This document shows, piece after piece, positions 1-64,000 of a DNA stretch of 64,000 nucleotides. The DNA is taken from positions 146,957 to 210,956 of the IMG/VR virus record IMGVR_UViG_3300034101_004588; one strand, written 5' to 3'. The translations under genes and the position numbers were made by a program. A model generated the notes under the pieces. That model ran no database searches, was not told where the DNA came from, and worked only from the letters and a program-made list of their open reading frames with translations. Positions within the stretch are counted from its first letter, which is position 1; every line of letters starts with the position of its first letter.

Positions 1-209
1 TACATCATCAGTCTCATCATTAACTATCTCTAAATGTCCGTCAAAGACAAAACCACAAGCTTTCAAATAACACTGAAAATTCCAGAGTATTTGAGTAATA
101 GTGACTTCTCCGGGTATATCAAAAGTTACATCAAGAGGTGAGAAGTCTTCACATTCTTCGTTATAGATATATTTGAATTGATGTTTTGCATTCATATTTT
201 TTTAAAAGG

Positions 210-282
210 TGGGCCCGGTAGGATTCGAACCTACAACCAATCGATTATGAGCCGACTGCTCTAACCATTGAGCTACAAGCCC
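210..282 (-). tRNA. tRNA-Ile2(CAU), probably lysidine-type; Met not excluded
   Basis: Cloverleaf GGGCTTG...GGGCCC-A; anticodon arm GTCGG-CTCATAA-TCGAT; overall resemblance to bacterial Ile2 tRNAs. Confidence 0.85.
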
Positions 283-498
283 GAAAATTTATTGAGAATT
301 TTTTATCATGTATTGTCTTTGTTCAATATAGATTTGTTTTTTAAAATTTTCAACATCTTTTTTAATATATCCTTGAATTAAACTAACTATAAAGAAACAA
401 GTAATAAAAGCACCTGCAAAAATTCCAAAAGCAATTATTAAATTATCTTTATTCATTTAATTTAGGATAATATATTTTTTAAAAACATCAACAATTAT

Positions 499-831
499 TC
501 ACTGAAACAATTGTAAAATTTGAGGGTTGTCTGATAAAAATTGAGCTATTTTATTAATTAAATCTTTTGCCATTTCTTCATTATGTAAAAATATTTCAGG
601 ATTTTTTGAAAAAAAGTTATGGGAATAAATTGCCATAGTAAATGTTGAGATAGCTGGAATAAATCCTACATACTCTCTCCTTATTTCATCCTGATTAAGC
701 CATTTTAATATATCTTTTCCTTTGTTAATCCAATCTTTGGCAGTGAAGATAAAGTTTTTAAAATCTTTTAAAGAAAATCCTTCTACCAAACATGCTTCAT
801 AAACTAAAGCCATTTTTTGTTGTTCTGTCAT
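499..831 (-). CDS. hypothetical protein
   Basis: ORF; ATG at 831 preferred because the track start (861) overlaps a tRNA. Confidence 0.7.
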   Translation of the reverse strand: MTEQQKMALVYEACLVEGFSLKDFKNFIFTAKDWINKGKDILKWLNQDEIRREYVGFIPAISTFTMAIYSHNFFSKNPEIFLHNEEMAKDLINKIAQFLSDNPQILQLFQ

Positions 832-852
832 TTGAATACTTATTCTAAAATA

Positions 853-942
853 TGGGTCCACCCGGATTCGAACCGGGATCTCGCCGCCGTCGCGCAGCTT
901 CTGGTGTATAAGACCAGTGTTTTACCGTTAAACTATAGACCC
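853..942 (-). tRNA. tRNA-Ile(UAU) with long variable arm
   Basis: GGGTCTA/TGGACCC acceptor, CTGGT-CTTATAC-ACCAG anticodon arm, CCCGG-TTCGAAT-CCGGG T arm, ~23-nt variable region. Confidence 0.85.
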
Positions 943-1145
943 TAAAATTTATCTCACGTTTAAACTTTCTTTATCTAAAATCATAGCTGGTAAAAATTTT
1001 TGATCAACTATAATCTTCAACTCATCTATTTGTGTCTGTAATTCTTTTGTTTGTTTAAAATAGATTACAAATAAAATAATAATCATTCCAATAAGGAAAC
1101 CAAAGAAAATATCTAAATCAAATTTCATATATTTGTAAAGTTGTA

Positions 1146-1487
1146 TTAATCATAAAGTTTAATGTTTTTAAGACCTTGCCAATCTGGGTCATCTACAACT
1201 GACGTCCATCCTTTTCGCCATTCTAAAACGCTATTAGAGTAATGTTTTTTTCCGTCTTCGTCAACATGAACTGTACGAACATATTTTACTTCAATGTCTT
1301 TAAACATTTTTTCAAGACGAGCTTCTAACATTTTAATAGGCTTCATCCAAGAAGGTTGCTTGCTTGACCAAAAATCATAATAAGGTTTATACCAATAGAC
1401 CAGGTCATAAACCCTTTCCGTCTTTTCTCCAATGACAATGTCCTTGAAGTGTTTTTTTCCTTTTAGTCTGTAAACGTATGCTCCCAT
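1146..1487 (-). CDS. hypothetical protein
   Basis: 113-aa ORF with promoter at 1511-1539 upstream. Confidence 0.8.
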   Translation of the reverse strand: MGAYVYRLKGKKHFKDIVIGEKTERVYDLVYWYKPYYDFWSSKQPSWMKPIKMLEARLEKMFKDIEVKYVRTVHVDEDGKKHYSNSVLEWRKGWTSVVDDPDWQGLKNIKLYD

Positions 1488-1510
1488 AGATTTATTTTTG
1501 TTATGTAAAC

Positions 1511-1539
1511 ATTATGGAGAATATTATCGGGAAAGACAA
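1511..1539 (-). promoter_or_regulatory. sigma70-like promoter of the TTCCC-spacer family
   Basis: TTGTCT-N17(TTCCCGATAATATTCTC)-CATAAT. Confidence 0.6.
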
Positions 1540-1555
1540 GCAAAAAATAAAAAAA

Positions 1556-1626
1556 CTGCCTTGCTACGACTCGAACGTAGAAAAGGAGATCCAAATTCTC
1601 CTGTGATACCATTTCACCACAAGGCA
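1556..1626 (-). tRNA. tRNA-Gln(UUG)
   Basis: TGCCTTG/CAAGGCA acceptor; GGAGA-ATTTGGA-TCTCC anticodon arm. Confidence 0.93.
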
Positions 1627-1637
1627 TTTTTAATATT

Positions 1638-1720
1638 TAGGAGTGAAAGGATTCGAACCTTCTAAGCCAATGGCATCAGATTTACAGTCTGAAGTAACTC
1701 TCCAACGTTACCGCACTCCT
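1638..1720 (-). tRNA. tRNA-Tyr(GUA)
   Basis: TCAGA-CTGTAAA-TCTGA anticodon arm, long variable arm, GGTTCGAATCC. Confidence 0.93.
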
Positions 1721-1791
1721 GTATATTATATATACATCATATCCTCCAAAAATAACTTGATTTTTTCAATAAATTTGAGATAATAAAACTC

Positions 1792-2076
1792 ATGAAAGAG
1801 CTACCCAAAGAGATATCAAAAAAAGGGTTTATTTACACCCAAATAAAAAGAAAAAAGAATATAGCTATTTACGAGCAAAAATCTAATACTTTATTAAAAC
1901 AAAAGCCTTCTTATGAGGTTATTAAAATTAAAGCTCATAAAGGACTAACTATAGCAGACACCTATTTACCTCCTTCTGAAATGTACCCTCCATCTACTCA
2001 ATGGGGAGTTGCTGGATTTACTTATTCAGATTTAGAAGCAGCAGAAGAAAGATTTAATCAATTGTTACATGTTTAA
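1792..2076 (+). CDS. hypothetical protein
   Basis: 94-aa ORF, ATG start, coupled to next gene. Confidence 0.8.
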   Translation: MKELPKEISKKGFIYTQIKRKKNIAIYEQKSNTLLKQKPSYEVIKIKAHKGLTIADTYLPPSEMYPPSTQWGVAGFTYSDLEAAEERFNQLLHV

Positions 2077-2260
2077 GATTCTTTTTTATTTGGCAATTTT
2101 ATTTTTAATACTTTCTTATATAGTATTTGCTCCTTTCATGTTTATTTGGAGTTTAAATACTTTATTCAAATTAAACGTAGAATATAATTTTTATACATGG
2201 ATTGCAGTCTATACCTTGTTGATTTTATTAGATTTATCTAAAGGGTTGATTAAAAAATAA
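2069..2260 (+). CDS. small membrane protein
   Basis: 63 aa, two hydrophobic stretches. Confidence 0.75.
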   Translation: MFKILFYLAILFLILSYIVFAPFMFIWSLNTLFKLNVEYNFYTWIAVYTLLILLDLSKGLIKK

Positions 2261-2268
2261 GTATTATT

Positions 2269-2661
2269 ATGAAACTCAATAAGACCCAAATTAAAACAAT
2301 TCACAAAAGATGTTTAAGTCTTATTAAACGCAAGGAACCTTCTTTTTTTATTTTCAGAAAATTGAGAGGAGCAATGGGGTATATGTTGTGGGAAGATGAA
2401 AAAAATGAAGAAAAAATAGAAATAGATTATCGAAAATCTTTATTACCTACAGTCATTCATGAATGTATACACTATCTATATCCAGAATGGAATGAAACAG
2501 AAGTACTATATGCAGAATCAAGAGTAGTTAATCATTTAGATTCTTTTGAGATGGCAAAAATATTAAAATTGTTTAGTGAAAAACTCTATAAAAATGAAAA
2601 ATCTATAAGAGTTAAAAAGAAAATTGCAAAAAAAAGACACAAAAAAAACTGCAATTTGTAA
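2269..2661 (+). CDS. putative zinc metallopeptidase-like protein (HEXXH)
   Basis: PTVIHECIHYLYP motif with downstream Glu. Confidence 0.6.
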   Translation: MKLNKTQIKTIHKRCLSLIKRKEPSFFIFRKLRGAMGYMLWEDEKNEEKIEIDYRKSLLPTVIHECIHYLYPEWNETEVLYAESRVVNHLDSFEMAKILKLFSEKLYKNEKSIRVKKKIAKKRHKKNCNL

Positions 2662-2740
2662 TTTAGTTTAAATTCATAATGTTACATATATAACAGTTCA
2701 ATTGAATTTTTCGACAAAAAAGATAATTAAAAATAATCAC

Positions 2741-4756
2741 ATGAATAATACAAATGAAGCTAAAGTTACTACCTCATATGTTTCTGATATACTACCAGAA
2801 GAATTTCTTAATAAATACATAAACAAACAAGTTCCTTGGGGTTTTAATGGTCTCGGTTATATTGTGTATAAAAGAACATATGCAAGAAAGCTAGAAAATT
2901 CTAATCAAACAGAAGAATGGTGGCAAACAGTAGCTAGGTGTATTAACGGTTCTCAAAAACTTGGGGCAGATTATACAACAGAAGAAGCTCAAAGATTATT
3001 TGATTTAGTGTTCAATCTTAAATGTAATTTTGCAGGAAGAATGTTGTGGCAGCTTGGTACTAGTACAGTTGATCGGTTTGGAGCTAATAGTCTTTTAAAT
3101 TGTTGGTTTGTTGCTATTAATGATCCTAAAGCATTTCTTTTCATTTTTGAAAATTTAATGCTTGGTGGTGGAGTTGGATTCTCTATACGCAGAGAAGATA
3201 TTCATGAACTTCCTAAAGTAAAGAAAAATGTGTCTGTAAACCATTTAAATACAAAAGACGCAGATTTTATAGTTCCAGATTCTCGCCAAGGTTGGGTTGA
3301 ATTACTTCGAAAAATTTTAGAAGCTTTTTATGTAAATGGTAAATCTTTTTCTTATTCTACTATTTTAGTTAGAGGAGCCGGAGAAAGAATTTCAGGTTTT
3401 GGTGGTTTAGCTTCTGGTCCAGGTCCTCTTATTGACGGAGTTCAAAGAATAATAAAAATTTTCTCTTCCAGAGAGGGGAAAAAATTAAGATCAATAGATG
3501 TATTAGATATCTGTAATATTATTGGTTCAGTGGTTGTAGCAGGTAATGTTCGTAGATCTGCTCAGATTGCTCTTGGAGATCCGGATGATTATCTTTACCT
3601 TAGAGCTAAAAACTGGTCTTTAGGAACTATACCTAACTGGAGAGCAATGTCTAATAATACAATTTATGCTGATGAGTTTGATCATATTTCTAACGAGATA
3701 TGGGAAAATGGATATGTTACAGACTCTAAAACAGGATTTGCTAAAGGAGAACCTTACGGATTTTTTAATTTACCTCTTTCACAAAAATGCGGACGTACAA
3801 AAGATGGTCCCATGAAATCTAGCAAACTATACCCTACAGATGAAGATAATGTTCAAGGAACTAATCCTTGTGGAGAGATCAGTTTGTCTTCTTATGAATG
3901 TTGTAATTTAGCAGAATTGTATTTAAATAATATTGAATCAAAAGAAGAATTATTTGATTGTGCAAAACTTTTATATAAAAGTCAAAAAGCTATTGCTTCA
4001 TTACCTTTTATCCATGAAGAAACCAATAAAATTGTACATAAAAATATGCGACTAGGTCTTGGTGTTACAGGTATCTGTCAATCTATTGATAAATTACCTT
4101 GGTTAGACGAATGTTATGTTCAGTTAAGAAAATTTGACAAAGAATGGAGCAAACAAAAAGGTTATCCACAAAGTATTAAATTAACAACAACAAAACCTAG
4201 TGGTACATTATCTTTACTAGCTGGTTCAACTCCTGGAGTACATCCAGCTTATTCTCAATATTACATACGCAGAGTAAGAATGGCTTCATCTGATGCTCTA
4301 GTTTCTGTGTGTAGAGAGTTAGGATACCAAGTAGAGTATGCATTAAATTTTGACGGTACAGAAAACCATGATACAGTAGTAGTAAGCTTTCCTTGTTCTG
4401 CTGGAACACAATCAATATTAGCAAAAGATATGTCAGCAATACAACAATTAGAATTAGTTAAACAAATTCAAAGTGTGTGGAGTGATAATGCGGTTTCCGT
4501 GACAGTATATTATCGTAAAGAGGAATTAACAGAAATTAAAGAGTGGTTAAAAAATAATTTTGAAGAAAATATCAAATCTGTAAGCTTTTTATTACATAAC
4601 GAACACGGATTTGTACAAGCTCCTTACGAAGAAATAAGTGAAGAAAATTATAATAAAATGTCTTCTAAAGTAAAGCTCATTACAACTTTATATAATACAG
4701 GTTATGGTGATTTAGAAACTTTAGAATGCGCCGGCGGAGTATGTCCTGTTAAATAA
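2741..4756 (+). CDS. nrdJ: class II (adenosylcobalamin-dependent) ribonucleotide reductase, monomeric type
   Basis: NCWFV, GGGVG, GNVRRSA, TNPCGEI catalytic motif, TKPSGTLSLL, C-terminal CAGGVCP; ATG at 2741 preferred. Confidence 0.95.
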   Translation: MNNTNEAKVTTSYVSDILPEEFLNKYINKQVPWGFNGLGYIVYKRTYARKLENSNQTEEWWQTVARCINGSQKLGADYTTEEAQRLFDLVFNLKCNFAGRMLWQLGTSTVDRFGANSLLNCWFVAINDPKAFLFIFENLMLGGGVGFSIRREDIHELPKVKKNVSVNHLNTKDADFIVPDSRQGWVELLRKILEAFYVNGKSFSYSTILVRGAGERISGFGGLASGPGPLIDGVQRIIKIFSSREGKKLRSIDVLDICNIIGSVVVAGNVRRSAQIALGDPDDYLYLRAKNWSLGTIPNWRAMSNNTIYADEFDHISNEIWENGYVTDSKTGFAKGEPYGFFNLPLSQKCGRTKDGPMKSSKLYPTDEDNVQGTNPCGEISLSSYECCNLAELYLNNIESKEELFDCAKLLYKSQKAIASLPFIHEETNKIVHKNMRLGLGVTGICQSIDKLPWLDECYVQLRKFDKEWSKQKGYPQSIKLTTTKPSGTLSLLAGSTPGVHPAYSQYYIRRVRMASSDALVSVCRELGYQVEYALNFDGTENHDTVVVSFPCSAGTQSILAKDMSAIQQLELVKQIQSVWSDNAVSVTVYYRKEELTEIKEWLKNNFEENIKSVSFLLHNEHGFVQAPYEEISEENYNKMSSKVKLITTLYNTGYGDLETLECAGGVCPVK

Positions 4757-4897
4757 ACCTATGAACGGCAAAGGCGATAAATGGCGTAAAACAGATTACA
4801 AAAAATATTTTACCAATTGGGAAAATATTAAATTATTTCCAAATAAAAATACAAAAACAAAGATTAAAAAGAATAAAAATAAAACAACTTATGTTTA

Positions 4898-5104
4898 TTA
4901 ATCTTCTTTGTCTTCTTCGTCTTCTTTGGAATCTATATTCTTTTTTTCTACTTTAGCTATAGCTTCTTCTTTACTCATACCTGAAGCTACCATACGAGCA
5001 ATCAAAACATCTTTATAATTGTTTTTGCCGTCTTTGTTTTGATCTTCTTTTTCTAAAGTTAATGTTTTGAGATATTCTTCTAAGATATTATTGAATTTTG
5101 ACAT
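4898..5104 (-). CDS. hypothetical protein with EF-hand-like loop
   Basis: DQNKDGKNNYKD; N-terminus MSKFNNILEE. Confidence 0.75.
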   Translation of the reverse strand: MSKFNNILEEYLKTLTLEKEDQNKDGKNNYKDVLIARMVASGMSKEEAIAKVEKKNIDSKEDEEDKED

Positions 5105-5105
5105 A

Positions 5106-5315
5106 TTATTTATTTCTTAATTTTGCTAAAACTGCCCCTGCAACTTTTTTTCCAGCTTCTTTTGATCCGTATTTTTTACCAGCCGATTTTGCAATTTTTT
5201 TAAACATTTTACCAGGTTTACCAATATCTTTACCTTTGCGAGCTTGTTTAGGTGAATAAGATTTTTTAGCTTCTTCTATTACCTGATTATAAAACCTATC
5301 GAATTTAGTGTCCAT
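5106..5315 (-). CDS. basic hypothetical protein of a type common in large T4-like phages
   Basis: GKDIGKPGKMFKKIAKSAGKKYGSKEAGKKVAGAVL. Confidence 0.8.
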   Translation of the reverse strand: MDTKFDRFYNQVIEEAKKSYSPKQARKGKDIGKPGKMFKKIAKSAGKKYGSKEAGKKVAGAVLAKLRNK

Positions 5316-5316
5316 A

Positions 5317-5940
5317 TTATATATTTATACAAATATCATTCAGTTTTGACATAAGTGTTTCATCTTTTATATAATGAAAAGATACATAGTCTGCTATTTT
5401 ATCTTCTGGTATGTTGTAATAAGAAGGAGGATGACATTTAAAAATATCATTATGAGTAAATTTTATACCTTTTTCTCGGGTATTTAATCCAAAAGTAACA
5501 TCACTATGAGTAGTTTTAAAATTTTTAAAATCTTTATATAAAGGTATTAAATTCTGATGCACTAAAAATCCTGCTCCTCCTTGTGGGTAATGTAAATCAC
5601 CATAACATCCAAAACAATCCATACCATGAACAGATTGTGGATCAAAATTTTGTAGAATTTTTAATAAGAATTTTGTGTTAACAAAACAATCATCATCACA
5701 AAAATAAAACCACTCATATTCATTAATTAAATTCTTGTTAATATATTCAAAAATTCCTTTAATTTTTTCTTCCACGTCATCTACATCACATACTTTAATA
5801 ATTTTGTTATTTTTATCTTCATATTCAGCATAAAAATGTATATCACAATTTTTGCCCCAAGTATTTAAAATTGCTTGTTGTCTTTCCTTGCTATTAAGAT
5901 ATTTTTCAGAAGTTAATATTAAAATCAATAAAGGTTTCAT
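5317..5940 (-). CDS. Fringe/galactosyltransferase-like (GT31-type) glycosyltransferase
   Basis: AILNTWG, WFYFCDDDCFV DxD motif, YPQGGAGF, SDVTFG, FH motif. Confidence 0.8.
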   Translation of the reverse strand: MKPLLILILTSEKYLNSKERQQAILNTWGKNCDIHFYAEYEDKNNKIIKVCDVDDVEEKIKGIFEYINKNLINEYEWFYFCDDDCFVNTKFLLKILQNFDPQSVHGMDCFGCYGDLHYPQGGAGFLVHQNLIPLYKDFKNFKTTHSDVTFGLNTREKGIKFTHNDIFKCHPPSYYNIPEDKIADYVSFHYIKDETLMSKLNDICINI

Positions 5941-6389
5941 ATATTTTTATTTAGAAACTTTTCATTTATTTCAATACATTCTATACTATAAAATTTAAAA
6001 ATATCTAAAGCAGATTTGTCTCTGTCATACATTTCTTTATATACAACCTTTTTAATCCCGTGACCAGCTATAAGTGTTGCACAGGATTTGCAGGGTAATA
6101 AAGTTGTTGCTAGTGTTTTACATTTTCCTCTTTCAAACAAAGATAATAGATTAGCCTCTGCGTGAATCATGTACGGCAATCTCTGATCTCGGTCTTTCCA
6201 AAAATTTTTAGGAGCCTTTTTGCCAGGAGCTAAACCATTATAAGCAACACCTATAACTCTGTTATTATAATCAAGAGCGCAGGCTCCTACTTTTCTCCAA
6301 GGGTCTTCGGATCTTAAAGCAGCTACTTCTGCTATCTTTAAAGCATAAACATCCCAATTTAAGCGCTTTGTTTTAAAAATAAATTCCAT
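5937..6389 (-). CDS. dCMP deaminase (zinc-dependent)
   Basis: RSEDPWRKVGAC, YNG, HAEANL, PCKSC. Confidence 0.92.
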   Translation of the reverse strand: MEFIFKTKRLNWDVYALKIAEVAALRSEDPWRKVGACALDYNNRVIGVAYNGLAPGKKAPKNFWKDRDQRLPYMIHAEANLLSLFERGKCKTLATTLLPCKSCATLIAGHGIKKVVYKEMYDRDKSALDIFKFYSIECIEINEKFLNKNI

Positions 6390-6949
6390 TCTTTTATATT
6401 GTGTTTGTTTCTTATATAATGAAAAGCTGGTAGTTCTTTAGGAGGTTCTGGAGTTTTTAATAATTTAAGACCTGCCTCTTTAGGCAATAAGTCTGCTTTT
6501 TTAGCGTTTATTGTTTTGTGAGCCAATACACAGTTAGACCAATCAGTTTTACCTCCTCTTGATTTTGGTATTACATGATCAATATTCCCTTCACCTGGTT
6601 TTAATTTTTTCCCTGTATATTGACAAGTACCATTATCTCTAAACCAAATAGCTTTGGACGAAAACCTAGGTCTTCTTTTAGGAACTCTATCAAATTTACA
6701 CAACACAATAACTTTAGGAACTCTTATTTTTCCTTTTACTGTGTTAATAAAATCATCTTCCTCTCTTACTGAAAGATTCATCCATTCTTTCCATTTGAGG
6801 GGAACCATGTTGTCCAAGCCTTCTATGTTTAAAGCAGTAGCTGTATCTGTCATAAGCATAGCAAAAGTTTCGGCAGGACTTTTGACATGAATAGCTTGCC
6901 AATTTCTATTTAAAACTAAAACTATATCTTTGTATAATATACTATTCAT
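6359..6949 (-). CDS. HNH endonuclease (McrA-like)
   Basis: RDNGTCQYTG, NIDHVIPKSRGGKTDWSNCVLAHKTINAKK. Confidence 0.9.
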   Translation of the reverse strand: MNSILYKDIVLVLNRNWQAIHVKSPAETFAMLMTDTATALNIEGLDNMVPLKWKEWMNLSVREEDDFINTVKGKIRVPKVIVLCKFDRVPKRRPRFSSKAIWFRDNGTCQYTGKKLKPGEGNIDHVIPKSRGGKTDWSNCVLAHKTINAKKADLLPKEAGLKLLKTPEPPKELPAFHYIRNKHNIKEWNLFLKQSA

Positions 6950-7476
6950 TTTAAAGATTTTTTTTGTTCTTCTGTTCTAAAATCGAACCAAACCGGACAT
7001 TTATATCTTTTACCTGCTGCTAAATGTTCTTGTAATTCTTTTTCTATACGAGAAGCCATTTCATAATCTCCTCTTTCTTTTAAAATCTTAATAGTTCTCC
7101 TAGCTCTCATTCTACCAGACAATTTATATTTTTTGATTCTTTGATGTTTATTGTCTACTCTGTAACCATATTTTTTAAAAATATCTTCCGGAGAATACGG
7201 CTTATCTGCCAAGGACCAAACCGCATAATATTTTTTATCAGAACCACCCATCATATAATTATTGCAATAAAATTTACGACTTAAAGAATCAATCATATTG
7301 ATTCTATATTTTCCGATACCTAGCCGCATATTACCAGTAGTATAAAATTTGGTTTTCTCTTTCAATAAAACAGGTTCATGAGTTTCTGCATCAAAAACAT
7401 AACCTCCTTCTGGTCCATAAAGATTCATATCTTTAAAAACCTGACCTTGATAATTGTCCAATTTACAAAAAGCCAT
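6946..7476 (-). CDS. hypothetical protein
   Basis: 176-aa ORF, ATGA-coupled. Confidence 0.8.
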   Translation of the reverse strand: MAFCKLDNYQGQVFKDMNLYGPEGGYVFDAETHEPVLLKEKTKFYTTGNMRLGIGKYRINMIDSLSRKFYCNNYMMGGSDKKYYAVWSLADKPYSPEDIFKKYGYRVDNKHQRIKKYKLSGRMRARRTIKILKERGDYEMASRIEKELQEHLAAGKRYKCPVWFDFRTEEQKKSLK

Positions 7477-7479
7477 ATA

Positions 7480-7872
7480 TTAAAAACAAGAGTTATTGAT
7501 TACTTTCCATGCATCGGTAATTCTGCAATAAGGAGATTGTTCGAACATGTCCAATACTATTCCATCTTTAACTACAAAAACATGGGCTCTGATTCTTACA
7601 TAATAAATTCCTGATGAATATTTCATTATAAATTTTCGTAAAGTTATCGGTTTTCTAAAATTTAATTTAAGAAAAGAATGACCCATATAGCTGCAACTTT
7701 TTTTCAAAAACCTTTTAATATGAAATCCTTTATTTGGTTTACGACCAGCTCTCCATAACAAATCATAACATTTATGATAAGATGAATTTGTAGCTATTGC
7801 TAATGCTCTGACTGTGCAGTCATTCTTTTCCTGAGAAGGAGATTTAGCATTGTTATACTCAAATTTAATCAT
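7480..7872 (-). CDS. phage hypothetical protein, possible Cys-His peptidase-like fold
   Basis: NDCTVRALAIA ... RAHVFVVKDG..D pattern. Confidence 0.7.
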   Translation of the reverse strand: MIKFEYNNAKSPSQEKNDCTVRALAIATNSSYHKCYDLLWRAGRKPNKGFHIKRFLKKSCSYMGHSFLKLNFRKPITLRKFIMKYSSGIYYVRIRAHVFVVKDGIVLDMFEQSPYCRITDAWKVINNSCF

Positions 7873-7922
7873 ACTAAAAAATATTAAATTTTTTTATTAG
7901 GATAGGCAAGCTTAAAATACGT

Positions 7923-7950
7923 CCCCAGAAGATGTTTTCATCTTCTGGGG
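7923..7950 (-). terminator. hairpin, probable terminator after the DUF932 gene
   Basis: CCCCAGAAGATG-aaaa-CATCTTCTGGGG, 12-bp stem. Confidence 0.7.
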
Positions 7951-7979
7951 GTTAGTATAACCGGTTCTAACCTAATTAC

Positions 7980-9002
7980 TTAGTTTAAGATTACCTGATT
8001 CTCTTCTACGAACCCTGTTTTAGCAAAGTTAATGCCAAGACGAAGAGCTGCATCTTTAACCATTTTACCAGAACCAAAACCAATGTATTGGATTCTTCCG
8101 TCTTCGCCTGCTTTGGGTCTTTTATGGTGATCAACATATTCTGTTATGGCATTATAAGTACCCCACAAAGTACCTCTAACTCCTTTGATATCAGCTCCTT
8201 TACCAATTTCAACTAATTCCATAACATTATTAACTTCTGTAACCAAACGAGCTGGAGCTTTATCTTCTTCTGAAACATTACGATTTTCACTATTACCGTA
8301 AGGTCTTAAAGATTCTGCAATATATTGCTTCATTTGCTTTTCCTTAATATTAACTCTGGCAAACTTGCGATAAACTTCAGAAAGCTCATCATAAAATGCT
8401 CCGATTTGTCCGAGAAGAGTGCCGGCCACTTCTAATCGATCTGCTACATTGCCACGGTGTACAAGACGAACTTCTTCTTTTACATTGCGATTCAAAGATG
8501 CGGTTAAAGTATTCCAACATACAACTCGAACTGGAGTAACTCTACCAGTAACAGAACCTTTACCATCATGACGGTTAGTAAGAAGAAAATATTTATCTAC
8601 ATAATCTTCTGCCAAAATCTTGATTTGTCCTTTAATTTTAGCTAAAAGCCAAATCAAACTACCGTTTTTCAAAGCCCCTGCAGTTTCATAAAGAGCTTCT
8701 CCTTCATCTACTGCTGCATCAAAAAAGCGAAATGCTTCTTTATTTTGTAAGGGTTTATAACCGTTTCCGACAATTCCTAAAACGGTTCCAGTGTCATTGC
8801 GTACAACAGCTTTGTGGGAATCCACATTTTGATCTGCTGTAAACAATTCTTGCAATTCTACTTCATAATCTAAACCTGCTTGTTGCATGGCTTCTTCTGA
8901 AGTAAATGGTTTATCAAAACGATGACCGTATTGATGCCATGGTGTTTCTCCGGTGTAAGCTATTGCTGCCCGGCCTTTGCTCATATCTAGTTCGTGTGAC
9001 AT
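7980..9002 (-). CDS. DUF932 family (phage/plasmid-like, TIGR03299-type) protein
   Basis: PWHQYG, AGLDYEV, YETAGALKNG, NRHDG, TPVRVVCWNTL, GTLWGTYNAITEYVDH; ATG at 9002. Confidence 0.88.
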   Translation of the reverse strand: MSHELDMSKGRAAIAYTGETPWHQYGHRFDKPFTSEEAMQQAGLDYEVELQELFTADQNVDSHKAVVRNDTGTVLGIVGNGYKPLQNKEAFRFFDAAVDEGEALYETAGALKNGSLIWLLAKIKGQIKILAEDYVDKYFLLTNRHDGKGSVTGRVTPVRVVCWNTLTASLNRNVKEEVRLVHRGNVADRLEVAGTLLGQIGAFYDELSEVYRKFARVNIKEKQMKQYIAESLRPYGNSENRNVSEEDKAPARLVTEVNNVMELVEIGKGADIKGVRGTLWGTYNAITEYVDHHKRPKAGEDGRIQYIGFGSGKMVKDAALRLGINFAKTGFVEENQVILN

Positions 9003-9084
9003 ATATTTGTTTATTGTTAACAAAAAACATCTTAACATTGTTTATGAGGACAATCAACAAAAATAAAAAAAGAATCTTTAATTG

Positions 9085-9092
9085 TATAAATA
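9085..9092 (+). promoter_or_regulatory. T4-type late promoter box
   Basis: TATAAATA 6 nt before the ATG at 9099. Confidence 0.65.
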
Positions 9093-9098
9093 TTAAAT

Positions 9099-9290
9099 AT
9101 GAATAAATTTTTAAAATTAGTTCTAGAAATTTTAAATGAGACAGAAACTATTGAAGCACCTACAAAACCCAAAACAACTCCTAAAAGACATCCATTTGCT
9201 CCAAAGCCTGGACAAACTCCAAAGCCTAGACCAAAAGCTTTAGAAGATAATGCTAGTGTAAAATTATTTAAAAAATTAAGATCAAAGTAA
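9099..9290 (+). CDS. Pro/Lys-rich hypothetical protein
   Basis: 63-aa ORF after late promoter. Confidence 0.75.
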   Translation: MNKFLKLVLEILNETETIEAPTKPKTTPKRHPFAPKPGQTPKPRPKALEDNASVKLFKKLRSK

Positions 9291-10429
9291 TGAATTTAAA
9301 AGAAACAATATTAGAAGCTATTGATACTGGAGACTATCCAGATTTTATAAATCCGTCAAGAAAAGAGGCCATAGCTTCTGGGCAAGAAGAAATTACCGGA
9401 GTATTGCCGGACATAGGAGGTTCTGCTGCATCTTATTTAGAAATTATTACTTCTAAAAATTATAATAAACTAATGCAAAGATTAGAATATTACTCAGGTG
9501 TATCAGCAAAAAATCAATCTTTACCTTCTTTGATATCTCAACTATTTACTGGTGTCCAAAAAATACAAAGATTAGAAAACAAAAACAAAAAATTTTTAGA
9601 ATCTTTATCTTTAGATTTAATATTATCTTTACCAGAATTTAAACAAATAAAAGAATTGCATGATTCTGGAGATTTATTATTCGATGTGCAATTAGGACCT
9701 GCTGAGTTGCAAAATGTTATAACCCAAGCAGAAAAAGAAGCAGAAGAAAAAAATGCGGAAGCTCCAGAAGAAAATGAATTAAACGAAGGAGAATCTGAAG
9801 AAATGGCTTTGATTAAAGAATTGCAATCAGAAGAAAAAGCAGAAACAATTTTACGTAGAAGATTAGCCAATACTATTATGCAAGGTATAGCTACTCATGG
9901 TTTATTTTTGTTTAATTTAGTAGAAGATAAACTTAATGAGTTAGATAAAAATTTAATACCTTTATATGGTATGGTATCAGTATTAACTCAATTAGGATAT
10001 TTTGCGGTTCCTGCTAATTTAAATTTAGGGGGCATGAGCCAAGATGCTCAAGCTGGTAGTGAAGAAGTTATAGAAAATGAAGGAACCTATACTATAAAAG
10101 CTAGGGGATTGACATTTCCATTTTTAGTTCATGAAATTGTAAAAGGGATTTATGAATATATGGCTTTAGAAGGAGCAACTCCTAATGATACTTTAGAAGC
10201 TGAGATACCAGATATTATATATGGTCCGGAATTTTATAATTTATTAACCCAATTTATACCAGATGACAAAAGAGAATTAATACCGTTAGTGTATAAAAAG
10301 TTTTTAGAAATTGATTTAGACGAAATCAAAGAAGTCTTAGCTGGTGGAGGTAAAGCCAAAGCTATTATAGATAGATTAGTAAATCTTGCAGATGAAGAAA
10401 TGCAAGATTATGAAAAATACGAAGACTAA
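9290..10429 (+). CDS. hypothetical acidic protein (possibly virion-associated)
   Basis: 379-aa ORF; N-terminus MNLKETILE. Confidence 0.85.
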   Translation: MNLKETILEAIDTGDYPDFINPSRKEAIASGQEEITGVLPDIGGSAASYLEIITSKNYNKLMQRLEYYSGVSAKNQSLPSLISQLFTGVQKIQRLENKNKKFLESLSLDLILSLPEFKQIKELHDSGDLLFDVQLGPAELQNVITQAEKEAEEKNAEAPEENELNEGESEEMALIKELQSEEKAETILRRRLANTIMQGIATHGLFLFNLVEDKLNELDKNLIPLYGMVSVLTQLGYFAVPANLNLGGMSQDAQAGSEEVIENEGTYTIKARGLTFPFLVHEIVKGIYEYMALEGATPNDTLEAEIPDIIYGPEFYNLLTQFIPDDKRELIPLVYKKFLEIDLDEIKEVLAGGGKAKAIIDRLVNLADEEMQDYEKYED

Positions 10430-10824
10430 ATTTTAGGTATAAATTTAGCTGTTGTATTAAAATTTTCTTGTCCTTGATCTACTAAAAGAACGTCAATACC
10501 TGCCATTATACAAAGAGTACAAACTTCAACGCTGTCATCAAGATGAAGTTTGCTGTTAAGTTTTTTAATAAAAGGAATTTTATTTTTACCTTCTGTGCAA
10601 ACAATAGATTTTATTGGAACTTCATACAATCTACAAAAACCTTCTACCTCTTTTTTATTATTCCAATTTCTAAACGTAACTATATGAATCTCATATCCTT
10701 TTTTGTGTTGGTCTTTTACAAAATCTATAATCCGTTGAATTGGTTTAAGAGTTGAGCCTCCCCAAGCAGTTGGTAATGTTTCCGCTAAACATTCATCAAA
10801 ATCAACTGTTATTATTTTATTCAT
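10426..10824 (-). CDS. HAD-superfamily phosphatase-like protein
   Basis: TVDFDECLA motif I, IVT motif II, K, LDD motif IV; ATG at 10824 avoids the tRNA. Confidence 0.75.
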   Translation of the reverse strand: MNKIITVDFDECLAETLPTAWGGSTLKPIQRIIDFVKDQHKKGYEIHIVTFRNWNNKKEVEGFCRLYEVPIKSIVCTEGKNKIPFIKKLNSKLHLDDSVEVCTLCIMAGIDVLLVDQGQENFNTTAKFIPKI

Positions 10825-10831
10825 AATAAAA

Positions 10832-10905
10832 TGGTAGGGAATGACGGTTACGCTCCGCCGACCCATGAGTGTAAATCACGTGTTTTACTATTAAACTAAT
10901 TCCCC
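10832..10905 (-). tRNA. tRNA-Val(UAC), atypical T loop
   Basis: CGTGA-TTTACAC-TCATG; T loop AGCGTAA; encoded CCA. Confidence 0.85.
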
Positions 10906-10907
10906 AA

Positions 10908-11171
10908 TTATCTTTTATACTTAAACCAAGCATACACTAAAATTGTGCACATAATAAGCCCAACACAATAATTTAAAAACCACCAAAGCCCAAAAGTTCC
11001 TAAAAACATATAAACCATCCCAGAAATATAACCTCCAATAGACATAAGAATAAGAGTTAAAGAAACGTCTCGGGAAGATTTGTTTTGAAATATTTTAACA
11101 ATTTGCGGAATGTAACAAAACATAAAACACAGAGTCATTACAATTCCTGCAATTTCTTTTACTATTTCCAT
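10908..11171 (-). CDS. PQ-loop / SemiSWEET-like membrane protein
   Basis: 87 aa, three hydrophobic helices, YIPQIVKIFQNKSSRDVSL. Confidence 0.85.
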   Translation of the reverse strand: MEIVKEIAGIVMTLCFMFCYIPQIVKIFQNKSSRDVSLTLILMSIGGYISGMVYMFLGTFGLWWFLNYCVGLIMCTILVYAWFKYKR

Positions 11172-11241
11172 TCAAGCATTATAGGTCTAACAGGCAAAGA
11201 ATGCAACAACAAAATAGCTTTTATAAACTAAATATATAAGA

Positions 11242-12006
11242 ATGTTAAGTCATCATTTAGTAAGAATTTATTCTAATTTATTGCAAGAAGGATATTACGA
11301 AAATCAATTAAATCCAAAGTTTTGGAGTCCACAAGGAATTTTTGATAGAAGTATAAGAGAAAAGCTGTTATCAATAGCTCATGAATTTTACGACAATTTA
11401 AAATTAGAAACTCCGATAATAGATATACAATTGACCGGATCTCTAGCAAATTATACCTACACAGATTATTCTGATTTAGATGTTCATATAATAATAGATT
11501 TTTCTAAAATCAATAAAGACGTAGAATTGGTTAAAAAAGCTCTAGACGGTATGAGATTTGTTTGGAATTTAAGGCACAATATAACTATTAAAGAACATGA
11601 AGTAGAAATGTATTTACAAGACATAAATGAAGTTCATTTGGCTTCTGGATTGTATAGTCTTATGGAAGATAAATGGCTTAAGAAACCAGTATATAATCCG
11701 CCAGAAATAGATGAAAAGGATGTAGATTTAAAATTTGAAGAATTTGCAAAAGAGATTACGCGTTTAGAAAATGTTTTAAATTTAACAAATTTAACTCGAG
11801 AAGAAGCTAAACATTTAAGAGAAAGAGCAATACACATTAAAGATAAAATACAAAATGGAAGAAAACAATGCTTAGGTGTAGGTGTATATAATGAGTTTTG
11901 TGTCGAAAATTTAGTTTTTAAAAAATTACGCAATGCTGGTTTAATTGCTAAATTAATAGAATTATCCAGTGAAGCTTACGATAAAATATATTCTGAAAGC
12001 GTTTAA
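11242..12006 (+). CDS. Pol-beta-superfamily nucleotidyltransferase
   Basis: TGSLANYTYTDYSDLDVH (GS...DxD) and a third acidic residue in EVEMY. Confidence 0.8.
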   Translation: MLSHHLVRIYSNLLQEGYYENQLNPKFWSPQGIFDRSIREKLLSIAHEFYDNLKLETPIIDIQLTGSLANYTYTDYSDLDVHIIIDFSKINKDVELVKKALDGMRFVWNLRHNITIKEHEVEMYLQDINEVHLASGLYSLMEDKWLKKPVYNPPEIDEKDVDLKFEEFAKEITRLENVLNLTNLTREEAKHLRERAIHIKDKIQNGRKQCLGVGVYNEFCVENLVFKKLRNAGLIAKLIELSSEAYDKIYSESV

Positions 12007-12007
12007 T

Positions 12008-12080
12008 TGGATCCTCCAGGATTCGAACCTAGAATGTAACGTCCGTAGCGTTAAGTGATAGTCCATTTCACTAAGGATCC
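12008..12080 (-). tRNA. tRNA-Arg(ACG)
   Basis: TAACG-CTACGGA-CGTTA; GGTTCGAATCC. Confidence 0.92.
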
Positions 12081-12084
12081 TAAA

Positions 12085-12161
12085 TGGCGGAACCAAGGGG
12101 ACTTGAACCCCTGGCCCCCTGCGTGACAGGCAGGTGCTCTAACCAACTGAGCTATGATTCC
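12085..12161 (-). tRNA. tRNA-Asp(GUC)
   Basis: canonical cloverleaf, CCTGTCA loop, encoded CCA. Confidence 0.96.
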
Positions 12162-12165
12162 AAAA

Positions 12166-12239
12166 TGGTGCGGTGACACGGTTACGCTCCGAGGCCCGAA
12201 GTTTGGAAGACTCCTGTACTACTATTATACTACCACCGC
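12166..12239 (-). tRNA. tRNA-Gly(UCC), atypical T loop
   Basis: GGAGT-CTTCCAA-ACTTC; T loop AGCGTAA; encoded CCA. Confidence 0.85.
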
Positions 12240-12246
12240 AAAAGAT

Positions 12247-12340
12247 TTGTGCTGTTATGGGTTCTGCCCTTTACTTACGTATGGTGACCCTACCACGTAG
12301 ACCAATGCCAAGGGTTATTAGGTTCTTAACCACAGCACAA
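12247..12340 (-). ncRNA. unidentified structured RNA between tRNA-Trp and tRNA-Gly
   Basis: closed by TTGTGCTGT/ACAGCACAA, internal hairpins, no ORF. Confidence 0.4.
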
Positions 12341-12342
12341 AA

Positions 12343-12417
12343 TGGCATGTCGGGTGGGTAATGCTCCCACATAAGGCAGTTTTGGAGACTGCTGCATTGC
12401 TTGTCTGCCACCGACAT
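12343..12417 (-). tRNA. tRNA-Trp(CCA), atypical T loop
   Basis: GCAGT-CTCCAAA-ACTGC; T loop AGCATTA; G73; encoded CCA. Confidence 0.87.
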
Positions 12418-12424
12418 ATAAAAA

Positions 12425-12497
12425 TAGCGGAGGTGGGAGTTGAACCCACCTATAGATGCTTATGAGACACCCCAATTCACCGGAATTGTACTCCGCA
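12425..12497 (-). tRNA. tRNA-Met(CAU), possibly initiator
   Basis: GGTGT-CTCATAA-GCATC; T1:T72 mismatch as in initiator tRNAs. Confidence 0.85.
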
Positions 12498-12498
12498 A

Positions 12499-12705
12499 TC
12501 AAATTACAAAAACTTTACATTTACCGTCTTTAGAATAATAAGACATAGCTTCTTCATAAGAATCAAACAAAACACAACTGCCATCAGAATAAATGGCTTT
12601 AAATTTAGTTGGATTCATTTTCAAAAAATCCATTGTCATGTCAATTGCTTTTTTAATTGCTTGGTCTGATGTTTGATCTTCAAGACTATTACCACTGGTT
12701 ATCAT
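12499..12705 (-). CDS. hypothetical protein
   Basis: 68-aa ATG ORF filling a gap between tRNAs. Confidence 0.7.
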   Translation of the reverse strand: MITSGNSLEDQTSDQAIKKAIDMTMDFLKMNPTKFKAIYSDGSCVLFDSYEEAMSYYSKDGKCKVFVI

Positions 12706-12738
12706 TAAAATACTTAATGGGTCTTAGACCATTAAATG

Positions 12739-12823
12739 CGGGTGCAGAGGGAATCGAACCCCCGAGGGAATGGTTACCCCAGCTGATTTCAAGTCAGTGT
12801 CCTCGACCAACCGGACTACACCC
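12739..12823 (-). tRNA. tRNA-Ser(UGA)
   Basis: CTTGAAA loop, long variable arm, G73. Confidence 0.92.
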
Positions 12824-12826
12824 TTT

Positions 12827-13021
12827 TTAAAATTTGTTATATTCTTTAGCAGTATCTACATAACCTTCATCTATTAAATATTTTTTTAAAGATTGAAAAT
12901 CATCTCTAGATAAAGGTTTTTTAGTACGGATTTCTAAATCAAATCCTTGTCCGTAAGGTTTAATAAAAACTTCAAATTTTCTTTTTTTAAATTCTAATTT
13001 TGTGTAATATGCATTTTTCAT
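12827..13021 (-). CDS. hypothetical protein
   Basis: 64-aa ORF between tRNAs. Confidence 0.7.
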   Translation of the reverse strand: MKNAYYTKLEFKKRKFEVFIKPYGQGFDLEIRTKKPLSRDDFQSLKKYLIDEGYVDTAKEYNKF

Positions 13022-13209
13022 AAATTGTTTTTAACCCATGATATTTCTAAAGTGTATCCTAACCAGGACACACCATACTTTGCACACGATGTAAAATTGT
13101 AATAAGAAAAATTAGGTATTTTAAAAAATATTGGCCATTTCCATAAACCAAAATTATATCTGCCTAATATAAGCCAATTGAATGTTGGTAGTATTGTTTG
13201 AGTTTTCAT
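13018..13209 (-). CDS. hypothetical aromatic-rich protein
   Basis: ATG at 13209 (MKTQTIL) avoids the tRNA-Ser overlap; ATGA coupling. Confidence 0.6.
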   Translation of the reverse strand: MKTQTILPTFNWLILGRYNFGLWKWPIFFKIPNFSYYNFTSCAKYGVSWLGYTLEISWVKNNL

Positions 13210-13221
13210 AAAAATATTTAA

Positions 13222-13309
13222 CGGAGCGAGCAGGATTTGAACCTGCGGAGGATTATTAGCCCTCGAAGCTTTAGCAAAGCTTTGTTTTAAACCACTCAAC
13301 CACCGCTCC
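13222..13309 (-). tRNA. tRNA-Ser(GCU)
   Basis: AAGCT-TTGCTAA-AGCTT; long variable arm; G73. Confidence 0.93.
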
Positions 13310-13315
13310 TTAAAA

Positions 13316-13397
13316 TGCTCAATGAGGGAGTCGAACCCACACGCCTTGCGGCTACAGATCCTAAGTCTGTCGTGTCTGCCAATTTCACCAATTGAGC
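13316..13397 (-). tRNA. tRNA-Leu(UAG)
   Basis: ACAGA-CTTAGGA-TCTGT; GCC-GCAA-GGC variable arm. Confidence 0.95.
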
Positions 13398-13399
13398 TT

Positions 13400-13470
13400 T
13401 GGAGAATACCAGAGTCGAACTGGTGACACCTGAATGCAAATCAGGAGTTATACCACTTAACTAATTCCCC
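13400..13470 (-). tRNA. tRNA-Ala(UGC)
   Basis: CCTGA-TTTGCAT-TCAGG; G3:U70. Confidence 0.94.
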
Positions 13471-13579
13471 GAAAGAGTGAGACGTTTACCCGCGACGTCT
13501 CAGGATCAATCTTAACTCTTCCTAGAGAGAACCCTGGAAAAAGAATGTCGGCTCCATTTACAAGATTAACCCAATTGTT

Positions 13580-13687
13580 TTACTTTACGGTGCAAACAGT
13601 CGTCTTACCACTTGGTTTACATTCTTTTTTTGATGCACATGCGGTAAGGGTCATAATTGCCACGATTGTTAGAATAATGTATTTCAT
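13580..13687 (-). CDS. small lipoprotein (35 aa; below the ORF-track cutoff)
   Basis: MKYIILTIVAIMTLTA-CASKKECKPSGKTTVCTVK: signal peptide with lipobox LTAC. Confidence 0.75.
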   Translation of the reverse strand: MKYIILTIVAIMTLTACASKKECKPSGKTTVCTVK

Positions 13688-13730
13688 AGAATCTTTATTA
13701 TAATACTTTTATTTATAATATCAACTGTTG

Positions 13731-13803
13731 GTTGCTCGACGGGGTTCGAACCCGCTCCGACAGAATCACAATCTGTAATGCTTACCGTTACACTACAAGC
13801 AAC
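13731..13803 (-). tRNA. tRNA-His(GUG)
   Basis: ACAGA-TTGTGAT-TCTGT; encoded G-1 opposite C73. Confidence 0.93.
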
Positions 13804-13811
13804 ATTAAAAG

Positions 13812-13891
13812 TTTTGGAGCAGGACTTACTTTTGTGCACTTTCCAATTACACAAAACGCCTAATACCAGAGGGTTGGTGGTTACTCCAAAA
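13812..13891 (-). ncRNA. unidentified stem-loop RNA between tRNA-Pro and tRNA-His
   Basis: TTTTGGAG/CTCCAAAA outer stem, TTTTGTGTA/TGCACAAAA inner stem. Confidence 0.35.
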
Positions 13892-13895
13892 AATA

Positions 13896-13968
13896 TCGGG
13901 ATAGAGGGGCTCGAACTCTCAATCTCCTGCTCCCAAAGCAGGCGCCTTAACCGTTGGGCTATATCCCG
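13896..13968 (-). tRNA. tRNA-Pro(UGG)
   Basis: CCTGC-TTTGGGA-GCAGG; C1-G72, A73. Confidence 0.94.
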
Positions 13969-13974
13969 TAAAAA

Positions 13975-14088
13975 TTATTTTTTAATTAAATTTCTTTTTT
14001 TAATTTCTGTTAAAAACTCCTCAGCTAATGTATTAAAATTTATATTTAAAGCCCATTCATAATAATATAAAAGCTCTTTGTTAGTCAT
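13975..14088 (-). CDS. small hypothetical protein
   Basis: 37 aa from ATG at 14088 (MTNKELLYYYEW). Confidence 0.4.
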   Translation of the reverse strand: MTNKELLYYYEWALNINFNTLAEEFLTEIKKRNLIKK

Positions 14089-14201
14089 TTTAGATTCGTG
14101 TTTTAAAGATCTTATTATTTTTAAACCAAAAAAATTTAAAAAAATTTCCAAAAAATTCACAATTAATAATACCTTAGAAAAACTTAAAATCAAGAAAATA
14201 A

Positions 14202-14272
14202 TCCCTCCTCAAGGTACTGCCCCTTGTTCTATCGGTTATCAACCGATTGTAATGCTACTATACTAAAGAGGG
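14202..14272 (-). tRNA. tRNA-Ile(GAU), atypical T loop
   Basis: ATCGG-TTGATAA-CCGAT; CAAGG-GGCAGTA-CCTTG. Confidence 0.85.
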
Positions 14273-14625
14273 GAAGGGCGTGTTTTTGTCCCGGAAACCG
14301 AAGGCGTCCCAACTTAATGTGTACCGGTTTTGTTATCACGCTAATCACCCGATTGGTGCGCATCAACATCATTGAGAGGCGTTCCGGGTCTACTATAATA
14401 TTTAGTTAGTATTTGAAGAGTTTTGCTCCGGAAATTGTCTCTTCTTCAACGAGACCGGGCATGGAGCCCGGAATCATCCGTCTAGCCTGTATTGAATCTA
14501 ATGCATGGAGTCATAGTTTTACGCAGCCTGACTCGTCCAGCAACAGTAAGAAAGTCCCAACACACTAACAGGCAAAGACTATCTTACCTGGATCTGGTTT
14601 ATTTGCTGCTGCCAGATCCGTTATC
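14273..14625 (-). ncRNA. unidentified ~350-nt multi-helix RNA (one or two RNAs)
   Basis: GC-rich, no credible ORF, multiple helices, promoter-like TTGCAA...TAGTAT just upstream. Confidence 0.5.
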
Positions 14626-14664
14626 TTTATACTATAGCAATATTTTATATTTGCAAATAGAAAA

Positions 14665-14741
14665 TGGAGTATCGGGTCAGACTTGCACTGACTAATGAAA
14701 GTTTTGCAGACTATCGCTTCGACTACTTTAGCTTCCGATAC
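14665..14741 (-). tRNA. tRNA-Cys(GCA)
   Basis: CTGCAAA loop; U73; CCA; T loop TGCAAGT. Confidence 0.88.
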
Positions 14742-14750
14742 TTTAAAATG

Positions 14751-14821
14751 AGCCTAGTGACAGAATCGAACTGACGTCAGATGATTACAAATCAACCGTT
14801 TTACCATTAAACTAACCAGGC
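14751..14821 (-). tRNA. tRNA-Thr(UGU)
   Basis: TTTGTAA loop; GCCTGGT/ACTAGGC acceptor. Confidence 0.92.
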
Positions 14822-14827
14822 ATAAAA

Positions 14828-14898
14828 TGCGAGTACTCGGTAATGCTCCGAGGCCTAAAACTTGGCAAGCTTCCGTTCTACTATTAAACTATACCCGC
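14828..14898 (-). tRNA. tRNA-Gly(GCC), atypical T loop
   Basis: TTGCCAA loop; CTCGG-AGCATTA-CCGAG. Confidence 0.87.
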
Positions 14899-14990
14899 TT
14901 AAATTATATACACCTCTGAGTTACCTCACCCACGGAATTCACGGTGGTTGTTTTGGTGATTCAGGTTCACCTCCCATAAAACCTTTAAAA

Positions 14991-15030
14991 TTAAAAACCC
15001 GCTTTCCATTTTATTGGAATAAGCGGGTTT
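14991..15030 (-). terminator. intrinsic terminator of the putative tRNA-operon attenuator
   Basis: AAACCCGCT-TA-TTCCA-ATAAAA-TGGAA-AGCGGGTTT followed by TTAATTTT. Confidence 0.8.
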
Positions 15031-15060
15031 AGTTGACAATAAAAATGTACAAACCCGCTA
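15022..15060 (-). promoter_or_regulatory. putative antiterminator helix
   Basis: TAGCGGGTTT (15060-15051) is complementary to the terminator 5' arm AAACCCGCT (15030-15022). Confidence 0.7.
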
Positions 15061-15126
15061 GACACTCCAACAAAGTCTTCGTGGACTTGTTGAAATTGCA
15101 TTGCTGGTTGTTGTATGAATTTTCAT
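15058..15126 (-). CDS. putative attenuator leader peptide (22 aa, MKIHTTTSNAISTSPRRLCWSV)
   Basis: ATG just downstream of TTGAAA-N16-TAAATA; its TAG stop overlaps the antiterminator strand. Confidence 0.65.
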   Translation of the reverse strand: MKIHTTTSNAISTSPRRLCWSV

Positions 15127-15324
15127 TGAATGTAATATTATTTATCTTTTATATGAGAATTTCAAGCAAATTTTATATATTTTTTTAAGATATAAGATTC
15201 TTTTGATAGGTGATGTAATTTAATAATGTAATAATCTATTGTTTCTCCTATCACAATCACTATATTTCCTTTTACAAAAGGTTTTACATCTTCTATAATC
15301 AAAGCTTGTTTATATGGAAGATTT

Positions 15325-15510
15325 TTATTCATTAAAAATTTGAGATATTAAATCTATTAATCTTTTTTCATTTTTAGTAGCTATTTGTATAGCTGCTAAT
15401 TGTTTTACTGCTTTTTCTTTAGTCGGAAAGGGTTTTTTACTAAAACATTTAGAACTATTTTTTTTACAAACCTTATAACCAGAATTTATTTTACGTATAG
15501 TATATGGCAT
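15325..15510 (-). CDS. small basic hypothetical protein of large phages
   Basis: MPYTIRK...GYKVCKK...TKEKAVKQLAAIQI. Confidence 0.8.
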   Translation of the reverse strand: MPYTIRKINSGYKVCKKNSSKCFSKKPFPTKEKAVKQLAAIQIATKNEKRLIDLISQIFNE

Positions 15511-15540
15511 ATTATTATTTATAGTAAAATAGAAAGGAAG

Positions 15541-15996
15541 AGGAGATGAGGGGACTCGAACCCCTGTCCAAATACTTTACACTAAAAGGTCTACATGTTT
15601 AAGTGTCTTTAGCATTTCAGCCACCATACGGTGACGAAGACTTTAGGCTGCTTGGCGACACTAACCGAGTTTTTAGTCTGCCTATAGACATTACCGCACA
15701 TCTACAAACGGAGGATTCTTTTTGTTACGTTGATACAGTCCACAATTCAACTACCTCTGCATATCAATATAACCTTAGAGGATCTGGTTATAAGGACCTT
15801 AGGCTGCTAAGAGATACTCTTCTTCAACACCACCGAGGAACTCGGAAGCATTGTTGAAGATATACTCGGCTTCAGCCAAGATAGCATCAGTATTATCTTC
15901 TGCTTTTAGTTTTTTGATCTGCTTTTTACGAGGCCAGCTGATCAACCTCGACATGCACTCTTAGTTTCAACTATTTGTCGAAACCAGTACATCCCC
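15541..15996 (-). ncRNA. ssrA: tmRNA
   Basis: 5' GGGGATGTACTGGTTTCGAC; 3' GGACAGGGGTTCGAGTCCCCTCATCTCC; G3:U70; tag frame 15903-15799 ending LLAA-stop. Confidence 0.95.
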
Positions 15997-16009
15997 GAAT
16001 TTTCAAAGA

Positions 16010-16774
16010 TCAAACTTCCATTGAAGGTATTGAATGTCCACCCATAGGATTGCTTGTCGCTTCCTGTGGTTTTGGAGCACCTGCTACTTCGTATATAGAT
16101 TTTCTAACACTATCTAAATCTGTAATAAAATAATCTGTTCCGTTTATATTAATAGCTGCAATACTGTCTATGCTAATAATTCTTGGTTCTATTCCTTTTT
16201 CCACTCCTTGATAAGATGCTGAACCTTTAGAAGGAGATTTATATTGAGATACTTCATCTTTATTGGTTACTTCAAAGTCTGAAGATGAATTGGGATTTTC
16301 TTTATTAGCTTTAACCAACACTGGTGAAAAACTAGCAGATATAGCAACCGGAAGATACCGTAAATAAATCTGTCCTTCTTTTTGGCGCAAAGAGGTACTA
16401 CCTTCTACATCATCATAAACACTTTTTTGAGCAACAAAATCTGTTGTTTTTCCTTCTCTTTCTCTTTGACGATTAACAGCTGCTGTATAATCAAAACCAA
16501 TTTGTCCATTGACTTGAGATACTTTAGCAAAATATGCTTTACCATGTTTTAAACCCGGCAAAACAAATGAAGGAGAAGGTGCTTTGTTGCTAGACTCTCT
16601 AGTAACTTGAGTAACACTAAAGAAGTTAGTTCCTTTGTGTTTTTGTTCTACCTCTTTAATAATATTAATCAATTCTGATTTAGTGATATTACCTTGCTTT
16701 TCTGGTGTTGATGATATGCCGTAAGCCATTTCGTTGTATACCCTTTCTAGTAGTATGTGATCTTTATTTTTCAT
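16010..16774 (-). CDS. hypothetical protein with KDxILLE N-terminus
   Basis: 254-aa ORF, MKNKDHILLERVYNEM. Confidence 0.85.
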   Translation of the reverse strand: MKNKDHILLERVYNEMAYGISSTPEKQGNITKSELINIIKEVEQKHKGTNFFSVTQVTRESSNKAPSPSFVLPGLKHGKAYFAKVSQVNGQIGFDYTAAVNRQREREGKTTDFVAQKSVYDDVEGSTSLRQKEGQIYLRYLPVAISASFSPVLVKANKENPNSSSDFEVTNKDEVSQYKSPSKGSASYQGVEKGIEPRIISIDSIAAININGTDYFITDLDSVRKSIYEVAGAPKPQEATSNPMGGHSIPSMEV

Positions 16775-16795
16775 GATTATACTACTTATACCGGG

Positions 16796-17899
16796 TCAAC
16801 TCACGCTTAAAGTTTTACCTAATGTCGTAATTGTAGCTTTTTTATTAGATACAATAACTGTCTCTACTCCTACATTATCATCATTATAGTTAATAATAGA
16901 AAACCCGTTTTGCCAATTGGCAGCAGATGCGTAAATGGGTTTTAAATCACAAGCACATCCATTTTCATAAACCCTAACAACTTTTTCTTTTTGAGTTCCT
17001 ATGCTCGGAATTCTTTGAGCTGTCATGCCTGTACGATGAGTGTGATTTGCCATAATAGAAGTAAACCATTTTTCAAATAATCCACGAGCAGAATAACCAC
17101 CATGGCGTCTGACTACATCTCCATGCATAACTATAAAACCTGGAGCTACTTCTACATAGTCAACTAATTTAACTCTACTCCATTCTTGGGTAGGTAAGAA
17201 TACAGAAGCATAAGAAAGTTTTTCTTTAATTTCTGCTATATCTGCTATTTCACCAATACGGTCACTTAGATACCTCCACCATCTTCCTTCGTTTCCGTCA
17301 CCAGAGTGATTAGCATTTGTCTCATAAATTTTGCTTTGATAAGGAGCTGTAACATCATGAATCAATTTTAAAAATTTATGATATTGCTCCCTTTCTGCTG
17401 ATAATGAATAAAAATGTCTTACATCTTTTGGATATCTACTAATAGCAAACATATCTAAGGTGTCTCCGTTAAGAATAATAGTTTCCGGTTTAACCTCCTG
17501 AATTGTTTGAATAAAAATGTCTAAAACATTCCAGTCTTCACTTCCAAAATGGATATCTCCAATAACCATAGCTGTTTTAGTAGCTTGAGCATTAACTGTT
17601 GGTTTTGGAGGAGCTGGATAATGAATAGGAGCCAATTGAGATATAAAATCTTTTAAATCTTCAAATCTCTCTTCTTCTTTAATAATAGGAATGTGCAAAT
17701 ATGGCACAGGTGTATCATGTGAAGGAACAATCACAGCTGAAGGGTTATGTCTCTTGCGATCTGTAACCCAATCCCAAACGGTTGATCTCTTAGCTCCTAA
17801 AAGATCGGCTATTTCTTTAAAGGTGTAACCTTCTTGTTTTAGCTCTTTAGCTTTTGTTTTTAGATAGCTATGCTGTTCTTTATTTTTTTGCATTTTCAT
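16796..17899 (-). CDS. calcineurin-like metallophosphoesterase with N-terminal HTH
   Basis: GYTFKEIADLLGAKRSTVWDWV; GDIH, GDTLD, ANH, HGD, NHTH. Confidence 0.88.
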   Translation of the reverse strand: MKMQKNKEQHSYLKTKAKELKQEGYTFKEIADLLGAKRSTVWDWVTDRKRHNPSAVIVPSHDTPVPYLHIPIIKEEERFEDLKDFISQLAPIHYPAPPKPTVNAQATKTAMVIGDIHFGSEDWNVLDIFIQTIQEVKPETIILNGDTLDMFAISRYPKDVRHFYSLSAEREQYHKFLKLIHDVTAPYQSKIYETNANHSGDGNEGRWWRYLSDRIGEIADIAEIKEKLSYASVFLPTQEWSRVKLVDYVEVAPGFIVMHGDVVRRHGGYSARGLFEKWFTSIMANHTHRTGMTAQRIPSIGTQKEKVVRVYENGCACDLKPIYASAANWQNGFSIINYNDDNVGVETVIVSNKKATITTLGKTLSVS

Positions 17900-17935
17900 A
17901 TGATATATTTTTTATAGGAAAAATCAACTTTTTTA

Positions 17936-18178
17936 TCACCAAAACCAAATTTCAACATTTGAAGTATAATGTGGTGGTTTATCTAAACTGGCCATGTCAC
18001 TGAGTATTCCAGTTGTAAAATATATAGGTGTGTTTTTATATTCTGTATTATATTTCATTCGAGGGTAATGTTTTACCTTTTTAATACCATTAATATGGGT
18101 TGCTTCTATTTCTCCTTCTATTTGTAGATTTTTACATCCAACCAAAGCCATCATCAACAGGCTTAGAAAAAATTTCAT
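17936..18178 (-). CDS. putative lipoprotein
   Basis: MKFFLSLLMMALVG-C lipobox. Confidence 0.65.
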   Translation of the reverse strand: MKFFLSLLMMALVGCKNLQIEGEIEATHINGIKKVKHYPRMKYNTEYKNTPIYFTTGILSDMASLDKPPHYTSNVEIWFW

Positions 18179-18444
18179 AATTTATATATTTTAACTTTAC
18201 AATCTTTTGTGCCTTTAATCAACCGGTGATATTCACCTTTTGGTATAAAAATCTGCCCTTCAAATTTTTGTGGTAATTTATTATCAAATTGAATTAACCA
18301 ATCCGTAGATTCTACAGATTCAACTAATCTGTCTTCATCATCAAAATGCCATTGTAAATCTTCTTCGTCAACTTTTTCGGAAAAATCTCTAACTACACAT
18401 TTATCTGATAAAAGTTTTTCTTTGAATGGATATTTTTTTACCAT
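18175..18444 (-). CDS. cupin-like phage hypothetical protein
   Basis: DLQWHFDDEDR...IFIPKGEYHRLIKG. Confidence 0.75.
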   Translation of the reverse strand: MVKKYPFKEKLLSDKCVVRDFSEKVDEEDLQWHFDDEDRLVESVESTDWLIQFDNKLPQKFEGQIFIPKGEYHRLIKGTKDCKVKIYKL

Positions 18445-19010
18445 GTACGAGATGATTTAAGACCTAACGCTTTACGATATCGATGAATATTACAAGACCA
18501 GTAACCAGCTTTTGTTCTGTCTTTTTTCTGAGAACATTTATGTCTTGCTGTAAACGATTTTGCTCTGGCTTTGCTGGTATTACGTACTCTCATGTTTGGA
18601 TCACCAAACGTGACTTTTTTAATAGAACCTTTTGGTGTTTTAACATAAACCGCAAATTTTTTAGGACCACCCGGAGTTCGAAATGGTTTATTTAATTTAA
18701 CCTTTTTTCCATGGTGAACTGCTTCTATCATTAAATCTTCTTCTTCAAATAAAGGAGCGTCTAAATAAACTTCTCTGCCTTCGTATATAGCCTTTTCCCC
18801 GATATCTGTTTCTAAAATTTCTGCATCTTCGTCAGATAATTTTAATTCTCCTTTGTAATACAAATTTTTAGCTTCTTTAATAATCTCAAAAAATTTATCT
18901 GAATATATTCTAAATACGTTATCGCAGAGAGTTTGATTATTTTCTATAACATATTGTAACTCTTTTGAAATTTTATTGTCTTGTAATTTAAAATATTCTG
19001 AAAATTTCAT
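18438..19010 (-). CDS. hypothetical protein of large T4-like phages
   Basis: KLNKPFRTPGGPKKFAVYVK...FGDP...ARHKC...AGYWSC. Confidence 0.85.
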   Translation of the reverse strand: MKFSEYFKLQDNKISKELQYVIENNQTLCDNVFRIYSDKFFEIIKEAKNLYYKGELKLSDEDAEILETDIGEKAIYEGREVYLDAPLFEEEDLMIEAVHHGKKVKLNKPFRTPGGPKKFAVYVKTPKGSIKKVTFGDPNMRVRNTSKARAKSFTARHKCSQKKDRTKAGYWSCNIHRYRKALGLKSSRTW

Positions 19011-19045
19011 TTTGTTTATTTTAAAATAAATCTATTAATAAGCAC

Positions 19046-19216
19046 TTATTTCTTTTTACCCCAGTTTTTAGCTCCTTTTTTGCGACATTTTGCTAAAGCT
19101 CCTGCTGCATAATAAGAAGGCCATGCTCCAGATTTTTGGTATTTTCTTTTTACTTTTTTATAACAAGCATCTTTTTCTTCTAAAACTAATTTTATTAGGT
19201 TATTTAAATTCATTAT
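19046..19216 (-). CDS. small basic hypothetical protein
   Basis: DACYKKVKRKY...WPSYYAAGALAKCRKKGAKNWG; ATG at 19216 (MNLNNL) assumed. Confidence 0.75.
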   Translation of the reverse strand: MMNLNNLIKLVLEEKDACYKKVKRKYQKSGAWPSYYAAGALAKCRKKGAKNWGKKK

Positions 19217-19815
19217 GATTTTATTAAATTTGCTTGTGCTGTCCAAAAATAGGTTTCTCCAGTGGCTCCATTAACTTTTATCCTAAAGAAATTTGGAGAA
19301 TCAACAACTACATTAGCATCTACTGACGTGTTGTCTCTGGCATGTATTATCTTAGTAGGAGTGCCTACTAGTTCTGTAATAGATCCAGATGTTGATCTTC
19401 TTTTAACGGATCCGGAGAATTCAAAAAAAGCAGTATCTCTGCTACTAGCACTACTACGACCTATAAGGTGTATTTTATAATTCCAGGAATCTCCTAAATT
19501 TAAAGTCATGTCTGCTCCGTCTTTAGTTAATAAAGTAGTTAAAGTTGTTCCTGTAGCTGAACCTCTTAAAATTAAAATTTCTGATACATAAGTAGCATCA
19601 CCAAAAATAACCGGGGTTTCTGCGTATAAAGTTCCATCTACAGTTAAATCGTTTTTAATTTCTGCATAAGGAAGATTTAAAAATACTGTAGATAAAGCAA
19701 TTTTAAAGGTGTCTGGATTATCAAAAGTTCCAAAATTTGCTGGGATAACCCCTGTATTAAAAGCATTACCTATATAAGGAGGTAATTGACTAATTTTTTT
19801 AGATGCTGTAGCCAT
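19213..19815 (-). CDS. probable virion structural protein
   Basis: MATASKKISQLP N-terminus typical of tail/fibre accessory proteins; S/T-rich. Confidence 0.7.
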   Translation of the reverse strand: MATASKKISQLPPYIGNAFNTGVIPANFGTFDNPDTFKIALSTVFLNLPYAEIKNDLTVDGTLYAETPVIFGDATYVSEILILRGSATGTTLTTLLTKDGADMTLNLGDSWNYKIHLIGRSSASSRDTAFFEFSGSVKRRSTSGSITELVGTPTKIIHARDNTSVDANVVVDSPNFFRIKVNGATGETYFWTAQANLIKS

Positions 19816-19824
19816 TATTAATAT

Positions 19825-20208
19825 TTATGGACGTTGAGGTGGATAATCTTTATGATATCGTTCTAAATATGTAGTTCTTTCTGATATTTGATCTAATTGT
19901 TTTTGTAAGCCAGATACTACTGTATTGTAACCCTTCAACTGTTCTGCATATACTAACTGGGTTTGCATTATATTTTCCAATTTGCTTTGAGTTAATTCAA
20001 ATTGAGTTTGTAAAAAATTTTCTTGTTTGTCTAAATAGGTTTGAAATTTATCTTGTCTCAAATAAGTGGATTCCATCCACAGTGTATAATACCCAACAGC
20101 TAAAAAGGTTATAATAACAAAAATAGGTTTGATTACAACACTAATAAAAGCTCGATGACGAGTTTCGAATTTATTAAATTTGGATATAAAATCTGATGAT
20201 TCACTCAT
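19825..20208 (-). CDS. membrane-anchored coiled-coil protein
   Basis: single TM segment then Q/L heptads. Confidence 0.75.
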   Translation of the reverse strand: MSESSDFISKFNKFETRHRAFISVVIKPIFVIITFLAVGYYTLWMESTYLRQDKFQTYLDKQENFLQTQFELTQSKLENIMQTQLVYAEQLKGYNTVVSGLQKQLDQISERTTYLERYHKDYPPQRP

Positions 20209-20395
20209 ATACTTCTAACAAAATATACTTATAAATCGTTTATCCAGATTTATTTAAAAATTTAAAAATTTAAAAAAATTCTTAATTTTTTCTTTAAAAG
20301 AAGTTTTTTTATTTTTCTTAACAGTCTTTTTAATAATGATTTCTTCTGTTACTGTTTTTCCATCTCTATAGGTTCTTTTTTTGCTATATTTCATA

Positions 20396-21217
20396 TTAAT
20401 TTCTGTATTTAGCTCCAGTTTTAAAAATTTTATTTATTTTATTAATGATAGTTTCGTCTTTTTCATCCGAGATTTCTTTTTTATTGTTTCTATTAATTGC
20501 TATATTATAAGCCAAAACCAAAGCGATTGCTAAAGGATCAAACACAACAATAATTGCCAAGGTAAACCATTTAACAATTGTGTTGATGTCTGTTCCGAAA
20601 AGTTCTGCTGCATATTTGAGAGTTCCAATATCTTTTTGTTTTCCGCTTTGTTTTTGTGCTTCCAATGTTTGCAAATCGAGAGCTTTAATTTCATCAAATA
20701 TCTGATTCATTCTTCCTCTAGCTTGTGATATTTCTTCTCCTGCCGCTTTAATGTCTTCATAGACAGGTGCTGCTGCTCTACGAGACATTGATGGAAGTCT
20801 TTGTTCTTGTGAAAGGCGAGATTGATTTAATGTTTCAACCCGCGTGTTTAATGATTCTAATTCCTTTTCTAGTATCGCTTTTTGCGATACCAAAAATTCT
20901 TGTTGTGTTTCTGCTTGAGAATATTCAATAAGACTTGTTTGATATGCGGATGTCAAAAATCCAAAAATACCCATTGATGTAATTCCCATCAAAGTTAAAA
21001 TGGCAACAAGAATATAAGTTTTTAACAACAGATTAGTCTTGTGCCAATATCGATAAAGAAAACTTGTTGCTACAAGCTTACCGACTTCCAAAGCTCCTGC
21101 CATGACAAGAACAGAAATAAATGCTCCTGCATAGAGTGTAGCAATACCATAAACGGAAAAATATGCTGCAACACCAGCAATAACAAATGCGGTTAACGCT
21201 AAAATACCTACGAACAT
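20396..21217 (-). CDS. multi-pass membrane protein with coiled coil
   Basis: three N-terminal TMs, central coiled coil, C-terminal TM (FDPLAIALVLA). Confidence 0.85.
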   Translation of the reverse strand: MFVGILALTAFVIAGVAAYFSVYGIATLYAGAFISVLVMAGALEVGKLVATSFLYRYWHKTNLLLKTYILVAILTLMGITSMGIFGFLTSAYQTSLIEYSQAETQQEFLVSQKAILEKELESLNTRVETLNQSRLSQEQRLPSMSRRAAAPVYEDIKAAGEEISQARGRMNQIFDEIKALDLQTLEAQKQSGKQKDIGTLKYAAELFGTDINTIVKWFTLAIIVVFDPLAIALVLAYNIAINRNNKKEISDEKDETIINKINKIFKTGAKYRN

Positions 21218-21230
21218 AACTATCTAATAT

Positions 21231-22814
21231 TTATCTGCTAATCTCTTCCCAGTCCAAGGAACCATATACATCATCTCCATCACCATTAGATGCCATAACA
21301 AGTGATAATTCAAAAGGAGTACCCGTTAATCCGTTTCGTTCTAGTTGAAACTTAAAAATAGCTTCTTTAAGAATGTCTATTTGTCCTTTAGCAAAGTTAT
21401 TAGTAATAAAATAACCACTTGCTAAAATTCTTCCTTCTGAAATCCCTGTGCCTGTTAAATTATATTCAACAGCACTATCTACTCCTGCACTCAACCATGT
21501 TCCTCCCGTTGTAGTAGTATTTGATCTTATCTGCCAATTGTATACACCATCACTTGAACCTATAACAGAAATTGCTGTAGGTACTACAATAGCATCTAGA
21601 CTGTCTGTTCTCAATTTTAAAGAGACAACAGGGTAGTAAGTTCCTGCTGTGGTTAATTCTTTTCCTCCTCCTGTGATTGCAGTTCCCACGGCTTGTTGCA
21701 ACCCTCTAAGTTCATACCCTCCTTCTGAAATTACACTGGAACATATTTGTTTCAATGTATTAGAGCCATTTGTGGCTGCTTTGTTGACGATCTCATATCT
21801 CAGAGGCAATGAAGCTGTGGTGATGTAAGTTGAATCGATAAGATTAGCATGATGGAATGAATGACAAACAATAAACTGACCATTAATTACAAATCCTGTT
21901 CTTGCTGTTCCTACACCAAGCCATTCAATATCCATCCAAAAAATTTGAGCCTTGGTTATATCTAAAACTATACCAGAGGCTCCAGTTCCATCCAATTTGT
22001 CTCCGTTCCAATTAGATCGAAGAACTACGGTATCCACAACGGAACCTGATATAAAAGATCTTTTAACCAGACCAATATTATCATCATCTAACTGGAAATA
22101 AAATCCATTTTGACTTCCGAAATACCCCACTCTTTGTCTTAAATTTGTGGTAGAAGAAGCCATGACAAAAGTATTCATGACTAGCAAAGACTTGCCTGGT
22201 TGATAAGCAAATACTTTTGTTGTTTCTCTAATTGCACTAGCTCCTGACGCATTGGTGACATTTAACTGCATCAATCCCTGTGATGCGTTGAATGAAACTG
22301 AACCTCCATTTGCTGATAATGTAGCCCAAAGATTATTATCTTTGTAACGATGTGAAGAATCAAACAAAGTCATAGGGGTAGACATTCTCAATCTTCCAAA
22401 AGCATCAAGCTGTGTTGGTTCTGGTCTTGTTATACTTGTTACGGTATTTGTAACTTTAACATTTAAAGAAGATGTTGGTGCAAAAACTGTAGCAAAATTT
22501 CCATCTTTATCACCAATGGTAATATCATCAACAGATGATTCTAAATCTTGGGATAAAACTCTTAATGCATTTAATCCATCAGATGTTGTTACATCGGCTC
22601 TTAAATTTGAATTCCAATCTTTGATTTCGACTGCACCTATATCAACATTTCCAGCAGATAGTGAAATAGTTAAATCATCAAAATTTGTTATATAAGACGC
22701 CTGTGCAAACAAATCACGATTTGCATTGTTTCCTACTTCTACCCAAGAATTGTTGTATCCGACATTACAATTTATAGGAGCAGATGAAACTGTATTTACT
22801 AAACTATATGACAT
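21231..22814 (-). CDS. probable virion/tail structural protein
   Basis: DAFGRLRMSTPMTLFDS motif, beta-rich S/T/G composition. Confidence 0.8.
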   Translation of the reverse strand: MSYSLVNTVSSAPINCNVGYNNSWVEVGNNANRDLFAQASYITNFDDLTISLSAGNVDIGAVEIKDWNSNLRADVTTSDGLNALRVLSQDLESSVDDITIGDKDGNFATVFAPTSSLNVKVTNTVTSITRPEPTQLDAFGRLRMSTPMTLFDSSHRYKDNNLWATLSANGGSVSFNASQGLMQLNVTNASGASAIRETTKVFAYQPGKSLLVMNTFVMASSTTNLRQRVGYFGSQNGFYFQLDDDNIGLVKRSFISGSVVDTVVLRSNWNGDKLDGTGASGIVLDITKAQIFWMDIEWLGVGTARTGFVINGQFIVCHSFHHANLIDSTYITTASLPLRYEIVNKAATNGSNTLKQICSSVISEGGYELRGLQQAVGTAITGGGKELTTAGTYYPVVSLKLRTDSLDAIVVPTAISVIGSSDGVYNWQIRSNTTTTGGTWLSAGVDSAVEYNLTGTGISEGRILASGYFITNNFAKGQIDILKEAIFKFQLERNGLTGTPFELSLVMASNGDGDDVYGSLDWEEISR

Positions 22815-23056
22815 CAATCATACTTAGTTTTAAAGGGTTCCATTATTTTTAAAAATTCAGTATTAAAACTTTCTCCTATGGCTTTGTCATATTTATTAAT
22901 GCGTTTACGCAACATTTTTACCCAACCCGTATTATTAGTTTTTTCTGCTCTTTTTAAATGTTTAAAAGCTATTTTTTTCTTTGCTCTCCAGAAATTTTTC
23001 TTTTCTGATTTGTTTAATTTTTTAGGAGCTGTGCTTCTTTGAGTAAGTTTTGACAT
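22814..23056 (-). CDS. basic hypothetical protein
   Basis: 80-aa coupled ORF. Confidence 0.75.
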   Translation of the reverse strand: MSKLTQRSTAPKKLNKSEKKNFWRAKKKIAFKHLKRAEKTNNTGWVKMLRKRINKYDKAIGESFNTEFLKIMEPFKTKYD

Positions 23057-23068
23057 TTAATCTACTTA

Positions 23069-23425
23069 TCAAAGTTTTCCTCCATGGCGATGGGTTGCTT
23101 TTTCACCTAACATTTTTGCCCATACTTCTCTGACTTCTTCTCTTAATTTATCTGCTGAAGGTTCTTTAATAGCTCCTGTTCTAAATCCAGAACAGGTTAA
23201 GTAATTTAACAATCGCCTAATACGATAAGGATCTGTTTTATCCTTTTCAAAATATTCTCTCATACGCTGCACGCATTCAGGTCCATGTTGAGCCCATTTG
23301 CCTTTTAACCATAATCTCAATTTTTGCCATTCAGGGTCATCAACAACAACTTGAATGTTCATTCCTTTAACCTTTTGAGCCAATTCTTGTACACGAGAAT
23401 TTAAATTCGCAATTTCTTGTTTCAT
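23069..23425 (-). CDS. hypothetical protein
   Basis: 118-aa coupled ORF. Confidence 0.8.
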   Translation of the reverse strand: MKQEIANLNSRVQELAQKVKGMNIQVVVDDPEWQKLRLWLKGKWAQHGPECVQRMREYFEKDKTDPYRIRRLLNYLTCSGFRTGAIKEPSADKLREEVREVWAKMLGEKATHRHGGKL

Positions 23426-23628
23426 TAATTTATTTTCTTTTCTAGATTTAAACGACTTTGCATAATCAAAAAATTCTTTTCAATAATGTTCAATTGTTCA
23501 TCTGCGTTTTCTTCTTCTAAGTCTTCGCAAGTCTTAATAAATTGTTTAAGCTGTTTAGACAAATCTTTTAATTGATCGTTTAACCATAAAAAGTTTTTAA
23601 TTTTTAAGTTAGGTGTTTTATATTTCAC
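23425..23628 (-). CDS. hypothetical protein
   Basis: 67-aa ORF. Confidence 0.65.
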   Translation of the reverse strand: MKYKTPNLKIKNFLWLNDQLKDLSKQLKQFIKTCEDLEEENADEQLNIIEKNFLIMQSRLNLEKKIN

Positions 23629-23666
23629 CCTATTAATATAAAAAAAATAATGAAGAAGTTCAACTA

Positions 23667-23873
23667 TTATTTTTTCTTAAATACTGGAACAGAAGGTGGG
23701 CAACAAGTTAAAAATATCATACCCCAAAAAATTCCCAACCCAAAAGCCATAAATCCAAAAACTGACAACAATACAGTCCATATACAAGCAATATTACCTA
23801 TTATACCGTAATGTATACTTCCTCCTGCTACAACACCTAATAATAAAACCAATGTCGAATAGATTGTCTTCAC
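23667..23873 (-). CDS. small membrane protein
   Basis: two hydrophobic helices. Confidence 0.7.
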   Translation of the reverse strand: MKTIYSTLVLLLGVVAGGSIHYGIIGNIACIWTVLLSVFGFMAFGLGIFWGMIFLTCCPPSVPVFKKK

Positions 23874-23922
23874 ATCTTATTAAATTATTTAGGGGTTTAA
23901 ACCATCAATTTGATTTTTTTTA

Positions 23923-24222
23923 TTAGCGAGACAATTCTTGATCTAAATCAATTTTTTGAAATTCTAACTGGTTGGCTGCTTTTGATAAGATTATTTGAAT
24001 CTCATTTAAAATTTGAGGCAATTCTTCAAAAGGTGTTTGTGTTTGTTGATGGACAAATTCAGCTGCAGTTTCTGTTTCTTTGGCTATTGATTTTAATCCA
24101 AGCAATAAAGAATCTAAATCTTTTTGCAAATTTTTTAAATTTTCAAATGAATATGTTTGTTCGTTAATCTGATTTAGATCTTTATATATGTTTTTTAAAA
24201 TGTTTAAATCTTTGATGAGCAT
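23923..24222 (-). CDS. coiled-coil hypothetical protein
   Basis: 99-aa ORF after TAAATA. Confidence 0.7.
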   Translation of the reverse strand: MLIKDLNILKNIYKDLNQINEQTYSFENLKNLQKDLDSLLLGLKSIAKETETAAEFVHQQTQTPFEELPQILNEIQIILSKAANQLEFQKIDLDQELSR

Positions 24223-24254
24223 GATAAATATATTTAGTTTAAAAATACATTTTT

Positions 24255-24665
24255 ATGAATTTACAATACAACTTACAACCAACTAGCTTTGTTTCAAACA
24301 TTTCCTGTTTAAATGGTTTAACCGTGAATGGTACATTATCAACTACTGGAAATTTATATACGAATCTTCCAATAATATTATCCCAATCTCCTTTAACCTA
24401 CACATTTTCTTTATCAGATAAAGGAAAATTATATGGATCGATTGGGTCTGTGGTTTATATACCTAATGACAACACGACCAATTTTGAAATAGGTACACAG
24501 ATAGCAATAGCTCAATTTAGTACAACAATTTTAACAATTTCTGCAGAACAAAACGTAATCGTAAGAAGTACTGAAAATAGACGAAATTTAAGAACACAAA
24601 ATTCTATGGCGGTTATAATAAAAATAAACCCTAATGATTGGTTTTTATTTGGTGATCTGTTATGA
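24255..24665 (+). CDS. tail-fibre-associated protein
   Basis: TTNFEIGTQIAI...IKINPNDWFLFGDL, typical fibre C-terminal module. Confidence 0.7.
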   Translation: MNLQYNLQPTSFVSNISCLNGLTVNGTLSTTGNLYTNLPIILSQSPLTYTFSLSDKGKLYGSIGSVVYIPNDNTTNFEIGTQIAIAQFSTTILTISAEQNVIVRSTENRRNLRTQNSMAVIIKINPNDWFLFGDLL

Positions 24666-25462
24666 ATCTATGTTTTTTTTCAGCTGCAGCAGGTGGCTTT
24701 GATATTAAAAAAATTTCAAATATTGTAATGTGGATTGATGCTTCGGATCCTAATGCATTATATACAGAAAGTATAAACGGAACCTTAGTAGAACCAAACA
24801 GTGCAATAGGTTTGGTTTTAGATAAATCTGGTAATCAATTTAATTTAACTCAAAGCCTTTCAGTTAACAGACCTATAAGAAGAGAAAATGTTCAAAATTC
24901 TTTAGGAGTAATAGAATTTAATACACAAGATTACATCAAATTTCTTACAAGCCCTTCTCTTTTATTTGACGATTCTCAATGGTCTGTGTTTACAGTTTAT
25001 AAATTTTTATCTGCTTCAGAGTTTAATTGTATATTAGAATTAGGAAGACCGAGACATTCAGGATCTTTTTTCGGATTTTCATTTACTCCAAGTAATAGTG
25101 TTCGTTCATCAGTTGCAGCAAGATCTAATACTAGTAGAGGAGGTCTTTTGAATATAACTTTAGGTACTAGTTTAAATACGTCTTCTTTTGAAGTACAAAG
25201 TTTTGTATGGAACAGAACTAATGCTACTTTAGCAACTAACCGATATTTAGAAGGTTCATCAACTATAGTTAGCGGGAATGTACAAACCCCAACAACACAA
25301 CAAATAATTTTAGGTAGTGGTTATAGTTCAGGGGTTATACCGTTTCCAGATCTTGGAACAAATATACAAATTGCAGAAATAATTATTATTAAAAGAAATG
25401 TTTCTCCGGGTGAAAGAACCGCTATAGAAGAATATTTAAATAGAAAATGGAATTTATATTAA
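24662..25462 (+). CDS. LamG/lectin-like virion protein
   Basis: MWIDASD...DKSGN...IAEIIII...IEEYLNRKW pattern. Confidence 0.75.
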   Translation: MNLCFFSAAAGGFDIKKISNIVMWIDASDPNALYTESINGTLVEPNSAIGLVLDKSGNQFNLTQSLSVNRPIRRENVQNSLGVIEFNTQDYIKFLTSPSLLFDDSQWSVFTVYKFLSASEFNCILELGRPRHSGSFFGFSFTPSNSVRSSVAARSNTSRGGLLNITLGTSLNTSSFEVQSFVWNRTNATLATNRYLEGSSTIVSGNVQTPTTQQIILGSGYSSGVIPFPDLGTNIQIAEIIIIKRNVSPGERTAIEEYLNRKWNLY

Positions 25463-25734
25463 ATGGATTTTGCTTTCTTTTGTAAATGTTGTTCATAGGC
25501 AGAAGCTAATTTTGGATTAGTTTCTACCATCCATTCTCTGAAAGATTTATTAGAATTTGTTTCTTTTTGTTTTGTTTTGGATTCTTGAGATTGATTCTCA
25601 AGCTCTTGTAATTTATTTAAATAAGATTTTAATTCTTGTAAATCTCTTTCATCATACGTTCCGGTAAATCTTTTATTGTTTACAAAACCGACATATCCTT
25701 GACCTGGAATCAATTTGTAAGAATATTTTAACAT
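25459..25734 (-). CDS. hypothetical protein
   Basis: 91-aa ORF. Confidence 0.7.
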   Translation of the reverse strand: MLKYSYKLIPGQGYVGFVNNKRFTGTYDERDLQELKSYLNKLQELENQSQESKTKQKETNSNKSFREWMVETNPKLASAYEQHLQKKAKSI

Positions 25735-27012
25735 TTATTGTGCTCGTTGATCTGCTCTAGCTGCGGATCCCATATCATTTAAAGTGTCGTCTATTAATTT
25801 TGCCCAATACTTGTAAGTTTGACTCTTTTTACTATTTTTCATAATAGAATCTTCCCATAAAACAGCTTCCCAATTTTCTTTATTTTGTTCTGCTAATTCC
25901 ATGGCTTGAGCCATTCTTTTGTTAATACTTTCGTAATCTGTGTCTGCAAATAGATATAACAATTTACGCAATCTTGAATTCATGTCTTCATCTGCTGCAT
26001 CTGGAGCTCTAACATTAATATATGTATGTTGTAATTCTGCTGGTAATTCTGTGTAATCTTTTGAATATATCTTTTTTCTAGTATCTATATAAGCTCTTTT
26101 TACTCTATAAGATGTAAAGTTTGTAAAATCTGAAGGACCTGCATTACGAGTAACTTGATAAATTTGCTCGTCTTCTGTAAGAGGACGATAAACAAATAAT
26201 TTTTCCAATCCTTTTAACTTTGGTTGCCATTCTTGAGAAATAACCATATTCCAATCACCAACTCTTTCACGATTGTTCAACGCATTAGTTAATCTAAATT
26301 TACCATCTCTTTGAGCGTGAATAACTATAACGTGGTTGTCATCAGATACTGGTAAGGTTTCATCATACACAAAATAAACACTGGCACTAGTATCACCGGA
26401 TCCAAATCTATAACTGTAAAATAAACTTCTTTCTATAGGATAAGAAATACACCATCCGTAGTATTTGCTGATATCTTTGCTTTCGTTTTTGGCTTCTTCT
26501 TCTTTTTCTTTTGATAGAAAACGTTTAAATAAAATACAAGAATTGGGATCTTTACCAAAATAAACATGAATTCCATTTTTCGGATCTTTGTATATTTCTT
26601 CAGCTCCGGTTTCTCCTTCTGCCATTTCAACTTTAGATGCTGCTTTTTCTGCCGGGTCTCTAAATTGATGGACTATTTTTTCTAGATCAGACCAATTATA
26701 AAATTCTACTTGAAGAGGTTGTTTTTTTAAATTTTCAAAACGGCGAACATCTTTTTGATTTCTTTCATCCGGTTTAATATCTCCACTATCTATATATTGT
26801 TGAACTAGTTCTTTAATACGATTAGATGTATTGTTGGCTGTTTTAAGTTGATCAAATCTTTGTAAGGTTGCTCGAATAGCTGTTTCTTCTACAAATGCTC
26901 CTGCTTGTGGTTTTAATCTTTTAATTTGTTGATTGAGAAACCCTTCACTGTATTCGTTCAAAATAATACCTCCATACACTTGTTCCAATAAAATTTGATC
27001 TTTGGTTCTCAT
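25735..27012 (-). CDS. putative internal virion protein (KDQILLE family)
   Basis: MRTKDQILLEQVY...ILNE-YSE; 425 aa. Confidence 0.85.
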   Translation of the reverse strand: MRTKDQILLEQVYGGIILNEYSEGFLNQQIKRLKPQAGAFVEETAIRATLQRFDQLKTANNTSNRIKELVQQYIDSGDIKPDERNQKDVRRFENLKKQPLQVEFYNWSDLEKIVHQFRDPAEKAASKVEMAEGETGAEEIYKDPKNGIHVYFGKDPNSCILFKRFLSKEKEEEAKNESKDISKYYGWCISYPIERSLFYSYRFGSGDTSASVYFVYDETLPVSDDNHVIVIHAQRDGKFRLTNALNNRERVGDWNMVISQEWQPKLKGLEKLFVYRPLTEDEQIYQVTRNAGPSDFTNFTSYRVKRAYIDTRKKIYSKDYTELPAELQHTYINVRAPDAADEDMNSRLRKLLYLFADTDYESINKRMAQAMELAEQNKENWEAVLWEDSIMKNSKKSQTYKYWAKLIDDTLNDMGSAARADQRAQ

Positions 27013-27024
27013 CTATTTTAATAT

Positions 27025-27471
27025 TTACCAGTTTTGTTCATAATATTCTGCTCTGGTTAAAGATGGAGAACCTAATATATTTTCTATTCTTGAAACTACT
27101 TCTTCATCATCAATATTACAAGGACCTCCTACATGCCAATTATATTCTTCTCTTGGTATGCGTTTTTCTCTATAGACATATATTGTAACTATTAATCCGT
27201 CTTCAAACTGTATTACCCATCTAGCTAAAACCTTATCGTCTTCTGTATAAATTGGTTTACCAAATTTATCTATCAATTGTTTGTGTGTTGTTTTTACGTA
27301 TCCTTTTAAACAAGTACCAGATATTTCTATATCATTGCTATTAATTTTTTTTATCTTATAGCGATTTGAAAAGGATCTCAAAGCTTGAACTTTATTTAAA
27401 TCTGCTTCTAAAAGAGATGCATAAACATTTTTTAAGGTTTTAAATTTTTTGGGTATATTACTTTTATTCAT
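27025..27471 (-). CDS. FG-x-P/W-x-I-x-F-x-DG domain protein
   Basis: LLEADLNKVQALRSF; LIDKFGKP...WVIQFEDG...WHVGG. Confidence 0.85.
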   Translation of the reverse strand: MNKSNIPKKFKTLKNVYASLLEADLNKVQALRSFSNRYKIKKINSNDIEISGTCLKGYVKTTHKQLIDKFGKPIYTEDDKVLARWVIQFEDGLIVTIYVYREKRIPREEYNWHVGGPCNIDDEEVVSRIENILGSPSLTRAEYYEQNW

Positions 27472-27472
27472 A

Positions 27473-27871
27473 TTAATACGAATTCCACATTTTTAACCAT
27501 TTATCATAATTTGGTTCTATTTTTCCGTCTATTACCAATTCTCTTAATACCACTTCTGCAACTTTGAAAAGGTGAGAAGTTGGAGGTATTTCTGCATCCA
27601 AACTAGTATATTCACTGTCTGAAAATCTTTTTAAACTTATTAATTCCATTTCTGGTTCTTCTAGAGCCCACTCAAACGTATACCTTGCTTCGTAATGGTC
27701 GTCTTTAGCAATAAAACTTAATATATAAATTTTATTGTCTTTATCATAATCTTCGTTTTCTATTATAAAATCCCTGCCAGGTCCTAAGTCTTTATCAAAA
27801 TCCATAAATTTTTTTAAACCTTGAATCTTATCATATTGAGATTCTAAAAGTATTTGATCCTTGGTTTTCAT
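27473..27871 (-). CDS. putative internal virion protein, paralog of the next gene
   Basis: MKTKDQILLESQYDKIQGLKKF. Confidence 0.85.
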   Translation of the reverse strand: MKTKDQILLESQYDKIQGLKKFMDFDKDLGPGRDFIIENEDYDKDNKIYILSFIAKDDHYEARYTFEWALEEPEMELISLKRFSDSEYTSLDAEIPPTSHLFKVAEVVLRELVIDGKIEPNYDKWLKMWNSY

Positions 27872-27886
27872 TTTTATTATTTAGGT

Positions 27887-28303
27887 TCAATAATCTGGTT
27901 TCCAAAAATGAGGCGGTATTTCTGGTTCCAGTTTACCTGCATCTACCAAGGCTTCTATCTTTTCTTCTGCGTCTATAAAAAGTTTTGAACCAGGTGTTAT
28001 TTCTGCTTCTAGATAATCATAATTTTCATCTGCATATCTTTTTAAACTCAAAAGTTTTATAATATGATCTGGATTCCAACCTTCGTATTTCCACCAAAAA
28101 TTATATCTTGCTTCATAATAATCATCTTTAGCTTTAAAGGATACCACATAAATTTTTGCTTGATAATTCGGAAATTCTGTGTCTTTATATAATATTTGAA
28201 AATGAGAAGGGTCTCCTAAATCCGATTCTCTTTCGGCAAACTTTTTAAGAGCTAAAATTTTATCTGTAGCTTCTCTTAATAATTGTAAATCCTTTTTATT
28301 CAT
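27887..28303 (-). CDS. putative internal virion protein, paralog of the previous gene
   Basis: MNKKDLQLLREATDKILALKKF; ATG at 28303. Confidence 0.85.
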   Translation of the reverse strand: MNKKDLQLLREATDKILALKKFAERESDLGDPSHFQILYKDTEFPNYQAKIYVVSFKAKDDYYEARYNFWWKYEGWNPDHIIKLLSLKRYADENYDYLEAEITPGSKLFIDAEEKIEALVDAGKLEPEIPPHFWKPDY

Positions 28304-28788
28304 GGACCATACCACCTAGTTGATGCTGTGAAATAATCTAAAAAGTCATTGTAATCAGGTTCATTATAAAATGTTGTCAAATAATCATAAGCTTTACTTC
28401 CTAATTCTTCTGTTAAATCTTCAGACCAATTTTTTTTAAATTTTTCATAACCGCCATAATTTTCTAAAGTATCTTTGGTTGCTTTATCGTACAAAGCTTG
28501 GTGTAAGAATCCTTCATACTCTTGTTGTATTTCTCGAGAAGACAAATGGTCATAATAAAAATCTACATTTATTGGATTTAATTCTATATTTCTTTTTACA
28601 TGGTCTAGATATTCTGGTAAAATAGACATATACAATTCTCTGGGAACACCCATGGAAGAGTTTTCATATTCGTCTATGGTTAGTTTTTTAACATGATCTA
28701 AAACATTAAGCTCTTTATTGGCAAATTGTTTAAACGCTTGTATCTTGTCGTATTGAGCTTCTAAAAGTATTTGGTCTTTATATTTCAT
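28300..28788 (-). CDS. putative internal virion protein
   Basis: MKYKDQILLEAQYDKIQAFKQF. Confidence 0.85.
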   Translation of the reverse strand: MKYKDQILLEAQYDKIQAFKQFANKELNVLDHVKKLTIDEYENSSMGVPRELYMSILPEYLDHVKRNIELNPINVDFYYDHLSSREIQQEYEGFLHQALYDKATKDTLENYGGYEKFKKNWSEDLTEELGSKAYDYLTTFYNEPDYNDFLDYFTASTRWYGP

Positions 28789-29129
28789 TAAACAAATAAT
28801 TCTACAACATCTTTAATATCTGGAATTATCATTTCTATATCATCTTGGTCTATCTCTTTTCCTTCTTTATCATAAAGAGGAGTTTCTAAATATTTTTGCG
28901 AAGATACCCAGTTTCTATAAAAATTATCAAATTCTGGTGTAGATAAAAATCCAGCAAATGTTTGTATAGCAGAATTTAATTTATCTATATGTTCATTGTA
29001 CTTGCTAATCATAAGACCGGCTTCTCGGCGATCTTTTTCATCTTTAGAAAAAGATTTTAGTCCTTGAATTTTTAGATTAGTTATTTCTTCTGCAGCTTCT
29101 TGTAATAATTGTAAATCTTTTTTTGTCAT
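28788..29129 (-). CDS. putative internal virion protein
   Basis: MTKKDLQLLQEAAEEITNLKIQGLKSF. Confidence 0.85.
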   Translation of the reverse strand: MTKKDLQLLQEAAEEITNLKIQGLKSFSKDEKDRREAGLMISKYNEHIDKLNSAIQTFAGFLSTPEFDNFYRNWVSSQKYLETPLYDKEGKEIDQDDIEMIIPDIKDVVELFV

Positions 29130-29446
29130 AATTGTTCACTTGCATAAATGCCTAATTTTTTGTGAGCTTCATCTCTGTTTAAGAAATGCCATTTGTTGTT
29201 AGTTGGGTGTATAAAAGCGAATCCTTCTTCAGGTTTTCCTTTATCATACCATTTATCGGCTTCTTCATCACTAGGAATACGACCTAATTTTTTAGGAAGA
29301 TATTCGTCAAATATTTCTCGAAAAACAAAACCATGACCCATGCGAGTTTTATCATGGAATATTTTTCCGTATACTTTAATAGCGGGGTAAAGCTTAATGC
29401 CTCCACGAGCTTCAAAAATCAGACAAATATAATATGTATTAAACAT
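29126..29446 (-). CDS. hypothetical protein
   Basis: 106-aa ORF after TAAATA. Confidence 0.8.
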   Translation of the reverse strand: MFNTYYICLIFEARGGIKLYPAIKVYGKIFHDKTRMGHGFVFREIFDEYLPKKLGRIPSDEEADKWYDKGKPEEGFAFIHPTNNKWHFLNRDEAHKKLGIYASEQL

Positions 29447-29476
29447 ATCATATATTTATAGAAACCAGGTGGTATT

Positions 29477-29995
29477 CTAAAATACTTGCTGCAAAAACTC
29501 TGCTACTTCTTTATCTTTAATAGATTGTCCTTCATGCAGAATCTCACAAACAACCTTATACATATCAAAAGCCTTGCGTTCAAAAAACTTTGTTGCCTCT
29601 TCATATCCTAGAGTCTCAATCCAACAATTCATTTGTGGGTATTGAGGAGCAGCATGGAAGATACATCCATTATGAAAATTACCAATCCAACACAAAAGAA
29701 AGATTGCTCCTTTGACACCTTTTTCTTTAACCATGTATTCAAAGAATACAGCTCGTTCTTCTGGGTCTTTACCTACATACCGATTGAGCTTGGTAATATA
29801 AGAACCGTCTAAAAAGATAATCGAACGGCCTTTAGAAAGAACATGATCCTTTAAAACGGAAACATTATTATCATTCATATAGACCTTACGAATAGTAGGC
29901 CATTTAACATTAACCCCTCTAGAGGAAAAAATAGACGAACCTATCAAAGGTTGTCGATTCATTGACACTTTTTTATTTTGACGAAGATCTATCAT
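29477..29995 (-). CDS. hypothetical protein
   Basis: 172-aa ORF. Confidence 0.8.
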   Translation of the reverse strand: MIDLRQNKKVSMNRQPLIGSSIFSSRGVNVKWPTIRKVYMNDNNVSVLKDHVLSKGRSIIFLDGSYITKLNRYVGKDPEERAVFFEYMVKEKGVKGAIFLLCWIGNFHNGCIFHAAPQYPQMNCWIETLGYEEATKFFERKAFDMYKVVCEILHEGQSIKDKEVAEFLQQVF

Positions 29996-30036
29996 GTTTA
30001 AAATGATAGATTAAATTGGTGGGAAATACAAGAATA

Positions 30037-30216
30037 TTATTCGGTTTTATATCTTTCTTTAATCCATTTAGATTTGAATTTTAAAGTCCAGTCGATCAAG
30101 GCTCGAGGAAATCCAATATCGTAACCCACTTTTTCTGACTCATACCATTTGTGTTTATTGATCTCTTCTTTCATAGCCAAGAATTCTCGGTAAAGGCTAG
30201 TTTTTTCTATATTCAC
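30037..30216 (-). CDS. DUF4032-like small protein (59 aa; missed by the ORF track)
   Basis: GTG start; MNIEKTSLYREFLAMKEEINKHKWYESEKVGYDIGFPRALIDWTLKFKSKWIKERYKTE. Confidence 0.75.
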   Translation of the reverse strand: MNIEKTSLYREFLAMKEEINKHKWYESEKVGYDIGFPRALIDWTLKFKSKWIKERYKTE

Positions 30217-30239
30217 TCTATCTATTAATATTTATCATT

Positions 30240-30710
30240 TTAAGAGGTTATACGAAACGCAAATTCAACACCATCATTAGATTTAACTATTTTAAAACCA
30301 TTTTGTTTATAAAAAGACATTAAATTTTTATGAGATGATTTGTTTTGCCCTGAAGAAATTTCTCCCGGAGATAATGCCATAAGGGTTCCTGAGGGATATT
30401 GCATGGCTAAAGTATTAATGATCTCTGAACCCCTACCTAATCCTCTTTGTGTAGAAAGTATTCTTAATAATTGAATCCATATATAGGTAAATTTTTTTGG
30501 TAGTTTTAAAGACCTTAGATATTTTGCTACCGGATCATTTTTGGGATCATCAAAATAAAAAAGATCAATAACCTCAGATATTGTCAGGTTTTCAGCAACG
30601 TCCCAATCGAAGTCTGCTATTTTTTTACCATCTTCTCGAACTTCTTCTCGAGACATATCAAATTCTAAAGACTCTAGAATTTGTTTTATTTTATTATTGA
30701 ACCGATTCAT
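30240..30710 (-). CDS. GNAT-family acetyltransferase
   Basis: TQRGLGRGSEII acetyl-CoA loop; LMSFYKQNGF. Confidence 0.75.
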   Translation of the reverse strand: MNRFNNKIKQILESLEFDMSREEVREDGKKIADFDWDVAENLTISEVIDLFYFDDPKNDPVAKYLRSLKLPKKFTYIWIQLLRILSTQRGLGRGSEIINTLAMQYPSGTLMALSPGEISSGQNKSSHKNLMSFYKQNGFKIVKSNDGVEFAFRITS

Positions 30711-31062
30711 TTTCAAACCAATAAATCATTCCATTAGGACCTTCTTCCATTTTTAGGTCATCATGTTTGATTCCTACTTTAGAAAGAAGATTGCCTAATC
30801 TTTCTCCAGTCGCTTGAAAATCAAATAAAGAATAATCCGTATTAAAAATTTGTTTATACATTTCATCTAAATCAGAAAACTTTTCTTGGTTATCATAAAT
30901 TTTCTTCTTAGAAAAAAGACTATTGCCGAACATTTCTTTCAAACGAGAAGCAAAGGTTTCAGACAATTCATCATAAGCTTTCATCTGAACTTTTTTCTGT
31001 TCTTTGGCTTGGTTAATTTTACCGTAAGTCTCTTCTAAGAGTATTTGATCTTTATTTTTCAT
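30694..31062 (-). CDS. putative internal virion protein
   Basis: MKNKDQILLEETY. Confidence 0.8.
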   Translation of the reverse strand: MKNKDQILLEETYGKINQAKEQKKVQMKAYDELSETFASRLKEMFGNSLFSKKKIYDNQEKFSDLDEMYKQIFNTDYSLFDFQATGERLGNLLSKVGIKHDDLKMEEGPNGMIYWFENESVQ

Positions 31063-31066
31063 AAAA

Positions 31067-31318
31067 TTATTCTTTAGATTCTGTATATTTTAGATGTCTT
31101 AATATATCTTCAAAGACCTCGACTACATTATTAAAATTACCCCAATAACCTAATCCATCTTGATTCTCGGCCTCATCAATATATTCATTAAAAGCTTCCA
31201 TGACCTTATTTTTAAAACGCCAGAGTTCTTCTTCTTGAAAATCTTGTAAGGCCTGTAGTTTTGGATTTACAATTTTATCCATTTCCGCTTCCAAGAGTAT
31301 TTGATCTTTAGATCGCAT
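31067..31318 (-). CDS. putative internal virion protein
   Basis: MRSKDQILLEAEMDKIVNPKLQALQDF. Confidence 0.8.
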   Translation of the reverse strand: MRSKDQILLEAEMDKIVNPKLQALQDFQEEELWRFKNKVMEAFNEYIDEAENQDGLGYWGNFNNVVEVFEDILRHLKYTESKE

Positions 31319-31378
31319 ATTATTCTATTTACCCAACTTTTAAAGAGAATTCTCTTTATTACTCTTTATAATAAGAGT

Positions 31379-32032
31379 ATGGCTTATATCAATACCGATA
31401 TTCCTTTATTCTCTTGTCTGCTAGATACTAGCTTTCTTTATGATAAAGACCCAAGAACCACCCAAGAATATCTTAAAGTAGAGGTCTTTGGATTTACTTC
31501 TCTTAATCGAAGATGCGGTCTCTTCTCGGTTATGTCAGAAATGGGTAGTGTTCATACTCGAGTACCTCTTCATTACCTTATAGCCGAGGACACGGATAAT
31601 CCCTCTCATTACCCGCTCGACTGGTTGCAACTTTGGGATTCCTATTCTCCTTATGTGCAATGTATAAGATATGAGTACCTCAAAAACCTCACTTGTAAGA
31701 TCTGCCTGAAAGATAGGAACTATGAGTCGGCTCGCTATCTCATGACCTTTGATTGGTGCTATGGACCGGAATTCACCACCGGACAAAGTGAAAATCCGGG
31801 AGGTCATAAACAAGGACATCTACTAAAGGGCGATCACGGACAATACTATATACAACCGGGTAATAGAATAATCTGGAGAGACGGAGGAGCCTGGATTGGT
31901 AAAGAATTACAAGGGCATGAAAAATGGAAAGTCTTTTCTAAAGAGTTCTCTTGTGAACAAACAGGTTCTCGATGGTTTGCCGGAGAAGAAGAATTACACT
32001 TCTACCAATTTGAAAAGAATAAAGACAGGTGA
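31379..32032 (+). CDS. phage hypothetical protein
   Basis: ATG at 31379 (MAYINTDIP); LQLWD...YLMTFDW...HKQGH...QPGNRIIWRD pattern. Confidence 0.8.
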   Translation: MAYINTDIPLFSCLLDTSFLYDKDPRTTQEYLKVEVFGFTSLNRRCGLFSVMSEMGSVHTRVPLHYLIAEDTDNPSHYPLDWLQLWDSYSPYVQCIRYEYLKNLTCKICLKDRNYESARYLMTFDWCYGPEFTTGQSENPGGHKQGHLLKGDHGQYYIQPGNRIIWRDGGAWIGKELQGHEKWKVFSKEFSCEQTGSRWFAGEEELHFYQFEKNKDR

Positions 32033-32242
32033 TATAAAGATAAAGGGGTACCTATATAAAGGGGTAGGTACCGGGATTGCCCCGAGACCCGGGTATCGAT
32101 TATTCTCGTCTATTATTGTTTTTGAACTGCCGGGGTCCTAGGATACCGCCCGTTGTCGTATTAACTTGCTTTTCCCTAGAATCCGATTTATAATTCCGCG
32201 CCTAGGGTTTCTTGGTCAAGGGGTTCGAACCCAGGTGACCTT

Positions 32243-32542
32243 CTACAGCTCGTACCCTTCAGACTCTTTCTTAGACTGGTGTTGATCCACGTGCCTGGCT
32301 AGCCGGCGAAGCTCTTGGCGGCACATCTCCTTAGCTTCTTCATTAGCCGAGGACTCCAGAACCGTCATACAGATATTCACCGCCTCTTCCCAAGAAGGGG
32401 TTAGGTCAATGACTCGACGATTGGTGTTGGCAGGAAGAGCTTGGAAGGCTTCGGCCATCTCTTCATTAGCTTCGGACTCGGTGACATAGACTTCTTCACA
32501 TTGCACTTGAGTGTTGAAGTCATCGGTGTAGTTCTTATTCAT
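32243..32542 (-). CDS. hypothetical early protein
   Basis: 99 aa, directly behind promoter cassette. Confidence 0.8.
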   Translation of the reverse strand: MNKNYTDDFNTQVQCEEVYVTESEANEEMAEAFQALPANTNRRVIDLTPSWEEAVNICMTVLESSANEEAKEMCRQELRRLARHVDQHQSKKESEGYEL

Positions 32543-32552
32543 AACAGTTATT

Positions 32553-32581
32553 AGTGTAGAGACTATTTGGGGGAAACACCA
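32553..32581 (-). promoter_or_regulatory. repeated early promoter
   Basis: TGGTGT-TTCCCCCAAATAGTCTC-TACACT. Confidence 0.7.
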
Positions 32582-32680
32582 GACTTTCTTTTTATTCTCT
32601 CAAAGTAATTTTAACGATGAAAGTAATCCTGCCTTTGTATTATTTTATACCGTTGTATTAAATTGCGGACTGCTATGAGA

Positions 32681-32727
32681 GATAAAAGAACCCTCCAGCT
32701 TCCTATTACGGAAGCTGGAGGGGGTTT
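32681..32727 (-). terminator. intrinsic terminator
   Basis: CCCTCCAGCTTCC/GGAAGCTGGAGGG 13-bp stem then TTCTTTT. Confidence 0.8.
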
Positions 32728-32766
32728 CGTTGACACGGGTTCCTCTACTCAGAGGACCGAGAGTGT

Positions 32767-33132
32767 TTACTTCTTCCGCTTCTTCTTAGCGGCTTTCTTG
32801 ACCGGAGCCTCTTCAACCGCAACTGTCACCATCTCCTCTTCAATCTTAGCCTCGACCGCTTCTTTGACCTTAGGGTCAGCGGCGATGACTTCGAACTTGG
32901 GCTTGGAGACTTTGGCCGAGGAGACTTTCTCTTCGGTGTACTCTACGCCGATCCCGAGGAAGGATCCTTTGCCGTTGGAGGCGGTGATCCGACGAAGCGC
33001 TCCGAAGACGGGACGATACTCGGCGGTGATGTTGTATTCGCTAGCGAGAGTGTCGATAACGAACTTCGGGGTGACCGTTTCATTCTTCATCAGAATGTCG
33101 CGGATGGCTTTGCTCATTGGGTTCTTTTCCAT
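32767..33132 (-). CDS. hypothetical protein, possibly DNA-binding (K/A-rich tail)
   Basis: 121-aa ORF, PVKKAAKKKRKK end. Confidence 0.8.
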   Translation of the reverse strand: MEKNPMSKAIRDILMKNETVTPKFVIDTLASEYNITAEYRPVFGALRRITASNGKGSFLGIGVEYTEEKVSSAKVSKPKFEVIAADPKVKEAVEAKIEEEMVTVAVEEAPVKKAAKKKRKK

Positions 33133-33224
33133 ATTTTTATTTTATTGGTTGTTTCTCTTGAGAGGTGGTCTCTCTTGATTGTTTATATCTTAAAGGTTTT
33201 TCTCGGGACTGGCAACCGGGTTTT

Positions 33225-33458
33225 TTAAATTTCGAAAGCCTTGGCATACCCCGACACTCGCGGCGAGAAGCAACGATCTTCGTTGATGATGCCATTGAGG
33301 TCATGTCCGATAGTGGAGACTATCGCCGCGTACTTCTCCTTAGAGCTGTACGTGGGGTGGTTGTGAACAAACCTGACATAAGCCAGGAGGTCTTTGAGGA
33401 AGGTTTTATCTTTCATAGTCTTTATTATGGAGGAAATAAGGGGGAAGAGCCACCTCAA
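33225..33458 (-). CDS. hypothetical early protein
   Basis: 77-aa ORF coupled to the upstream gene. Confidence 0.65.
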   Translation of the reverse strand: MRWLFPLISSIIKTMKDKTFLKDLLAYVRFVHNHPTYSSKEKYAAIVSTIGHDLNGIINEDRCFSPRVSGYAKAFEI

Positions 33459-33658
33459 ATCTCCTTCAGATGTTTGGGTTTCTTGAGAGAGAAGTTCTTG
33501 GGTTTCTTCTTGAGGACATTGAGGTAGTCCAAAGTATCGTCAATCAATTGATAGATAGCTTTTATCTCCTCGGCTTTGGCTTTGGGGTCTTCTAGCATGT
33601 TGGCTAGACACTGCAAAGCCTCTTGGACTCGTTGGATCTCTTTCTCGATGCGATTCAT
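33455..33658 (-). CDS. hypothetical early protein
   Basis: 67-aa ORF. Confidence 0.75.
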   Translation of the reverse strand: MNRIEKEIQRVQEALQCLANMLEDPKAKAEEIKAIYQLIDDTLDYLNVLKKKPKNFSLKKPKHLKEI

Positions 33659-33802
33659 TTAAAAGGAATAAGGGTTACCTGTCGAAGGGGGATGACTGGG
33701 TAGTACGTAATAGGTGGATACTCTTTCGTAGTAGCCATTGACTATCTTGACAAAGCAGCCTAAGACAAAGAGACTGAAGAGGAGTGCAAGAGAGTATTTC
33801 AT
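33659..33802 (-). CDS. small membrane protein (47 aa; missed by the track)
   Basis: MKYSLALLFSLFVLGCFVKIV...; ATGA-coupled upstream, abuts the next ATG. Confidence 0.6.
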   Translation of the reverse strand: MKYSLALLFSLFVLGCFVKIVNGYYERVSTYYVLPSHPPSTGNPYSF

Positions 33803-34074
33803 TGATGGAGAAAATCCCAGGCAGAATTAGGAATCTCTTCGCGCACCGCGGTGTCCAGGCTATCCGCCAGGTCCCGAGCTTCTTTAACCCGATTCTGCTC
33901 CAGCAGATGCCCAATGCAAAAGAGGTCAGCGGCATCGGTATAGGAGATGAGGAGATTGGCTCGATACTCTTTAACATTTTCTTTCTCCCAGGCCGTCTGC
34001 CAGTACTCGAGATACTTTGTAGAAGCCTCTTTGACGATGTTAGCCGCGGAGATGTGGGTGAGTTTTATTTTCAT
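33799..34074 (-). CDS. hypothetical early protein
   Basis: ATG 8 nt after the -10 box. Confidence 0.8.
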   Translation of the reverse strand: MKIKLTHISAANIVKEASTKYLEYWQTAWEKENVKEYRANLLISYTDAADLFCIGHLLEQNRVKEARDLADSLDTAVREEIPNSAWDFLHQ

Positions 34075-34082
34075 CAAACACT

Positions 34083-34111
34083 AGTGTAGGGGTTATTCGG
34101 GGGAATCTCAA
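34083..34111 (-). promoter_or_regulatory. repeated early promoter
   Basis: TTGAGA-TTCCCCCGAATAACCCC-TACACT. Confidence 0.8.
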
Positions 34112-34425
34112 GCCAATTCTCTAACCACTTTTAGGTAACTAGCTAGGATCCAGGTACCTCCTTGGATGGCAGGTCTCTTGTACTCTTGATAGTTAGTAAC
34201 TTCTACCTCACACCAGACTCTCTTCTCTCCACTGCGAAGCTCTGTCTTAAGATGATCCGCCTTAGGTTCCACCGCACAATGCCAACCTGGACGATAGGCA
34301 AAGCCTTTGGTGGCATGACACTCGGCCGGCATCCATTGTCCGAAAGGTACTACTTGAGTGCGATTGATAAAGAGAGGACCAAGAGTTCCGTCTTTACGTT
34401 TGCGAAAGAGTTTGTAGGCTTTCAT
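34108..34425 (-). CDS. phage hypothetical protein
   Basis: MKAYKLFRKRKDGTLGPLFIN...GFAYRPGWHC. Confidence 0.85.
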   Translation of the reverse strand: MKAYKLFRKRKDGTLGPLFINRTQVVPFGQWMPAECHATKGFAYRPGWHCAVEPKADHLKTELRSGEKRVWCEVEVTNYQEYKRPAIQGGTWILASYLKVVRELA

Positions 34426-34428
34426 GGT

Positions 34429-34689
34429 TTAGGCGTCAAGTTTAAATGCGGTCATGATACGGTTGTACCAAATAGGGTTCTTGTCTTTGAGGATATCCAG
34501 GGGGGCTTTGCCATCGTGGTACTCCTCAAAGTATTCCTCTGGGGTGTGGTTGGCGATAAGCTCTTTGCGGAACTTAGCCATCGTGAACGGGCTGCCCGAG
34601 TACTTGAAACGAGCAACGAACTGGCGGTTGGGTCCGAAGAGCAGGTACTGCCCTTCCTTCTTGAGATTGTCTTTGGTGAACTTATTCAT
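34429..34689 (-). CDS. hypothetical early protein
   Basis: ATG at 34689 (MNKFTK) behind promoter cassette. Confidence 0.8.
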   Translation of the reverse strand: MNKFTKDNLKKEGQYLLFGPNRQFVARFKYSGSPFTMAKFRKELIANHTPEEYFEEYHDGKAPLDILKDKNPIWYNRIMTAFKLDA

Positions 34690-34699
34690 AACAAATACT

Positions 34700-34728
34700 A
34701 GTGTAGGGGTTATTCGGGGGAAACTCAA
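34700..34728 (-). promoter_or_regulatory. repeated early promoter
   Basis: TTGAGT-TTCCCCCGAATAACCCC-TACACT. Confidence 0.8.
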
Positions 34729-34731
34729 CCC

Positions 34732-34947
34732 TTATTTGATCCTCTTGACTTTGAGAGCTGTCGGCTCGATATCACGGTCTCCGAACTCGGATCCGAAAGC
34801 ATAGAAGCTGCCATGATAACCGTTCCACTCTTGAATGAAATTGAAAAGCTGGGTTTGGAAGGCTTTCATGGAGGTGCTGTCCAGCTGTTCTCCTTTAAGA
34901 GTATTGAGGTTGAAGCTGATTTCGAATTTGAAGGTGTTCTTATTCAT
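34732..34947 (-). CDS. hypothetical early protein
   Basis: ATG at 34947 (MNKNTF) behind promoter cassette. Confidence 0.75.
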   Translation of the reverse strand: MNKNTFKFEISFNLNTLKGEQLDSTSMKAFQTQLFNFIQEWNGYHGSFYAFGSEFGDRDIEPTALKVKRIK

Positions 34948-34957
34948 AACAAATACT

Positions 34958-34986
34958 AGTGTAGGGGTTATTCGGGGGAAACACAA
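34958..34986 (-). promoter_or_regulatory. repeated early promoter
   Basis: TTGTGT-TTCCCCCGAATAACCCC-TACACT. Confidence 0.8.
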
Positions 34987-35228
34987 GTCAAAACATCGTC
35001 TTCGGAAAGGGCATTGTAATCCAACCAGCCAAAGAGTTCCTGCTTACGAGCTACGGAGATATAAGAATAGTCTTTTACTTTCTCTCCATAGAAGCCACAG
35101 ATGAAGCCGGCATGATCTAAAGCATCTTGCAAAGAAGAATGGGTTCTTACTTTAAGATGGGTAATGAGGTTGTGAACCTCAAAGCCGCGATCGCTTTTGT
35201 AGATCTTGACTACTTGGGACTCTTTCAT
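34968..35228 (-). CDS. hypothetical early protein
   Basis: 86-aa ORF with TACACT box upstream. Confidence 0.75.
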   Translation of the reverse strand: MKESQVVKIYKSDRGFEVHNLITHLKVRTHSSLQDALDHAGFICGFYGEKVKDYSYISVARKQELFGWLDYNALSEDDVLTCVSPE

Positions 35229-35256
35229 GATCCCTAGTGTATATCAGATTAGGGGG

Positions 35257-35478
35257 TCAGGCCAGACTGAAAAAGTCACTAGAAACCTTTTTAACATTGT
35301 CTGTCTCTGGGTAAAACCAAACTGTGAAGGACATCGGTTGAGATTCCTCTTCTTCGGTTTTCAGATAGACAGCACAAGACCAAACATCTCCATCAATGTT
35401 CCAGGCTTCTACTTCCAAGACCTCAGCTCCAAAGTTGTACGCTTCTAGAGCCACATTAACTTTCTCTTCTCTATTCAT
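35257..35478 (-). CDS. hypothetical early protein
   Basis: 73 aa, ATGA-coupled. Confidence 0.75.
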   Translation of the reverse strand: MNREEKVNVALEAYNFGAEVLEVEAWNIDGDVWSCAVYLKTEEEESQPMSFTVWFYPETDNVKKVSSDFFSLA

Positions 35479-35723
35479 ATCAGAACTCCATTCTCCTGGA
35501 GGTATTGCTGTCTTTCAACGGATGACAGATGCTTTTGTAATTTGACATTGTCCTTAGAGCTTACATCTTTGAAGATGACCCCGTCTATATTCCATCGACT
35601 CTCATAGACCTCAAAGAGATGCAGCAGGAACTTCTGATGATGCCTGGCCAGGAAGTCATGGTCCTGTCGATTGATAAAGAAACTATCTACAGAAGAGACT
35701 ACAGCACTCTGATAGGTCTTCAT
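35475..35723 (-). CDS. hypothetical early protein
   Basis: 82 aa, ATGA-coupled. Confidence 0.75.
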   Translation of the reverse strand: MKTYQSAVVSSVDSFFINRQDHDFLARHHQKFLLHLFEVYESRWNIDGVIFKDVSSKDNVKLQKHLSSVERQQYLQENGVLI

Positions 35724-35980
35724 AGAACAGAATCCTCTAGAATGTTTTCTTCATAGCATTCTTGGAACGACCCGTATTCTGAAAACATATGATAGAGTTC
35801 GTGGTTGATATCCGAGGTACCTACTTCTTCTGCTCCGGCATTAACCAGACGACGAGCGGCTAGACGACGAAGAAAAGGTTTAATGAGGTCCTCCGTATTA
35901 CGATAGGCCTGCATGGCCTCTTCAAAGGTGGGTTTAGTAGCTTCCATGATAGTGGTAACGATGAAGACGGTCTTGGGCAA
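35720..35980 (-). CDS. hypothetical early protein
   Basis: 86 aa, TTG start. Confidence 0.65.
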   Translation of the reverse strand: MPKTVFIVTTIMEATKPTFEEAMQAYRNTEDLIKPFLRRLAARRLVNAGAEEVGTSDINHELYHMFSEYGSFQECYEENILEDSVL

Positions 35981-36109
35981 TCAAACGATCGATCCATCCA
36001 CTTTGATTGAACCAGGTGATGTTATGAGTCAGGAGACTAGGTTTCGGCTTACGGTAACGCCGGCTGATAACTTCAAAGAGCCTATGGAGTTTGTTTTTCA
36101 TCGTCTGTA

Positions 36110-36138
36110 AGTGTAGATGGTATTAGGGGGAAGTTCAA
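36110..36138 (-). promoter_or_regulatory. repeated early promoter
   Basis: TTGAAC-TTCCCCCTAATACCATC-TACACT, ATG at 36101. Confidence 0.75.
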
Positions 36139-36464
36139 GCCTCGATTTTCACATCAACGAAGATGTCCTCTTTGAATGACCAGAGAATATCTTTGAGGCG
36201 AAAGCCAGGAGAACATCCACAGCTGCAGCCACACTTCTGAGACCAGGAAGGTTTAACGGTCTTGATCTGATCTTCTGTGAACCCTAGTCGCCGAAGGATA
36301 GTCGGGATCTGTTTCTTGAATTCCAGATGAGGACGGCTACGGCGATTGACTAGATTCTCCATCACAGACTCTCCGGTGAGGAAGAAGTACATATGAGGAG
36401 ATGTCCGACGACGATCGTAACCGTTCATCGGTTGTTTGGTGATTCCTTCAATGGTTATTTTCAT
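36135..36464 (-). CDS. phage hypothetical protein
   Basis: WSQKCGCSCGCSPGF motif. Confidence 0.85.
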   Translation of the reverse strand: MKITIEGITKQPMNGYDRRRTSPHMYFFLTGESVMENLVNRRSRPHLEFKKQIPTILRRLGFTEDQIKTVKPSWSQKCGCSCGCSPGFRLKDILWSFKEDIFVDVKIEA

Positions 36465-36472
36465 CGTTTATA

Positions 36473-36501
36473 AGTGTAGAGGAAATTCGGGGGAAACACA
36501 A
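36473..36501 (-). promoter_or_regulatory. repeated early promoter
   Basis: TTGTGT-TTCCCCCGAATTTCCTC-TACACT. Confidence 0.8.
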
Positions 36502-36540
36502 GGAAAAAAAGAGGGGGTCCCAGCCGCACTAGGACCCCCT
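36502..36540 (-). terminator. intrinsic terminator
   Basis: AGGGGGTCC/GGACCCCCT stem followed by CTTTTTTTT. Confidence 0.8.
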
Positions 36541-36555
36541 CAACCACACCCACAA

Positions 36556-36924
36556 TTACCAGGTAATGTCAACACCTAAGCGCCGCATCATCTTTTGCAT
36601 ACGCTTCAAGAAGGCTTCCTTGTCGTCTTCGGTGACCGAGACCGGCCGAGACCAGGTGGGGGCCATATCTTTGTAGATATAGGTCCTAGGATGAACGTTA
36701 CGAATACACGTAACGTAGTTACGATTACCAGAGCCTTTACGATACGACAGACAGACTCCTTTACGTTTAATGGTACGGTTCAAAGAACCAACCATGCGAC
36801 GAACCTCAGCAGACTCGTTACCGAGGATTCGAATAGTATCACCTGGCTCCATGCTATGAAGAAGTTCGGCGAGTTGTGGATTGGCCGGCCTGCGACCACT
36901 GTTTTTGAGGTATGATTTATTCAT
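36556..36924 (-). CDS. hypothetical early protein
   Basis: 122-aa ORF. Confidence 0.8.
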   Translation of the reverse strand: MNKSYLKNSGRRPANPQLAELLHSMEPGDTIRILGNESAEVRRMVGSLNRTIKRKGVCLSYRKGSGNRNYVTCIRNVHPRTYIYKDMAPTWSRPVSVTEDDKEAFLKRMQKMMRRLGVDITW

Positions 36925-36963
36925 CAGGATAAGGTTAAAGGATTTTATCGGGAATTGCCCGCT

Positions 36964-37212
36964 TTATTTTAGAGGAAGTTCTGGGTGGTCAATAACAATC
37001 TTGTCAATCTTTTTATTGAGGTCTTGTAGTTTAGTAATCAAACTACGCAGACCCTTTTTATTGACCGACACTATCTGAGAGGTGTTCTCATAAAAGAACT
37101 CCAGAGTAACGACTGCCTCTGAGGATATCGGGGTTGAGAAACCTTTGTATTTAACTTTCTTTTCCAAAGTAGCTTTGACTTTGGCACTGACGGCATTGAA
37201 ACATTCTTTCAT
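36964..37212 (-). CDS. hypothetical early protein
   Basis: 82 aa; promoter TTGCCT-N17-TATTCT 7 nt upstream. Confidence 0.75.
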   Translation of the reverse strand: MKECFNAVSAKVKATLEKKVKYKGFSTPISSEAVVTLEFFYENTSQIVSVNKKGLRSLITKLQDLNKKIDKIVIDHPELPLK

Positions 37213-37259
37213 AGTCTATAGAATAAAAGGGTTTAGGGGGAAAGGCAACAACATTAAGA

Positions 37260-37334
37260 TGGCACCTAGGGTAGGATTCGAACCTACAACCGAGCGGTTA
37301 ACAGCCGCTAGCTCTACCATTGAGCTACCTAGGT
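37260..37334 (-). tRNA. tRNA-Asn(GUU)
   Basis: AGCGG-CTGTTAA-CCGCT; G73; CCA. Confidence 0.95.
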
Positions 37335-37340
37335 GTGACT

Positions 37341-37412
37341 TGGAACGATTGGGACTCGAACCCAAAACCAATACCTTAAAAGGGTACTGCTCTACCATTG
37401 AGCTACCGTTCC
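37341..37412 (-). tRNA. tRNA-Lys(UUU)
   Basis: GTACC-CTTTTAA-GGTAT; TTGGG-TTCGAGT-CCCAA. Confidence 0.94.
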
Positions 37413-37423
37413 GCAGCATAAAT

Positions 37424-37669
37424 CTATTTATAAGCGCCGACAACTCCGTCAAGGAGGCTATCGAAGTCTCCGTAGGTCAACTCGACTCTCTCCTCTAAAG
37501 GATCCCCCGAAAGAGCCCCGTCTTGATACATCTGGTGTAGCTCCTTGAATTCTTCCCGAGAAACAATACCCTTAAGTTCATCAAGGGCATCATAGACAGC
37601 GCGCATGCGATCGTCGTACTTGTCGAGGACAATGTCATGCATGGTAGGTGTGGATTTGTTTTTCATCAC
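37424..37669 (-). CDS. hypothetical early protein
   Basis: 81 aa; promoter TTGTCT-N17-TAAGAT upstream. Confidence 0.75.
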   Translation of the reverse strand: MMKNKSTPTMHDIVLDKYDDRMRAVYDALDELKGIVSREEFKELHQMYQDGALSGDPLEERVELTYGDFDSLLDGVVGAYK

Positions 37670-38047
37670 CCTTTATCTTAAAGAGCCATTCCGGGAAAGA
37701 CAAGAAGAAAATTGGGGTAACTTTAGCCTTGGCTTTCCCCCTTAAATGCCTTACAATGAATACAGAATAAAGGACGGTAGAGCCTCGAACCGATAAAGAC
37801 AGGGCGAACAGGGGATCAAACCCCGAGGGTAGGGGACTGGAGGCTGCCCAAATTCCATTTACGCAAAAGCCTCTTCTCTCAGTATAACTTATTATAGGGA
37901 AAATTCCCGGGGATGGCCAGAACTTTTTTTAAAAATTTTTGCCGGGCTTTTCCCCGGAAACCCTTATAAAATGGGGTGATAGTTTTTTTATTCCGAGGAA
38001 ATTAATAATAGGGTATCCCCCCTTGGTTTCCGTGGAATAAGAAAAAG

Positions 38048-38096
38048 AATACCTAGGTATTAATGGAAGGATTCCCGGGTTTAATACCTAGGTATT
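38048..38096. repeat. two copies of the 14-bp palindrome AATACCTAGGTATT
   Basis: 38048-38061 and 38083-38096. Confidence 0.9.
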
Positions 38097-38115
38097 GATT
38101 GGGAGGAAAGGATTA

Positions 38116-38442
38116 TCAGGTTTCCTCGGGATACTCGATTCCCGTGTCGATACCCAGGATTTCCTGCCAGTTAGTAGCAATGTAACGAAAGATCTCTTGA
38201 ATGAAAGAAGAAGGATATTCATCAATCAACAAAGCAGAATCTTTGTCTTGTTCCAAATAATCGTTCTGGGTACCTTGTTCTAAAATGCTTTCAATGTAAG
38301 CACTTAGCTCCAAGGTGGTGACTTCTTTTTCATTATCCATAGAATAATCATTAAGGAGAGTAGATGCCAAAGAATATACTCCTCGCCAAAATCCAGGATT
38401 GGTACGAAGAAGTTCATCTAGAGAAAGATTGAAATCACTCAT
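38116..38442 (-). CDS. hypothetical protein
   Basis: ATG at 38442 (MSDFNL). Confidence 0.75.
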   Translation of the reverse strand: MSDFNLSLDELLRTNPGFWRGVYSLASTLLNDYSMDNEKEVTTLELSAYIESILEQGTQNDYLEQDKDSALLIDEYPSSFIQEIFRYIATNWQEILGIDTGIEYPEET

Positions 38443-38443
38443 A

Positions 38444-38626
38444 TTAATCTTTTTTACGGAAGGATCCTTTACCACAAGAAACACCTACCGAACGACAAGT
38501 CCGATAGACCTGACGATAGGTATAAGACTGTTCTTCGGTAGAGACTCTCTTGAGGAGGTCATGAACTTCAAAAGAGTCTCCACTAGAGAGAATCTCTCGC
38601 AACTTAGCAGATAATGTATTTTTCAT
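38444..38626 (-). CDS. hypothetical protein, possible winged-helix
   Basis: 60-aa ORF. Confidence 0.7.
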   Translation of the reverse strand: MKNTLSAKLREILSSGDSFEVHDLLKRVSTEEQSYTYRQVYRTCRSVGVSCGKGSFRKKD

Positions 38627-38741
38627 ATATCGATAAAAAGTTTACCACGAATAAGGAGGTAAATCAACAAAAATAAAAACGCGTTAATAGAAACCCCCGC
38701 GATAATATAACACACTGTTCTATTAAATTAAAACTCGCTAT

Positions 38742-38776
38742 AGAAAAGGGGTAGCTCTTTCGAACTACCCCTTTTC
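38742..38776. terminator. bidirectional-type terminator hairpin
   Basis: AGAAAAGGGGTAG/CTACCCCTTTTCT. Confidence 0.75.
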
Positions 38777-38813
38777 TTGTTTGGTGATCAGCTTCTTGAC
38801 ATTCCGATCCAAA

Positions 38814-39038
38814 TTAGCGGCGTTTACGGTTACGGGTAAAGCGACCTTCTTCATCACGCATATTGTGATAACGAGGGCGCAAGCGAACCGTATTACCTTG
38901 GAGAGCCACGATCTCGTAACGGCTAGTATTGATCATACGAGCGACACGAGACTTACGAGCTTCCAAAGAAGTCCGAGGATCCAATTTGATCCCGAGGTCT
39001 TCTTTAATGTTCTTAGTAATGGTCATTAGTGCATTCAC
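38814..39038 (-). CDS. hypothetical protein
   Basis: 74-aa ORF. Confidence 0.7.
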   Translation of the reverse strand: MNALMTITKNIKEDLGIKLDPRTSLEARKSRVARMINTSRYEIVALQGNTVRLRPRYHNMRDEEGRFTRNRKRR

Positions 39039-39103
39039 TCCTTTCTAATAAAATAAGTATAGAACAGTTTAAGACTTAGGCAACGAAGTATTTTTAATAA
39101 AGA

Positions 39104-39179
39104 TGGTACCTGAGGTGGGACTCGAACCCACACTTGACAGATTTTAAGTCTGTTGTCTCTGCCATTGGACTACTCAGGC
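39104..39179 (-). tRNA. tRNA-Leu(UAA), short variable loop
   Basis: ACAGA-CTTAAAA-TCTGT; variable region only CAAGT; A73; CCA. Confidence 0.92.
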
Positions 39180-39189
39180 CTAAAGCTCA

Positions 39190-39720
39190 TTATGCTGCCT
39201 TATGAAATCTTTTCAAGTCACAGACGCAATATTTAATCCACGGGCATCCATCACACCACTTTCCGTTATCGAGATAGATGTCGGGACGTTGACAAGCCAC
39301 CGAAGTCAATGACTCTACCCCTTCTTTGTCTGTAGGAGTAATAAAAGGCAGCTTAGTGAATTCCATCTTCGGAAGATCTTTCTTAATCTTCTCGGCTCTC
39401 TCTTCTAGCTCTTCCTTGGTCATTACTGACAAAGGATTAACATAAGTCTTCTTCGGTTTAGGTTCTTTAGGATCTTTATGCAGATTGCGACAGGCTCGAC
39501 ATTCAAAGGTCTGTAGCAGCTCTTCTATGTTATTCTTATGCTTCTTAAGATAGTTCTTAAGATTAGGACCAAACATAGAAACGGTATTGTGTTTGCAGTG
39601 ACTACAAGTAATCTTCTGCGCCGGCAGTTTCTTGTGTTCTTTAAAGAACTTGATCCAACCTGAGATATCTTCAAATTGATTGAATGATGCCTTTTTATTA
39701 CCCTTAGTTTTCTTAGCCAT
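39190..39720 (-). CDS. Cys-rich (zinc-binding) hypothetical protein
   Basis: CSHC, CRAC, C-terminal CDGC/CVC. Confidence 0.85.
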   Translation of the reverse strand: MAKKTKGNKKASFNQFEDISGWIKFFKEHKKLPAQKITCSHCKHNTVSMFGPNLKNYLKKHKNNIEELLQTFECRACRNLHKDPKEPKPKKTYVNPLSVMTKEELEERAEKIKKDLPKMEFTKLPFITPTDKEGVESLTSVACQRPDIYLDNGKWCDGCPWIKYCVCDLKRFHKAA

Positions 39721-39864
39721 AGATAGCGTTACTTTCTATTTGTTGGTGCTTTTGTATAGGATCTAGTGCTTTGCCGGGAATGACACTCTTTTTTTATTAA
39801 GAGGTTTGACCACAATGCGAAGTCGGTTTTTGTTGATAATGAAGGTTAAAGAGGCTTTTTCCAT
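39712..39864 (-). CDS. small basic hypothetical protein (50 aa)
   Basis: ATG 9 nt after promoter TTGTCT-TTCCCCC...-TATATT. Confidence 0.5.
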
Positions 39865-39939
39865 AAGACTAATAATATAACATTTATTAGGGGGAAAGAC
39901 AAGGATTATTTTCTACCCCTATTTACCCCTTTTTTAGGC

Positions 39940-39967
39940 TTGACTAAAATTTTTTTTGGGTTATAAT
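39940..39967 (+). promoter_or_regulatory. near-consensus sigma70 promoter facing a non-coding G-rich tract
   Basis: TTGACT-N16-TATAAT. Confidence 0.6.
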
Positions 39968-40068
39968 GGGGTTGCTGGGGGTGGGGGCCGAAGGTTAATA
40001 CACTTTTTTTTAAATCCCCTTTGAACTTTCTTTATATATTTTCCTAACCCATTCCTTAATATACTTCT

Positions 40069-40404
40069 TTAATCTGTATCTTTAATGAACTTCATAAGCT
40101 GTCTACCCCAATCAAAGAGGTTTTCCGGAAATTCTTTAATAGTTTTCATACTATAGTAAAGATTAAATTCTTCAGGGGTCTTTCCAGGTTTATTTTGTAA
40201 TTGTTCTAAGACGTCTTCAATCCTTTGATTAATTTCTTCTTCTTGACCTATCAAGACCTTTTCTATATCTAATATAAGCCCAAAAACCTGATTGATCTTA
40301 CGGGAGAGCTCCATTATATCTTTTTCTTTATTAGCAAATTCTTTAAAGGCATCAACCTTATTTTGCACCTGATTATAGGCTTCGGATAAACTTTTATTAT
40401 TCAT
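40069..40404 (-). CDS. putative internal virion protein
   Basis: LSEAYNQVQNKVDAFKEF. Confidence 0.8.
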   Translation of the reverse strand: MNNKSLSEAYNQVQNKVDAFKEFANKEKDIMELSRKINQVFGLILDIEKVLIGQEEEINQRIEDVLEQLQNKPGKTPEEFNLYYSMKTIKEFPENLFDWGRQLMKFIKDTD

Positions 40405-40984
40405 TGGTCCATTTATCTATCTTTCTTAACATTTCGGAGAGTTTATGAATTCCTTGGAAGTCATCTCCTAAAATACTATATTCATTTTCTGATCCCCAAT
40501 GAGCCTTACGATAGGCAGGGGGCATATGGTTTAGATTAAATCCTAGGTCTTTGGCATTAGGAGCCCATAAGAGAAATTCTACTTCATTTTTAAGTAAGCG
40601 AGCCAGGATCTCTACTATAACATAAGCCTTATAGGTTCCTTCTAAACCAAAGATATGAAAGTCTCTTTTTTGATTCATTTCAAATTTATAGTTAGTATCT
40701 TGAGGGGTAGGTTTTAAAGGATCGGTATATATCAATAAAGGTTTAGCAGTTGCTCGATTAGGAATTTCCCAGGCCCATACATCATCGAAACCGGACTCTT
40801 GAGTAATTTCATCGTTCTCGGTTATATATTTGTGGGGTCCCAATACTCTTTCTAGATCGGCAATGGAAGCTTTAATGGTCAATTCATTTTTATATTGGTC
40901 TTTAATTTCTTGTTTAAAGAAATTTTTAAAGCCTTGAGCCTTAACATTAGATAAGGTTTCTTCTACAAGTTGATTAAATTTCAT
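40397..40984 (-). CDS. putative internal virion protein, divergent FG-x-P domain
   Basis: MKFNQLVEETLSNVKAQGFKNF; LERVLGP...WAWEI. Confidence 0.85.
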   Translation of the reverse strand: MKFNQLVEETLSNVKAQGFKNFFKQEIKDQYKNELTIKASIADLERVLGPHKYITENDEITQESGFDDVWAWEIPNRATAKPLLIYTDPLKPTPQDTNYKFEMNQKRDFHIFGLEGTYKAYVIVEILARLLKNEVEFLLWAPNAKDLGFNLNHMPPAYRKAHWGSENEYSILGDDFQGIHKLSEMLRKIDKWTNE

Positions 40985-40998
40985 GGATCTATTATTTA

Positions 40999-41412
40999 TT
41001 ATTCTCCGGGTGGAAAGAGAACCTCGTCTTGTAAGGGTTGTTCTAAACGAAATTCCCAGTGATAGGTTTTCTTGCCTAAAGTTGGATTATTAGGTTCGGT
41101 GTAAAGTTCATTCTTATATCCATAGTCATTTAGAGCCTGAGATATGTTTCTTAATTCTCGCACTTTAATCTTAATACGTTGATCAACTCCTATGGCAAAG
41201 AAATCTTCATCAATCCAATCAAATTTTATATAAGAAGATAAATGAGGAACTGTTTGGTTTACTATGTTCTTTATAACTTTGCTTTCGTTATTAGATTCTT
41301 CCGCAGTTCTTTTAGAGGTGTTTTGGGAAAAACTTTTTAAAGCCTGGAGCTTATCATTCTCTAATACCGTTTGATAAACTTCTTTTAAAATTTGTAAATC
41401 CTTATCACCCAT
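40999..41412 (-). CDS. putative internal virion protein
   Basis: MGDKDLQILKEVYQTVLE-NDKLQALKSF. Confidence 0.85.
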   Translation of the reverse strand: MGDKDLQILKEVYQTVLENDKLQALKSFSQNTSKRTAEESNNESKVIKNIVNQTVPHLSSYIKFDWIDEDFFAIGVDQRIKIKVRELRNISQALNDYGYKNELYTEPNNPTLGKKTYHWEFRLEQPLQDEVLFPPGE

Positions 41413-41441
41413 TTTTATTATTTAGGGATAATAAGGATTTA

Positions 41442-41735
41442 TTATTTCCAACAAGCCTTGCCTCTTAAAATATAAGCATTACCCAAAATCGGATAACCGG
41501 CGGTGGCCGAGGCATCGGGATTGACTAAAAGCTTTTTCCATTCTCCTTCTTCATCCACTAACAATTGTAAAGGTTCTTGAGAACGATTGTTAAGGATCGG
41601 AGCCATCGTAATGTAACCCCCAACGAAGTCCTGAACCTCTTGCAGAGTGGGAGAATCTTTTTTTTCCGAGACAATACGAGTTTTAGTTCCGTTGGAGGCG
41701 GTGATATTAACCGAATAAATTTTAGGTTTTTTCAT
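41442..41735 (-). CDS. DUF3846-like protein
   Basis: TLQEVQDFVGGYI...LVDEEG...VNPDAS...ILGNA. Confidence 0.8.
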   Translation of the reverse strand: MKKPKIYSVNITASNGTKTRIVSEKKDSPTLQEVQDFVGGYITMAPILNNRSQEPLQLLVDEEGEWKKLLVNPDASATAGYPILGNAYILRGKACWK

Positions 41736-41766
41736 CCTTTAAGTCTAAAACCTTTTATTGGGAAGG

Positions 41767-41967
41767 TCACTTCAAATATACCAAAGACTGATGGGTCTCT
41801 CCTTGGTAGTTAAAGGTTAAAAGATCACGACCTTGCATATCTTCTTCAACATTGAGTACCTCCAGGTCTTCACACCTAACATATTCTCCTAAAAGAAGAA
41901 CGTGGGGTTTGGGTTCGTGGTAATAGCTCTCTTCGGTGTATTCTCCTAAAATTCTTTTTTCACTCAT
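41767..41967 (-). CDS. hypothetical protein
   Basis: 66 aa with TTCCAG-spacer promoter upstream. Confidence 0.75.
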   Translation of the reverse strand: MSEKRILGEYTEESYYHEPKPHVLLLGEYVRCEDLEVLNVEEDMQGRDLLTFNYQGETHQSLVYLK

Positions 41968-42093
41968 AATTTAAAAATTTAACTTGTTTTTTCTGGAATT
42001 GCCCGTATTATTTTATAAATATTAAAGATTAAAAGCTTTTAATTCGGTTTCTGTGGTGGAAATATAAAGGTTTTCACCAAAGAAATTAAAATT

Positions 42094-42198
42094 ATGAGTC
42101 TATTAATCGGTAGTATAATATTAACATTTAATGTTAAACTTTTTTGTTTAAGTTATTTGTTAATGGTTTCAGAAATGTTTAGTCGAGGCAATCGTTGA
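42094..42198 (+). CDS. small hydrophobic peptide (34 aa)
   Basis: MSLLIGSIILTFNVKLFCLSYLLMVSEMFSRGNR, followed by a UUCG hairpin. Confidence 0.4.
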   Translation: MSLLIGSIILTFNVKLFCLSYLLMVSEMFSRGNR

Positions 42199-42228
42199 TT
42201 GATTTGATAAAAACCTTTTTGCAATACC

Positions 42229-42262
42229 ACGGGAGAATCTTCGGATTCTCCCGTATTTGTTT
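42229..42262 (+). terminator. C(UUCG)G terminator hairpin
   Basis: ACGGGAGAATC-TTCG-GATTCTCCCGT then ATTTGTTTT. Confidence 0.75.
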
Positions 42263-42292
42263 TAAGGAAGGAAAAACCGTTAAATAGTCTAT

Positions 42293-42655
42293 ATGAAATT
42301 TAATTTATTGTGGGAATCTTATCTTAAAGGGTTAAAAAATAATTTAGAAGATTTTAAATTGTTTATCGAAAAGAGATCTACAGGAGCCAAAAAGATTGCC
42401 GAGGCTTCGGCTAAGAAGGGGGAATATGCTACACTGACCGCTATTCACTTTAAAGCCAAAGAGGTTCCTTATAACTTTTGTCTTCGCCACTACAAAGCTG
42501 AAGATTCTAAATTGGTAGAAGATAAAGCCGATGAATGTTTTACTAAATTAAAGTCTTGGAAGAAGATGTCTCAAAGAGAATTTCAGGCAGTGATGGGGGA
42601 ATTAGAGGCTTATGGAGAGGTTTATATTAGATCAAAAGAGACAAAAGGACAATAA
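42293..42655 (+). CDS. hypothetical protein
   Basis: 120 aa after TAAATA; MKFNLLWE N-terminus. Confidence 0.8.
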   Translation: MKFNLLWESYLKGLKNNLEDFKLFIEKRSTGAKKIAEASAKKGEYATLTAIHFKAKEVPYNFCLRHYKAEDSKLVEDKADECFTKLKSWKKMSQREFQAVMGELEAYGEVYIRSKETKGQ

Positions 42656-42769
42656 ACCTTTGTATTTTCTTTATTTTTAGCAATTTCTTCTATAAAATAA
42701 CTTTTATTTTGAATTTTTTATAAATTTTAAGCACTTTTTTTACAAAATAAGCCACTTTTTTATAGATTT

Positions 42770-43534
42770 TTACGATTTTTTATGCAAAAAAGCAAACGGA
42801 CATTTGCTTTTTTGAGGGGGTATTTGAGATTCTGTAATGAATTCTTTGGGGGTACGAAAGAATTTTTTATAGCGATGAAAGAAAACCGTGCAAGCCTTGT
42901 CCCATTGTTTTTTAAATTTAGACCCCTTATCATAAGAATAGAACGATACAAATTTTTGTCGCTTAAAAGGTATAACCTGAATGATAGGGGTGCCTTTAGG
43001 AATCAATCCTTCAAAGCCTTCCTTAATCAAAAAGGGAAAGTTTACCGGCATAGGAAACTTATCTGTATCAACTAATCCTGAAAAGCAAAGAAAAGGAACT
43101 TCATCGGTATGTTGTGGTTGTAAAAACAAACAAGACCAACCTCGTGGAGTTTTTATAATCCAAGGATTCTCCCATTTAAAAGCTACCTGATTGGAGTAAC
43201 CCGAAGGAATGGGATAATTACCTATTTGTTCAAAATAATGGGTATTAGCTATTTCTAATTCTGGAGCAGACCAGCGAATATCACATCCTCCTTCTCGGTA
43301 TTCAATCCAAACATCACAAGGTAAGGGAATGTAATAACCGGCACCTCTCATGTCATTGAAAGGCATACATTGTTTGACGGTCTCTAAAGGGTCTCCGTGA
43401 TGGTCTATTTTAGAATCACTCCAAAAAGTAGAAAGATTTTTAAACCATTGTGGAGTTAATTGAGAAGCTGGATAAGGTTTATCACAAATTTCTAAATACT
43501 TTTTCTCCTTTGCAATAAACTTAATTGGTATCAT
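42770..43534 (-). CDS. phage hypothetical protein of a family common in aquatic phages
   Basis: TVKQCMPFND...FKWENPWIIKTPRGWSCLF...GLVDTD...IPKGTPIIQVIPFKR. Confidence 0.85.
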   Translation of the reverse strand: MIPIKFIAKEKKYLEICDKPYPASQLTPQWFKNLSTFWSDSKIDHHGDPLETVKQCMPFNDMRGAGYYIPLPCDVWIEYREGGCDIRWSAPELEIANTHYFEQIGNYPIPSGYSNQVAFKWENPWIIKTPRGWSCLFLQPQHTDEVPFLCFSGLVDTDKFPMPVNFPFLIKEGFEGLIPKGTPIIQVIPFKRQKFVSFYSYDKGSKFKKQWDKACTVFFHRYKKFFRTPKEFITESQIPPQKSKCPFAFLHKKS

Positions 43535-43579
43535 ACTTTAATAATAAAGCATGTTTTAAGGTTATCAAATAAAATTTAA

Positions 43580-44143
43580 TTAAGACCTTGATATACTCAA
43601 TATTTGTGCCTGAGGTATGAGTTTTTCTATTTTAATCTTGGTTCTAGCTCTTTGCTCTTTTTCATCTTCTTCTGATTTTATCCACATCGGCCAAGGTTTA
43701 AGAGTACCAAAGTGAATATAGAATTTTTTTGGTGATGTTATTGTTTTAAAATAATTTAATACCCCTTCTTCGGATTCAAATTGAAAAGGAGGTATTTTAG
43801 ACGAAGTATATATAGATCCTAAAGAATTATCTTCAAGTTCAAAATACCAAGAAACTGTGATAACGGTAGAAACTATATTTTTATTTTTGCTATCAAAAAG
43901 TCGAGTGTGATGTACATCATAAAAAGTAACATCTGTTTCACTAGGATCTCCGAGACTCTCAAAAACATTTTTTGGAATTACTTCAATAGTACTTTTCATT
44001 TGAGGGTTTATCTCAAACTCATCTCTAGTAAATTTACGTTTAATCCTGGTGTAAGAAAAAAAAGATTGTAAACCTCTCAACTTATCATTTTCATTGATAG
44101 AATGGTAAGTTTTTAATAAAGATTGTAGGTCTTTGTTATTCAT
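43580..44143 (-). CDS. putative internal virion protein
   Basis: SINE-NDKLRGLQSF; SLGDP...W. Confidence 0.85.
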   Translation of the reverse strand: MNNKDLQSLLKTYHSINENDKLRGLQSFFSYTRIKRKFTRDEFEINPQMKSTIEVIPKNVFESLGDPSETDVTFYDVHHTRLFDSKNKNIVSTVITVSWYFELEDNSLGSIYTSSKIPPFQFESEEGVLNYFKTITSPKKFYIHFGTLKPWPMWIKSEEDEKEQRARTKIKIEKLIPQAQILSISRS

Positions 44144-44793
44144 CCGTGTATTAGTCTTCTAAACATACCAGCATATTCATCTAAATAATCTGGCAATAAT
44201 TCTAAATTCATGGCATTTTCAAATTCTTTTAATTCTTGTGGAGTCAATGTTCCTTCATTATAACCTGGAGATAAATTTTCAATAGCACTGTTCATATTTG
44301 AGACCATTTCTTGTTGATGTTTTTTTAATATTTTATAATTTTTATCTAAATGCTTTTGCATGTTTTTAACATCCTCTGCAAATTGTGATATTTCTTTATT
44401 GTTTTGTGCAAAGCTTTTTAATCCTTCAAGTTTATTATTTTCTTCTATTGTACCTTCTAAAGTTTTTTTAAGTTCTTCTGCTGCGTCTTCTAAAACTCTT
44501 ACAAAGCCATAAATGTTATCTGCATTAGATTTAGCATCTTTTGAAGCTTCAATTTCATTTTTTAATACTCCACGAAGCCAGGCCATATATTCTTTCTCTT
44601 GAAAGTCATCATCATAAAGTTCAGAAAGAAAATCATCGAATTTATGAAAGAAATCTACAATTCTGTTTTGAATGTATCGTGTTCTTTGTTCGAAATTTTC
44701 TTGTTTACTAAAACTTTTGAGTGCCTGAAGTTTATCATTTTCATTAATCATTTGATAAGCTTTACCTAGAGATTGTAGATCTTTATCTTTCAT
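44140..44793 (-). CDS. putative two-module internal virion polyprotein
   Basis: MINE-NDKLQALKSF and internal TIEE-NNKLEGLKSF. Confidence 0.85.
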   Translation of the reverse strand: MKDKDLQSLGKAYQMINENDKLQALKSFSKQENFEQRTRYIQNRIVDFFHKFDDFLSELYDDDFQEKEYMAWLRGVLKNEIEASKDAKSNADNIYGFVRVLEDAAEELKKTLEGTIEENNKLEGLKSFAQNNKEISQFAEDVKNMQKHLDKNYKILKKHQQEMVSNMNSAIENLSPGYNEGTLTPQELKEFENAMNLELLPDYLDEYAGMFRRLIHG

Positions 44794-44803
44794 TTTTATT
44801 TAC

Positions 44804-45322
44804 TTAACGGGTTTTTTGTTTATTTTTAAAAACAATTCTATCAATACGTTCTTGTATGTCTTTTGCTATCTCGCCAAGTTCTTTGTTTTGTATAGAAGGA
44901 TCGGTTGCTCCTTTATATCTAAAATATACTCTATAACTTATATCACGATAATCATCTCGATAATCTTCGTCTTCATCGCGAGGCAATATAAACTTTTTTG
45001 CTAGGTAATGTTCCAACCAAAAAGGATCTATGTGGTTTGTGCTTATAGCCATTTTTACATTATCTGCAAATTCAATATACCAAGATATTGTTCCATATTT
45101 CCAATCAAGACCACGGTGATATTCATAATGTGAAATTTCATTTGGAGGGCCAAATATATCTGCTATTCGAGTTACATCGTGATGAAAATTTTCAACAAAA
45201 TAAGAATCTTTATATTTTTTAGGATTAAATGTACCTTTGACCTGAAAACGCAAAACGTCATAGGTATAAAAATCTTTAAATCCTTTTAATTTTTTAGCTG
45301 CTCTATTATCTTGATTTTCCAT
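44804..45322 (-). CDS. FG-x-P/W-x-I-x-F domain protein
   Basis: KKLKGFKDF; IFGPP...WYIEFADN. Confidence 0.85.
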   Translation of the reverse strand: MENQDNRAAKKLKGFKDFYTYDVLRFQVKGTFNPKKYKDSYFVENFHHDVTRIADIFGPPNEISHYEYHRGLDWKYGTISWYIEFADNVKMAISTNHIDPFWLEHYLAKKFILPRDEDEDYRDDYRDISYRVYFRYKGATDPSIQNKELGEIAKDIQERIDRIVFKNKQKTR

Positions 45323-46173
45323 TACAGTTTTAAAAGCGTTTGTAATCGGCTTACAACGTCTTGATACTTATTTGCTGGAGAAACTCCAACCCACCAATCT
45401 GTAGGTTCATCTTCTAAAAGATCAAAGTTGTTGCGGGTTAAGTCTTCATCGTCGTCATGTTCTTTGGTGACAAATCCATACATATGAACAAAGGCTCCAT
45501 CATTAAATTCTATATACCAATCAGCCTTAGCTTGATCGGTATCAAAGTAAGCGTCAATATCTCCTTGATAGTCTAAAGAATTAGGAGTCGGATTTATATC
45601 TGACATCTTATCCATCATATCTTCATAACTTACTCCCCCAATAAAAAATTCGGTAGGGCTCATGTCATCTTTTGCTTCTAAGGCTCTTTCTTTCCATTCT
45701 TTATAACTTAAAAATTGAAAGTTTTGAGACATTTTAAAAGATTTTAAACCTTCTAATTTACTTTCTGATATCTGTTCCGGCAATGTTTGTTCTAGATGTT
45801 CACTATAATCTTTAGATATTTTCTCTGGACCAATAACAAACCATTCCAAGATTTCATTTTCTAGCATTTGATCTACCGACAAAGCTAATACAGAGGCGAT
45901 ATAAATTTTTCCTCCGTTGGTAAAGGTTATTTCCCAAGCAATTTTAGTATCTCCTCCTTTAGTTTTATCTATTGAAGGTTCTACTCCTTTAAGATAATTT
46001 TTTAAAATAGGATAGGTAGCAGTAAATTCAAAAACTCCTTCTTTTATTGAAGGGTCTTTAAGAACCAAATCCCATAGATTTACTGGTTTAACTTTCTCTA
46101 TATCAAATCTATTAGCAAAAGACTTTAAAGCGTCTAACTTATTATTTTCTTTTAGATATTGCTTAAAGTTCAT
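45322..46173 (-). CDS. putative two-module internal virion polyprotein
   Basis: MNFKQYLKE-NNKLDALKSF; QISE-SKLEGLKSF; WEITFTNG and WYIEFNDG. Confidence 0.85.
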   Translation of the reverse strand: MNFKQYLKENNKLDALKSFANRFDIEKVKPVNLWDLVLKDPSIKEGVFEFTATYPILKNYLKGVEPSIDKTKGGDTKIAWEITFTNGGKIYIASVLALSVDQMLENEILEWFVIGPEKISKDYSEHLEQTLPEQISESKLEGLKSFKMSQNFQFLSYKEWKERALEAKDDMSPTEFFIGGVSYEDMMDKMSDINPTPNSLDYQGDIDAYFDTDQAKADWYIEFNDGAFVHMYGFVTKEHDDDEDLTRNNFDLLEDEPTDWWVGVSPANKYQDVVSRLQTLLKL

Positions 46174-48326
46174 ATTATGTTTAGAGGTATATTATTTATA
46201 TTAAATTTTTCTGTGACCTCTTCTCTTTTTTTATTAGACCAAACATCAAAAGAATAATTTTGATCGTAATCTATATTTGAACCTTTGGCGTGAGTTTTAA
46301 AAATAGCAATTAAGGTCCCGTCTCCAAATATTATTCCCCACCCTGTATTAAATCTATAGTCCATGCGAAAGTGGGGATAATGAAACACTGTACCTAATCT
46401 TTTTTCTAATTGGGGGTAGGAACTATTGATTTGAAAGGCAAAATATTTATATATTTCCGGAGCCAATCTATCCGGATTAACTATTTCTATAATTTTATTA
46501 CTTTTTTGAAAAGCTTTTAATCCTTCTAGTTTATTACTTTCCTCTTGCACATACACTTCTGAATTTGGAAACATAGAGGATATTCTATTTTTTAAATCTG
46601 GTTTACTTGTTGTTTTTGCTTTCGATTTTTTTGATGGAATATAAACATACCATCTTTCATTTGCAGTTTCTAAATCATAATTAAAATGGTTTTGTCTTTG
46701 CTGTGTATTTTTTAAATAATCCATCATATTACTATTGAGACCTGGTGTAATTATACATTTTAAACCGTCTTTAAATGTAAATGCCCATAATACATATTCA
46801 AATAAAGATTGAGAACTAGTATCCCATTTCCAAGGATCGAAATTGCCTGCAGGAAGATTAAGTTTTTGTGGTTCTCCAAATTTGTTTTTAACTTCTTTTA
46901 AATTAGATACAAAAGATCCCAAACACTCAAATCCCGCATCAGAAAAGTTTGGGTCTTTAGAAATTTCAAATTGTTGAGTATCTAAAAATTGTTTAAATCC
47001 TAATATTTTATTATTTTCTTTTATAATTTGTTTGTTGAGAATGGTTTTTATTCTTTCAACTACATCTAAAGCATTTTGTTCATCCTGATCATTAGCTACA
47101 TAAACATCCCAAGGATGATCTTCATCCGGATCTAATTCTCCAAACATTTCCATAGCATCTTCATTGGTTAATCCTTGTAAAATAACTTTATTACCATCAC
47201 CAAACTCTATACCCCAATTGTAAATAATTGTGTCACCGTTACGAGGATTGACATCTCTTTCAATTCGCGGTTCTCCAAATTTAGATTTTAGATTGTTTAT
47301 CGAAGCATAAAAGTCATCTGTCGGATCTGCGTGCACGTAATTATCAAACCTGTATTCATTATTAATATTTTTTTCCCAATTTTTAAGAGTTTGTTGGTCT
47401 ATTGATCTGAATTGCAATTTACTAAAAAAACTTTTTAAATTTATTAATTTATTATTTTCTTCTATATTTCTTCTAGTCCAAGGCACAACATCTAAATTTA
47501 TTTTTGTTTGTCCTAATATAAATTTAAGACGATCTGATAAATCTTCTTTTTCTTCTGCCCCTTCATAAGTTCCATAAACAGTCCATTTGTCGCTAAAATA
47601 AACAGTTATATCTGCTTTAGAAACCGATCCTGTCTTTAAATAACGATCGGTTACATCTTTTGGAATATAGTTACTGGTGATATACATTGCCTTGCCATCA
47701 GCAAAAGTAATAACCCACATAAAAGCTGAATAAGTGGTATTTGGTAAAGTTTCTACAAAAGGTTTACCAAACAATTGAACTATTTCATTATAATTTTTAA
47801 AAAACTGTCCCATCATTGTAAGATTAGTTTTAGGTAAATCTTTTAAACCCGAGAGTTTAATTATTTTATAACGATTATAAAAATTTTTAAATCCTTGTAA
47901 TTTATTTTCTTTTAAAAGTTTACCACCCTTTTCTTTTATAGCTTGTTTTATTCTTGCAATGTAATCTTTTGGATTCATACCAGATACCGTCCAATAAGTT
48001 ATTTGTTCTAGATTTTTCTTTGCGTTTATGCCAAAAGGTTTTATTTCTTTTAAAGCAGATACAGAAGCCTTTGCTCCGTCTTTAAAAGTAACCAACCATA
48101 TCCAATCTGTTTCATCAAACCCTATTTTTTTTTCTTTTGGAGGTTTACCAAAAGTTTTTAATAAAGCATCATAAGAAACATGAAATCCTTCTACTCTATT
48201 TTCTTGAGAAGGATACATTGGTTGTAAAAAATCACTATATTCTTCCGGTGAATAATCATTTGAAACAAATGCTATTCCGTGAGAAGCTGAAAAATCTTTT
48301 AAAGCTTTTAATTTAAAATTATTCAT
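46170..48326 (-). CDS. five-module putative polyprotein
   Basis: five FG-x-P...W-x-x-x-F-x-DG domains separated by E-N/S-(N)K-L-x-x-(L/F)-K-x-F linkers. Confidence 0.9.
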   Translation of the reverse strand: MNNFKLKALKDFSASHGIAFVSNDYSPEEYSDFLQPMYPSQENRVEGFHVSYDALLKTFGKPPKEKKIGFDETDWIWLVTFKDGAKASVSALKEIKPFGINAKKNLEQITYWTVSGMNPKDYIARIKQAIKEKGGKLLKENKLQGFKNFYNRYKIIKLSGLKDLPKTNLTMMGQFFKNYNEIVQLFGKPFVETLPNTTYSAFMWVITFADGKAMYITSNYIPKDVTDRYLKTGSVSKADITVYFSDKWTVYGTYEGAEEKEDLSDRLKFILGQTKINLDVVPWTRRNIEENNKLINLKSFFSKLQFRSIDQQTLKNWEKNINNEYRFDNYVHADPTDDFYASINNLKSKFGEPRIERDVNPRNGDTIIYNWGIEFGDGNKVILQGLTNEDAMEMFGELDPDEDHPWDVYVANDQDEQNALDVVERIKTILNKQIIKENNKILGFKQFLDTQQFEISKDPNFSDAGFECLGSFVSNLKEVKNKFGEPQKLNLPAGNFDPWKWDTSSQSLFEYVLWAFTFKDGLKCIITPGLNSNMMDYLKNTQQRQNHFNYDLETANERWYVYIPSKKSKAKTTSKPDLKNRISSMFPNSEVYVQEESNKLEGLKAFQKSNKIIEIVNPDRLAPEIYKYFAFQINSSYPQLEKRLGTVFHYPHFRMDYRFNTGWGIIFGDGTLIAIFKTHAKGSNIDYDQNYSFDVWSNKKREEVTEKFNINNIPLNII

Positions 48327-48625
48327 ATACCTTCAAAAAATCCGTTTCTTTCTAAAAAACTATTTAAAATTTCTTTAGCTCTTTCTCTTTCTCCATACCA
48401 ATGTACACCATATAGCTCATTTTCTGGATCATGAATTGTATTATGTACGAATTGCCATAACACCTGCCAATGACTAGATCCTTGAATGACTGTTCTTAAA
48501 TTTAATTGTTCTGGTATATGTTCTCTCATGAAGTCTAAAATCTTTTCATCCAATTCTGAATGTCTGGAAAAAGATTTTAATGCAGACAATTTATTATTTT
48601 CTTTTATATATTTTTTAAAATTCAT
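48323..48625 (-). CDS. putative internal virion protein
   Basis: MNFKKYIKE-NNKLSALKSF. Confidence 0.85.
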   Translation of the reverse strand: MNFKKYIKENNKLSALKSFSRHSELDEKILDFMREHIPEQLNLRTVIQGSSHWQVLWQFVHNTIHDPENELYGVHWYGERERAKEILNSFLERNGFFEGI

Positions 48626-48628
48626 TGG

Positions 48629-49057
48629 TTATCTTTTATTTAATAAATGATCTAATCGTTCTAAAATTTCTTGTTCTCTTCCTATTGGACCAGTTACTTG
48701 TGCTATAACTGGGCTGTCTGGAATAACATTATTTTCCTCATCATAATGCAAATCATGAACTTCAGTACTTAATATAACTTTAACACCATCGTTAAATTCA
48801 ATCCCCCATTCTAAAAATTTTGCTCTACCTGGTCCTTCGTCTGTGAAATCGGGTTCTCCAAATAAATCTATCAAACTATCATATCTATCTACAACCATTT
48901 CTGTCATATAATAATCCATGCCCAACTTTTCTATATCTTTTACTGACATAGAAAAATAAGGTTTTGCATCAAATCTTTTTTTTACCATATATGCTCCTGC
49001 AAATTGTTTAAATGCTTCTAATTTATTTTCTGTATAATATTTTAAAAAAGTTTTCAT
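48629..49057 (-). CDS. FG-x-P/W-x-I-x-F-x-DG domain protein
   Basis: YYTE-NKLEAFKQF; LFGEP...WGIEFNDG. Confidence 0.85.
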   Translation of the reverse strand: MKTFLKYYTENKLEAFKQFAGAYMVKKRFDAKPYFSMSVKDIEKLGMDYYMTEMVVDRYDSLIDLFGEPDFTDEGPGRAKFLEWGIEFNDGVKVILSTEVHDLHYDEENNVIPDSPVIAQVTGPIGREQEILERLDHLLNKR

Positions 49058-49434
49058 GTTAATATATTAGTTAATCTTTCAATCACTTCTTTTGATTTAT
49101 TTTCTGGAGCAGATACACTATAAGCATAAAATTCATCTCCTCTCGACAAATATCTTAACACGGATAATGTATTATCTCCAAATTCTATAATCCAGAGAGG
49201 ACCCATCATGCCGTAAGCTCCGGTTATTGGTTCTCCTAAAAGTTTTTTAACATCTTTATAAGGAGGAGCTTTAGGAAAAACAATTGTTTTATAATTAGCT
49301 AATATATTAGGATCTGCTAATTCGGGATATATTCTGTTAATATCCGCTCGAGTTCTCATCCCTTCTTTGTTTGCTGCTATAATTTGATTGGCTTTAACAA
49401 ATTGTTGAAAACTTTTTAATTTATTTTTATCCAT
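49054..49434 (-). CDS. FG-x-P/W-x-I-x-F domain protein
   Basis: MDKNKLKSFQQF; LLGEP...WIIEFGDN. Confidence 0.8.
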   Translation of the reverse strand: MDKNKLKSFQQFVKANQIIAANKEGMRTRADINRIYPELADPNILANYKTIVFPKAPPYKDVKKLLGEPITGAYGMMGPLWIIEFGDNTLSVLRYLSRGDEFYAYSVSAPENKSKEVIERLTNILT

Positions 49435-50233
49435 GACGTAAAAAATATTCTCTGTCTGCATCAAATTCTTTACGTTCGTAATTAAAATTTGCTATCATAT
49501 CTTTAAAAGGTATGAATATTTCATCACCTTCTTCTGCTTTACGAAATGCTTGTCTGGGTTCTATTTTGCTCCAAAGCATATGAAGACCGGTAGGTTTAAC
49601 TTCTAATATTTCCCCAGTAACACTATACTGATCTGCAACTACTTCTCCGTATTGAGCATAGCTAAAACGTTTACGACCATATATAGTTAAATCCAAATCA
49701 ACAGCGTCTTTAAAAAGATTGTAAAGATCGTAAGAATTTACTAATCGTGAAGAATATTGTAAATTATCATATTTTCGAATTATGTCTCGTCTCTTTTCAT
49801 CACTAACAAAAGATTTTAAACCTTCTAGTTTATTGTTTTCGGATATTTGTTTTAATCCTAATTTATTTAAAATTGTGTTTAAAATATCTTCAGCGTCTTT
49901 ATAAGCATTAACAATTATAGATATGCCTTTATCTTGTTCGTTTGTTAAAAAAACTAAACGAGAAGGTGTTCCTCCCATTTTAAAATCCCAAATATAAGAT
50001 TTATAGTCTCTTGGAATTTTTTTTGAAACCCAAGATCCTCCATGTCCAAATAAATCAGCCAATTGACTTGGATAAATTGTTCGGTCTTTTGGTATTTTAT
50101 AACCAGCTACGGTTTCATTTTGAACCGAAGGATAAGAAGTTTTGAAGTCTCCTGAAGGAATGTATTCAATTTGATTAAACGATTTTAAAGCTTTTAATTT
50201 ATCATTTTCTAATAGATATTGCTTAAAGTTCAC
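49427..50233 (-). CDS. putative two-module internal virion polyprotein
   Basis: MNFKQYLLE-NDKLKALKSF; QISE-NNKLEGLKSF. Confidence 0.85.
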   Translation of the reverse strand: MNFKQYLLENDKLKALKSFNQIEYIPSGDFKTSYPSVQNETVAGYKIPKDRTIYPSQLADLFGHGGSWVSKKIPRDYKSYIWDFKMGGTPSRLVFLTNEQDKGISIIVNAYKDAEDILNTILNKLGLKQISENNKLEGLKSFVSDEKRRDIIRKYDNLQYSSRLVNSYDLYNLFKDAVDLDLTIYGRKRFSYAQYGEVVADQYSVTGEILEVKPTGLHMLWSKIEPRQAFRKAEEGDEIFIPFKDMIANFNYERKEFDADREYFLRHG

Positions 50234-50241
50234 ATTTCTAT

Positions 50242-50628
50242 TTATTCTTTGATCTCCGGAGTCATCGCATATATATTATAAAGATACAAGACATATTCTT
50301 TAAATTGATCTTGTAAAGAATAAATTGTTAGTTCTTCGAAAGGGTTTGTAGGTTGCATTTCTAAAATACCTTGCAAAGATTCTATAAAAGATAGCATTAT
50401 AGAATCATATCTTTTTGGTCCTATTAATTCTTTTTGTTCTTTGGTGACCATTGATTCATAAGACAAATAGGATTTGACTTGTTCTTGATCTATTTTACCA
50501 TCTTTAACAATATCAATGGGTTTGTTTTCGATAAAAGATTTTAAAGCTTGAACTTTTGGTTCTATTTGTTCTTGAAACACTTTGTCTTCTTTAACAAAGT
50601 CTTTAAAAGCTTTAAACTTTTTTAACAT
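50242..50628 (-). CDS. putative internal virion protein
   Basis: KKFKAFKDF and QIE-PKVQALKSF. Confidence 0.8.
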   Translation of the reverse strand: MLKKFKAFKDFVKEDKVFQEQIEPKVQALKSFIENKPIDIVKDGKIDQEQVKSYLSYESMVTKEQKELIGPKRYDSIMLSFIESLQGILEMQPTNPFEELTIYSLQDQFKEYVLYLYNIYAMTPEIKE

Positions 50629-50902
50629 AATCTATTCTTCTGATTCCCTCTTAAAGGAACGTTTAGGTATGTTAACCTGTTTAAGTTTTTTAGTAGGATA
50701 AAAAACTTCTTTCATTTCTTTTTTAGAAAGCAAAGGAAAAATTTCCGTACGAAGATAATATTTGTTATGAGTTGGGAATATACCGTGCATAGAATTTATA
50801 ATAAAATATTTAGAACAAATTTCAACTTTTTTAAAAGGGGTGTTTTATAGGCTGTTATAGTTTTTAACAGGGATAATGTCTAGCGCTACATTATCTCAAC
50901 AC

Positions 50903-51103
50903 CTAACCATTTGTTGTAGGCCATTTATAAGGCTGTTGCCACACCTTGTTTATACTCCATGATCGGTGGAGTTGTTGGTCTCTCCAACATGGTCTATTCA
51001 TTTCAGGACTCAAACCTGGGGCCTGACTCTCCCGTTGAACCTTTTGGTTCAAATTATTTTCAAAGAACATTAACAATTTAATATATTTTATCGGTAAAAT
51101 CAA
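50903..51103 (-). CDS. hypothetical protein (start uncertain)
   Basis: 66-aa ORF coupled to the upstream gene. Confidence 0.45.
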   Translation of the reverse strand: MILPIKYIKLLMFFENNLNQKVQRESQAPGLSPEMNRPCWRDQQLHRSWSINKVWQQPYKWPTTNG

Positions 51104-51282
51104 CTTAAAATTTCCGACATTTCTTCTTGTAGTTCTTTTTTAGTTTTTAACCGGTAACCATCTCCTATTTTAATGGCAATACCTTCTGCTATCAAATAAT
51201 CTAAAGCGGATTGAACTTGAGCGATTTCTTCTTTGTTAGGTTCTATTACTCTTAAAACCTTAGGTCTTTTTATTTTTTTCAT
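51100..51282 (-). CDS. hypothetical protein
   Basis: 60-aa ORF. Confidence 0.7.
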   Translation of the reverse strand: MKKIKRPKVLRVIEPNKEEIAQVQSALDYLIAEGIAIKIGDGYRLKTKKELQEEMSEILS

Positions 51283-51386
51283 TTTAAAAGATATTCTATC
51301 AAATATAATCCACCCATTATCATTGTTAATAATAAAATAAAAGACATTAATAAAATAAAGTTTTTATTCATAAAGTTTTTATTTGA

Positions 51387-51617
51387 TTAATCTTTAAAGG
51401 TTTCAATTCGCCGAGAAGGAAAAGTAGCACTCCAAAACCCTAAAGAATCTCTTAATTGTATAATTTTCTTGTAAAGAATAGGATTTTCTTCTGATAATTT
51501 ACGAAAATCTGATCCTTTTTGTTTTTGAGCCCATGTTACGAATTCGCCCATGTTTTGAAAAGTTTTGCTAACTAAAAAATTTACTTTTTTATGTTCGGGT
51601 TGATATATTGTTTTCAT
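51387..51617 (-). CDS. hypothetical protein
   Basis: ATG at 51617 (MKTIYQ), ATGA-coupled. Confidence 0.7.
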   Translation of the reverse strand: MKTIYQPEHKKVNFLVSKTFQNMGEFVTWAQKQKGSDFRKLSEENPILYKKIIQLRDSLGFWSATFPSRRIETFKD

Positions 51618-51787
51618 AACCATTTTATTAAAATAATTAAAGCAGCTCCTATTAAAGCCCATTTACCAAATTTTTCAATGTCTTCTTTAGTGTATCCCAT
51701 TATTTTAGGTTGATAATCTTTATAGGTTTTTTGATGTCTGTGCTTTCCACAGCTACAATTACCACAACTTTGTCTTTTCTTTCTCAT
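51614..51787 (-). CDS. small protein with Cys/His N-terminus and C-terminal TM (57 aa; missed by the track)
   Basis: MRKKRQSCGNCSCGKH...KWALIGAALIILIKWL. Confidence 0.6.
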   Translation of the reverse strand: MRKKRQSCGNCSCGKHRHQKTYKDYQPKIMGYTKEDIEKFGKWALIGAALIILIKWL

Positions 51788-51795
51788 ATTAATAA

Positions 51796-52050
51796 TTAAA
51801 CCTCTTGAAAATATTTCTCGGTCTCTGGATCATCAATATTATTATAAAATTGTTGATGAGTATCAAATAAATTTTGAGAAACGATTTGTATTTCTGGAAT
51901 TAAATTTTTATCAAAAACTAAAATTCCTTTTTTTCTAGGAATCTGATAAATTTTTGCGCAAGAAGAACAATAATTTGTTTTAATTAAATTAAAACGAACT
52001 GCTTCTATAGGATTGTTACAATTAATACACAAAGAGGAATTCATTAGCAT
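51796..52050 (-). CDS. TraR/DksA-type C4 zinc-finger-like protein
   Basis: CINCNNPIEAVRFNLIKTNYCSSC. Confidence 0.65.
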   Translation of the reverse strand: MLMNSSLCINCNNPIEAVRFNLIKTNYCSSCAKIYQIPRKKGILVFDKNLIPEIQIVSQNLFDTHQQFYNNIDDPETEKYFQEV

Positions 52051-52226
52051 AAAAAAATACTATATTTTACATGGAATATCCACAAAAAAATATAAGTATT
52101 AAATTATATGACGGTGTTTCAGTGGGTGGCTGTAGGGGGATTTATTATTTATATATTTTGGATTTGTTGGTTTGAAATTAGACCCCACACAAAAACAAAA
52201 ACAAAAGAAAAAAAGAAAATTAAATT

Positions 52227-52883
52227 TTAATCGGTTTTTTCTTTTTCTAAAGAACCGCGAGACATTTTATCTTTTGCGGTCTCTTTGACTTCTTTAATCC
52301 ATTCATCATAATAATACCATTCAGGATATAAGGTATTGTTTCCTACTTTTAAAACTCTATTAGCTTGTAGTACCCCTATAGATTTAGGTGGTGAATTTTG
52401 CATACTTGCTATAGTTTCTGATATGCAATATTTGGGTTTTTCATTTCTTTTAACTATTTCAAAAAATCCTTTGTTGGGTCCTGATTTTATGTAATACACA
52501 GAATAATCTATAGCAAGAAAATCATAAAGATCTTTATATTGATTTTGTAGACCAGACCTTTGTAAAAATCCTTTGTCTATTATTTTTATAAAATATTGTT
52601 TAAGATTTGATTGCACTGATGGTTGAGATATAGTCATTGCAAATACTCCGTCTGGAAAAGAAGGATCTACTAAAACCACGAATTTGCCTTGTTTAAACGA
52701 AACTCCGTTGGTGCCTATTGGTTTGGTAGCTTTTTGATCTTTGTCTCTTTGCCATTTTGCTAAACTTTCTCTGAATTTATCTAAAGGCAATTGACCTGAT
52801 TGTAAGGTTTTTGCAGCTGTAGTGATTGCAGAAGATAAAAAATTTCCTATACCTTCTTCATATATTTCTTCAAATTTTAACAT
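52227..52883 (-). CDS. hypothetical protein
   Basis: 218 aa; MLKFEEIYEE N-terminus. Confidence 0.8.
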   Translation of the reverse strand: MLKFEEIYEEGIGNFLSSAITTAAKTLQSGQLPLDKFRESLAKWQRDKDQKATKPIGTNGVSFKQGKFVVLVDPSFPDGVFAMTISQPSVQSNLKQYFIKIIDKGFLQRSGLQNQYKDLYDFLAIDYSVYYIKSGPNKGFFEIVKRNEKPKYCISETIASMQNSPPKSIGVLQANRVLKVGNNTLYPEWYYYDEWIKEVKETAKDKMSRGSLEKEKTD

Positions 52884-52928
52884 AATCTTTATTTATTTAT
52901 GGTTTATAAGATAAATTATATAAAGAAC

Positions 52929-53207
52929 ATGAAAGAACCTCTTTTCATTTTAAACAATTATGTTTATTCTAATAAGATATATTCTGGCACATTTCCCATA
53001 TACACGGAAGAAACAAAGTGTATGTTGTCTCAGACTAATGAAGAAATTTTAGACTTAATGCAAGAATTAAATGAAAATGAAATTTTGGGTATATTAGATG
53101 AAAGCAGCACCCGTAGAAATGAAAGATTTATAGAGCCGGATTATACTTTAGATAGTAGAACTCCTCCAAGACCAACTCTTGAGAGCTATTTTTGGTTATA
53201 TGCCTAA
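52929..53207 (+). CDS. hypothetical protein
   Basis: ATG at 52929. Confidence 0.7.
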   Translation: MKEPLFILNNYVYSNKIYSGTFPIYTEETKCMLSQTNEEILDLMQELNENEILGILDESSTRRNERFIEPDYTLDSRTPPRPTLESYFWLYA

Positions 53208-53222
53208 ATATTAAATACAATT

Positions 53223-54095
53223 ATGGCTGGATTAAAATTATCGCAAATGACACCTGTAAGTGATATACAGGATGGAGACAGAATATTATTATCTCGCAAA
53301 ATAAACAACCTATGGCGTAGTTTTGTTTTGCCTGGAAGAATTCTAAGCAAATTAGAAACTGGTGGTGTAAACAGAGGAAACGGAACTCCAATATTCATGG
53401 ATAAATCTGGAGAAAATTTAAGATTTAGAACCTTTAAAAGCAGAAACGTTAATTTAGCAATAACTAATGATACAGATGAAATCTTTCTGGAAGCGAAGGT
53501 CAACGGAGCTAATAAAGGTACGGGTAATGATGGCGAACCTATTTTTGCTGGTAAAAATAGTCAAACAGGTACTTTAGAATTTAAAAGAATAAACACCGGT
53601 CGTAATTTAAGAATAGATGATAATCAAAATAGAGTATTGATATCGGTTCCACAAAATTTTTATTTTTTCCGACCAGCAAGACCTGCAAACCCGAACGTAC
53701 ATCCGGTTTTATATCGCAACTCCTGGTCAATGGATAATTTTAGAAACAGAGATTTTAGTACTGGTTGGTTGAGAATACCTGTTCAGGGAGCACCTGATAA
53801 TTGTGATTTGGCTTTAATAAGATGGAAAGTTAATTCAAATCCAGGTGGCAATAGTCAAATAAAAGCAGAAGTACGACAAAAATCTGGCGCCTCTGAATCC
53901 AATAGAATATCTATAGACAGTGTAGGTGGCGCAGGCCCTGCATTTGAAGGTGAGGAAATAATAACTACCGTAGTACAATTTGAACCAAGACAAAATTATT
54001 TTGAAATTAAAATAGATGCAACTGTAGGTGGAACGGCAAGAGTAGGAAATACTTTTTTAACTACTAGAGTTGTTTTGGAAGGCTTTTATTGTTAA
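53223..54095 (+). CDS. probable tail/baseplate structural protein
   Basis: MAGLKLSQMTP N-terminus; two G-x-x-IF...L-x-F(R/K) repeats typical of fibre proteins. Confidence 0.75.
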   Translation: MAGLKLSQMTPVSDIQDGDRILLSRKINNLWRSFVLPGRILSKLETGGVNRGNGTPIFMDKSGENLRFRTFKSRNVNLAITNDTDEIFLEAKVNGANKGTGNDGEPIFAGKNSQTGTLEFKRINTGRNLRIDDNQNRVLISVPQNFYFFRPARPANPNVHPVLYRNSWSMDNFRNRDFSTGWLRIPVQGAPDNCDLALIRWKVNSNPGGNSQIKAEVRQKSGASESNRISIDSVGGAGPAFEGEEIITTVVQFEPRQNYFEIKIDATVGGTARVGNTFLTTRVVLEGFYC

Positions 54096-54100
54096 AAGGA

Positions 54101-57100
54101 ATGAATGATGATATTAAACCCTATTCATACAATGAATGGCTGGCTAAGAATAGTCTTGTAGCAGAAGACGCTTATAAGGCTTATACAGGTTATTTAATAG
54201 ACTGGTATCATCAACATAAAGGTCAAGGCAAATCTTTAAAAAACGATTACATACAGCTTTTAAAAGATTTAAATTTTTTATTCAAAGACGAAGTTAAAAA
54301 TAGATTTTTAGCAGAAATTGATTTAGATAATGACGAAGAAATTATCAATGCCATACCTTATTTTGCTAGTAAAGTAAAAGAATTAATTCAAGTTTATAAT
54401 GAGAAAAGAAAAAATGTTAAGCGAGCTAAATTAAAACATAGCTTAAATTCTTCTTTTCGAGGTATAGAAACTTTATTATATGAACATATATTAAAAAGTT
54501 TTACTAAAAAAGGTCAATTAGTAGAAATACCTTTTAAAGAAATTGCAGATTTGTTGCCACAACTCAAAGATGTTAATGATAGGTTTTATATAGAGATAGA
54601 AGAAATATATGATAAATCAAACTATTTTGATGCATCTCCTGAGTTACCTGCAAATGCTTATGTAAACACAGAAGAACTTTTAAAATCTTCTGCGTATCAA
54701 AATTTTACAGACGAACAAATAAATTCTATAATACAATCAGGATTTTTAAACAGAGCCGCTAATAATCCTCTTTCTAGAATATTTGCTCAATTTATTTTTC
54801 CTGTAATAGAAGCAGAAGATGTAGAAGATCAAAGACCAATCACCTATTTAAATTCTATTAATACTATTAAAGCGAATCAAAAATATCTTGGTTCAGATTT
54901 ATATGGTTTAACAGCAATACGTTTAAGAGAAGTAGAAAAACCAGATTTAATTATATCTTTAAATGTACAACCTGGTAACAATTGGTTTTACTGGCCAAGC
55001 GGAGACAAGGTTTATTCTGAAACTATTATAGATAATATCTATTTTCCGATACCTATAAATTCTTCTAATTTAATAGACAACGGAGCCACAGCCGGAACAG
55101 GTATAAGTGATTCAGATTTAATTTTTACGGATAAAAGAGGATTCATAGAAGGTGCCTGGTTGCGTGGTCCTTATAATACAGAAATATATAAAAATGTTTC
55201 TGTTAATATAGAACCTAATAGTATAAGAGAATTTATATGGCCTTATACGGGATTTGAATTATCAGAAATTACTAATGAATGGGGAGGTCATGTTACCAAT
55301 GATAATTCTATTGGAACTTTTTATTTTTTACCAGCTCCGGAAAAAGAAAAAATATTAGAAAAATATTACACGACAAATTTACCTGCAGACTCTGCTCATC
55401 CAATATATTTAAATCAAACAGATTTTTTCAGACAAGGAAGCTTTGCAGCAGAAAATTCTTATGAATCAGATGTTATTTTAAAACAAAATAATAATCAAAA
55501 TATAAATTCTATATACAATGAAACAGTTGGAGAAACAGAAGCAGCATTTTTATATAAGTTTACCGAAACTAACCTACCTGTATTAAATGGTTTAAATACC
55601 TATTTATGGCCTTTAAAGAGAGTAGATACGGATCAAGAAAATATACCGATAAAAATAGATAATAAGTTTTGTTCACCTTTAGAATTAAGGTTTATTAATA
55701 TTAAAAAAAGTTTCAAAGGAGCTGTTGCTGGGTTAACTTTTGATACAGCCGATGTTATATTTAAAATAGATAAACAAAACGGTGTTCCCGTTGAGGCTGC
55801 TTGGTTAGCCTCACAACCAATAGGAGAATTAGATATAGTTAAAAATTCTATTAAAGTTTATAATAATAAAGCTGTTAATTGCCAACAATGTTTAGAAGGG
55901 CCTATACAAACTGGATTAAGCACTTTAATACAGCCAGGGCAATTTGTATCTTTTATATGGACTGGTGACGACACCTATTTGGACAATGTTGTTAAATTTG
56001 TAGAACATAACGATGGATGTCCTTATAAAAATATTAAAACGGATTATTATACTGATCAAGATTTTCGTAATGCCGTTCCTTTAGTTCAAAAAGAAAACAA
56101 ATGGGAAAAATGTAATTGTCGTTCTGTTTATTTTTCACCCATTGGGCATAAAGGAAATAATTTAACAGATTATGATGGTATTACAGATTTTATTTTTCAT
56201 GATCCAGAAGGTTTAGGAGATAATTTTACTTTTGATAGTTGGAAAGATTCTCGTAATTTAAAATATCGTAACAGTCCACAATTTGCTTTTTATCAATTAG
56301 ACAAACAAATTGTTTATAATAAAGACGTTATAGGTTGGGGTGTTGGAAGGTGGAAAACAGGATCATCTTCAAATAATGGAAGATTTGTATTAAGAACAGG
56401 TAGAAGATATACCTACTATCGTTCAAATTTTAAAACAGTTAATTCTGAAACTGTTCCTTATTTGGTCATAAATCATCCCTATGAATCTCAAACTGTTAAC
56501 TGTGTAACTCCTAACTGTTTTGATATGGTTATTTGTGTTGATTTGAGTGTGTCTCAAAAATATAATTTAGATGTCAGTAAAAAAATAGTAGAAGAAATAG
56601 TTAGAGCTAAACCTATTAATTCTCAAATTGCTATAGTGGCTTTTGATTTAGAAGGTTCAATACTATCTTATTTAGAACAAACCCCAGACACAGTCACATT
56701 ATTTGAACGAATGGCTACTTTAGGAAATAGAGTAGAGTTTTATCGCACCAACATATATGATGCATTAGAGTTAGCAAACACTATATTAACAACAACAATT
56801 ACTCAAGGTACAACTGTTAAAAATTTTAAACGATTATGTGCAGATTTAAATGCTACTTTAGTAGCAGCTCAAGAGACTTTAGTCTTGAATGACCCTCAAG
56901 AAGATTGTGACAAAAAAATAGTCATTATAAGTGATGGGGCTAGTAATGTGTTTACTAAAACTGGTTTAAATTATGCAGAAAGATTAAAAGGAAAAGGAAT
57001 AAAAATTCACGGTATAGATATCGGTATGTTATCAAAATATAACGATAACTTAGAAACAATGTCGTCTTCTAATTTTTATTTTAATTTAGAAAAATTTTTA

Positions 57101-58711
57101 ACTCTTAGTGACGGAGATATAGAAGACTTTTTATCTTTCTTTATAGGTTCTGTTAATGGTTGTGTACCTGAGGTGGGAAGATGGAATTTAGCTACAAGAT
57201 CAGCAGATGGAAATTGGACTGGTGAACATGAACAATCTCCCATGATTATTCGTCCTGGAGATTATATAATTTATTTGCACCGAGAAGAGATTAGTTATCT
57301 CTCGCCAGTTAATGGAACTGTAGCTTTTACTCAACCTTCAATCAACTTTACTTTAGACGCTCCTTTAGAAGGTTGGAGTTATCTTACGAATACTTTTGAT
57401 GACAATGCTTCTTACGAAGTATCTGGTGCAAGACCATATTGGGCTGAAGCTTATGTTGATCCTCTCAATGATGTACAAAGAGAAGGATATACAGTTGATG
57501 TAAATTTTGATAAAAACTCTATGTATTCTGGAGGTCATGTAAGATGGGTAGAAAATTATTTGCCGGTCACACAACCAGATATTTCTAAAATGGTCTTAAC
57601 CAATGGAAATTTTATTCAATATAAACGCAACAAAACAGAAAGTTTGCTTTTAAAACAAAGAGTTAAATTTGATAGACCAGTAGAAGGTAAGGTTTGGTGT
57701 AAATTGGAATTTACAAAACAATTTTCTAAAATAGAAAAATTATTACAAAGTAATAAATTAGAATATATTGTAGAGCCTACCTATGAAGAATCAGATTTAG
57801 ATTTAGAAGGTTTTTATGAATTTAAAAATTCTCGATACAATTATTTTGCTCGTAATGCTTTTGATTATAGTCAGGAATTATTTTTAATTAATAAATGTAG
57901 GGATAATTTTGTAGTATTTACATCCGGAAGAGTATTACAAGCAGAAATGCCTTATGCTCATTTAGATAACGTTAATTTTCCAACTGTAGCTTCAGTTCCC
58001 CTTCCTTATAATTTTGTTACTAAAACAGAAGTTGGAGAATATTTGTTACCTACTAAATTTGGAGTTTCTTATTTTAGAGGCAAGGGCCATTCTATTAGTT
58101 TAGATCCTCAAAGCTTAACTACTTTAGACGCTATGAGTGCTGAAAGATTATTTTTAGACCCAACAAATTATGGTCCTATTACTAGAGGTTTAACTAAAAC
58201 AAATAATTATTCTCCTACTAAAATTGATTATGTTGACAATAGATGGATGATAGCTCCTTACGGATCTGGAGATTATTCCGGAACTGTAATTGATACAGTA
58301 GCTAATCAAAAGTTTACTGCCTATCAAAGTAGCTATGAAGTATATGGGCAAAATGAATTTGGAGTATCAAGGCAAGTTGACAATACACAATTTTATACCG
58401 GAGGGTTTCCGCCTGTGTGGAATGATCCAATAAATTATCCGTTGACCTATAGAGGAGAAGTGAAACCTCAGGATTATTTATTGCGTCGAGATAAATTATT
58501 AGGTGATGTAGGTATTATAACATCTTGGAAGACAGATATTTATGGAAACAATTATGGTTTGTTTAAATCTCGAGAAGATCAAAACAGATTACAAACTGAA
58601 GTTCCAGAAGACATAAAGACAGACAAAGAAAACTTCCAATTAAGAGAGACTGAGTATTTAACTTATAATGTCAGAGAACAAGATGCTTTAGATTTTGAGG
58701 TAGACCTTTAA
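54101..58711 (+). CDS. very large probable virion protein with a VWA domain
   Basis: DMVICVDLSVSQ (DxSxS MIDAS), TNIYDAL, KIVIISDGASN, IHGIDIG; ATG at 54101. Confidence 0.85.
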   Translation: MNDDIKPYSYNEWLAKNSLVAEDAYKAYTGYLIDWYHQHKGQGKSLKNDYIQLLKDLNFLFKDEVKNRFLAEIDLDNDEEIINAIPYFASKVKELIQVYNEKRKNVKRAKLKHSLNSSFRGIETLLYEHILKSFTKKGQLVEIPFKEIADLLPQLKDVNDRFYIEIEEIYDKSNYFDASPELPANAYVNTEELLKSSAYQNFTDEQINSIIQSGFLNRAANNPLSRIFAQFIFPVIEAEDVEDQRPITYLNSINTIKANQKYLGSDLYGLTAIRLREVEKPDLIISLNVQPGNNWFYWPSGDKVYSETIIDNIYFPIPINSSNLIDNGATAGTGISDSDLIFTDKRGFIEGAWLRGPYNTEIYKNVSVNIEPNSIREFIWPYTGFELSEITNEWGGHVTNDNSIGTFYFLPAPEKEKILEKYYTTNLPADSAHPIYLNQTDFFRQGSFAAENSYESDVILKQNNNQNINSIYNETVGETEAAFLYKFTETNLPVLNGLNTYLWPLKRVDTDQENIPIKIDNKFCSPLELRFINIKKSFKGAVAGLTFDTADVIFKIDKQNGVPVEAAWLASQPIGELDIVKNSIKVYNNKAVNCQQCLEGPIQTGLSTLIQPGQFVSFIWTGDDTYLDNVVKFVEHNDGCPYKNIKTDYYTDQDFRNAVPLVQKENKWEKCNCRSVYFSPIGHKGNNLTDYDGITDFIFHDPEGLGDNFTFDSWKDSRNLKYRNSPQFAFYQLDKQIVYNKDVIGWGVGRWKTGSSSNNGRFVLRTGRRYTYYRSNFKTVNSETVPYLVINHPYESQTVNCVTPNCFDMVICVDLSVSQKYNLDVSKKIVEEIVRAKPINSQIAIVAFDLEGSILSYLEQTPDTVTLFERMATLGNRVEFYRTNIYDALELANTILTTTITQGTTVKNFKRLCADLNATLVAAQETLVLNDPQEDCDKKIVIISDGASNVFTKTGLNYAERLKGKGIKIHGIDIGMLSKYNDNLETMSSSNFYFNLEKFLTLSDGDIEDFLSFFIGSVNGCVPEVGRWNLATRSADGNWTGEHEQSPMIIRPGDYIIYLHREEISYLSPVNGTVAFTQPSINFTLDAPLEGWSYLTNTFDDNASYEVSGARPYWAEAYVDPLNDVQREGYTVDVNFDKNSMYSGGHVRWVENYLPVTQPDISKMVLTNGNFIQYKRNKTESLLLKQRVKFDRPVEGKVWCKLEFTKQFSKIEKLLQSNKLEYIVEPTYEESDLDLEGFYEFKNSRYNYFARNAFDYSQELFLINKCRDNFVVFTSGRVLQAEMPYAHLDNVNFPTVASVPLPYNFVTKTEVGEYLLPTKFGVSYFRGKGHSISLDPQSLTTLDAMSAERLFLDPTNYGPITRGLTKTNNYSPTKIDYVDNRWMIAPYGSGDYSGTVIDTVANQKFTAYQSSYEVYGQNEFGVSRQVDNTQFYTGGFPPVWNDPINYPLTYRGEVKPQDYLLRRDKLLGDVGIITSWKTDIYGNNYGLFKSREDQNRLQTEVPEDIKTDKENFQLRETEYLTYNVREQDALDFEVDL

Positions 58712-58730
58712 GAAAAAAAATATAAAATAC

Positions 58731-58736
58731 TAAATA
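58731..58736 (+). promoter_or_regulatory. late promoter core TAAATA
   Basis: 6 nt before the portal ATG. Confidence 0.55.
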
Positions 58737-58742
58737 TATTCC

Positions 58743-60653
58743 ATGGCAACAGACATTTTCCCAACTAGTAATATGCAACCCGATCAAGGTAGAGGGTTTA
58801 TCAACTCTATATTATCTCGTTTGCCTTATGTTAAAAATACAGTAGAAACTGGAACCAACAATCCTCGTTATGAATTGTTTGATCGCTTGAGCAAAAGACA
58901 AGAATATAGAGTATTACAGCAATCTGTTATTACTGGACCATTTTTAACACAAAATAATGATATCTATAACCCAAATACATTTGCTTCAGATCAAGGTTAT
59001 CATCGCTATATTTATGCTAATATAGATAGCGATAAAATTAGAAGATTAGCTGAGTATCGACGTATAGCAGCATTTGCAGAGGTTAGTGATTGTTTGGATG
59101 AAATATGTGATGAATTTATTAGTAAAGATGATGAAGGCAAAATAATTAAATTGTCTTTTAACGGTTTTGAAAAATTAAATCCAGAAGAAAGAAAAGAAAT
59201 AGAAAAAGAATTTTATAAATTTATTAACATTTTTGATTTGCCGGACAAGGGATGGGGATATTGTCGCCAAATGCTCACAGAAGGGGAAATATTTTTTGAA
59301 AATGTTGTTTCAGAAAGAAAAGAAGATTTGGGAGTTATAGGTGTTCTAAATGTACCAGGAGAACTTATTAATCCAATATATGATAACGTGCAAAACAATG
59401 TTATACAAAATTTTGTTTTTCAAAAACCTATCAATCTTTTACAACAACAAAACCAACAACCACAGACTCAAAAAGACGGTCAATATCCTAATATACCGTC
59501 AACACCTAATCCAATTAATAATAATTTAACCCCTAATAACGTTTTACAACATCAAGTTGTAACATTACAAGGCAATCAGGTAACCTATATTAATTCTGGT
59601 TTATGGAACGAAGACATGACTATTCGTATTCCGTTTATTGAAAATTGTCGTCGAGCTTATAAGCAATTGTCTTTATTAGAAGATGCTATTGTCATTTATC
59701 GTTTAGTTAGAGCTCCCGAAAGATTAAAATTTGTTATTGATGTCGGTAATATGCCTCCAGCCAAAGCAGAAGCTTATATTCGTCAATTGATGCAAAAATA
59801 TTGGACAAAAAAGACTTATGACACTCAAAGTGGTGGAGCCGCTGGAAACATTTATGATCCACAGTCTATGTTAGATTCTTTTTGGTTCGCTAAAAGAGCC
59901 GGAGAACAAGGATCTAATGTTGAAGTGTTACAAGGAGGACAAAATTTAGGACAATTAGATGATTTAAATTATTTTGTTCTTAAATTATATAAGAGCTTAA
60001 AAGTACCTACTACTCGTTTAAATCCTAATGAATCCTTTAAAGATGGTTCAGAAATATTAAGAGAAGAACTAAGATTTGCTAAATTTATTATTAGATTACA
60101 AAATCAATTTGCTCAAGGATTGAAAAATTCTTTTGTTACACATCTTAAATTAAGAGGTTGGTGGAAACAATATAAATTACACGAATCTTATTTTGATTTA
60201 TCTTTTAATCCTCCATCTAATTTCTTTGCAATAAGACAACAAAATCTTTTTGAATTAAAGTATAAAAACTTTAATGATATGAGCGGTAATGATGGTATAT
60301 CTAATACGTTTGCTCAGCGACATTATTTGGGACTGAATGATGCTAAGATCAGTGAGAACATGGAATGGAAACGCAAAGATGCAGCTTTAAATTGGGAATT
60401 ACAACAAATACAATCACTAGGACCTAATTGGAGAGAACAATTAGAGGTTGCCGAAACTGCCATGAAAGCTGGTGGATTAGGAGCAGGTAAAGAATCACCT
60501 ATTGGAGGTGGAGGATCTAGTAGTCCCACAGAAATACCAGAATTTGGAGGAGGGGAAACACCTCCAGCAGAAGAAGCTCCAGCTGCTCTAGAGACAACAC
60601 CAGAAACAGAAACAAGTCCCGCTCTAGAAGCAACTCCAGAAACACCGGTTTAA
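58743..60653 (+). CDS. gp20: portal vertex protein (T4 gp20 family)
   Basis: LEDAIVIYRLVRAPERLKFVIDVGNMP..KAEAY; QGGQNLGQLDDLNYF..KLYKSLKVP..RL; EILREELRFAKFI. Confidence 0.95.
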   Translation: MATDIFPTSNMQPDQGRGFINSILSRLPYVKNTVETGTNNPRYELFDRLSKRQEYRVLQQSVITGPFLTQNNDIYNPNTFASDQGYHRYIYANIDSDKIRRLAEYRRIAAFAEVSDCLDEICDEFISKDDEGKIIKLSFNGFEKLNPEERKEIEKEFYKFINIFDLPDKGWGYCRQMLTEGEIFFENVVSERKEDLGVIGVLNVPGELINPIYDNVQNNVIQNFVFQKPINLLQQQNQQPQTQKDGQYPNIPSTPNPINNNLTPNNVLQHQVVTLQGNQVTYINSGLWNEDMTIRIPFIENCRRAYKQLSLLEDAIVIYRLVRAPERLKFVIDVGNMPPAKAEAYIRQLMQKYWTKKTYDTQSGGAAGNIYDPQSMLDSFWFAKRAGEQGSNVEVLQGGQNLGQLDDLNYFVLKLYKSLKVPTTRLNPNESFKDGSEILREELRFAKFIIRLQNQFAQGLKNSFVTHLKLRGWWKQYKLHESYFDLSFNPPSNFFAIRQQNLFELKYKNFNDMSGNDGISNTFAQRHYLGLNDAKISENMEWKRKDAALNWELQQIQSLGPNWREQLEVAETAMKAGGLGAGKESPIGGGGSSSPTEIPEFGGGETPPAEEAPAALETTPETETSPALEATPETPV

Positions 60654-60669
60654 AACATAAGTAAATCAT

Positions 60670-61008
60670 ATGACCTATGATATACCGGATCATCGCCAAG
60701 GAGATACTTGGGATGGAATAAATTCAATTTGTATACAAGTAAATGGGATACCTGCGAATCTTACAGGCGCATCAATTAAAGCTGATTTTCGTCGTTCTAT
60801 AGATTCTCCAGTAGTCTTATCTTTTTCGTCAACAAATGGAAGTATAATTGTTACAGACGCATCAGGTGGGATTATACAATTTCCTCCTAGATTAATAAAA
60901 ATTCCTCCTGGAAAATATTTTTATGATTTACAAGTAACGTATCCGACCGGAGTTGTTAAAACATATTTTTCCGGAACTTGGATTATTATATCTGATTTCA
61001 CAAAATAA
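60670..61008 (+). CDS. baseplate/tail accessory protein (BppU N-terminal-like)
   Basis: QGDTW...NLTGASIKADFR...GKYFYDLQVT..G.V.T...G. Confidence 0.75.
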   Translation: MTYDIPDHRQGDTWDGINSICIQVNGIPANLTGASIKADFRRSIDSPVVLSFSSTNGSIIVTDASGGIIQFPPRLIKIPPGKYFYDLQVTYPTGVVKTYFSGTWIIISDFTK

Positions 61009-61011
61009 CCA

Positions 61012-61656
61012 ATGTCTAATTGTTTTTTTAATTATATATCTGCTACAGATCTTGTTACCTATTCAATTAACATAGGAGATAATATTAATAGTGCTTTTAT
61101 AGTTTCTCATAATTTAGGCACAAAAGATGTGTCTGTAACTGTTAGAGACACTCAAACTAATCTTTTAGCTTATCCTGCTATTGAAATAATAACATTAAGC
61201 TCAATACAATTATCATTTAATTTTGTCCCAGTTTTAACTGCTTATGATGTAACAATATTTGCTGCAGCTTCTACTTTAAGAGTAGAACCGTTTTCAGATA
61301 GAGTAGTTATAAATATTAATGAACAACCGGCACAAAGCATTAGTATTAATGTTAGTGGAGGAGGGGATAATGTAGTTATAAATGCCGCAGATATTGTGGC
61401 TCAATGGGGGTCTATTACAGGTATTTTATCAACTCAAACCGATCTTTGGTCAGTTTTGTCTGCAAAAGCCTTGCAACAAGATTTAAATGTTCTACAAACT
61501 TTGATACAATCATTTAGCAGTATTTGGGGTCAGGATATACAAACTTTAAGTTATACTCCTTCTTCTGTACAAATATCTATATCCAATGGTAATACCATTA
61601 CCATGAATAATTTAGCTACTAAACCTTTAGCTCTTGCCTATGCAATAGCTTTATAA
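61012..61656 (+). CDS. probable virion structural protein
   Basis: HNLGTKDVSVTV; WGSITGILSTQTDL; LALAYAIAL end. Confidence 0.8.
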   Translation: MSNCFFNYISATDLVTYSINIGDNINSAFIVSHNLGTKDVSVTVRDTQTNLLAYPAIEIITLSSIQLSFNFVPVLTAYDVTIFAAASTLRVEPFSDRVVININEQPAQSISINVSGGGDNVVINAADIVAQWGSITGILSTQTDLWSVLSAKALQQDLNVLQTLIQSFSSIWGQDIQTLSYTPSSVQISISNGNTITMNNLATKPLALAYAIAL

Positions 61657-61659
61657 ATA
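61652..61659 (+). promoter_or_regulatory. T4-type late promoter box
   Basis: TATAAATA upstream of the GTG at 61671. Confidence 0.6.
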
Positions 61660-61670
61660 AATATTATAAC

Positions 61671-62840
61671 GTGAAGACTCTTGTAACAAATTATACATTT
61701 TCAGCTACAGCAAAACAAATTACATTTGTAGATTATTTATCTTTAAAGCTTGATCAGATTCTTCTTATAACTAATGTTACAAACAATATTATAATATACA
61801 ATTTTGCAGACCCTACAGCAGGTGGCACTCTTGTAGGAAATGTTCTTACTTTATTGTATAACACTACCACAATGTCAGATAGTGATAGGTTACAAATTTT
61901 TATAGATGATTATGCCGTACCTGCTACCGAAGCTTCTCTAACCGCAGTACAAGTTAAAATAGATAATACTAATACTTTACTAAACGTTTTAACAGCTAAA
62001 CAAGACACTTTTAACTTTGATATATCTTCGGTTAATGTAAATACAAATGAACTTGAAGGTTTAACTAGAACTATTAATGTTAGTATTACAGCAACAAACA
62101 CTAGATTAGATGTTTTGACTGCTGTTGATTATGCTACTAGAGCAAATCAAAATTCTCAAATTACATTATTAAACTCTTTAACTGCTAGTACTGATGAATT
62201 AGAGGGCTTAACTAGAACCGTTAATGCAAGCGTAACAGCAACAAATAACAACTTAGTAACTTTTAATAGACAGCTTACAGGTCAAGTTTTAGCTTTTAAT
62301 AATCAATTATCAGGTCAGGTACAAACTTTAAACACCCAGTTAACTGGACAACTCTTAACAATAAATCAAAATGTAAGTTCTACTAATCCTAGACTTTCAA
62401 GTATAGATACAAAGCTAACAACACTTATAAATCAAACTGATCAAATTGAAGGCTATGTAGATCTAGTTGAAACAAAATTAGATACTGTTATTGATAATAC
62501 ATCTTACAAGGTATATCAGCAAAGCTTTCCTAACAATTATAGAACATCACAAGGCCCGGTTTCAGGTATTGATATACAAGGCTTTGAAATATGGTCAGTG
62601 GAAGGTACATCGTTCGCTGGTTATGATCAATATCTGCAGATAGTTGAAAATGGTGTCCCACAATTTGTATTGTTTTCACAATTAATAAAACCTGGTGAAA
62701 ATTTTAAATTTAATTTTAGACAAAATGGACCCGGTCAAATTTTTATAGGGGGTTCTGGAGGTTCAGTGAGAAATAGTCTTACTCCGTTCTCTCATACCCC
62801 TGGTAATAATGATTTGTATTTGCTAGTGAGAGGAACATAA
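61671..62840 (+). CDS. probable tail-fibre-like structural protein
   Basis: NYTFSATAKQITF...ILLITNVTNNIIIYNFAD; internal ELEGLTRT(I/V)N and (Q)LTGQ repeats. Confidence 0.8.
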   Translation: MKTLVTNYTFSATAKQITFVDYLSLKLDQILLITNVTNNIIIYNFADPTAGGTLVGNVLTLLYNTTTMSDSDRLQIFIDDYAVPATEASLTAVQVKIDNTNTLLNVLTAKQDTFNFDISSVNVNTNELEGLTRTINVSITATNTRLDVLTAVDYATRANQNSQITLLNSLTASTDELEGLTRTVNASVTATNNNLVTFNRQLTGQVLAFNNQLSGQVQTLNTQLTGQLLTINQNVSSTNPRLSSIDTKLTTLINQTDQIEGYVDLVETKLDTVIDNTSYKVYQQSFPNNYRTSQGPVSGIDIQGFEIWSVEGTSFAGYDQYLQIVENGVPQFVLFSQLIKPGENFKFNFRQNGPGQIFIGGSGGSVRNSLTPFSHTPGNNDLYLLVRGT

Positions 62841-62859
62841 TTGTAATAAATAACTAAAA

Positions 62860-63414
62860 ATGGAAGAAATAGAAAAAGATTATAATTTAGTAACCGAGAC
62901 ATATGATGATTGGGACCGTCTCATTTATAAGAATTATTATAGAGGTGTCGTTCCTAGCAGAAAAGGTATTACATCACCTAATAACAAAAAACCTAAAAAA
63001 TTATTATATCAAGATGTCTATGTGTACGAGGGTAAGAAAAGAATTCACTCTCATATAAAGAGAGTTTATCAGCCAATGATAGATTTTATAGGTTTAGCTA
63101 GAGGAGGATCCGAAAATACCATAATAACAGCAACAGCAAATTTTTCCTGTGGTTCAATAATTTTGGTATCTGGTTTTGTCTGGAGTGCAAATCAAGATAG
63201 TTTAGCAAATTTAATGTGTAGTCCTCCCAACTTTTTGGTTAAATCTTTTGGGGACGAACCCAATGCGTTATTTTTAAGAGGTACACAAAAATATTTAGAA
63301 AACAATACGTTAGGTCAAAAGGTACATTCTATAACTGAAGCTGGTACTGTTTATTTTAAAGCTTTTGCTCAGATTGAAACTGGGACTCTTTTTTCTAAAA
63401 CTTTAAGTGTATAA
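62860..63414 (+). CDS. hypothetical protein
   Basis: 184-aa ORF. Confidence 0.75.
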   Translation: MEEIEKDYNLVTETYDDWDRLIYKNYYRGVVPSRKGITSPNNKKPKKLLYQDVYVYEGKKRIHSHIKRVYQPMIDFIGLARGGSENTIITATANFSCGSIILVSGFVWSANQDSLANLMCSPPNFLVKSFGDEPNALFLRGTQKYLENNTLGQKVHSITEAGTVYFKAFAQIETGTLFSKTLSV

Positions 63415-63859
63415 GTTTAATTTACCAAACGATCTTAATAAGTTCTTTGAAGTATTAGAATACTTTGAATATAAACCAATTGTTATTGGTAGTTTTGCTG
63501 ATTATTTTTTATTAAAGCAAGATAAAAAGACTATAAAAGATTTGGATATTCTTGTAAATGATTATAATGAATTAAATTGTGATTTATCTGGATTTTTAGA
63601 TGTTAAATCTAAATTATATGAAAAGGTTCTTTTTGGTAGAGTCATTAATGATTATACTGTGGAAGTTTATAAAGACTCCACATTTGATTATAATATGAAT
63701 AGTTTTAAATTAAATGATTACGATTTTAAAATTTGTACTCCACAATACCGTTTAAATTACCTTAAAAATATACAAAATAATATTGTGGCTTATAATAAAG
63801 ATTTAAATAAAATAACAAATCTTGTTAAAGAATACACAAAAAGGTATAGTTTAGATTAA
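63407..63859 (+). CDS. nucleotidyltransferase-like protein
   Basis: VIGSFA...IKDLDILV (GS...DxD); GTG start. Confidence 0.6.
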   Translation: MYKFNLPNDLNKFFEVLEYFEYKPIVIGSFADYFLLKQDKKTIKDLDILVNDYNELNCDLSGFLDVKSKLYEKVLFGRVINDYTVEVYKDSTFDYNMNSFKLNDYDFKICTPQYRLNYLKNIQNNIVAYNKDLNKITNLVKEYTKRYSLD

Positions 63860-63872
63860 ATAAATATATAAT

Positions 63873-64000
63873 ATGGAGAAAGAAAATAATACATTTGTAG
63901 ACAGTGGTATTATGGAGCCTCTCCCCCCCATCTTCAAGGGTGAAAGGATTAAGATTTACCCGGGCAATCTTGCAAAGCGTACAGGTAATGTAAGACAAAG
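63873..64000 (+). CDS. hypothetical protein, truncated by the window edge
   Basis: ATG after TAAATA, open to the end. Confidence 0.6.
   Translation, partial: MEKENNTFVDSGIMEPLPPIFKGERIKIYPGNLAKRTGNVRQ

What the first reader, a model, noticed from the sequence alone, without database searches (positions are those of the whole stretch)
14273..14625. Unidentified ~350-nt structured RNA with its own promoter inside the tRNA array
Seen (minus strand): helices GGATCTGG/CCAGATCC, long-range GCCTGT/ACAGGC, GAGTCA/TGACTC, CCGGGC/GCCCGG and GTCTC/GAGAC. A CCCGGAA segment (14388-14382) can pair with either an upstream (14473-14467) or a downstream (14296-14290) TTCCGGG, suggesting a switch or pseudoknot. 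It is GC-rich in an AT-rich genome, has no credible ORF and abuts tRNA-Ile. Short pieces resemble RNase P RNA (UCCGGGCUCCAU, CCGGAGCAA, CUAGACGGAUG), but the GAGGAAAGUCC core is absent, so it is not called.
Basis: partly seen in the sequence, partly recalled or inferred. Interest (0 to 1): 0.62.

Follow-up and report, generated by a model that had tools for sequence, protein, structure and literature searches.

The report
New pseudoknotted phage RNA in tRNA array
The flagged stretch is a real non-coding RNA of a T4-like phage: a ~230-nt core held by five helices and three pseudoknots, from a family absent from Rfam 15, whose conserved palindromic loop suggests two copies pair with each other.

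Summary
Window 14273-14625 (minus strand) is non-coding, about 45% G+C in a ~30% genome, and ends exactly at a tRNA-Ile(GAU).

It has two parts:
- A ~230-nt core (14393-14622).
- A ~120-nt 3' extension (14273-14392).

I found about 45 distinct relatives of the core in uncultured phage and metagenome contigs, nearly all inside tRNA arrays on the tRNA strand. Covariation supports helices P1-P5 and three pseudoknots: 85% of cells paired against 70% in shuffles, 0 of 500 shuffles as high. Cognate strands also pair better than non-cognate ones for every helix.

An 18-nt loop always carries UCCGGA or UCUAGA. The tree needs about five switches between them, and no intermediate was seen. The same signature was used to support intermolecular kissing loops in OLE and GOLLD RNAs.

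The 3' end is made in different ways. Sister clades carry a variant type-P1 twister ribozyme; others have a tRNA or a terminator-like hairpin. This window has an abiF-like hairpin, a second hairpin and then tRNA-Ile.

No Rfam family matches the core. The RNase P-like strings are chance, and the proposed CCCGGAA switch is not supported. Function is unknown; I favour a processed, trans-acting, self-pairing structural RNA.

The parts
14393..14622 (-). Conserved core of the RNA family (P1-P5 plus three pseudoknots)
   Evidence: Model R1 scores it 164.2 bits, E 1.6e-37. It is the only copy in the 211-kb genome. Covariation.
14590..14619 (-). P1 hairpin (GGAUCUGG 14619-14612 with CCAGAUCC 14597-14590; 14-nt loop L1)
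   Evidence: 90% of cells paired and 6 of 7 pairs changed on both sides. Cognate -10.8 against non-cognate -2.8 kcal/mol. Coordinates.
14545..14588 (-). P2 (14588-14577 with 14556-14545), closing loop L2. L2 carries the 5' strands of PK1 and PK2.
   Evidence: All 7 pairs changed on both sides. Cognate -8.9 against non-cognate -3.1 kcal/mol.
14485..14573 (-). PK1: GCCUGU (14573-14568) with ACAGGC (14490-14485)
   Evidence: 99% paired, with CG<->UA changes at two pairs and UA/AU/CG at a third. It was not part of the model that made the alignment. RNAalifold picks it independently.
14407..14567 (-). PK2: UAGUG (14567-14563) with UACUA (14411-14407); it crosses PK1
   Evidence: 92% paired, with GC<->AU at column pair 92:319. 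Permutation test 48 of 5000.
14503..14541 (-). P3: GCUGGA (14541-14536) with UCCA-U-GC (14509-14503). Its interior holds the conserved AG(Y)(Y)A strand and the PK3 target.
   Evidence: Poorly aligned by the model (57% paired). Cognate -7.9 against -5.6 kcal/mol, 0 of 5000 permutations. Hand comparison: UGGA:UCCA, UAGU:GCUA, AUGA:UCAU, GAUACU:AGUAUC.
14523..14609 (-). PK3: P1 loop GCAGC (14609-14605) with GCUGC (14527-14523)
   Evidence: 82% paired. Cognate -8.1 against -5.3 kcal/mol, 0 of 5000. Variants seen: GUAGGU:ACCUAC, CAUGAC:GUCAUG, GCGAUC:GAUCGC.
14449..14481 (-). P4: basal ACGG:UCGU (14481-14478 with 14452-14449) and apical CCGGGC-UCCAU-GCCCGG (14471-14455)
   Evidence: Basal part 86% paired, apical part 83% paired with 5 of 5 pairs changed on both sides.
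14415..14444 (-). P5 (GAAGAG 14444-14439 with CUCUUC 14420-14415) and its 18-nt loop L5 (14438-14421). The palindrome UCCGGA lies at 14432-14427.
   Evidence: P5 is 94% paired with 6 of 6 pairs changed on both sides. L5 centre: 28 UCCGGA, 17 UCUAGA, no other form. The tree needs about 5 switches, at least 3 forced by supported branches.
14347..14388 (-). abiF-like hairpin in the lineage-specific 3' extension
   Evidence: Rfam RF03085 scores 19.9 bits here, below the cut-off of 37, and 35.3 bits in the nearest relative L082. The outer stem covaries among the three relatives compared.
14278..14341 (-). Second hairpin of the 3' extension (GCGUG:CACGC outer, ACCGG:CCGGG inner)
   Evidence: RNAalifold on the window, L082 and L120 gives one compensated pair, G-C to A-U. 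No Rfam match.
14624..14639 (-). Promoter-like sequences: extended -10 TGcTATAGT (14639-14631) and T4-late-like TATAAAGA (14631-14624)
   Evidence: Read from the sequence. The consensus scan did not list it. Absent in the nearest relative L082.
14202..14272 (-). tRNA-Ile(GAU) abutting the 3' end; its 5' processing would set the RNA's 3' end
   Evidence: Rfam tRNA 43.6 bits. The same arrangement occurs in L082.
14668..14741 (-). Upstream tRNA (read as Cys, GCA)
   Evidence: Rfam tRNA 42.4 bits. ARAGORN calls tRNA-Cys at the same place in L082. The anticodon in the window was read by eye.

Best explanation
The element is the gene of a discrete, stable non-coding RNA of a T4-like phage.

**Shown**
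- It consists of a ~230-nt core and a ~120-nt 3' extension.
- The core belongs to a family that Rfam 15 does not hold. The family occurs in tRNA arrays of related uncultured phages, on the tRNA strand.
- The core folds into five helices tied together by three pseudoknots.
- One 18-nt loop keeps a six-base palindrome through repeated double substitutions.

**Inferred**
- The RNA is made with the phage tRNAs and trimmed like them. The 5' end lies 2-7 nt before P1, set by a promoter or by the end of an upstream tRNA. The 3' end is set by whatever follows. Here that is RNase P cutting at tRNA-Ile; in sister clades it is a twister ribozyme about 13 nt after the core; elsewhere it is an abutting tRNA or a terminator-like hairpin.
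- The mature RNA acts in trans as a compact structural RNA. It pairs with a second copy through the palindromic loop, as a symmetric kissing complex.
- In this lineage the 3' extension adds an abiF-type hairpin, the motif of an RNA antitoxin. That suggests, weakly, a decoy role against a host abortive-infection toxin.

The biochemical function of the core is not known.
For: **A family exists**
- nhmmer, pattern and covariance-model searches give 59 hits, 45 of them distinct.

**Structure**
- 85.3% of cells are paired against 70.0% in shuffles, 0 of 500 as high. Slid controls give 38-52%. The covariation score is 0.349 against 0.154.
- PK1 and PK2 were not in the model that made the alignment.
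- In the cognate versus non-cognate duplex test on 12 subgroups, 0 of 5000 permutations reach the observed value for 7 helices and 48 of 5000 for PK2.

**Non-coding**.

**Context**
- The RNA lies on the same strand as flanking tRNAs in most loci, and often just after tRNA-Met.

**Ends**
- A TTGACA-17-TATGTT promoter ends about 8 nt before P1 in L007.
- tRNA-Cys ends 3 nt before the core in L082, and tRNA-Met 6 nt before it in L124.
- A twister ribozyme lies directly 3' in clades c-f.
- tRNA-His abuts the core in L136, L174 and L184.
- tRNA-Ile abuts the element here.

**Palindrome**
- The tree needs 5 switches, at least 3 forced by supported branches.
- The same reasoning supported intermolecular bridges in OLE and GOLLD (PMC12286853).

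**abiF-like hairpin**
- The phage has no Abi_2 gene.
- The abiF motif RNA binds and neutralises AbiF toxin (PMC12373285).
Against: - There is no expression evidence. The only RNA run found holds contigs that cover the tmRNA and tRNA pieces, and nothing between 14055 and 15561.
- No dimer has been shown. A palindrome could also be the binding site of a dimeric protein.
- The abiF score in this window is well below Rfam's cut-off. The motif occurs only in this small lineage, as a single copy, and not next to an abiF gene.
- The single-sequence fold is not better than shuffles.
- Processing by RNase P is inferred from position only.
Confidence: 0.6

Rival explanations
1. The core is a ligand- or factor-sensing domain that acts in cis. 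It would be a riboswitch-like aptamer or an allosteric partner of the adjacent twister ribozyme, controlling release or read-through of what follows.
For: - The fold is compact and pseudoknotted, with many invariant unpaired bases (CGUUGA, ACAA, AAAA, UUG), as in large aptamers.
- In clades c-f it is fused directly to a twister, with about 13 nt between PK2 and the cut site.
Against: - What follows the core differs between clades: twister, tRNA, a terminator-like hairpin, or the promoter of the next gene.
- No conserved expression platform is seen.
- This window has no ribozyme.
- Several members are free-standing units between promoters.
Confidence: 0.12
2. The core is itself a catalytic RNA, either self-cleaving or acting on tRNA precursors.
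For: - PK1 and PK2 cross each other in the same strand order as P1 and P2 of HDV-like ribozymes.
- It sits in tRNA arrays, where theta ribozymes are thought to process tRNA trailers (PMC10879173).
- It has invariant unpaired bases.
Against: - No ribozyme model of Rfam matches, even at E up to 10.
- The region 5' of PK1 (P1, P2, PK3) is conserved and structured, unlike the leader of an HDV-like ribozyme.
- The first pair of PK1 is an invariant G-C, not G-U.
- Nothing here tests catalysis.
Confidence: 0.1
3. The RNA, or at least its 3' extension, is an anti-defence decoy. It would be an antitoxin mimic that neutralises a host AbiF/Abi_2-type HEPN toxin, as pseudo-ToxI does for ToxN.
For: - The hairpin is abiF-like, with the same stem-loop layout and the loop sequence CUCU(N)AAC in all four lineage members.
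- The phage genome has no Abi_2 gene.
- The abiF motif RNA neutralises AbiF in trans (PMC12373285).
- A T4-like cyanophage carries an abiF hit above the cut-off (PMC9964418).
Against: - The score is 19.9 bits here against a cut-off of 37.
- There is one copy, whereas the studied antitoxin has two.
- The loop has a 7-nt insertion.
- The host is unknown.
- The widely conserved core has no likeness to abiF.
Confidence: 0.2
4. It is a diverged RNase P RNA.
Against: - No RNase P model matches at E up to 10.
- A search for the two strings at close spacing found nothing in viral contigs.
- In relatives the first string is a covarying local hairpin, for example UUCUGC-GGAUU-GCGGAG, and the second is part of the palindromic loop.
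- There is no CR-I and no P4 pairing.
Confidence: 0.01
5. The conservation is at the DNA level: a protein-binding palindrome or a replication or packaging signal, not an RNA.
For: - The conserved six-base palindrome is flanked by ACAAAA on both sides.
- In some minimal relatives it lies just upstream of a -35 box.
Against: - G-U pairs are tolerated on one strand only, which fits RNA, for example 10-17 G-U cells in several pairs.
- Pseudoknots with compensatory changes over 80-160 nt are hard to explain in DNA.
- The element always has the orientation of the tRNAs.
- A twister ribozyme is fused in the same orientation.
Confidence: 0.03

Closest known systems
GOLLD and ROOL RNAs (large ornate phage and prophage RNAs)
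   Same: - Stand-alone structured RNAs of unknown function, encoded by phages, often in or next to tRNA islands. One GOLLD lies downstream of tRNA-Met.
- Multiple pseudoknots.
- GOLLD has a conserved 3' region and a variable 5' region, as this family does.
- Palindrome-preserving covariation in a loop supports intermolecular kissing (PMC12286853).
   Different: - This RNA is much smaller: about 230 nt against 580-800 nt or more.
- There is no sequence or model match.
- Self-association here is inferred only.
T4 rnaC and rnaD (species 1 and 2 stable RNAs)
   Same: Small stable RNAs of unknown function at the end of the tRNA cluster of a T4-type phage, on the same strand.
   Different: - They are 139 and 119 nt long.
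- Model R1 does not match them; the only hit near them scores 0.9 bits.
- So the likeness is one of context only.
Type-P1 twister ribozyme (RF03160)
   Same: - In sister clades the core is followed directly by a twister: the UAA cut site, P1, P2 and P4, and the L4 loop.
- E is 4e-8 on L122.
   Different: - It scores below Rfam's cut-off: 40.7 against 67.2 bits.
- By my reading of the published fold, the two twister pseudoknots carry compensating changes: CCC:GGG becomes CUC:GAG, and G:C becomes A:U.
- It is absent from this window and this phage.
abiF motif RNA (RF03085), antitoxin of AbiF
   Same: - The hairpin at 14347-14388 has the outer stem, the 3-bp inner stem and the CUCUCAA loop of the motif.
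- The nearest relative scores 35.3 bits against a cut-off of 37.
   Different: - It scores 19.9 bits here.
- The loop has a 7-nt insertion.
- There is a single copy.
- There is no abiF gene nearby or anywhere in the phage.
HDV-like and theta ribozymes
   Same: - Two crossing helices formed by adjacent 5' strands (PK1 and PK2).
- A phage tRNA context.
   Different: - No model match.
- A conserved structured domain lies upstream of the would-be cut site.
- The first pair is G-C, not G-U.
- The size is 230 nt against about 60 nt.
manA RNA motif of cyanophages (RF01745)
   Same: A ~200-nt structured RNA of T4-like aquatic phages. In phage S-CREM1 it lies about 100 nt upstream of an abiF hit (PMC9964418), the same order as core then abiF-like hairpin here.
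   Different: - The manA model finds nothing in this genome, even at E of 10.
- I could not compare the two folds directly.

Membership tests
RNase P RNA | Scores with an Rfam RNase P model (bacterial A or B, archaeal, type T, nuclear) | tested here: not met
   No RNase P hit at E up to 10 on 14150-14700 or at the gathering score on the whole window.
RNase P RNA | CR-I (GAGGAAAGUCC) pairing with CR-V to form P4 | tested here: not met
   CR-I is absent. UUCCGGG pairs locally with GCCCGG as a hairpin that covaries in relatives.
HDV-like / theta ribozyme | Nested double pseudoknot with crossing P1 and P2 | tested here: met
   PK1 and PK2 cross in that strand order. This is topology only.
HDV-like / theta ribozyme | Cut site at the first base of P1 with a G-U closing pair, and no need for upstream sequence | tested here: not met
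   The first PK1 pair is G-C in 33 of 33 sequences. P1, P2 and PK3 upstream of it are conserved.
HDV-like / theta ribozyme | Self-cleavage | not testable with these tools
   Needs an in-vitro assay.
Twister ribozyme, type P1 (RF03160) | Model match in this window | tested here: not met
   No hit at E up to 10.
Twister ribozyme, type P1 (RF03160) | Model match and conserved UAA, L4, T1 and T2 in the relatives' 3' domain | tested here: inconclusive
   Scores are 40.7, 36.9 and 30.2 bits, below the cut-off of 67.2, with E from 4e-8 to 7e-3. The pseudoknot partners change together. The motif is present in about 20 distinct sequences.
abiF motif RNA (RF03085) | Score at or above 37 bits | tested here: not met
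   19.9 bits in the window and 35.3 bits in L082.
abiF motif RNA (RF03085) | Hairpin layout: 6-bp outer stem, 3-bp inner stem, CUCUCAACGAU loop | tested here: met
   The layout is kept in the window, L082, L120 and L121, with compensated stems. The window has a 7-nt insertion in the loop.
abiF motif RNA (RF03085) | Lies upstream of an abiF (Abi_2) gene, usually as two copies | tested here: not met
   There is no Abi_2 match in the 211-kb genome, a single copy, and a tRNA follows.
GOLLD / ROOL | Match to the Rfam models | tested here: not met
   No hit.
GOLLD / ROOL | Homo-oligomer through kissing loops | not testable with these tools
   Only the covariation signature is available.
manA motif (RF01745) | Match to the Rfam model | tested here: not met
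   No match at E up to 10 in the whole genome.
T4 rnaC / rnaD | Homology to the T4 stable RNAs | tested here: not met
   Model R1, with filters off, gives nothing on T4 70908-71171.

The most novel reading that the evidence does not exclude
This is a new class of 'ornate' phage RNA. A ~230-nt triple-pseudoknot fold forms an RNA-only symmetric dimer, or a larger assembly, through a palindromic kissing loop. It is delivered from tRNA-array transcripts by interchangeable end-makers (twister, RNase P, terminator). It has an activity of its own, catalytic or toxin- or factor-sequestering, that helps T4-like phages during infection.
Probability: 0.35. Interest if true: 0.85.

Novelty: new member of a known kind. 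Interest (0 to 1): 0.72.

Why it matters
- **A candidate for structure work.** Complex RNA folds of unknown function are rare, and each has so far taught something new (GOLLD, ROOL, OLE, raiA). This one is small enough for crystallography or cryo-EM. It has three well-supported pseudoknots and a clean signature of self-pairing.
- **A link to phage tRNA arrays.** It sits in arrays that are increasingly seen as counter-defence loci.
- **Evidence that exact ends matter.** Different clades attach different 3'-end makers to the same core. That is unusual evidence that a discrete RNA with a defined 3' end is what selection sees.
- **A side finding on twister ribozymes.** It places them directly behind a structured RNA or a tRNA in freshwater-type T4-like phages. 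The proposed tRNA 3'-trailer processing by ribozymes has so far been described only for theta ribozymes of gut phages.
- **A testable hypothesis.** The abiF-like hairpin gives a concrete anti-defence idea to test.

Tried and rejected
- **Rfam.** Searched at gathering scores on the whole window and at E up to 10 on the region. Only tRNAs, the tmRNA, a weak abiF hit and a chance SorX hit came back.
- **blastn against GenBank phages.** Queried with the window's copy and with L087. No relative found.
- **Neighbouring 254-aa protein as an anchor.** No relatives.
- **RNase P-like two-string pattern in viral contigs.** Nothing.
- **Public RNA runs.** One metatranscriptome, contigs only. It covers tmRNA-like and tRNA pieces and nothing on the element, so it is no evidence either way.
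- **manA.** No match in this genome. The manA model and model R1 also found nothing in two cultured cyanophages, and the tool warned that an empty answer there shows nothing.
- **T4 rnaC and rnaD.** No match.
- **GTDB representative genomes.** 27 pattern hits, none a family member by the model. The best, in a Roseivirga MAG, reads as coding sequence.
- **Catalogue of 10,006 viral candidate RNAs (PMC10690425).** It may contain this motif, but no supplement is held, so I could not check.
- **A 2026 preprint on noncoding clusters.** It does not mention phage, twister or tRNA arrays.
- **My first windows for the duplex test.** They were badly placed and were replaced by alignment-column windows.

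Full report
**Setting.** The window is the last 64 kb of a 211-kb, ~99% complete IMG/VR virus record. Its virion structural protein is 55-74% identical to proteins of many uncultured contigs and about 60% identical to those of T4-like cyanophages of the Kyanoviridae. The phage is therefore a T4-like myovirus, with about 30% G+C. On the minus strand between about 12000 and 16000 lie many tRNA genes and a tmRNA at 15538-15996. The flagged stretch lies between a tRNA at 14668-14741 and a tRNA-Ile(GAU) at 14202-14272. Only Rfam sees these two; ARAGORN misses both.

**The observation.**
- The stretch is 44-47% G+C against about 30% around it, like the tRNAs.
- It has only short ORFs.
- Across 32 homologues no frame is kept open, and lengths fall in all three classes modulo 3.
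- Folding the single sequence is not better than shuffles (z = -1.1).

**Relatives.**
- blastn against GenBank phages found nothing.
- Taking 80 loci around homologues of the structural protein and searching them with nhmmer gave two diverged copies (L006/L007 and L008/L009), again inside tRNA arrays.
- From the three sequences I took the most conserved stretch as a pattern: CGTTGA, 6-9 bases, then ACAA..TC..GA..AAAA.
- Scanning viral contigs gave 27 hits, 19 of them true. Scanning metagenome contigs gave 81 hits.
- A profile and then a covariance model (R1, nested helices only) confirmed 59 hits, 45 of them distinct.
- The model finds a single copy in the window's own genome.
- None was found in GTDB representative prokaryote genomes or in two cultured cyanophages.

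**Structure of the core (window 14393-14622).** The coordinates of every helix are listed under parts.
- P1 is a hairpin.
- P2 closes a ~26-nt loop, L2.
- Two adjacent strands of L2 pair with distant partners. GCCUGU pairs with ACAGGC 80 nt downstream (PK1). UAGUG pairs with UACUA after P5, 150 nt downstream (PK2). PK1 and PK2 cross each other, and both cross P2.
- P3 follows. Its interior holds a strand that pairs with the P1 loop (PK3).
- P4 is a hairpin with a basal and an apical part.
- The invariant CGUUGA comes next.
- P5 closes the 18-nt loop L5.

**Support for the structure.**
- On the model-made alignment, 85.3% of cells are standard pairs against 70.0% in shuffles (0 of 500 as high) and 38-52% when partners are slid by 1-3 columns.
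- 34 of 49 pairs have changes on both sides.
- PK1 is 99% paired and PK2 92% paired, although neither was in the model.
- RNAalifold on a plain MAFFT alignment also picks PK1 and P5.
- P3 is poorly aligned by the model (57% paired). I therefore ran a test that depends little on alignment. For 12 subgroups less than 80% identical to each other, I compared the duplex energy of each 5' strand with its own 3' strand and with those of the other subgroups. Cognate pairs win for every helix. The permutation count is 0 of 5000 for P1, P2, P3, P4, P5, PK1 and PK3, and 48 of 5000 for PK2.

- P1, PK1 and the apical P4 are right.
- GTCTC/GAGAC is replaced by P5.
- GAGTCA/TGACTC exists only in some lineages and overlaps P3.
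- The three CCGG-containing segments each have a separate, covarying local partner. The proposed switch is therefore not supported.
- The strings shared with RNase P RNA fall in a hairpin, in L5 and in a joining strand. They are not kept in relatives. No RNase P model matches at E up to 10.

**The palindromic loop.**
- L5 reads ACAA-NN-UCYRGA-NN-AAAA.
- Among the 45 distinct sequences the centre is UCCGGA 28 times and UCUAGA 17 times, and never anything else.
- A tree built without the L5 columns needs five switches between the two forms. At least three are forced by well-supported branches.
- No other column of the RNA changes with them.
- Adjacent bases in one chain cannot pair with each other. 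This pattern is what a symmetric intermolecular kissing loop predicts. The same argument was used, and confirmed by cryo-EM, for OLE L9.3 and GOLLD L21a (PMC12286853).
- Here it remains an inference.

**Ends.**
- 5' side:
  - In L007 a TTGACA-17-TATGTT promoter ends about 8 nt before P1.
  - In L082, the nearest relative, a tRNA-Cys ends 3 nt before the core. In L124 a tRNA-Met ends 6 nt before it.
  - In the window a 48-nt A+T-rich spacer carries TGcTATAGT and TATAAAGA.
- 3' side:
  - *Clades c-f.* About 20 distinct sequences carry, about 13 nt after PK2, a type-P1 twister ribozyme. Rfam scores are 40.7, 36.9 and 30.2 bits, with E of 4e-8 on the local search.
    - These scores are below Rfam's cut-off of 67.2 bits.
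    - The differences from the consensus come in matched pairs. L4 changes from UCCCAAGC to UCUCAAGU, together with GAGGG to GAGAG and GC to AC.
    - By the published twister fold (my own knowledge), these are the partners of its two pseudoknots.
  - *L132 and L152.* A tRNA sits between the core and the twister.
  - *L136, L174 and L184.* A tRNA-His abuts the core.
  - *The L189 group.* A hairpin followed by a run of U follows the core. I read this by eye; the scan did not list it.
- A conserved core with interchangeable devices at both ends argues that the core is released as a discrete RNA.

**The 3' extension of this window (14273-14392).**
- It is shared only with L082, L120 and, in part, L121.
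- It starts with a hairpin that Rfam's abiF model scores at 19.9 bits here and 35.3 bits in L082, against a cut-off of 37.
- All four sequences keep the motif's layout and its CUCU(N)AAC loop, with compensated stems.
- A second hairpin follows (GCGUG:CACGC outer, CCGG:CCGG inner, one compensated pair). Then comes the tRNA.
- The abiF motif is the repeat unit of an RNA that binds and neutralises the AbiF (Abi_2, HEPN) toxin (PMC12373285).
- A T4-like cyanophage has an abiF hit above the cut-off, next to a manA RNA (PMC9964418).
- This phage has no Abi_2 gene.
- An orphan antitoxin-like hairpin in a phage suggests a decoy. The score is sub-threshold, so I treat this as a lead only.

**Wider family.** Several metagenome hits keep only the module UAGACGG-P4-CGUUGA-P5/L5, behind other 5' domains (L129/L139, L165, L167, L157, L188/L162). 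Some lie between repeated promoter-like sequences. So the 3' module is the most widely conserved part. My search pattern was taken from this module, so this picture is biased towards it.

**Function.**
- Shown: a conserved, non-coding, multi-pseudoknot fold in tRNA arrays.
- Inferred: co-transcription and trimming with the tRNAs, action in trans, and self-pairing through L5.
- Not known: what it does.
- I rank the alternatives below the main reading, for the reasons given under each: a cis-acting sensor, a ribozyme, and a decoy role for the extension. RNase P RNA and a DNA-level element are effectively excluded.
- Expression could not be tested. The single RNA run found holds only contigs and does not cover the element.

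**Novelty.** No Rfam 15 family matches the core. Four full-text paper searches and the one 2026 preprint I opened turned up no description of it. It may be among the unnamed candidates of PMC10690425, which I could not check. I file it as a new family within a known kind: stand-alone structured RNAs of phage tRNA islands, such as GOLLD, ROOL and T4 rnaC/rnaD. It shares neither sequence nor fold with any of them.

Noticed in passing
L122:910-973 (+), L149:48-111 (-), L132:964-1033 (-); also L087, L089, L095, L096, L104, L124, L152, L180 just 3' of the core: Variant type-P1 twister ribozymes in tRNA arrays of T4-like phage contigs. They score below Rfam's cut-off, but the partners of the two twister pseudoknots change together. 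In L132 and L152 the twister lies directly behind a tRNA. This suggests ribozyme-made tRNA 3' ends outside gut phages.
   Followed up: partly
window 15538-15996 (-): Phage-encoded tmRNA (Rfam 135 bits) with a ~160-nt insertion; ARAGORN does not call it in the window. The open frame ends in ...EEEYLLAA. Relatives carry tmRNAs with tags such as EAEYIFNNAAEFLGGVEEEMLLAA.
   Followed up: partly
window 14202-14272, 14668-14741, 14828-14898, 10835-10905, 12169-12239, 12425-12497 (-): Six tRNA genes are found by Rfam but missed by ARAGORN. The tRNA-Ile(GAU) at 14202-14272 has an unusual T-loop (GGGGCAGUACCUU), and L082 has the same one.
   Followed up: partly
window 853-942 (-): tRNA-Ile(TAT) of 90 nt, much longer than usual. 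It may have an intron or a long extra arm.
   Followed up: no
L129 and L139 (about 230 nt upstream of the L5 motif), L167: Minimal relatives with a different 5' domain lie between two copies of a promoter-like repeat, TTCTTGACTATCCACGGAATG. This looks like a free-standing RNA gene between tandem promoters.
   Followed up: no
L092:5300-5430 (-), L006:15550-15660 (+), L171, L177: In clade b the core is followed by another conserved ~110-nt stretch (GGGAUUAUCUCGUAAAAGGAGCCGAC ... GGUCGCGGGUAAACC) and then tRNA-Ser. There is no Rfam match in L101, the one member scanned. Its nature is unknown.
   Followed up: no
L094, L113, L174 downstream of the core: A small gene with a lipoprotein-type signal peptide (MKNIILSIVVVVALAACAS...) and its own promoter follows the RNA in clade g.
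   Followed up: no

Follow-up and report, generated by a model that had tools for sequence, protein, structure and literature searches.

A putative leader-peptide attenuator between a promoter and a block of phage tRNA genes

Introduction

In the leader-peptide attenuators of enterobacterial amino-acid operons (trpL, hisL, thrL, leuL, pheL, ilvL), a short promoter-proximal ORF is followed by RNA that can form three helices, 1:2, 2:3 and 3:4, the last of which is an intrinsic terminator before the regulated genes. The stop codon is placed so that a terminating ribosome covers region 2, while stalling gives read-through. In the T-box riboswitches of Firmicutes, a terminator/antiterminator decision also reports tRNA charging and feeds back on translation-supply genes. 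However, T-boxes bind uncharged tRNA directly, have a specifier loop and a conserved T-box sequence, and need no ORF.

Phage tRNA arrays, by contrast, are usually treated as passively expressed cargo. Here, we analyze a 64,000-nucleotide stretch of a viral record (IMGVR_UViG_3300034101_004588; hereafter, the window), in which a leader-peptide attenuator had been predicted from sequence alone to lie in front of a phage tRNA operon. As in the enterobacterial leaders, a short ORF, three competing helices and a terminator lie between a promoter and the genes downstream. Unlike those leaders, the genes are tRNAs and a non-coding RNA rather than biosynthetic enzymes, the element is encoded by a phage, the 5' leader is very short and lacks a Shine-Dalgarno (SD) sequence, and in place of a run of one amino acid's codons there are 14-17 kinds of amino acid, moderately biased to the array's own tRNAs in most lineages. 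We found no prior description of such an element in full-text literature searches.

Results

A short ORF and three mutually exclusive helices precede the tRNA array

We first asked whether the predicted elements are present, and found all of them on the minus strand:

15134-15169 (minus): sigma-70-like promoter, with -35 TTGCTT at 15169-15164, -10 GATAAA at 15146-15141 and a likely transcript start at A15133; GATAAATA at 15146-15139 also resembles the T4-type late motif.
15058-15126 (minus): leader ORF of 22 codons plus a TAG stop (MKIHTTTSNAISTSPRRLCWSV), from ATG 15126 to TAG 15060-15058.
15084-15128 (minus): region 1, the 5' arm of a long hairpin, covering the start codon and codons 1-14; the Thr/Ser codons ACAACAACCAGC pair with the GCGGGUUUGU of region 2.
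15037-15077 (minus): region 2, the 3' arm of the long hairpin, containing the stop codon, seg1 AGCGGGTTT (15059-15051) and a U-rich tail; it pairs either with region 1 or with region 3.
15011-15030 (minus): region 3, seg2 AAACCCGCT (15030-15022) plus the inner 5' half, shared by the antiterminator (with region 2) and the terminator (with region 4).
14984-15030 (minus): predicted intrinsic terminator, stem 15030-15015 with 15008-14995, loop 15014-15009, then UUUUUAAUUUU.
14899-14990 (minus): conserved spacer RNA motif between the terminator and the first tRNA, with a covarying hairpin, GGUGA/UCACC, and an invariant core, CCACCGUGAAU(U)CCGUGGGU.
12008-14898 (minus): tRNA array, Gly(GCC), Thr(UGU), Cys(GCA), an unknown structured RNA, Ile(GAU), Pro, His, Ala, Leu(UAG), Ser(GCU), Ser(UGA), Leu(UAA), Trp, Gly(UCC), Asp, Arg(ACG).

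The first tRNA, at 14898-14828, was missed by ARAGORN's default settings but is a tRNA by Rfam (52 bits); the Cys and Ile anticodons were read by inspection of the sequence. The ORF encodes 14 kinds of amino acid. The 9-mer AGCGGGTTT overlaps the TAG and occurs again at 15003-14995 (seg3), in the 3' arm of the terminator, and these two sites and the complement AAACCCGCT are the only three exact copies in the 64 kb. The terminator has a folding energy of -18.3 kcal/mol (z = -5.25), and an apical hairpin lies at roughly 15095-15062 (-12.3 kcal/mol). To test whether the alternative pairing could arise by chance, we compared it with shuffled sequences. The upstream strand pairs with the terminator's 5' arm at -25.1 kcal/mol, against -8.0 +/- 2.1 in 2000 shuffles, none of which reached it, and it ranks first of the 25 terminator-like hairpins in the window.

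Our analysis also amends the original prediction in three respects. First, the complementarity extends beyond the 9-mer, to 15074-15050 paired with 15030-15011. Second, the whole ORF region folds into a long hairpin, 15128-15037 (-27.9 kcal/mol, z = -4.2), which is the missing 1:2 helix of a classic attenuator. Third, while a consensus scan also found promoter-like hexamers here, TTGAAA at 15165-15160 and TAAATA/AATAAT at 15143-15137, alignment with relatives places the promoter in a slightly different register, with TTGCTT (overlapping the TTGAAA), a 17-nt spacer and GATAAA.

The arrangement is conserved in related contigs

We next searched for relatives. A blastn search of 14700-16100 against cultured phages found no match, and no homologue turned up through flanking proteins. 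Relatives found through the flanking 367-aa phosphoesterase (contigs L002-L010) share the tmRNA but lack the element, by blastn and by covariance model. The adjacent 56-aa protein has only identical copies, and the three contigs that carry it are 100% identical over the element and thus uninformative. The 254-aa neighbour has no relative above 58% identity, and those relatives are not syntenic. An exact three-segment DNA pattern and a tRNA-Gly 24-mer found only the window's own contig. In contrast, anchoring on conserved RNA inside and before the array, using a covariance model and a spacer anchor, recovered 12 distinct homologous leaders from 14 contigs. Many metagenome hits to the 19-mer anchor are GC-rich bacterial coding sequence, and were discarded by inspection.

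Consistent with the original prediction, for which conservation of the arrangement in relatives was a stated test, each of these leaders has the promoter, an ATG 6-10 nt after the likely start, an ORF of 22-25 codons, a stop abutting or overlapping GCGG(G/T)T, the three competing helices, and a tRNA array in conserved order about 90 nt downstream (Gly, Thr, Cys, Pro, His, Ala and so on). The promoter, TTGC(A/C/T)(A/T)-N16/17-(C/T/A/G)(A/T)TAA(T/A)-N7-A(C/T)ATT, is conserved in register, although one leader has a 3-nt shorter -10-to-start gap. The peptides diverge strongly, as expected of a leader whose frame matters and whose product does not. The distances from ATG to GCGGG are 68, 72, 74, 75 and 78 nt, all frame-consistent, and among the distinct leaders the stops are 10 TAA, 2 TAG and 1 TGA, in two registers. 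The spacer is also conserved as an RNA: all 5 pairs of its hairpin covary, and no Rfam family matches it.

The competing helices are supported by comparison between lineages

To ask whether the helices themselves are maintained, we folded the leaders individually and looked for compensatory changes. All leaders fold as a long hairpin plus terminator, and the antiterminator is present in the truncated-transcript fold in 11 of 13 leaders. The long hairpin has the same topology in all 8 lineages folded, with z-scores from -1.2 to -5.4 (z <= -3.25 in 6 of 8). In the terminator, 97.4% of cells are paired, 3 pairs show compensatory changes, and the covariation score is 0.153 against 0.089 (0 of 500 shuffles reach it). 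RNAalifold on the full leader alignment recovers only the terminator, because the ORF interior does not align; the long hairpin does not align column by column between clades, and column-wise covariation of the antiterminator is weak because its core is invariant. We therefore tested whether each strand pairs better with its own partner than with another lineage's partner, and found that it does for all three helices (p about 0.002, 0.002 and 0.0004; about 0.002 for the antiterminator and about 0.0004 for the long hairpin). In relatives, the flank of seg2 follows the tail of seg1, for example ATA with TAT in the relative L024. Seg1 plus its tail nevertheless resembles seg3 plus its tail (16 of 18 positions, p = 0.0015), and thus part of the complementarity could come from an old duplication; we regard this as a possible origin, not as an alternative to function.

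If the element is a ribosome-mediated switch, then the position of the ribosome should decide between the helices. In a masking model of 8 lineages, a stall with the A site anywhere from codon 2 to about 3 codons before the stop gives the antiterminator, while a ribosome at the stop gives 0 antiterminator pairs and a full terminator. Without a ribosome, however, the truncated transcript's minimum-energy fold already contains the antiterminator in 6 of 8 lineages, and the switch therefore has to be kinetic. In addition, the U-run after the terminator is weak in relatives (UUUAAAAUUCU), making termination efficiency uncertain.

Translation of the ORF is inferred from the local norm. The 5' untranslated stretch is only 6-10 nt and has no SD, but the phage's genes lack SD sequences (1 of 65), and many have a promoter-like motif 6-10 nt before the ATG; the ATAAATA motif lies at this distance in 7 of 68 long ORFs, against 1.2% of all ATGs. 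The leader's short SD-less 5' end is therefore typical of real genes here. Bacteroidetes-type promoter motifs, and TGTATATAAT genome-wide, showed no meaningful enrichment.

Leader codons are moderately biased to the tRNAs of the array in most lineages

The original prediction held that the peptide samples codons matching the array's tRNAs. This holds statistically in most lineages, though only moderately so. In the window, 15 of 22 codons are read by array tRNAs, compared with 8.4 +/- 2.3 in gene windows (p = 0.005) and 9.8 +/- 2.0 in composition-matched shuffles (p = 0.01); the other two frames score 5-6. The bias is specific to this array's tRNAs rather than to all the phage's tRNAs, for which the count is 18 against 14.9 (p = 0.12). 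Across lineages, 9-12 of the 13 shared array tRNAs are sampled, against 6.2-7.8 +/- 1.4 expected (per-lineage p from 0.001 to 0.19), and frame 0 matches more array tRNAs than frames +1 and +2 in every lineage. However, the bias is moderate against composition-matched controls and absent in the L030 group of leaders (p = 0.35-0.46), and, as the lineages are related, the tests are not independent. His, Cys and Trp are all present in 11 of 12 leaders, with Cys at different positions. Apart from Thr-Thr-Thr in the window, there is no run of one regulatory codon as in the trp, his or thr leaders.

The element is not a member of the Trp_leader, T-box or riboswitch families

We also compared the element with described families. 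The Rfam Trp_leader model (RF00513) scores 22.3 bits against a 41-bit threshold, and the match is mostly the CCCGC/GCGGG stem of the terminator; we therefore do not consider the element a member. There was no T-box hit at E <= 10 in 13900-15600 or 14950-15200, no match to any riboswitch family, and here the ORF is the conserved feature. An automated search for leader ORFs at other spacer-motif loci was noisy, and only one, L038, was confirmed by hand. Interestingly, this analogous but unrelated leader (29 codons, 17 kinds of amino acid) is followed by the same uncharacterised spacer RNA but by no detectable tRNA.

Discussion

Collectively, our data are most consistent with a model in which a ribosome-mediated transcription attenuator sits between a conserved promoter and a transcription unit made of a conserved spacer RNA followed by about 15 phage tRNA genes. 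In the absence of any expression data, we put the probability of this reading at roughly 0.78. In this model, the transcript starts near 15133 and a ribosome loads on the AUG at 15126. If nothing is translated, region 1 pairs with region 2, regions 3 and 4 form the terminator, and transcription stops near 14990. If the ribosome runs to the stop codon, it covers seg1, and region 3 is again free for the terminator. If the ribosome stalls earlier, it holds region 1 open and leaves region 2 free to pair with region 3 as soon as the latter is made, such that the terminator cannot form in time and RNA polymerase reads through into the spacer RNA and the tRNA genes. Translation of the ORF, termination at the hairpin, the direction of the switch and the nature of the signal are inferred. 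As the leader codons are unusually varied and moderately enriched for codons read by the tRNAs of this same array, the most likely signal is slow decoding caused by shortage of any of several charged tRNAs, which would give homeostatic feedback on the phage's tRNA supply.

An alternative, which we consider less likely, is that the same switch reads general translation status, such as ribosome availability, elongation rate or shut-off of host translation, and that the varied codons simply reflect an unconstrained peptide inside a constrained RNA structure. Consistent with this notion, there is no run of a single codon, the codon bias is only p = 0.01-0.4 against composition-matched shuffles, much of the conserved codon content (CAU ACA, ACC UGG ACA) lies in paired segments, and a stall at nearly any codon, from 2 to about n-3, gives the same outcome. 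The preference for frame 0, the specificity for this array's tRNAs and the recurrence of Cys codons at different positions argue against it.

It is improbable that the RNA is ribosome-independent, either a small RNA gene or a switch flipped by a protein, a tRNA or a small molecule that binds the long hairpin, with an incidental ORF. A promoter, a roughly 145-nt structured RNA and a terminator are the anatomy of an sRNA; frame +2 is also free of stops in the lineages checked, and being stop-free is not rare here (42% of shuffles). The terminator loop CAAUAAAAUG is invariant, which hints at a further contact. However, the ATG is conserved, and the ORF ends exactly at seg1 in five length classes and with all three stop codons, including a 1-nt register shift that still gives a stop; the rough chance of this under no coding constraint is about 0.01 or less.

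Similarly doubtful is the possibility that the 3:4 hairpin is a processing or stability element (an RNase III or RNase E site, or a 3' end protector), so that the switch controls maturation or decay of the tRNA precursor. The weak U-run in most relatives, and downstream genes that are all RNAs needing processing, would fit this view, but the window's own hairpin has a good U-run (UUUUUAAUUUU), its stem is GC-rich and canonical, and the geometry is that of a terminator/antiterminator pair. Least likely is an ordinary terminator ending the upstream tmRNA and small-gene unit, with the array running from its own promoter (TGTATATAAT at 14912-14903) and the third copy of the 9-mer a relic of a duplication: although TATAAT lies 4 nt before the tRNA, a similar TATATATAAT precedes tRNA-Tyr at 1720, GTATATAA precedes tRNAs in L003 and L005, and seg1 plus tail resembles seg3 plus tail, the TATAAT is not conserved in the homologues (which have GGTTCATAAAAA and similar sequences there), the promoter upstream of the leader is conserved in register, the spacer is conserved as an RNA, the flank of seg2 follows the tail of seg1 rather than seg3 (for example in the relatives L024 and L028), and the ORF and the 1:2 hairpin would be left unexplained.

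More tentatively, the leader may be a multi-codon meter of tRNA supply, its short frame kept stocked with codons for nearly every tRNA of the array it controls, including the rare His, Cys and Trp. A shortage of any one of them, whether from codon mismatch with the host or from host enzymes that cut tRNAs, would then stall the ribosome and switch on the whole tRNA block, and the new tRNAs would switch it off again. That the unrelated leader in L038 has the same logic and precedes the same spacer RNA suggests a wider and so far undescribed class of regulators attached to phage tRNA-type transcription units.

A conserved leader-peptide attenuator in front of a phage tRNA array would mean that the phage measures decoding speed and adjusts its own tRNA output. 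It would extend a textbook mechanism, known for amino-acid operons, to tRNA genes and to viruses, and would offer a natural sensor that reads many codons at once. It bears on the current interest in host tRNA-cleaving defences and phage tRNA replacement, and would make the long-standing question of why phages carry tRNAs directly testable.

Anatomy of the leader and its tRNA array

To define the element, we read the minus strand from 15169 to 14984, and found the following, in order, with the downstream array and the upstream neighbors:

15169-14984 (minus strand), the whole element, beginning with promoter-like hexamers
15126 (minus strand), an ATG that opens a 22-codon frame
15060-15058 (minus strand), the TAG that ends this frame
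15059-15051 (minus strand), AGCGGGTTT (seg1), overlapping that stop
15030-15022 (minus strand), AAACCCGCT (seg2), the exact complement of seg1
15003-14995 (minus strand), AGCGGGTTT again (seg3), followed by UUUUUAAUUUU
14899-14990 (minus strand), a spacer between the terminator and the first tRNA
14898-14828 (minus strand), the first tRNA of an array that runs to 12008
14273-14667 (minus strand), a GC-richer stretch of about 395 nt with no ORF, between tRNA-Cys and tRNA-Ile
15996-15538 (minus strand), a phage-encoded tmRNA, just upstream of the leader along with two small genes

Seg1, seg2 and seg3 are the only three exact copies of the 9-mer in 64 kb. The tRNA that the original prediction placed at 14898 is real: Rfam scores it at 52 bits, although it was missed by ARAGORN at its default settings. 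In all, six tRNA genes on the minus strand were seen by Rfam but missed in this way, at 14828-14898, 14668-14741, 14202-14272, 12425-12497, 12169-12239 and 10835-10905 (Gly GCC, Cys GCA, Ile GAU, Leu UAA, Gly UCC and Val UAC, respectively), and several of them have weak stems. The Cys and Ile anticodons were read from the sequence. The tmRNA (Rfam, 135 bits), which ARAGORN's default settings also did not report in the window, is conserved in relatives (contigs L006-L010 and L025).

Alternative RNA structures

We next asked how this RNA folds. The 148-nt RNA from 15131 to 14984 folds at -46.2 kcal/mol (z = -6.65), and is made up of a long hairpin, 15128-15037, at -27.9 kcal/mol (z = -4.2), and the terminator, at -18.3 kcal/mol (z = -5.25). 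In the long hairpin, the start codon and the Thr/Ser codons pair with the stop codon, seg1 and its tail. The alternative pairing of region 2 (15074-15050) with region 3 (15030-15011) is worth -25.1 kcal/mol, whereas shuffled or random genomic upstream sequence gives -8.0 +/- 2.1, and none of 5000 reached the observed value. This is the best such pairing among the window's 25 terminator-like hairpins. The only other strong canonical terminators in the window (about 36502-36541 and 38473-38523) lie in a block at 32000-38000 that has 45-47% G+C, in a genome of about 30% G+C, and that also contains a tRNA-Asn/Lys pair. The anatomy is therefore the full 1:2 / 2:3 / 3:4 scheme, which is more than the original prediction described. 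With a modeled ribosome footprint, a stall at any A-site codon from 2 to 19 gives the antiterminator in the transcript made so far, whereas a ribosome at the stop removes the antiterminator, and the terminator forms. The switch must be kinetic.

Homologous leaders in related contigs

Our first searches for relatives were unsuccessful. Cultured phages gave no match, and relatives found through a flanking phosphoesterase share the tmRNA but not the element. The adjacent 56-aa gene exists only as identical copies, on contigs that are 100% identical over the element, and the 254-aa neighbor has no relative above 58% identity, with those relatives having a different gene order. The phage is a distant T4-like virus, with a portal about 27% identical to those of cyanomyoviruses. 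Distant relatives of this phage (contigs L015:2377-3192 (-), L020:1-989 and 10527-11765, and L017:4194-5597 (-)) carry an Anti-Pycsar (Apyc1) family gene, IS605 OrfB/TnpB-like genes and a gene with faint TROVE (Ro60-like) hits.

Thus, we turned to conserved RNA. The GC-richer stretch inside the array (14273-14667) has a core hairpin, CCGGGCUCCAUGCCCGG, that is exactly conserved in five other viral contigs (L022-L026); this RNA has no Rfam match, and its resemblance to the RNase P CR-I sequence is superficial. A covariance model built from the window's element then found homologues in these contigs, about 90 nt upstream of their first tRNA, with E-values from 1e-12 to 4e-8. An invariant 19-mer in the spacer between terminator and tRNA recovered more contigs from the viral and metagenome collections. 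After unrelated GC-rich coding hits were discarded by inspection, 12 distinct leaders from 14 contigs remained.

The promoter of these leaders is conserved in register, as TTGC(A/C/T)(A/T), a 16-17-nt spacer, a TATAAT-like hexamer, 7 nt, then A(C/T)ATT. An ATG lies 6-10 nt after that A, and opens a frame of 22, 23, 24 or 25 codons whose stop always abuts or overlaps GCGG(G/T)T, with TAA, TAG and TGA all used. In the two TAG cases the register against GCGGG shifts by one base and the frame shifts with it, and the distances from ATG to GCGGG are 68, 72, 74, 75 and 78 nt, each frame-consistent. Being stop-free is not rare in this composition (42% of shuffles), and frame +2 is also open, so the weight of the argument rests on the ATG, on frame-preserving length changes, and on the stop position. 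We roughly estimate the chance of that combination at about 0.01 or less. The peptides, in contrast, are barely alignable, as seen when the window's peptide is compared with MNHTITSSDAGCSAFWPRTTGTI and MKHTDTRLNMAISGLSGTWTPCSI. This is the pattern expected when the act of translation matters and the product does not.

Conservation of the competing helices

Every leader folds as long hairpin plus terminator, and in the transcript truncated before seg3, the antiterminator is in the minimum-energy fold in 11 of 13. Long-hairpin z-scores in eight lineages are -4.2, -5.0, -4.4, -1.6, -3.6, -1.2, -5.4 and -3.3. The terminator is 97.4% paired, with three compensatory pairs (score 0.153 against 0.089; 0 of 500 shuffles reach it), although its U-run is weak in relatives. 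Interestingly, the apical loop of the terminator with its closing bases (CAAUAAAAUG, window 15009-15018, minus strand) is invariant in all 12 leaders although the stem below it covaries, suggesting an extra contact or function.

The antiterminator core is invariant and so uninformative, but its extension is lineage-specific in register, with 83% of cells paired, against 33-45% when the partner is slid. We therefore compared each strand's own partner with partners taken from other lineages, and found that own partners are more stable for the antiterminator (p about 0.002), the terminator (p about 0.002) and the long hairpin (p about 0.0004). The similarity between seg1 and seg3 had suggested a duplication. 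However, in two of the related contigs, L024 and L028, the flank of seg2 matches the tail of seg1 better than it matches seg3, which argues against the complementarity being only a relic of that duplication. The ribosome-mask model gives the same result in all eight lineages.

Translation context of the leader ORF

As the leader has no Shine-Dalgarno sequence, we wondered whether the ORF could be translated. The phage does not use Shine-Dalgarno sequences: only 1 of 65 long ORFs has one, against a 7.9% background. About 10% of long ORFs have an (N)ATAAATA motif 6-10 nt before the ATG, against 1.2% of all ATGs. Across the whole window this T4-late-promoter-like motif sits 5-10 nt before many start codons (for example, at 15516-15523, 37425-37432, 29453-29460, 5322-5329 (-) and 9085-9092 (+)) and 12 nt before tRNA-Lys at 37412, implying leaderless or near-leaderless mRNAs. 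Very short 5' ends without a Shine-Dalgarno sequence are therefore normal for real genes here, and the leader has GATAAATA 12 nt upstream. This removes an objection but does not show translation.

The downstream tRNAs and the codons of the leader

In every relative the leader is followed by the same conserved spacer RNA and then by tRNA-Gly(GCC), Thr(UGU), usually Cys(GCA), Pro, His, Ala, Leu(UAG), Ser, Ser, often Trp, Gly(UCC), Asp and Arg(ACG). The TATAAT directly before the window's tRNA-Gly is not conserved, and thus the conserved promoter upstream of the leader is the best candidate for the array's promoter.

The original prediction held that the peptide samples codons matching many tRNAs of the array, and so would act as a general sensor of tRNA depletion. 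To assay this, we counted the codons read by tRNAs of this array. In the window there are 15 of 22, whereas phage gene windows give 8.4 +/- 2.3 (p = 0.005), spurious short ORFs give 7.9 +/- 2.4, and dinucleotide shuffles of the ORF give 9.8 +/- 2.0 (p = 0.01); the other two frames score 5-6. The bias is specific to this array and does not extend to all the phage's tRNAs (p = 0.12). Across lineages, 9-12 of the 13 shared array tRNAs are sampled, against 6.2-7.8 +/- 1.4 expected, with per-lineage p-values from 0.001 to 0.19 and frame 0 always the highest. The count of matched codons is not significant in one set of leaders, the L030 group. As the lineages are related and the test was suggested by the data, we rate the sensor idea at about even odds. 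Amino acids without a tRNA in the array make up 1-4 of 21-24 residues, against 37% in the phage's proteins. His, Cys and Trp are all present in 11 of 12 leaders, and Cys sits at several different positions.

A conserved RNA between the terminator and the first tRNA

The spacer is itself a conserved RNA motif of about 90 nt, found at the following positions (L-numbers are contigs):

window 14899-14990 (minus strand)
L023:3119-3208
L024:2631-2722
L047:1182-1276 (minus strand)
L049:4268-4364 (minus strand)
L037:72-162 (minus strand)
L038:767-857

It has a 5-bp hairpin in which all five pairs covary, an invariant 19-mer CCACCGUGAAUCCGUGGGU, a hairpin of variable length, and two Shine-Dalgarno-like strings (GGAGGUGA and AGAGGUG). 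No Rfam family matches it. It also occurs between tRNAs or after tmRNA-like sequence in other contigs that have no leader, and in soil contigs. In L038 the motif is preceded by an independent analogue (L038:599-765) with no sequence similarity to the window's leader. This has a TTGACC-17-TAATAT promoter and a 29-codon ORF with 17 kinds of amino acid, whose TAA stop abuts GAGCGAC, which is complementary to the 5' arm of a strong terminator, and a long hairpin pairs the early codons with the stop region. No tRNA is detected in the next 840 nt. The spacer RNA may therefore be the primary regulated product.

Comparison with known attenuators

The element is not a sequence member of any Rfam leader family: Trp_leader scores 22.3 bits against a threshold of 41, mostly through the CCCGC/GCGGG stem. 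It is also not a T-box, and our literature searches found nothing comparable. Collectively, our data, which are entirely computational, indicate that the mechanism is most likely that of the trp, his, thr and leu leaders. The element differs from these in its target, which is tRNA genes and a non-coding RNA, in its codon logic, with many amino acids rather than a run of one, in its very short leader without a Shine-Dalgarno sequence, and in being viral.

What the first reader, a model, noticed from the sequence alone, without database searches (positions are those of the whole stretch)
27025..49434. Expansion of one small domain (FG-x-P ... W-x-I-x-F-x-DG ... W-x-V) to about a dozen diverged copies
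Seen in 27025-27471, 44804-45322, both halves of 45322-46173, five times in 46170-48326, 48629-49057 and 49054-49434, and more weakly in 40397-40984 and 43580-44143. The core is conserved while loops are hypervariable. The (L/F)G-x-P hairpin pattern recalls BLIP/BamE-like alpha-beta folds, which are protein-binding inhibitor scaffolds (inference). A diversified binder scaffold delivered with the genome suggests an anti-defence inhibitor repertoire.
Basis: partly seen in the sequence, partly recalled or inferred. Interest (0 to 1): 0.68.

Follow-up and report, generated by a model that had tools for sequence, protein, structure and literature searches.

The report
Leader-tagged domain family, lake phage
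A 211-kb T4-related phage from lake water carries twelve diverged copies of one small viral domain of unknown function. Each copy follows a conserved leader that looks like phage T4's capsid-targeting and protease-cleavage signal, so they may be proteins packed in the head and injected with the DNA, but this is not shown.

Summary
A model built from the five repeats of the 718-aa protein finds 12 full copies of a 125-190 aa module on the minus strand: 27025-27471, 43580-44143, 44804-45322, two in 45322-46173, five in 46170-48326, 48629-49057 and 49054-49434. 40397-40984 is at best a very weak 13th copy.

The core folds confidently as beta-alpha-beta4-alpha, a TBP-like arrangement. It is not convincingly BLIP or BamE. 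It belongs to a wide, unnamed, virus-only family of about 100-aa proteins (314 database clusters, no Pfam or PHROG match).

What is special here is a portable leader before every module and on about ten unrelated small proteins: (I/L)-x-E-N-(N/D)-K-L-x-(A/G)-(L/F)-K-S-F. The N-terminal peptides MKTFLKYYTE, MNFKQYLKE and MKTKDQILLE mimic T4's capsid-targeting sequence MKTYQEFIAE.

The phage has a T4-type portal, an S77 prohead protease, a scaffold rich in (L/I)-x-E, and a capsid protein with I-E-E before A at about residue 60. Relatives fuse, split and swap modules exactly at the leaders. Orthologues are under purifying selection (dN/dS 0.04-0.31).

My best reading, confidence about 0.45, is head-packaged cargo, with multi-module proteins cut into single domains by the prohead protease. 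An anti-defence role is untested.

The parts
27025..27471 (-). Copy 1, 148 aa. The most canonical copy: it keeps the wide family's I-Y-x-Y-R and W-H-V-G-G motifs and has a leader-like N-K-V-Q-A-L-R-S-F.
Evidence: tblastn hits single-domain homologues in cultured phages at E 9e-12 to 3e-3.
43580..44143 (-). Copy 2, 187 aa, with long loop insertions. N-terminus M-N-N-K-D-L-Q-S-L-L, followed by the leader.
44804..45322 (-). Copy 3, 172 aa.
   Evidence: HMM E 1.5e-11. Orthologue in L028 is 79% identical, dN/dS 0.17.
45322..46173 (-). Two-module protein, 283 aa. Copies 4 (45772-46173) and 5 (45325-45771) are joined at Q-I-S-E-S-K-L-E-G-L-K-S-F. The N-terminus is M-N-F-K-Q-Y-L-K-E.
   Evidence: HMM E 2.1e-11 and 2e-8. 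Against L028 the two modules are 63% and 91% identical, dN/dS 0.24 and 0.06.
46170..48326 (-). Five-module protein, 718 aa. Copies 6-10 lie at 47916-48326, 47463-47915, 47022-47462, 46545-47021 and 46173-46544. Each junction carries (L/I/V)-x-E followed by N-K-L-x-x-(L/F)-K-x-F.
   Evidence: Module alignment. The junction sequences are listed.
48629..49057 (-). Copy 11, 142 aa, N-terminus M-K-T-F-L-K-Y-Y-T-E. This is the protein modelled with AlphaFold2.
   Evidence: HMM E 2.6e-11. Model pLDDT 86, pTM 0.77; residues 1-10 have low confidence and the helix runs over residues 2-21.
49054..49434 (-). Copy 12, 126 aa counted from the ATG at 49434.
40397..40984 (-). Leader-bearing ORF, 195 aa. Possibly a very diverged 13th copy in its N-terminal half (L-G-P-H ... 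W-A-W-E-I ... L-L-I-Y ... F-H-I-F-G).
   Evidence: Missed by the HMM. hhalign with its orthologue added: probability 71% against A1 and 2.8% against A2.
49427..50233 (-). Leader-bearing protein, 268 aa, with two leaders (at the N-terminus and at residue 135). Its bodies are not secure copies of the domain.
48323..48625 (-). Leader-bearing protein, 100 aa, with an unrelated His/Trp-rich body. It is the most conserved gene of the array.
   Evidence: Leader. 94% identical to the L028 orthologue, dN/dS 0.04.
44140..44793 (-). Leader-bearing helical protein, 217 aa, with two leaders.
50242..50628 (-). First gene of the array, 128 aa, with two leader-like motifs. A sigma-70-like site (TTGAAA, 16 nt, TATTAT) lies at 50825-50798 just upstream.
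27473..29129 (-). Four further small ORFs (27473-27871, 27887-28315, 28300-28788, 28788-29129). They have M-K-x-K-D-Q-I-L-L-E-type N-termini followed by K-I-x-x-(L/F)-K-x-F, and unrelated bodies.
40069..41412 (-). Leader-bearing ORFs 40069-40404 and 40999-41412, with unrelated bodies.
58743..60653 (+). T4 gp20-type portal protein. It is context for the packaging hypothesis. The S77 prohead protease, scaffold and major capsid protein lie outside the window, at G000:C1:13115-16442.
   Evidence: phrog_213, E 2e-94. 27% identity to cyanophage gp20. Peptidase_S77, E 2e-29. Sequences.

Best explanation
The region encodes a family of small modular proteins built from two separable parts.

**Part 1: the domain.** It is a 100-aa alpha+beta domain (beta-alpha-beta4-alpha) and belongs to a widespread, uncharacterised, virus-only family. 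Elsewhere that family occurs as single small accessory proteins.

**Part 2: the leader.** It is clade-specific and portable. It consists of a 9-19 residue N-terminal peptide ending in (I/L)-x-E, followed by the amphipathic helix N-(N/D)-K-L-x-(A/G)-(L/F)-K-S-F.

**Proposed mechanism (inferred).** The leader works like the capsid-targeting sequence of phage T4 internal proteins.
- It takes the proteins into the scaffolding core of the prohead.
- The phage's gp21-type (S77) prohead protease cuts after the Glu.
- Two-module and five-module proteins are thereby released as single domains of about 14-18 kDa.
- These stay in the head and are ejected with the DNA.
- In the cell, the twelve diverged surfaces would bind different host or defence targets at the very start of infection.

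**Shown:** the family, its fold class, the leader and its portability, the T4-type head genes, module exchange at the leaders, and purifying selection.

**Inferred:** packaging, cleavage, ejection, and any target.
For: **Family and fold**
- HMM E-values and alignment A1.
- AlphaFold2 models at pLDDT 86 and 87.
- 314 database clusters match at E <= 1e-3. Most are about 100 aa and lack the leader.
- BFVD and ESM Atlas neighbours are all viral and unnamed.

**Leader**
- The core pattern K-[LIVM]-x-x-[LFIM]-K-x-[FY] gives 25 matches in the genome, 22 of them in minus-strand ORFs of window 27.4-50.7 kb. Shuffled proteins give 3.8 +/- 2.2.
- Over 79 instances from this phage and three related sources, the logo is (I/L)-x-E-N-(N/D)-K-L-x-(A/G)-(L/F)-K-S-F.
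- 60 of the 79 have [LIVMF]-x-E within six residues upstream, against a 13% background. Every true internal module junction has it.
- Ser is encoded by both AGY and TCN codons and Leu by both CTN and TTR. Upstream DNA is unrelated. Conservation is therefore at the protein level.
- The leader sits on at least 10 unrelated bodies.
- A second tag, M-(K/R)-x-K-D-Q-I-L-L-E, sits on 10 or more window ORFs. It also sits on 7 otherwise unrelated ORFs of a sister phage that lacks the domain family.

**Likeness to T4**
- The T4 capsid-targeting sequence is MKTYQEFIAE (PMC8442874). Residues 4 and 7 matter for targeting and residues 8 and 10 for processing; T4 propeptides are 10-19 residues long (PMC9026906).
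- Here M-K-T-F-L-K-Y-Y-T-E has an aromatic residue at 4 and 7, a hydrophobic one at 8 and Glu at 10.
- M-N-F-K-Q-Y-L-K-E has the same spacing shifted by one. M-K-T-K-D-Q-I-L-L-E has I7, L8 and E10.
- T4 Alt is cut at I-T-E and L-T-E (PMC5694885).
- T4-even internal proteins share only their targeting sequence and vary between phages (PMC3012670).

**Head machinery**
- gp20-type portal and Peptidase_S77 above its cut-off.
- The putative scaffold has 14 (L/I)-x-E in 295 aa, against 1.2% per residue genome-wide, p = 2e-5.
- The capsid protein has C-I-E-E followed by A-G-G at about residue 60. From memory, T4 gp23 is cut after L-T-E at residue 65; PMC9026906 gives the 65-residue propeptide.

**Fluid ORF boundaries, fixed module boundaries**
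- In L027 and L028, orthologous modules are distributed differently among ORFs.
- In L028 an extra module sits between the N-terminal peptide and the orthologue of 48629-49057. Modules 3-5 of the 718-aa protein are replaced by a non-family body behind a leader.
- Fusion and fission would be neutral if the products are cut at every leader.

**Other**
- In the model, residues 1-10 have low confidence (pLDDT 57) and the helix that follows is confident. This fits a flexible propeptide.
- Orthologue dN/dS is 0.04-0.31.
- Each window module's best match is an orthologue in another phage (34-50% identity), not a paralogue (33% or less). The repertoire is therefore old and maintained.
Against: - There is no virion proteome, and no cultured relative. 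The closest cultured portal is 27% identical.
- The leader resemblance rests on 9-10 residues, and on specificity rules measured in T4, not in this phage.
- The most conserved part of the leader (N-N-K-L-x-x-L-K-S-F) lies after the proposed cut. T4 has no counterpart for it.
- That part is modelled as a confident helix, so it may simply belong to the fold or bind some other common partner.
- The 718-aa protein has further (L/I/V)-x-E sites inside its modules.
- T4 internal proteins are basic. These modules range from pI 4.2 to 9.4.
- The array is on the strand opposite to the portal block and is preceded by a sigma-70-like site. This fits early, non-structural genes, although the scan is no better than chance overall.
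- About 30 tagged ORFs would be an unusually large cargo.
- Single-domain relatives in other phages have no leader and lie among small accessory genes.
Confidence: 0.45

Rival explanations
1. These are ordinary cytoplasmic early accessory proteins that are not packaged. The shared leader is an N-terminal helix that belongs to the fold, or that docks all these proteins onto one common partner such as a host hub protein, a phage chaperone or an oligomerisation partner. The multi-module proteins act uncut, as beads on a string.
For: - The array lies in a non-syntenic, accessory-type region on the strand opposite to the head genes.
- A sigma-70-like site lies just upstream.
- The K-L-x-x-L-K-S-F helix is modelled with pLDDT about 83-89.
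- Leaderless relatives lie among small accessory ORFs in cultured phages.
- Leaderless tandem two-domain relatives exist: P0014, P0016 and P0019.
- Module charge is mixed.
Against: - It does not explain why (I/L)-x-E is as conserved as the helix and is present at every internal junction.
- It does not explain why the N-terminal peptides copy the length and residue spacing of the T4 targeting sequence (PMC9026906, PMC8442874).
- It does not explain why a different tag with the same L-x-E at residues 8-10 sits on unrelated proteins in two phages.
- One helix packing into at least ten different folds is unlikely, though docking onto a common partner remains possible.
Confidence: 0.33
2. The proteins are packaged, but as structural or physical head contents, for example DNA-condensing, pressure-setting or scaffold-assisting internal proteins like T4 IPII and IPIII. 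In this reading they are not a diversified inhibitor repertoire.
For: - The same leader and protease evidence applies as for the best explanation.
- T4 IPIII affects head assembly, and the roles of IPII and IPIII are unknown (PMC9026906).
- Orthologues are under plain purifying selection, with no gene-wide positive selection.
Against: - Twelve paralogues at 15-27% identity, each kept as an orthologue line in relatives, suggest distinct functions rather than bulk filler.
- pI ranges from 4.2 to 9.4, so many modules are acidic and unlikely to bind DNA.
- A sister phage with similar head genes lacks the family altogether.
Confidence: 0.12
3. This is the first reader's reading: BLIP/BamE-like inhibitor domains, homologous to beta-lactamase-inhibitor or SmpA/OmlA proteins.
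For: A local profile hit of the helix plus G-x-P element to both repeats of 3d4e, a putative beta-lactamase inhibitor protein, at E 1.2e-3.
Against: - No Pfam hit to BLIP or SmpA_OmlA.
- Fold searches with two models do not rank BLIP or BamE. BamE is at Foldseek rank 35 with TM 0.35, and none appears in the top 50 of VIA-align.
- The topology has an extra N-terminal strand and a C-terminal helix, which makes it TBP-like.
- There is no signal peptide or lipobox.
Confidence: 0.04
4. The domain is an enzyme or a small-ligand binder. The wide family keeps an aromatic and charged patch (I-Y-D-W-K and W-H-I-G-G).
For: In the 63-sequence alignment, G, P, K, W, F, D, G, Y, K, W, G and G are at least 90% conserved. 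Copy 27025-27471 keeps W-H-V-G-G.
Against: - Eleven of the twelve window copies have lost these residues.
- There is no match to any enzyme family.
- The structural neighbours are binding or platform domains.
Confidence: 0.06

Closest known systems
Phage T4 internal proteins IPI, IPII, IPIII (and Alt) with their capsid-targeting sequence
   Same: - Small proteins of about 8-20 kDa with unrelated or fast-diverging bodies.
- They share only a short N-terminal peptide that ends in (I/L)-x-E at residues 8-10.
- They are encoded in variable regions of a phage with a gp20 portal, a gp21 (S77) protease and a scaffold rich in cleavage motifs.
- IPI* is a compact alpha/beta inhibitor of a host restriction enzyme (PMC3012670, PMC9026906).
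   Different: - There is no sequence or detected fold relation to IPI, IPII or IPIII.
- A second conserved element (N-N-K-L-x-x-L-K-S-F) follows the proposed cut.
- About 30 tagged ORFs here, against 4-5 in T4.
- Tandem multi-module proteins with a site at every junction; T4 has no such polyprotein cargo.
- Many modules are acidic.
- Packaging and cleavage are not shown here.
Paralogous ejection and inner-body protein families of giant phages phiKZ and SPN3US
   Same: Several diverged paralogues are packed in the head. They are processed after Glu by a T4-related prohead protease, and paralogues share identical N-terminal propeptides (PMC5694885).
   Different: - The protease family differs (S80), and so does the motif (A/S/G-x-E).
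- Those proteins are large and are not built from repeated 100-aa domains.
- No homology was found.
Unnamed virus-only family of about 100-aa proteins
   Same: - Examples are hypothetical proteins of Methylophilales phage Melnitz, Flavobacterium phage immuto, Prochlorococcus phage P-SCSP2 and Streptomyces phage BRock. Foldseek also matches unnamed Tupanvirus and Fadolivirus proteins.
- Same domain by sequence profile, by tblastn from copy 27025-27471 and by predicted fold (TM 0.64-0.76).
   Different: - Those are single, leaderless copies, rarely tandem pairs.
- They keep I-Y-D-W-K and W-H-I-G-G, which the array copies here have lost.
TBP-like fold domains (TBP repeat, RNase HIII N-domain, adaptin appendage platform, KA1, phosphoglucomutase C-domain; 6z1p chain AR)
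   Same: Same order of secondary-structure elements, beta-alpha-beta4-alpha. VIA-align Z is 4-7.7 over 60-110 residues.
   Different: - Z stays below 8, which the tool rates as compatible with a common arrangement only.
- Sequence identity is 3-15%.
- No function can be carried over.
BLIP / BamE (SmpA_OmlA) / L-G-x-P proteins
   Same: A helix ending in (L/F)-G-x-P leads into a beta strand. There is a weak local profile hit to 3d4e.
   Different: The overall topology and the fold-search rankings do not agree. There is no export signal.

Membership tests
T4-type capsid-targeted internal proteins | N-terminal propeptide of 10-19 residues with targeting residues and (I/L)-x-E at its end | tested here: met
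   - N-termini M-K-T-F-L-K-Y-Y-T-E, M-N-F-K-Q-Y-L-K-E and M-K-T-K-D-Q-I-L-L-E, compared with T4 MKTYQEFIAE (PMC8442874).
- The T4 residue roles are given in PMC9026906.
- This is a resemblance of pattern only; there is no homology statistic for so short a peptide.
T4-type capsid-targeted internal proteins | The phage has a gp21-type prohead protease and a scaffolding core | tested here: met
   Peptidase_S77 at E 2e-29, above its cut-off. The adjacent 295-aa helical protein has 14 (L/I)-x-E motifs, p = 2e-5.
T4-type capsid-targeted internal proteins | The protein is present in the mature head and cleaved at the motif | not testable with these tools
   This needs virion mass spectrometry or N-terminal sequencing. 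No RNA or proteome data are available; only DNA contigs from lake metagenomes were found.
T4-type capsid-targeted internal proteins | Sequence or fold homology of the mature part to IPI, IPII, IPIII or Alt | tested here: not met
   No PHROG or Pfam hit. No IPI* among the fold matches. This is not required in T4-even phages, where only the targeting sequence is shared (PMC3012670).
BLIP-like / BamE (SmpA_OmlA) | Pfam family match | tested here: not met
   No hit for any copy or any relative.
BLIP-like / BamE (SmpA_OmlA) | An alpha2-beta4 fold that superposes on BLIP or BamE | tested here: not met
   BamE is at Foldseek rank 35 with TM 0.35. It is absent from the VIA-align top 50. The only trace is a local helix plus G-x-P profile hit to 3d4e at E 1.2e-3.
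Unnamed viral 100-aa family (alignment A2) | A significant profile match over the whole core | tested here: met
   A profile of the 12 window copies retrieves 314 clusters at E <= 1e-3. Most match profile positions of about 30-135. Copy 27025-27471 hits members by tblastn.
Unnamed viral 100-aa family (alignment A2) | Conserved I-Y-D-W-K and W-H-I-G-G motifs | tested here: inconclusive
   Kept, in variant form, only in 27025-27471. Lost in the other eleven copies.
TBP-like fold | beta-alpha-beta4-alpha with an antiparallel sheet packed by the two helices | tested here: inconclusive
   The order of elements fits. Matches to TBP, RNase HIII-N, KA1, PGM-C and the adaptin platform reach Z 4-5.6, and the best match is Z 7.7. 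These values lie within the range the tool rates as a common arrangement.

The most novel reading that the evidence does not exclude
A T4-superfamily phage packs polyproteins into its prohead and uses the prohead protease as a polyprotein-processing enzyme. This would release a dozen different folded domains as an injected repertoire of binders against host defence or takeover targets. The leader would serve at once as address label, cleavage site and recombination joint, letting modules be swapped between phages. No phage is known to make its injected cargo in this way.
Probability: 0.25. Interest if true: 0.85.

Novelty: new variant of a known kind. Interest (0 to 1): 0.62.

Why it matters
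**If the leader is a capsid address and cleavage site**
- This uncultured lake phage would show that the T4 way of loading injected proteins is old and portable.
- It would also show that it can be scaled up to tens of cargo proteins, including polyproteins.
- It would give a sequence rule for predicting injected proteins in environmental T4-like phages.
- It would supply a new set of targeting tags for loading foreign proteins into phage heads.

**In any case**
- The finding defines a widespread, unnamed viral domain: 314 database clusters, found in phages, with structural look-alikes in two giant viruses.
- It provides twelve natural surface variants of one scaffold in a single genome. That is a good starting set for finding what the domain binds.

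Tried and rejected
**Searches that gave nothing**
- Megablast of the array against 50,697 phage records: no match.
- Pfam and PHROGs on all copies, on relatives and on leader-only ORFs: nothing meaningful.
- Word-index protein search with one copy: only the copy itself.
- Search of five related virus records, and of 60 kb of the sister genome, with the family profile and the leader pattern: nothing. The sister phage therefore lacks the family, though not the M-K-x-K-D-Q-I-L-L-E tag.
- tblastn of the two-module protein against phages: no match.

**Fold searches**
- Foldseek against the PDB with both models: no match at E <= 1e-3.

**Promoter scans**
- T4 late-promoter octamer TATAAATA: under-represented (11 and 13 found, 42 expected per strand) and not placed before head genes. 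It is uninformative on timing.
- Sigma-70 and terminator scan: no better than shuffles.

**Complex prediction**
This is evidence neither for nor against binding.

**Other**
- hhalign of the N-half of 49427-50233: only the leader aligns.
- Gene-wide dN/dS shows no positive selection. dS of 0.6-2.2 is near saturation, and two sequences cannot test individual loop sites.
- No alternative genetic code was used.


Full report
**What the window is**

- The window is bases 146,957-210,956 of a single 210,956-bp virus record with 31% G+C, rated 99% complete.
- It carries about 20 tRNA genes and a tmRNA.
- It has a portal protein related to T4 gp20: phrog_213 at E 2e-94, and 27% identity to cyanophage portals.
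- Outside the window the genome has a Peptidase_S77 (T4 gp21-type) prohead protease, E 2e-29, above the curated cut-off. A 295-aa helical protein and a 487-aa major capsid protein follow it.
- The same DNA occurs almost unchanged in lake-water metagenomes: five runs, each from a different study, hold at least half of its sampled words, one of which may be the source sample.
- It is therefore a large, uncultured, distant member of the T4 superfamily from fresh water.

**Check of the observation**

- The 718-aa product of 46170-48326 divides into five modules of 124-159 aa that align from end to end.
- A profile made only from these five finds 27025-27471, 44804-45322, both halves of 45322-46173 and 48629-49057 at E about 1e-8 to 1e-11. 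It finds 49054-49464 at 7e-7 and 43580-44143 at 1e-3, among all 519 ORFs of the genome.
- After iteration, twelve full-length copies score 1e-20 to 1e-36.
- In their alignment the Pro of F-G-x-P and the Trp of W-x-I-x-F-x-D-G are invariant. Phe, Asp and the Val of W-x-V are at least 90% conserved. Pairwise identity is 15-27%.
- Two loops vary in length by up to about 30 residues: one after G-x-P and one before W-x-V.
- 40397-40984 is not detected by the profile. With its orthologue added it reaches hhalign probability 71% against the family, but that alignment includes the leader. I count it as a possible, very diverged copy.

**The domain**

- AlphaFold2 with the twelve copies as alignment gives pLDDT 86 and pTM 0.77 for 48629-49057.
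- The elements in order are: a long N-terminal helix, a strand and two short helices, then strand-helix-(F-G-x-P)-four strands-helix.
- A profile search of 1.84 billion representative proteins finds 314 clusters at E <= 1e-3.
- About twenty of the 150 listed clusters carry leader plus core, several of them with more than one module. They come from relatives of this phage.
- The rest are proteins of about 100 aa that match only the core. Their consensus is G-T-x-x-x-G ... Y-x-x-L-V-x-x-F-G-x-P ... E-W-x-I-x-F-x-D-G-x-x-A-T-I-Y-D-W-K ... W-H-I-G-G.
- None has a Pfam or PHROG family or a name.
- Members occur as single hypothetical genes in Methylophilales phage Melnitz, Flavobacterium phage immuto and Prochlorococcus podovirus P-SCSP2, among runs of small accessory ORFs.
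- Copy 27025-27471 still has W-H-V-G-G and hits these proteins directly by tblastn. It bridges the array copies and the wide family.
- A second model, of a 101-aa member with 63 relatives, gives pLDDT 87 and pTM 0.81 and a clean beta-alpha-beta4-alpha.
- In BFVD it matches 13 viral proteins at E <= 1e-3, all uncharacterised. They include proteins of Streptomyces phage BRock and Tupanvirus; a Fadolivirus protein lies just at that threshold.
- ESM Atlas neighbours are all viral 'hypothetical protein' clusters.

**Which fold**

- Foldseek finds no PDB match at E <= 1e-3 with either model.
- VIA-align against 48,161 chains ranks a Tetrahymena mitoribosomal protein first with both models: 6z1p_AR at Z 7.0 and 7.7, the latter with rmsd 2.8 A over 95 residues.
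- Next come the adaptin and COPI appendage platform, TBP, the RNase HIII N-domain, KA1, the phosphoglucomutase C-domain and the RnlA/LsoA domains at Z 4-5.6.
- From established fold classification, these are TBP-like beta-alpha-beta4-alpha arrangements. The Z values are in the range the tool calls a common arrangement.
- BamE appears at Foldseek rank 35 with TM 0.35.
- The only link to BLIP-like proteins is a local profile hit (E 1.2e-3) of the helix plus G-x-P element to both repeats of 3d4e.
- The twelve copies share no set of polar residues, which argues against an enzyme.

- Every module begins with K-L-x-(A/G)-(L/F)-K-x-F.
- This pattern occurs 22 times in minus-strand ORFs between 27.4 and 50.7 kb. 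Three more matches lie elsewhere in the genome, and 3.8 +/- 2.2 are expected in shuffled proteins.
- It is also found on ORFs with unrelated bodies: 27473, 27887, 28300, 28788, 31067, 40069, 40999, 44140 (twice), 48323, 49427 (twice) and 50242.
- Over 79 instances from this phage, L027, L028 and database relatives, the logo is (I/L)-x-E-N-(N/D)-K-L-x-(A/G)-(L/F)-K-S-F.
- 60 of the 79 have [LIVMF]-x-E within six residues upstream, against 13% at random places. All true internal junctions have it.
- Codons for Ser (AGY and TCN) and Leu (CTN and TTR) differ among copies, and the DNA upstream of the genes is unrelated. Selection therefore acts on the peptide.
- In other lake metagenome contigs, many pieces match only the 37-44 nt that encode leaders and then run on unlike. 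The leader is thus shared by a larger pool of genes in the community.
- The N-termini fall in two classes: M-N-F-K-x-Y-(I/L)-x-E with M-K-T-F-L-K-Y-Y-T-E, and M-(K/R)-x-K-D-Q-I-L-L-E.
- The second class also heads ORFs that have no K-L-x-x-L-K-S-F motif (16010-16774, 25735-27012, 30694-31062).
- It also heads seven otherwise unrelated ORFs in a sister phage (portal 68% identical) that lacks the domain family. One of those carries a Pfam GP88 domain.

**Why I read the leader as a capsid address and cleavage site**

- The three T4 internal proteins and Alt enter the prohead core through short N-terminal propeptides of 10-19 residues.
- For IPIII the first ten residues suffice. Residues 4 and 7 matter for targeting, and residues 8 and 10 for processing by gp21 (PMC9026906).
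- The T4 peptide is MKTYQEFIAE (PMC8442874). Alt is cut at I-T-E and L-T-E (PMC5694885).
- Among T-even phages the internal proteins are diverse and share only this sequence. IPI* is an injected inhibitor of a restriction enzyme (PMC3012670).
- Here M-K-T-F-L-K-Y-Y-T-E has aromatic residues at 4 and 7, a hydrophobic residue at 8 and Glu at 10.
- M-N-F-K-Q-Y-L-K-E has the same spacing one place earlier. M-K-T-K-D-Q-I-L-L-E has I7, L8 and E10.
- The phage's own head proteins fit a retained (L/I)-x-E specificity. The putative scaffold has 14 such motifs in 295 residues against 1.2% per residue genome-wide, p = 2e-5.
- The capsid protein has C-I-E-E followed by A-G-G near residue 60. This is where T4 gp23 loses its 65-residue propeptide (PMC9026906).
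- In the model, residues 1-10 are the least confident part and the helix that follows is confident, as expected for a flexible propeptide ahead of a folded protein.

**Evolution of the array**

- L027 is an 11.9-kb contig. It has a syntenic row of 13 leader-bearing genes, and flanking genes 60-65% identical to the window's.
- L028 is an 8.9-kb contig from a closer relative.
- Each window module has its best match in another phage (34-50% in L027, 59-100% in closer relatives), not among its paralogues (33% or less). The duplications are therefore old and each line is kept.
- ORF boundaries are not kept. Modules 1, 3, 4 and 5 of the 718-aa protein and module b of the 283-aa protein are spread over 362-, 295- and 421-aa proteins in L027, in another order.
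- In L028 the orthologue of 48629-49057 has an extra module inserted between the N-terminal peptide and its own leader.
- Also in L028, modules 3-5 are replaced by a non-family body that starts with a leader.
- All these events have their joints at leaders.
- Window-to-L028 dN/dS is 0.04-0.31, with dS 0.6-1.1 for all but one pair (2.2). The genes are functional. Constraint differs several-fold even within one protein (modules a and b: 0.24 and 0.06).
- Free fusion and fission, together with strictly conserved junction motifs, is what one expects if the products are cut at every junction. It is also compatible with independent domains on a string.

**What speaks against it**

- Nothing shows packaging, cleavage or ejection.
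- The best-conserved part of the leader lies after the proposed cut and has no T4 counterpart.
- There are further (L/I/V)-x-E triplets inside modules.
- Module pI ranges from 4.2 to 9.4, unlike the basic T4 internal proteins.
- The array is on the strand opposite to the portal block and follows a sigma-70-like site at 50825-50798. The scan as a whole is no better than chance, and T4's own internal-protein genes are, from my memory, also read from early promoters.
- The T4 late-promoter octamer is uninformative here.
- A complex prediction of the protease with a leader peptide gave no answer.

**Verdict**

- The expansion is real, and the domain is a member of a broad, unnamed viral family.
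- It has a TBP-like, not BLIP-like, predicted fold.
- The new feature is its combination with a portable leader that resembles the T4 capsid-targeting and gp21-cleavage signal, down to the positions mapped by mutation in T4. This leader is repeated at every junction of the multi-module proteins.
- I put 0.45 on head packaging with processing into single modules.
- I put 0.33 on non-packaged early proteins that share a docking or structural helix.
- The rest goes to the other readings.

Noticed in passing
window 15538-15996 (-): A full-length tmRNA gene (Rfam RF00023, 135 bits, E 1e-52) that ARAGORN did not report. It lies next to the tRNA cluster and just downstream of a tag-bearing ORF (16010-16774).
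   Followed up: no
window 208-14898, 37260-39179 (-): About 20 tRNA genes, all on the minus strand. ARAGORN finds 17; Rfam adds five that ARAGORN missed, at 10835, 12169, 12425, 14668 and 14828.
   Followed up: no
window 16010-16774, 25735-27012, 27473-31318, 40999-44793 (-); L022-L024 (sister phage G001): A second N-terminal tag, M-(K/R)-x-K-D-Q-I-L-L-E-x-x-Y, heads 10 or more ORFs with unrelated bodies here and 7 in a sister phage. One of the sister-phage ORFs carries a Pfam GP88 domain. It may mark a larger set of proteins with one common fate.
   Followed up: partly
window 32000-39000: An island of 45-47% G+C in a 30% G+C genome. It is packed with small minus-strand ORFs and contains three tRNA genes. 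Some ORFs have orthologues at about 60% identity in L027. Only unknown-function PHROGs hit (phrog_12224 at E 4e-45).
   Followed up: partly
window 22800-53200: The 30 kb between conserved blocks has almost no counterpart in the sister phage G001, where 38.6 kb of other small ORFs occupy the same place. It is a hyperplastic accessory region.
   Followed up: partly
window 48323-48625 (-): A leader-bearing 100-aa protein with a His/Trp-rich body (H-W-Q-V-L-W-Q-F-V-H-N-T-I-H ... H-W-Y-G-E). It is the most conserved gene of the array: 94% identity to the L028 orthologue and dN/dS 0.04. It may bind a metal.
   Followed up: no
window 54089-58711 (+): A 1,540-aa ORF directly upstream of the portal with a weak von Willebrand factor A signal (E 1e-4, below the cut-off). 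It is 44% identical in the sister phage.
   Followed up: no
window 21231-22817 (-), 61671-62840 (+); genome 1216-4197: Several paralogues of a 'virion structural protein' family (phrog_1645 and phrog_5838) are scattered on both strands.
   Followed up: no
window 27473-27871 and 27887-28315 (-): Two neighbouring paralogues share both tags and a Y-E-A-R-Y-x-F-x-W motif. This is another small tagged family.
   Followed up: no
models m903823292b4e and mce58f44698dd: Both models have the same top structural match, chain AR of the Tetrahymena mitoribosome (6z1p). Foldseek gives probability 0.98 and TMq 0.61; VIA-align gives Z 7.7. I could not find out what that chain is.
   Followed up: no
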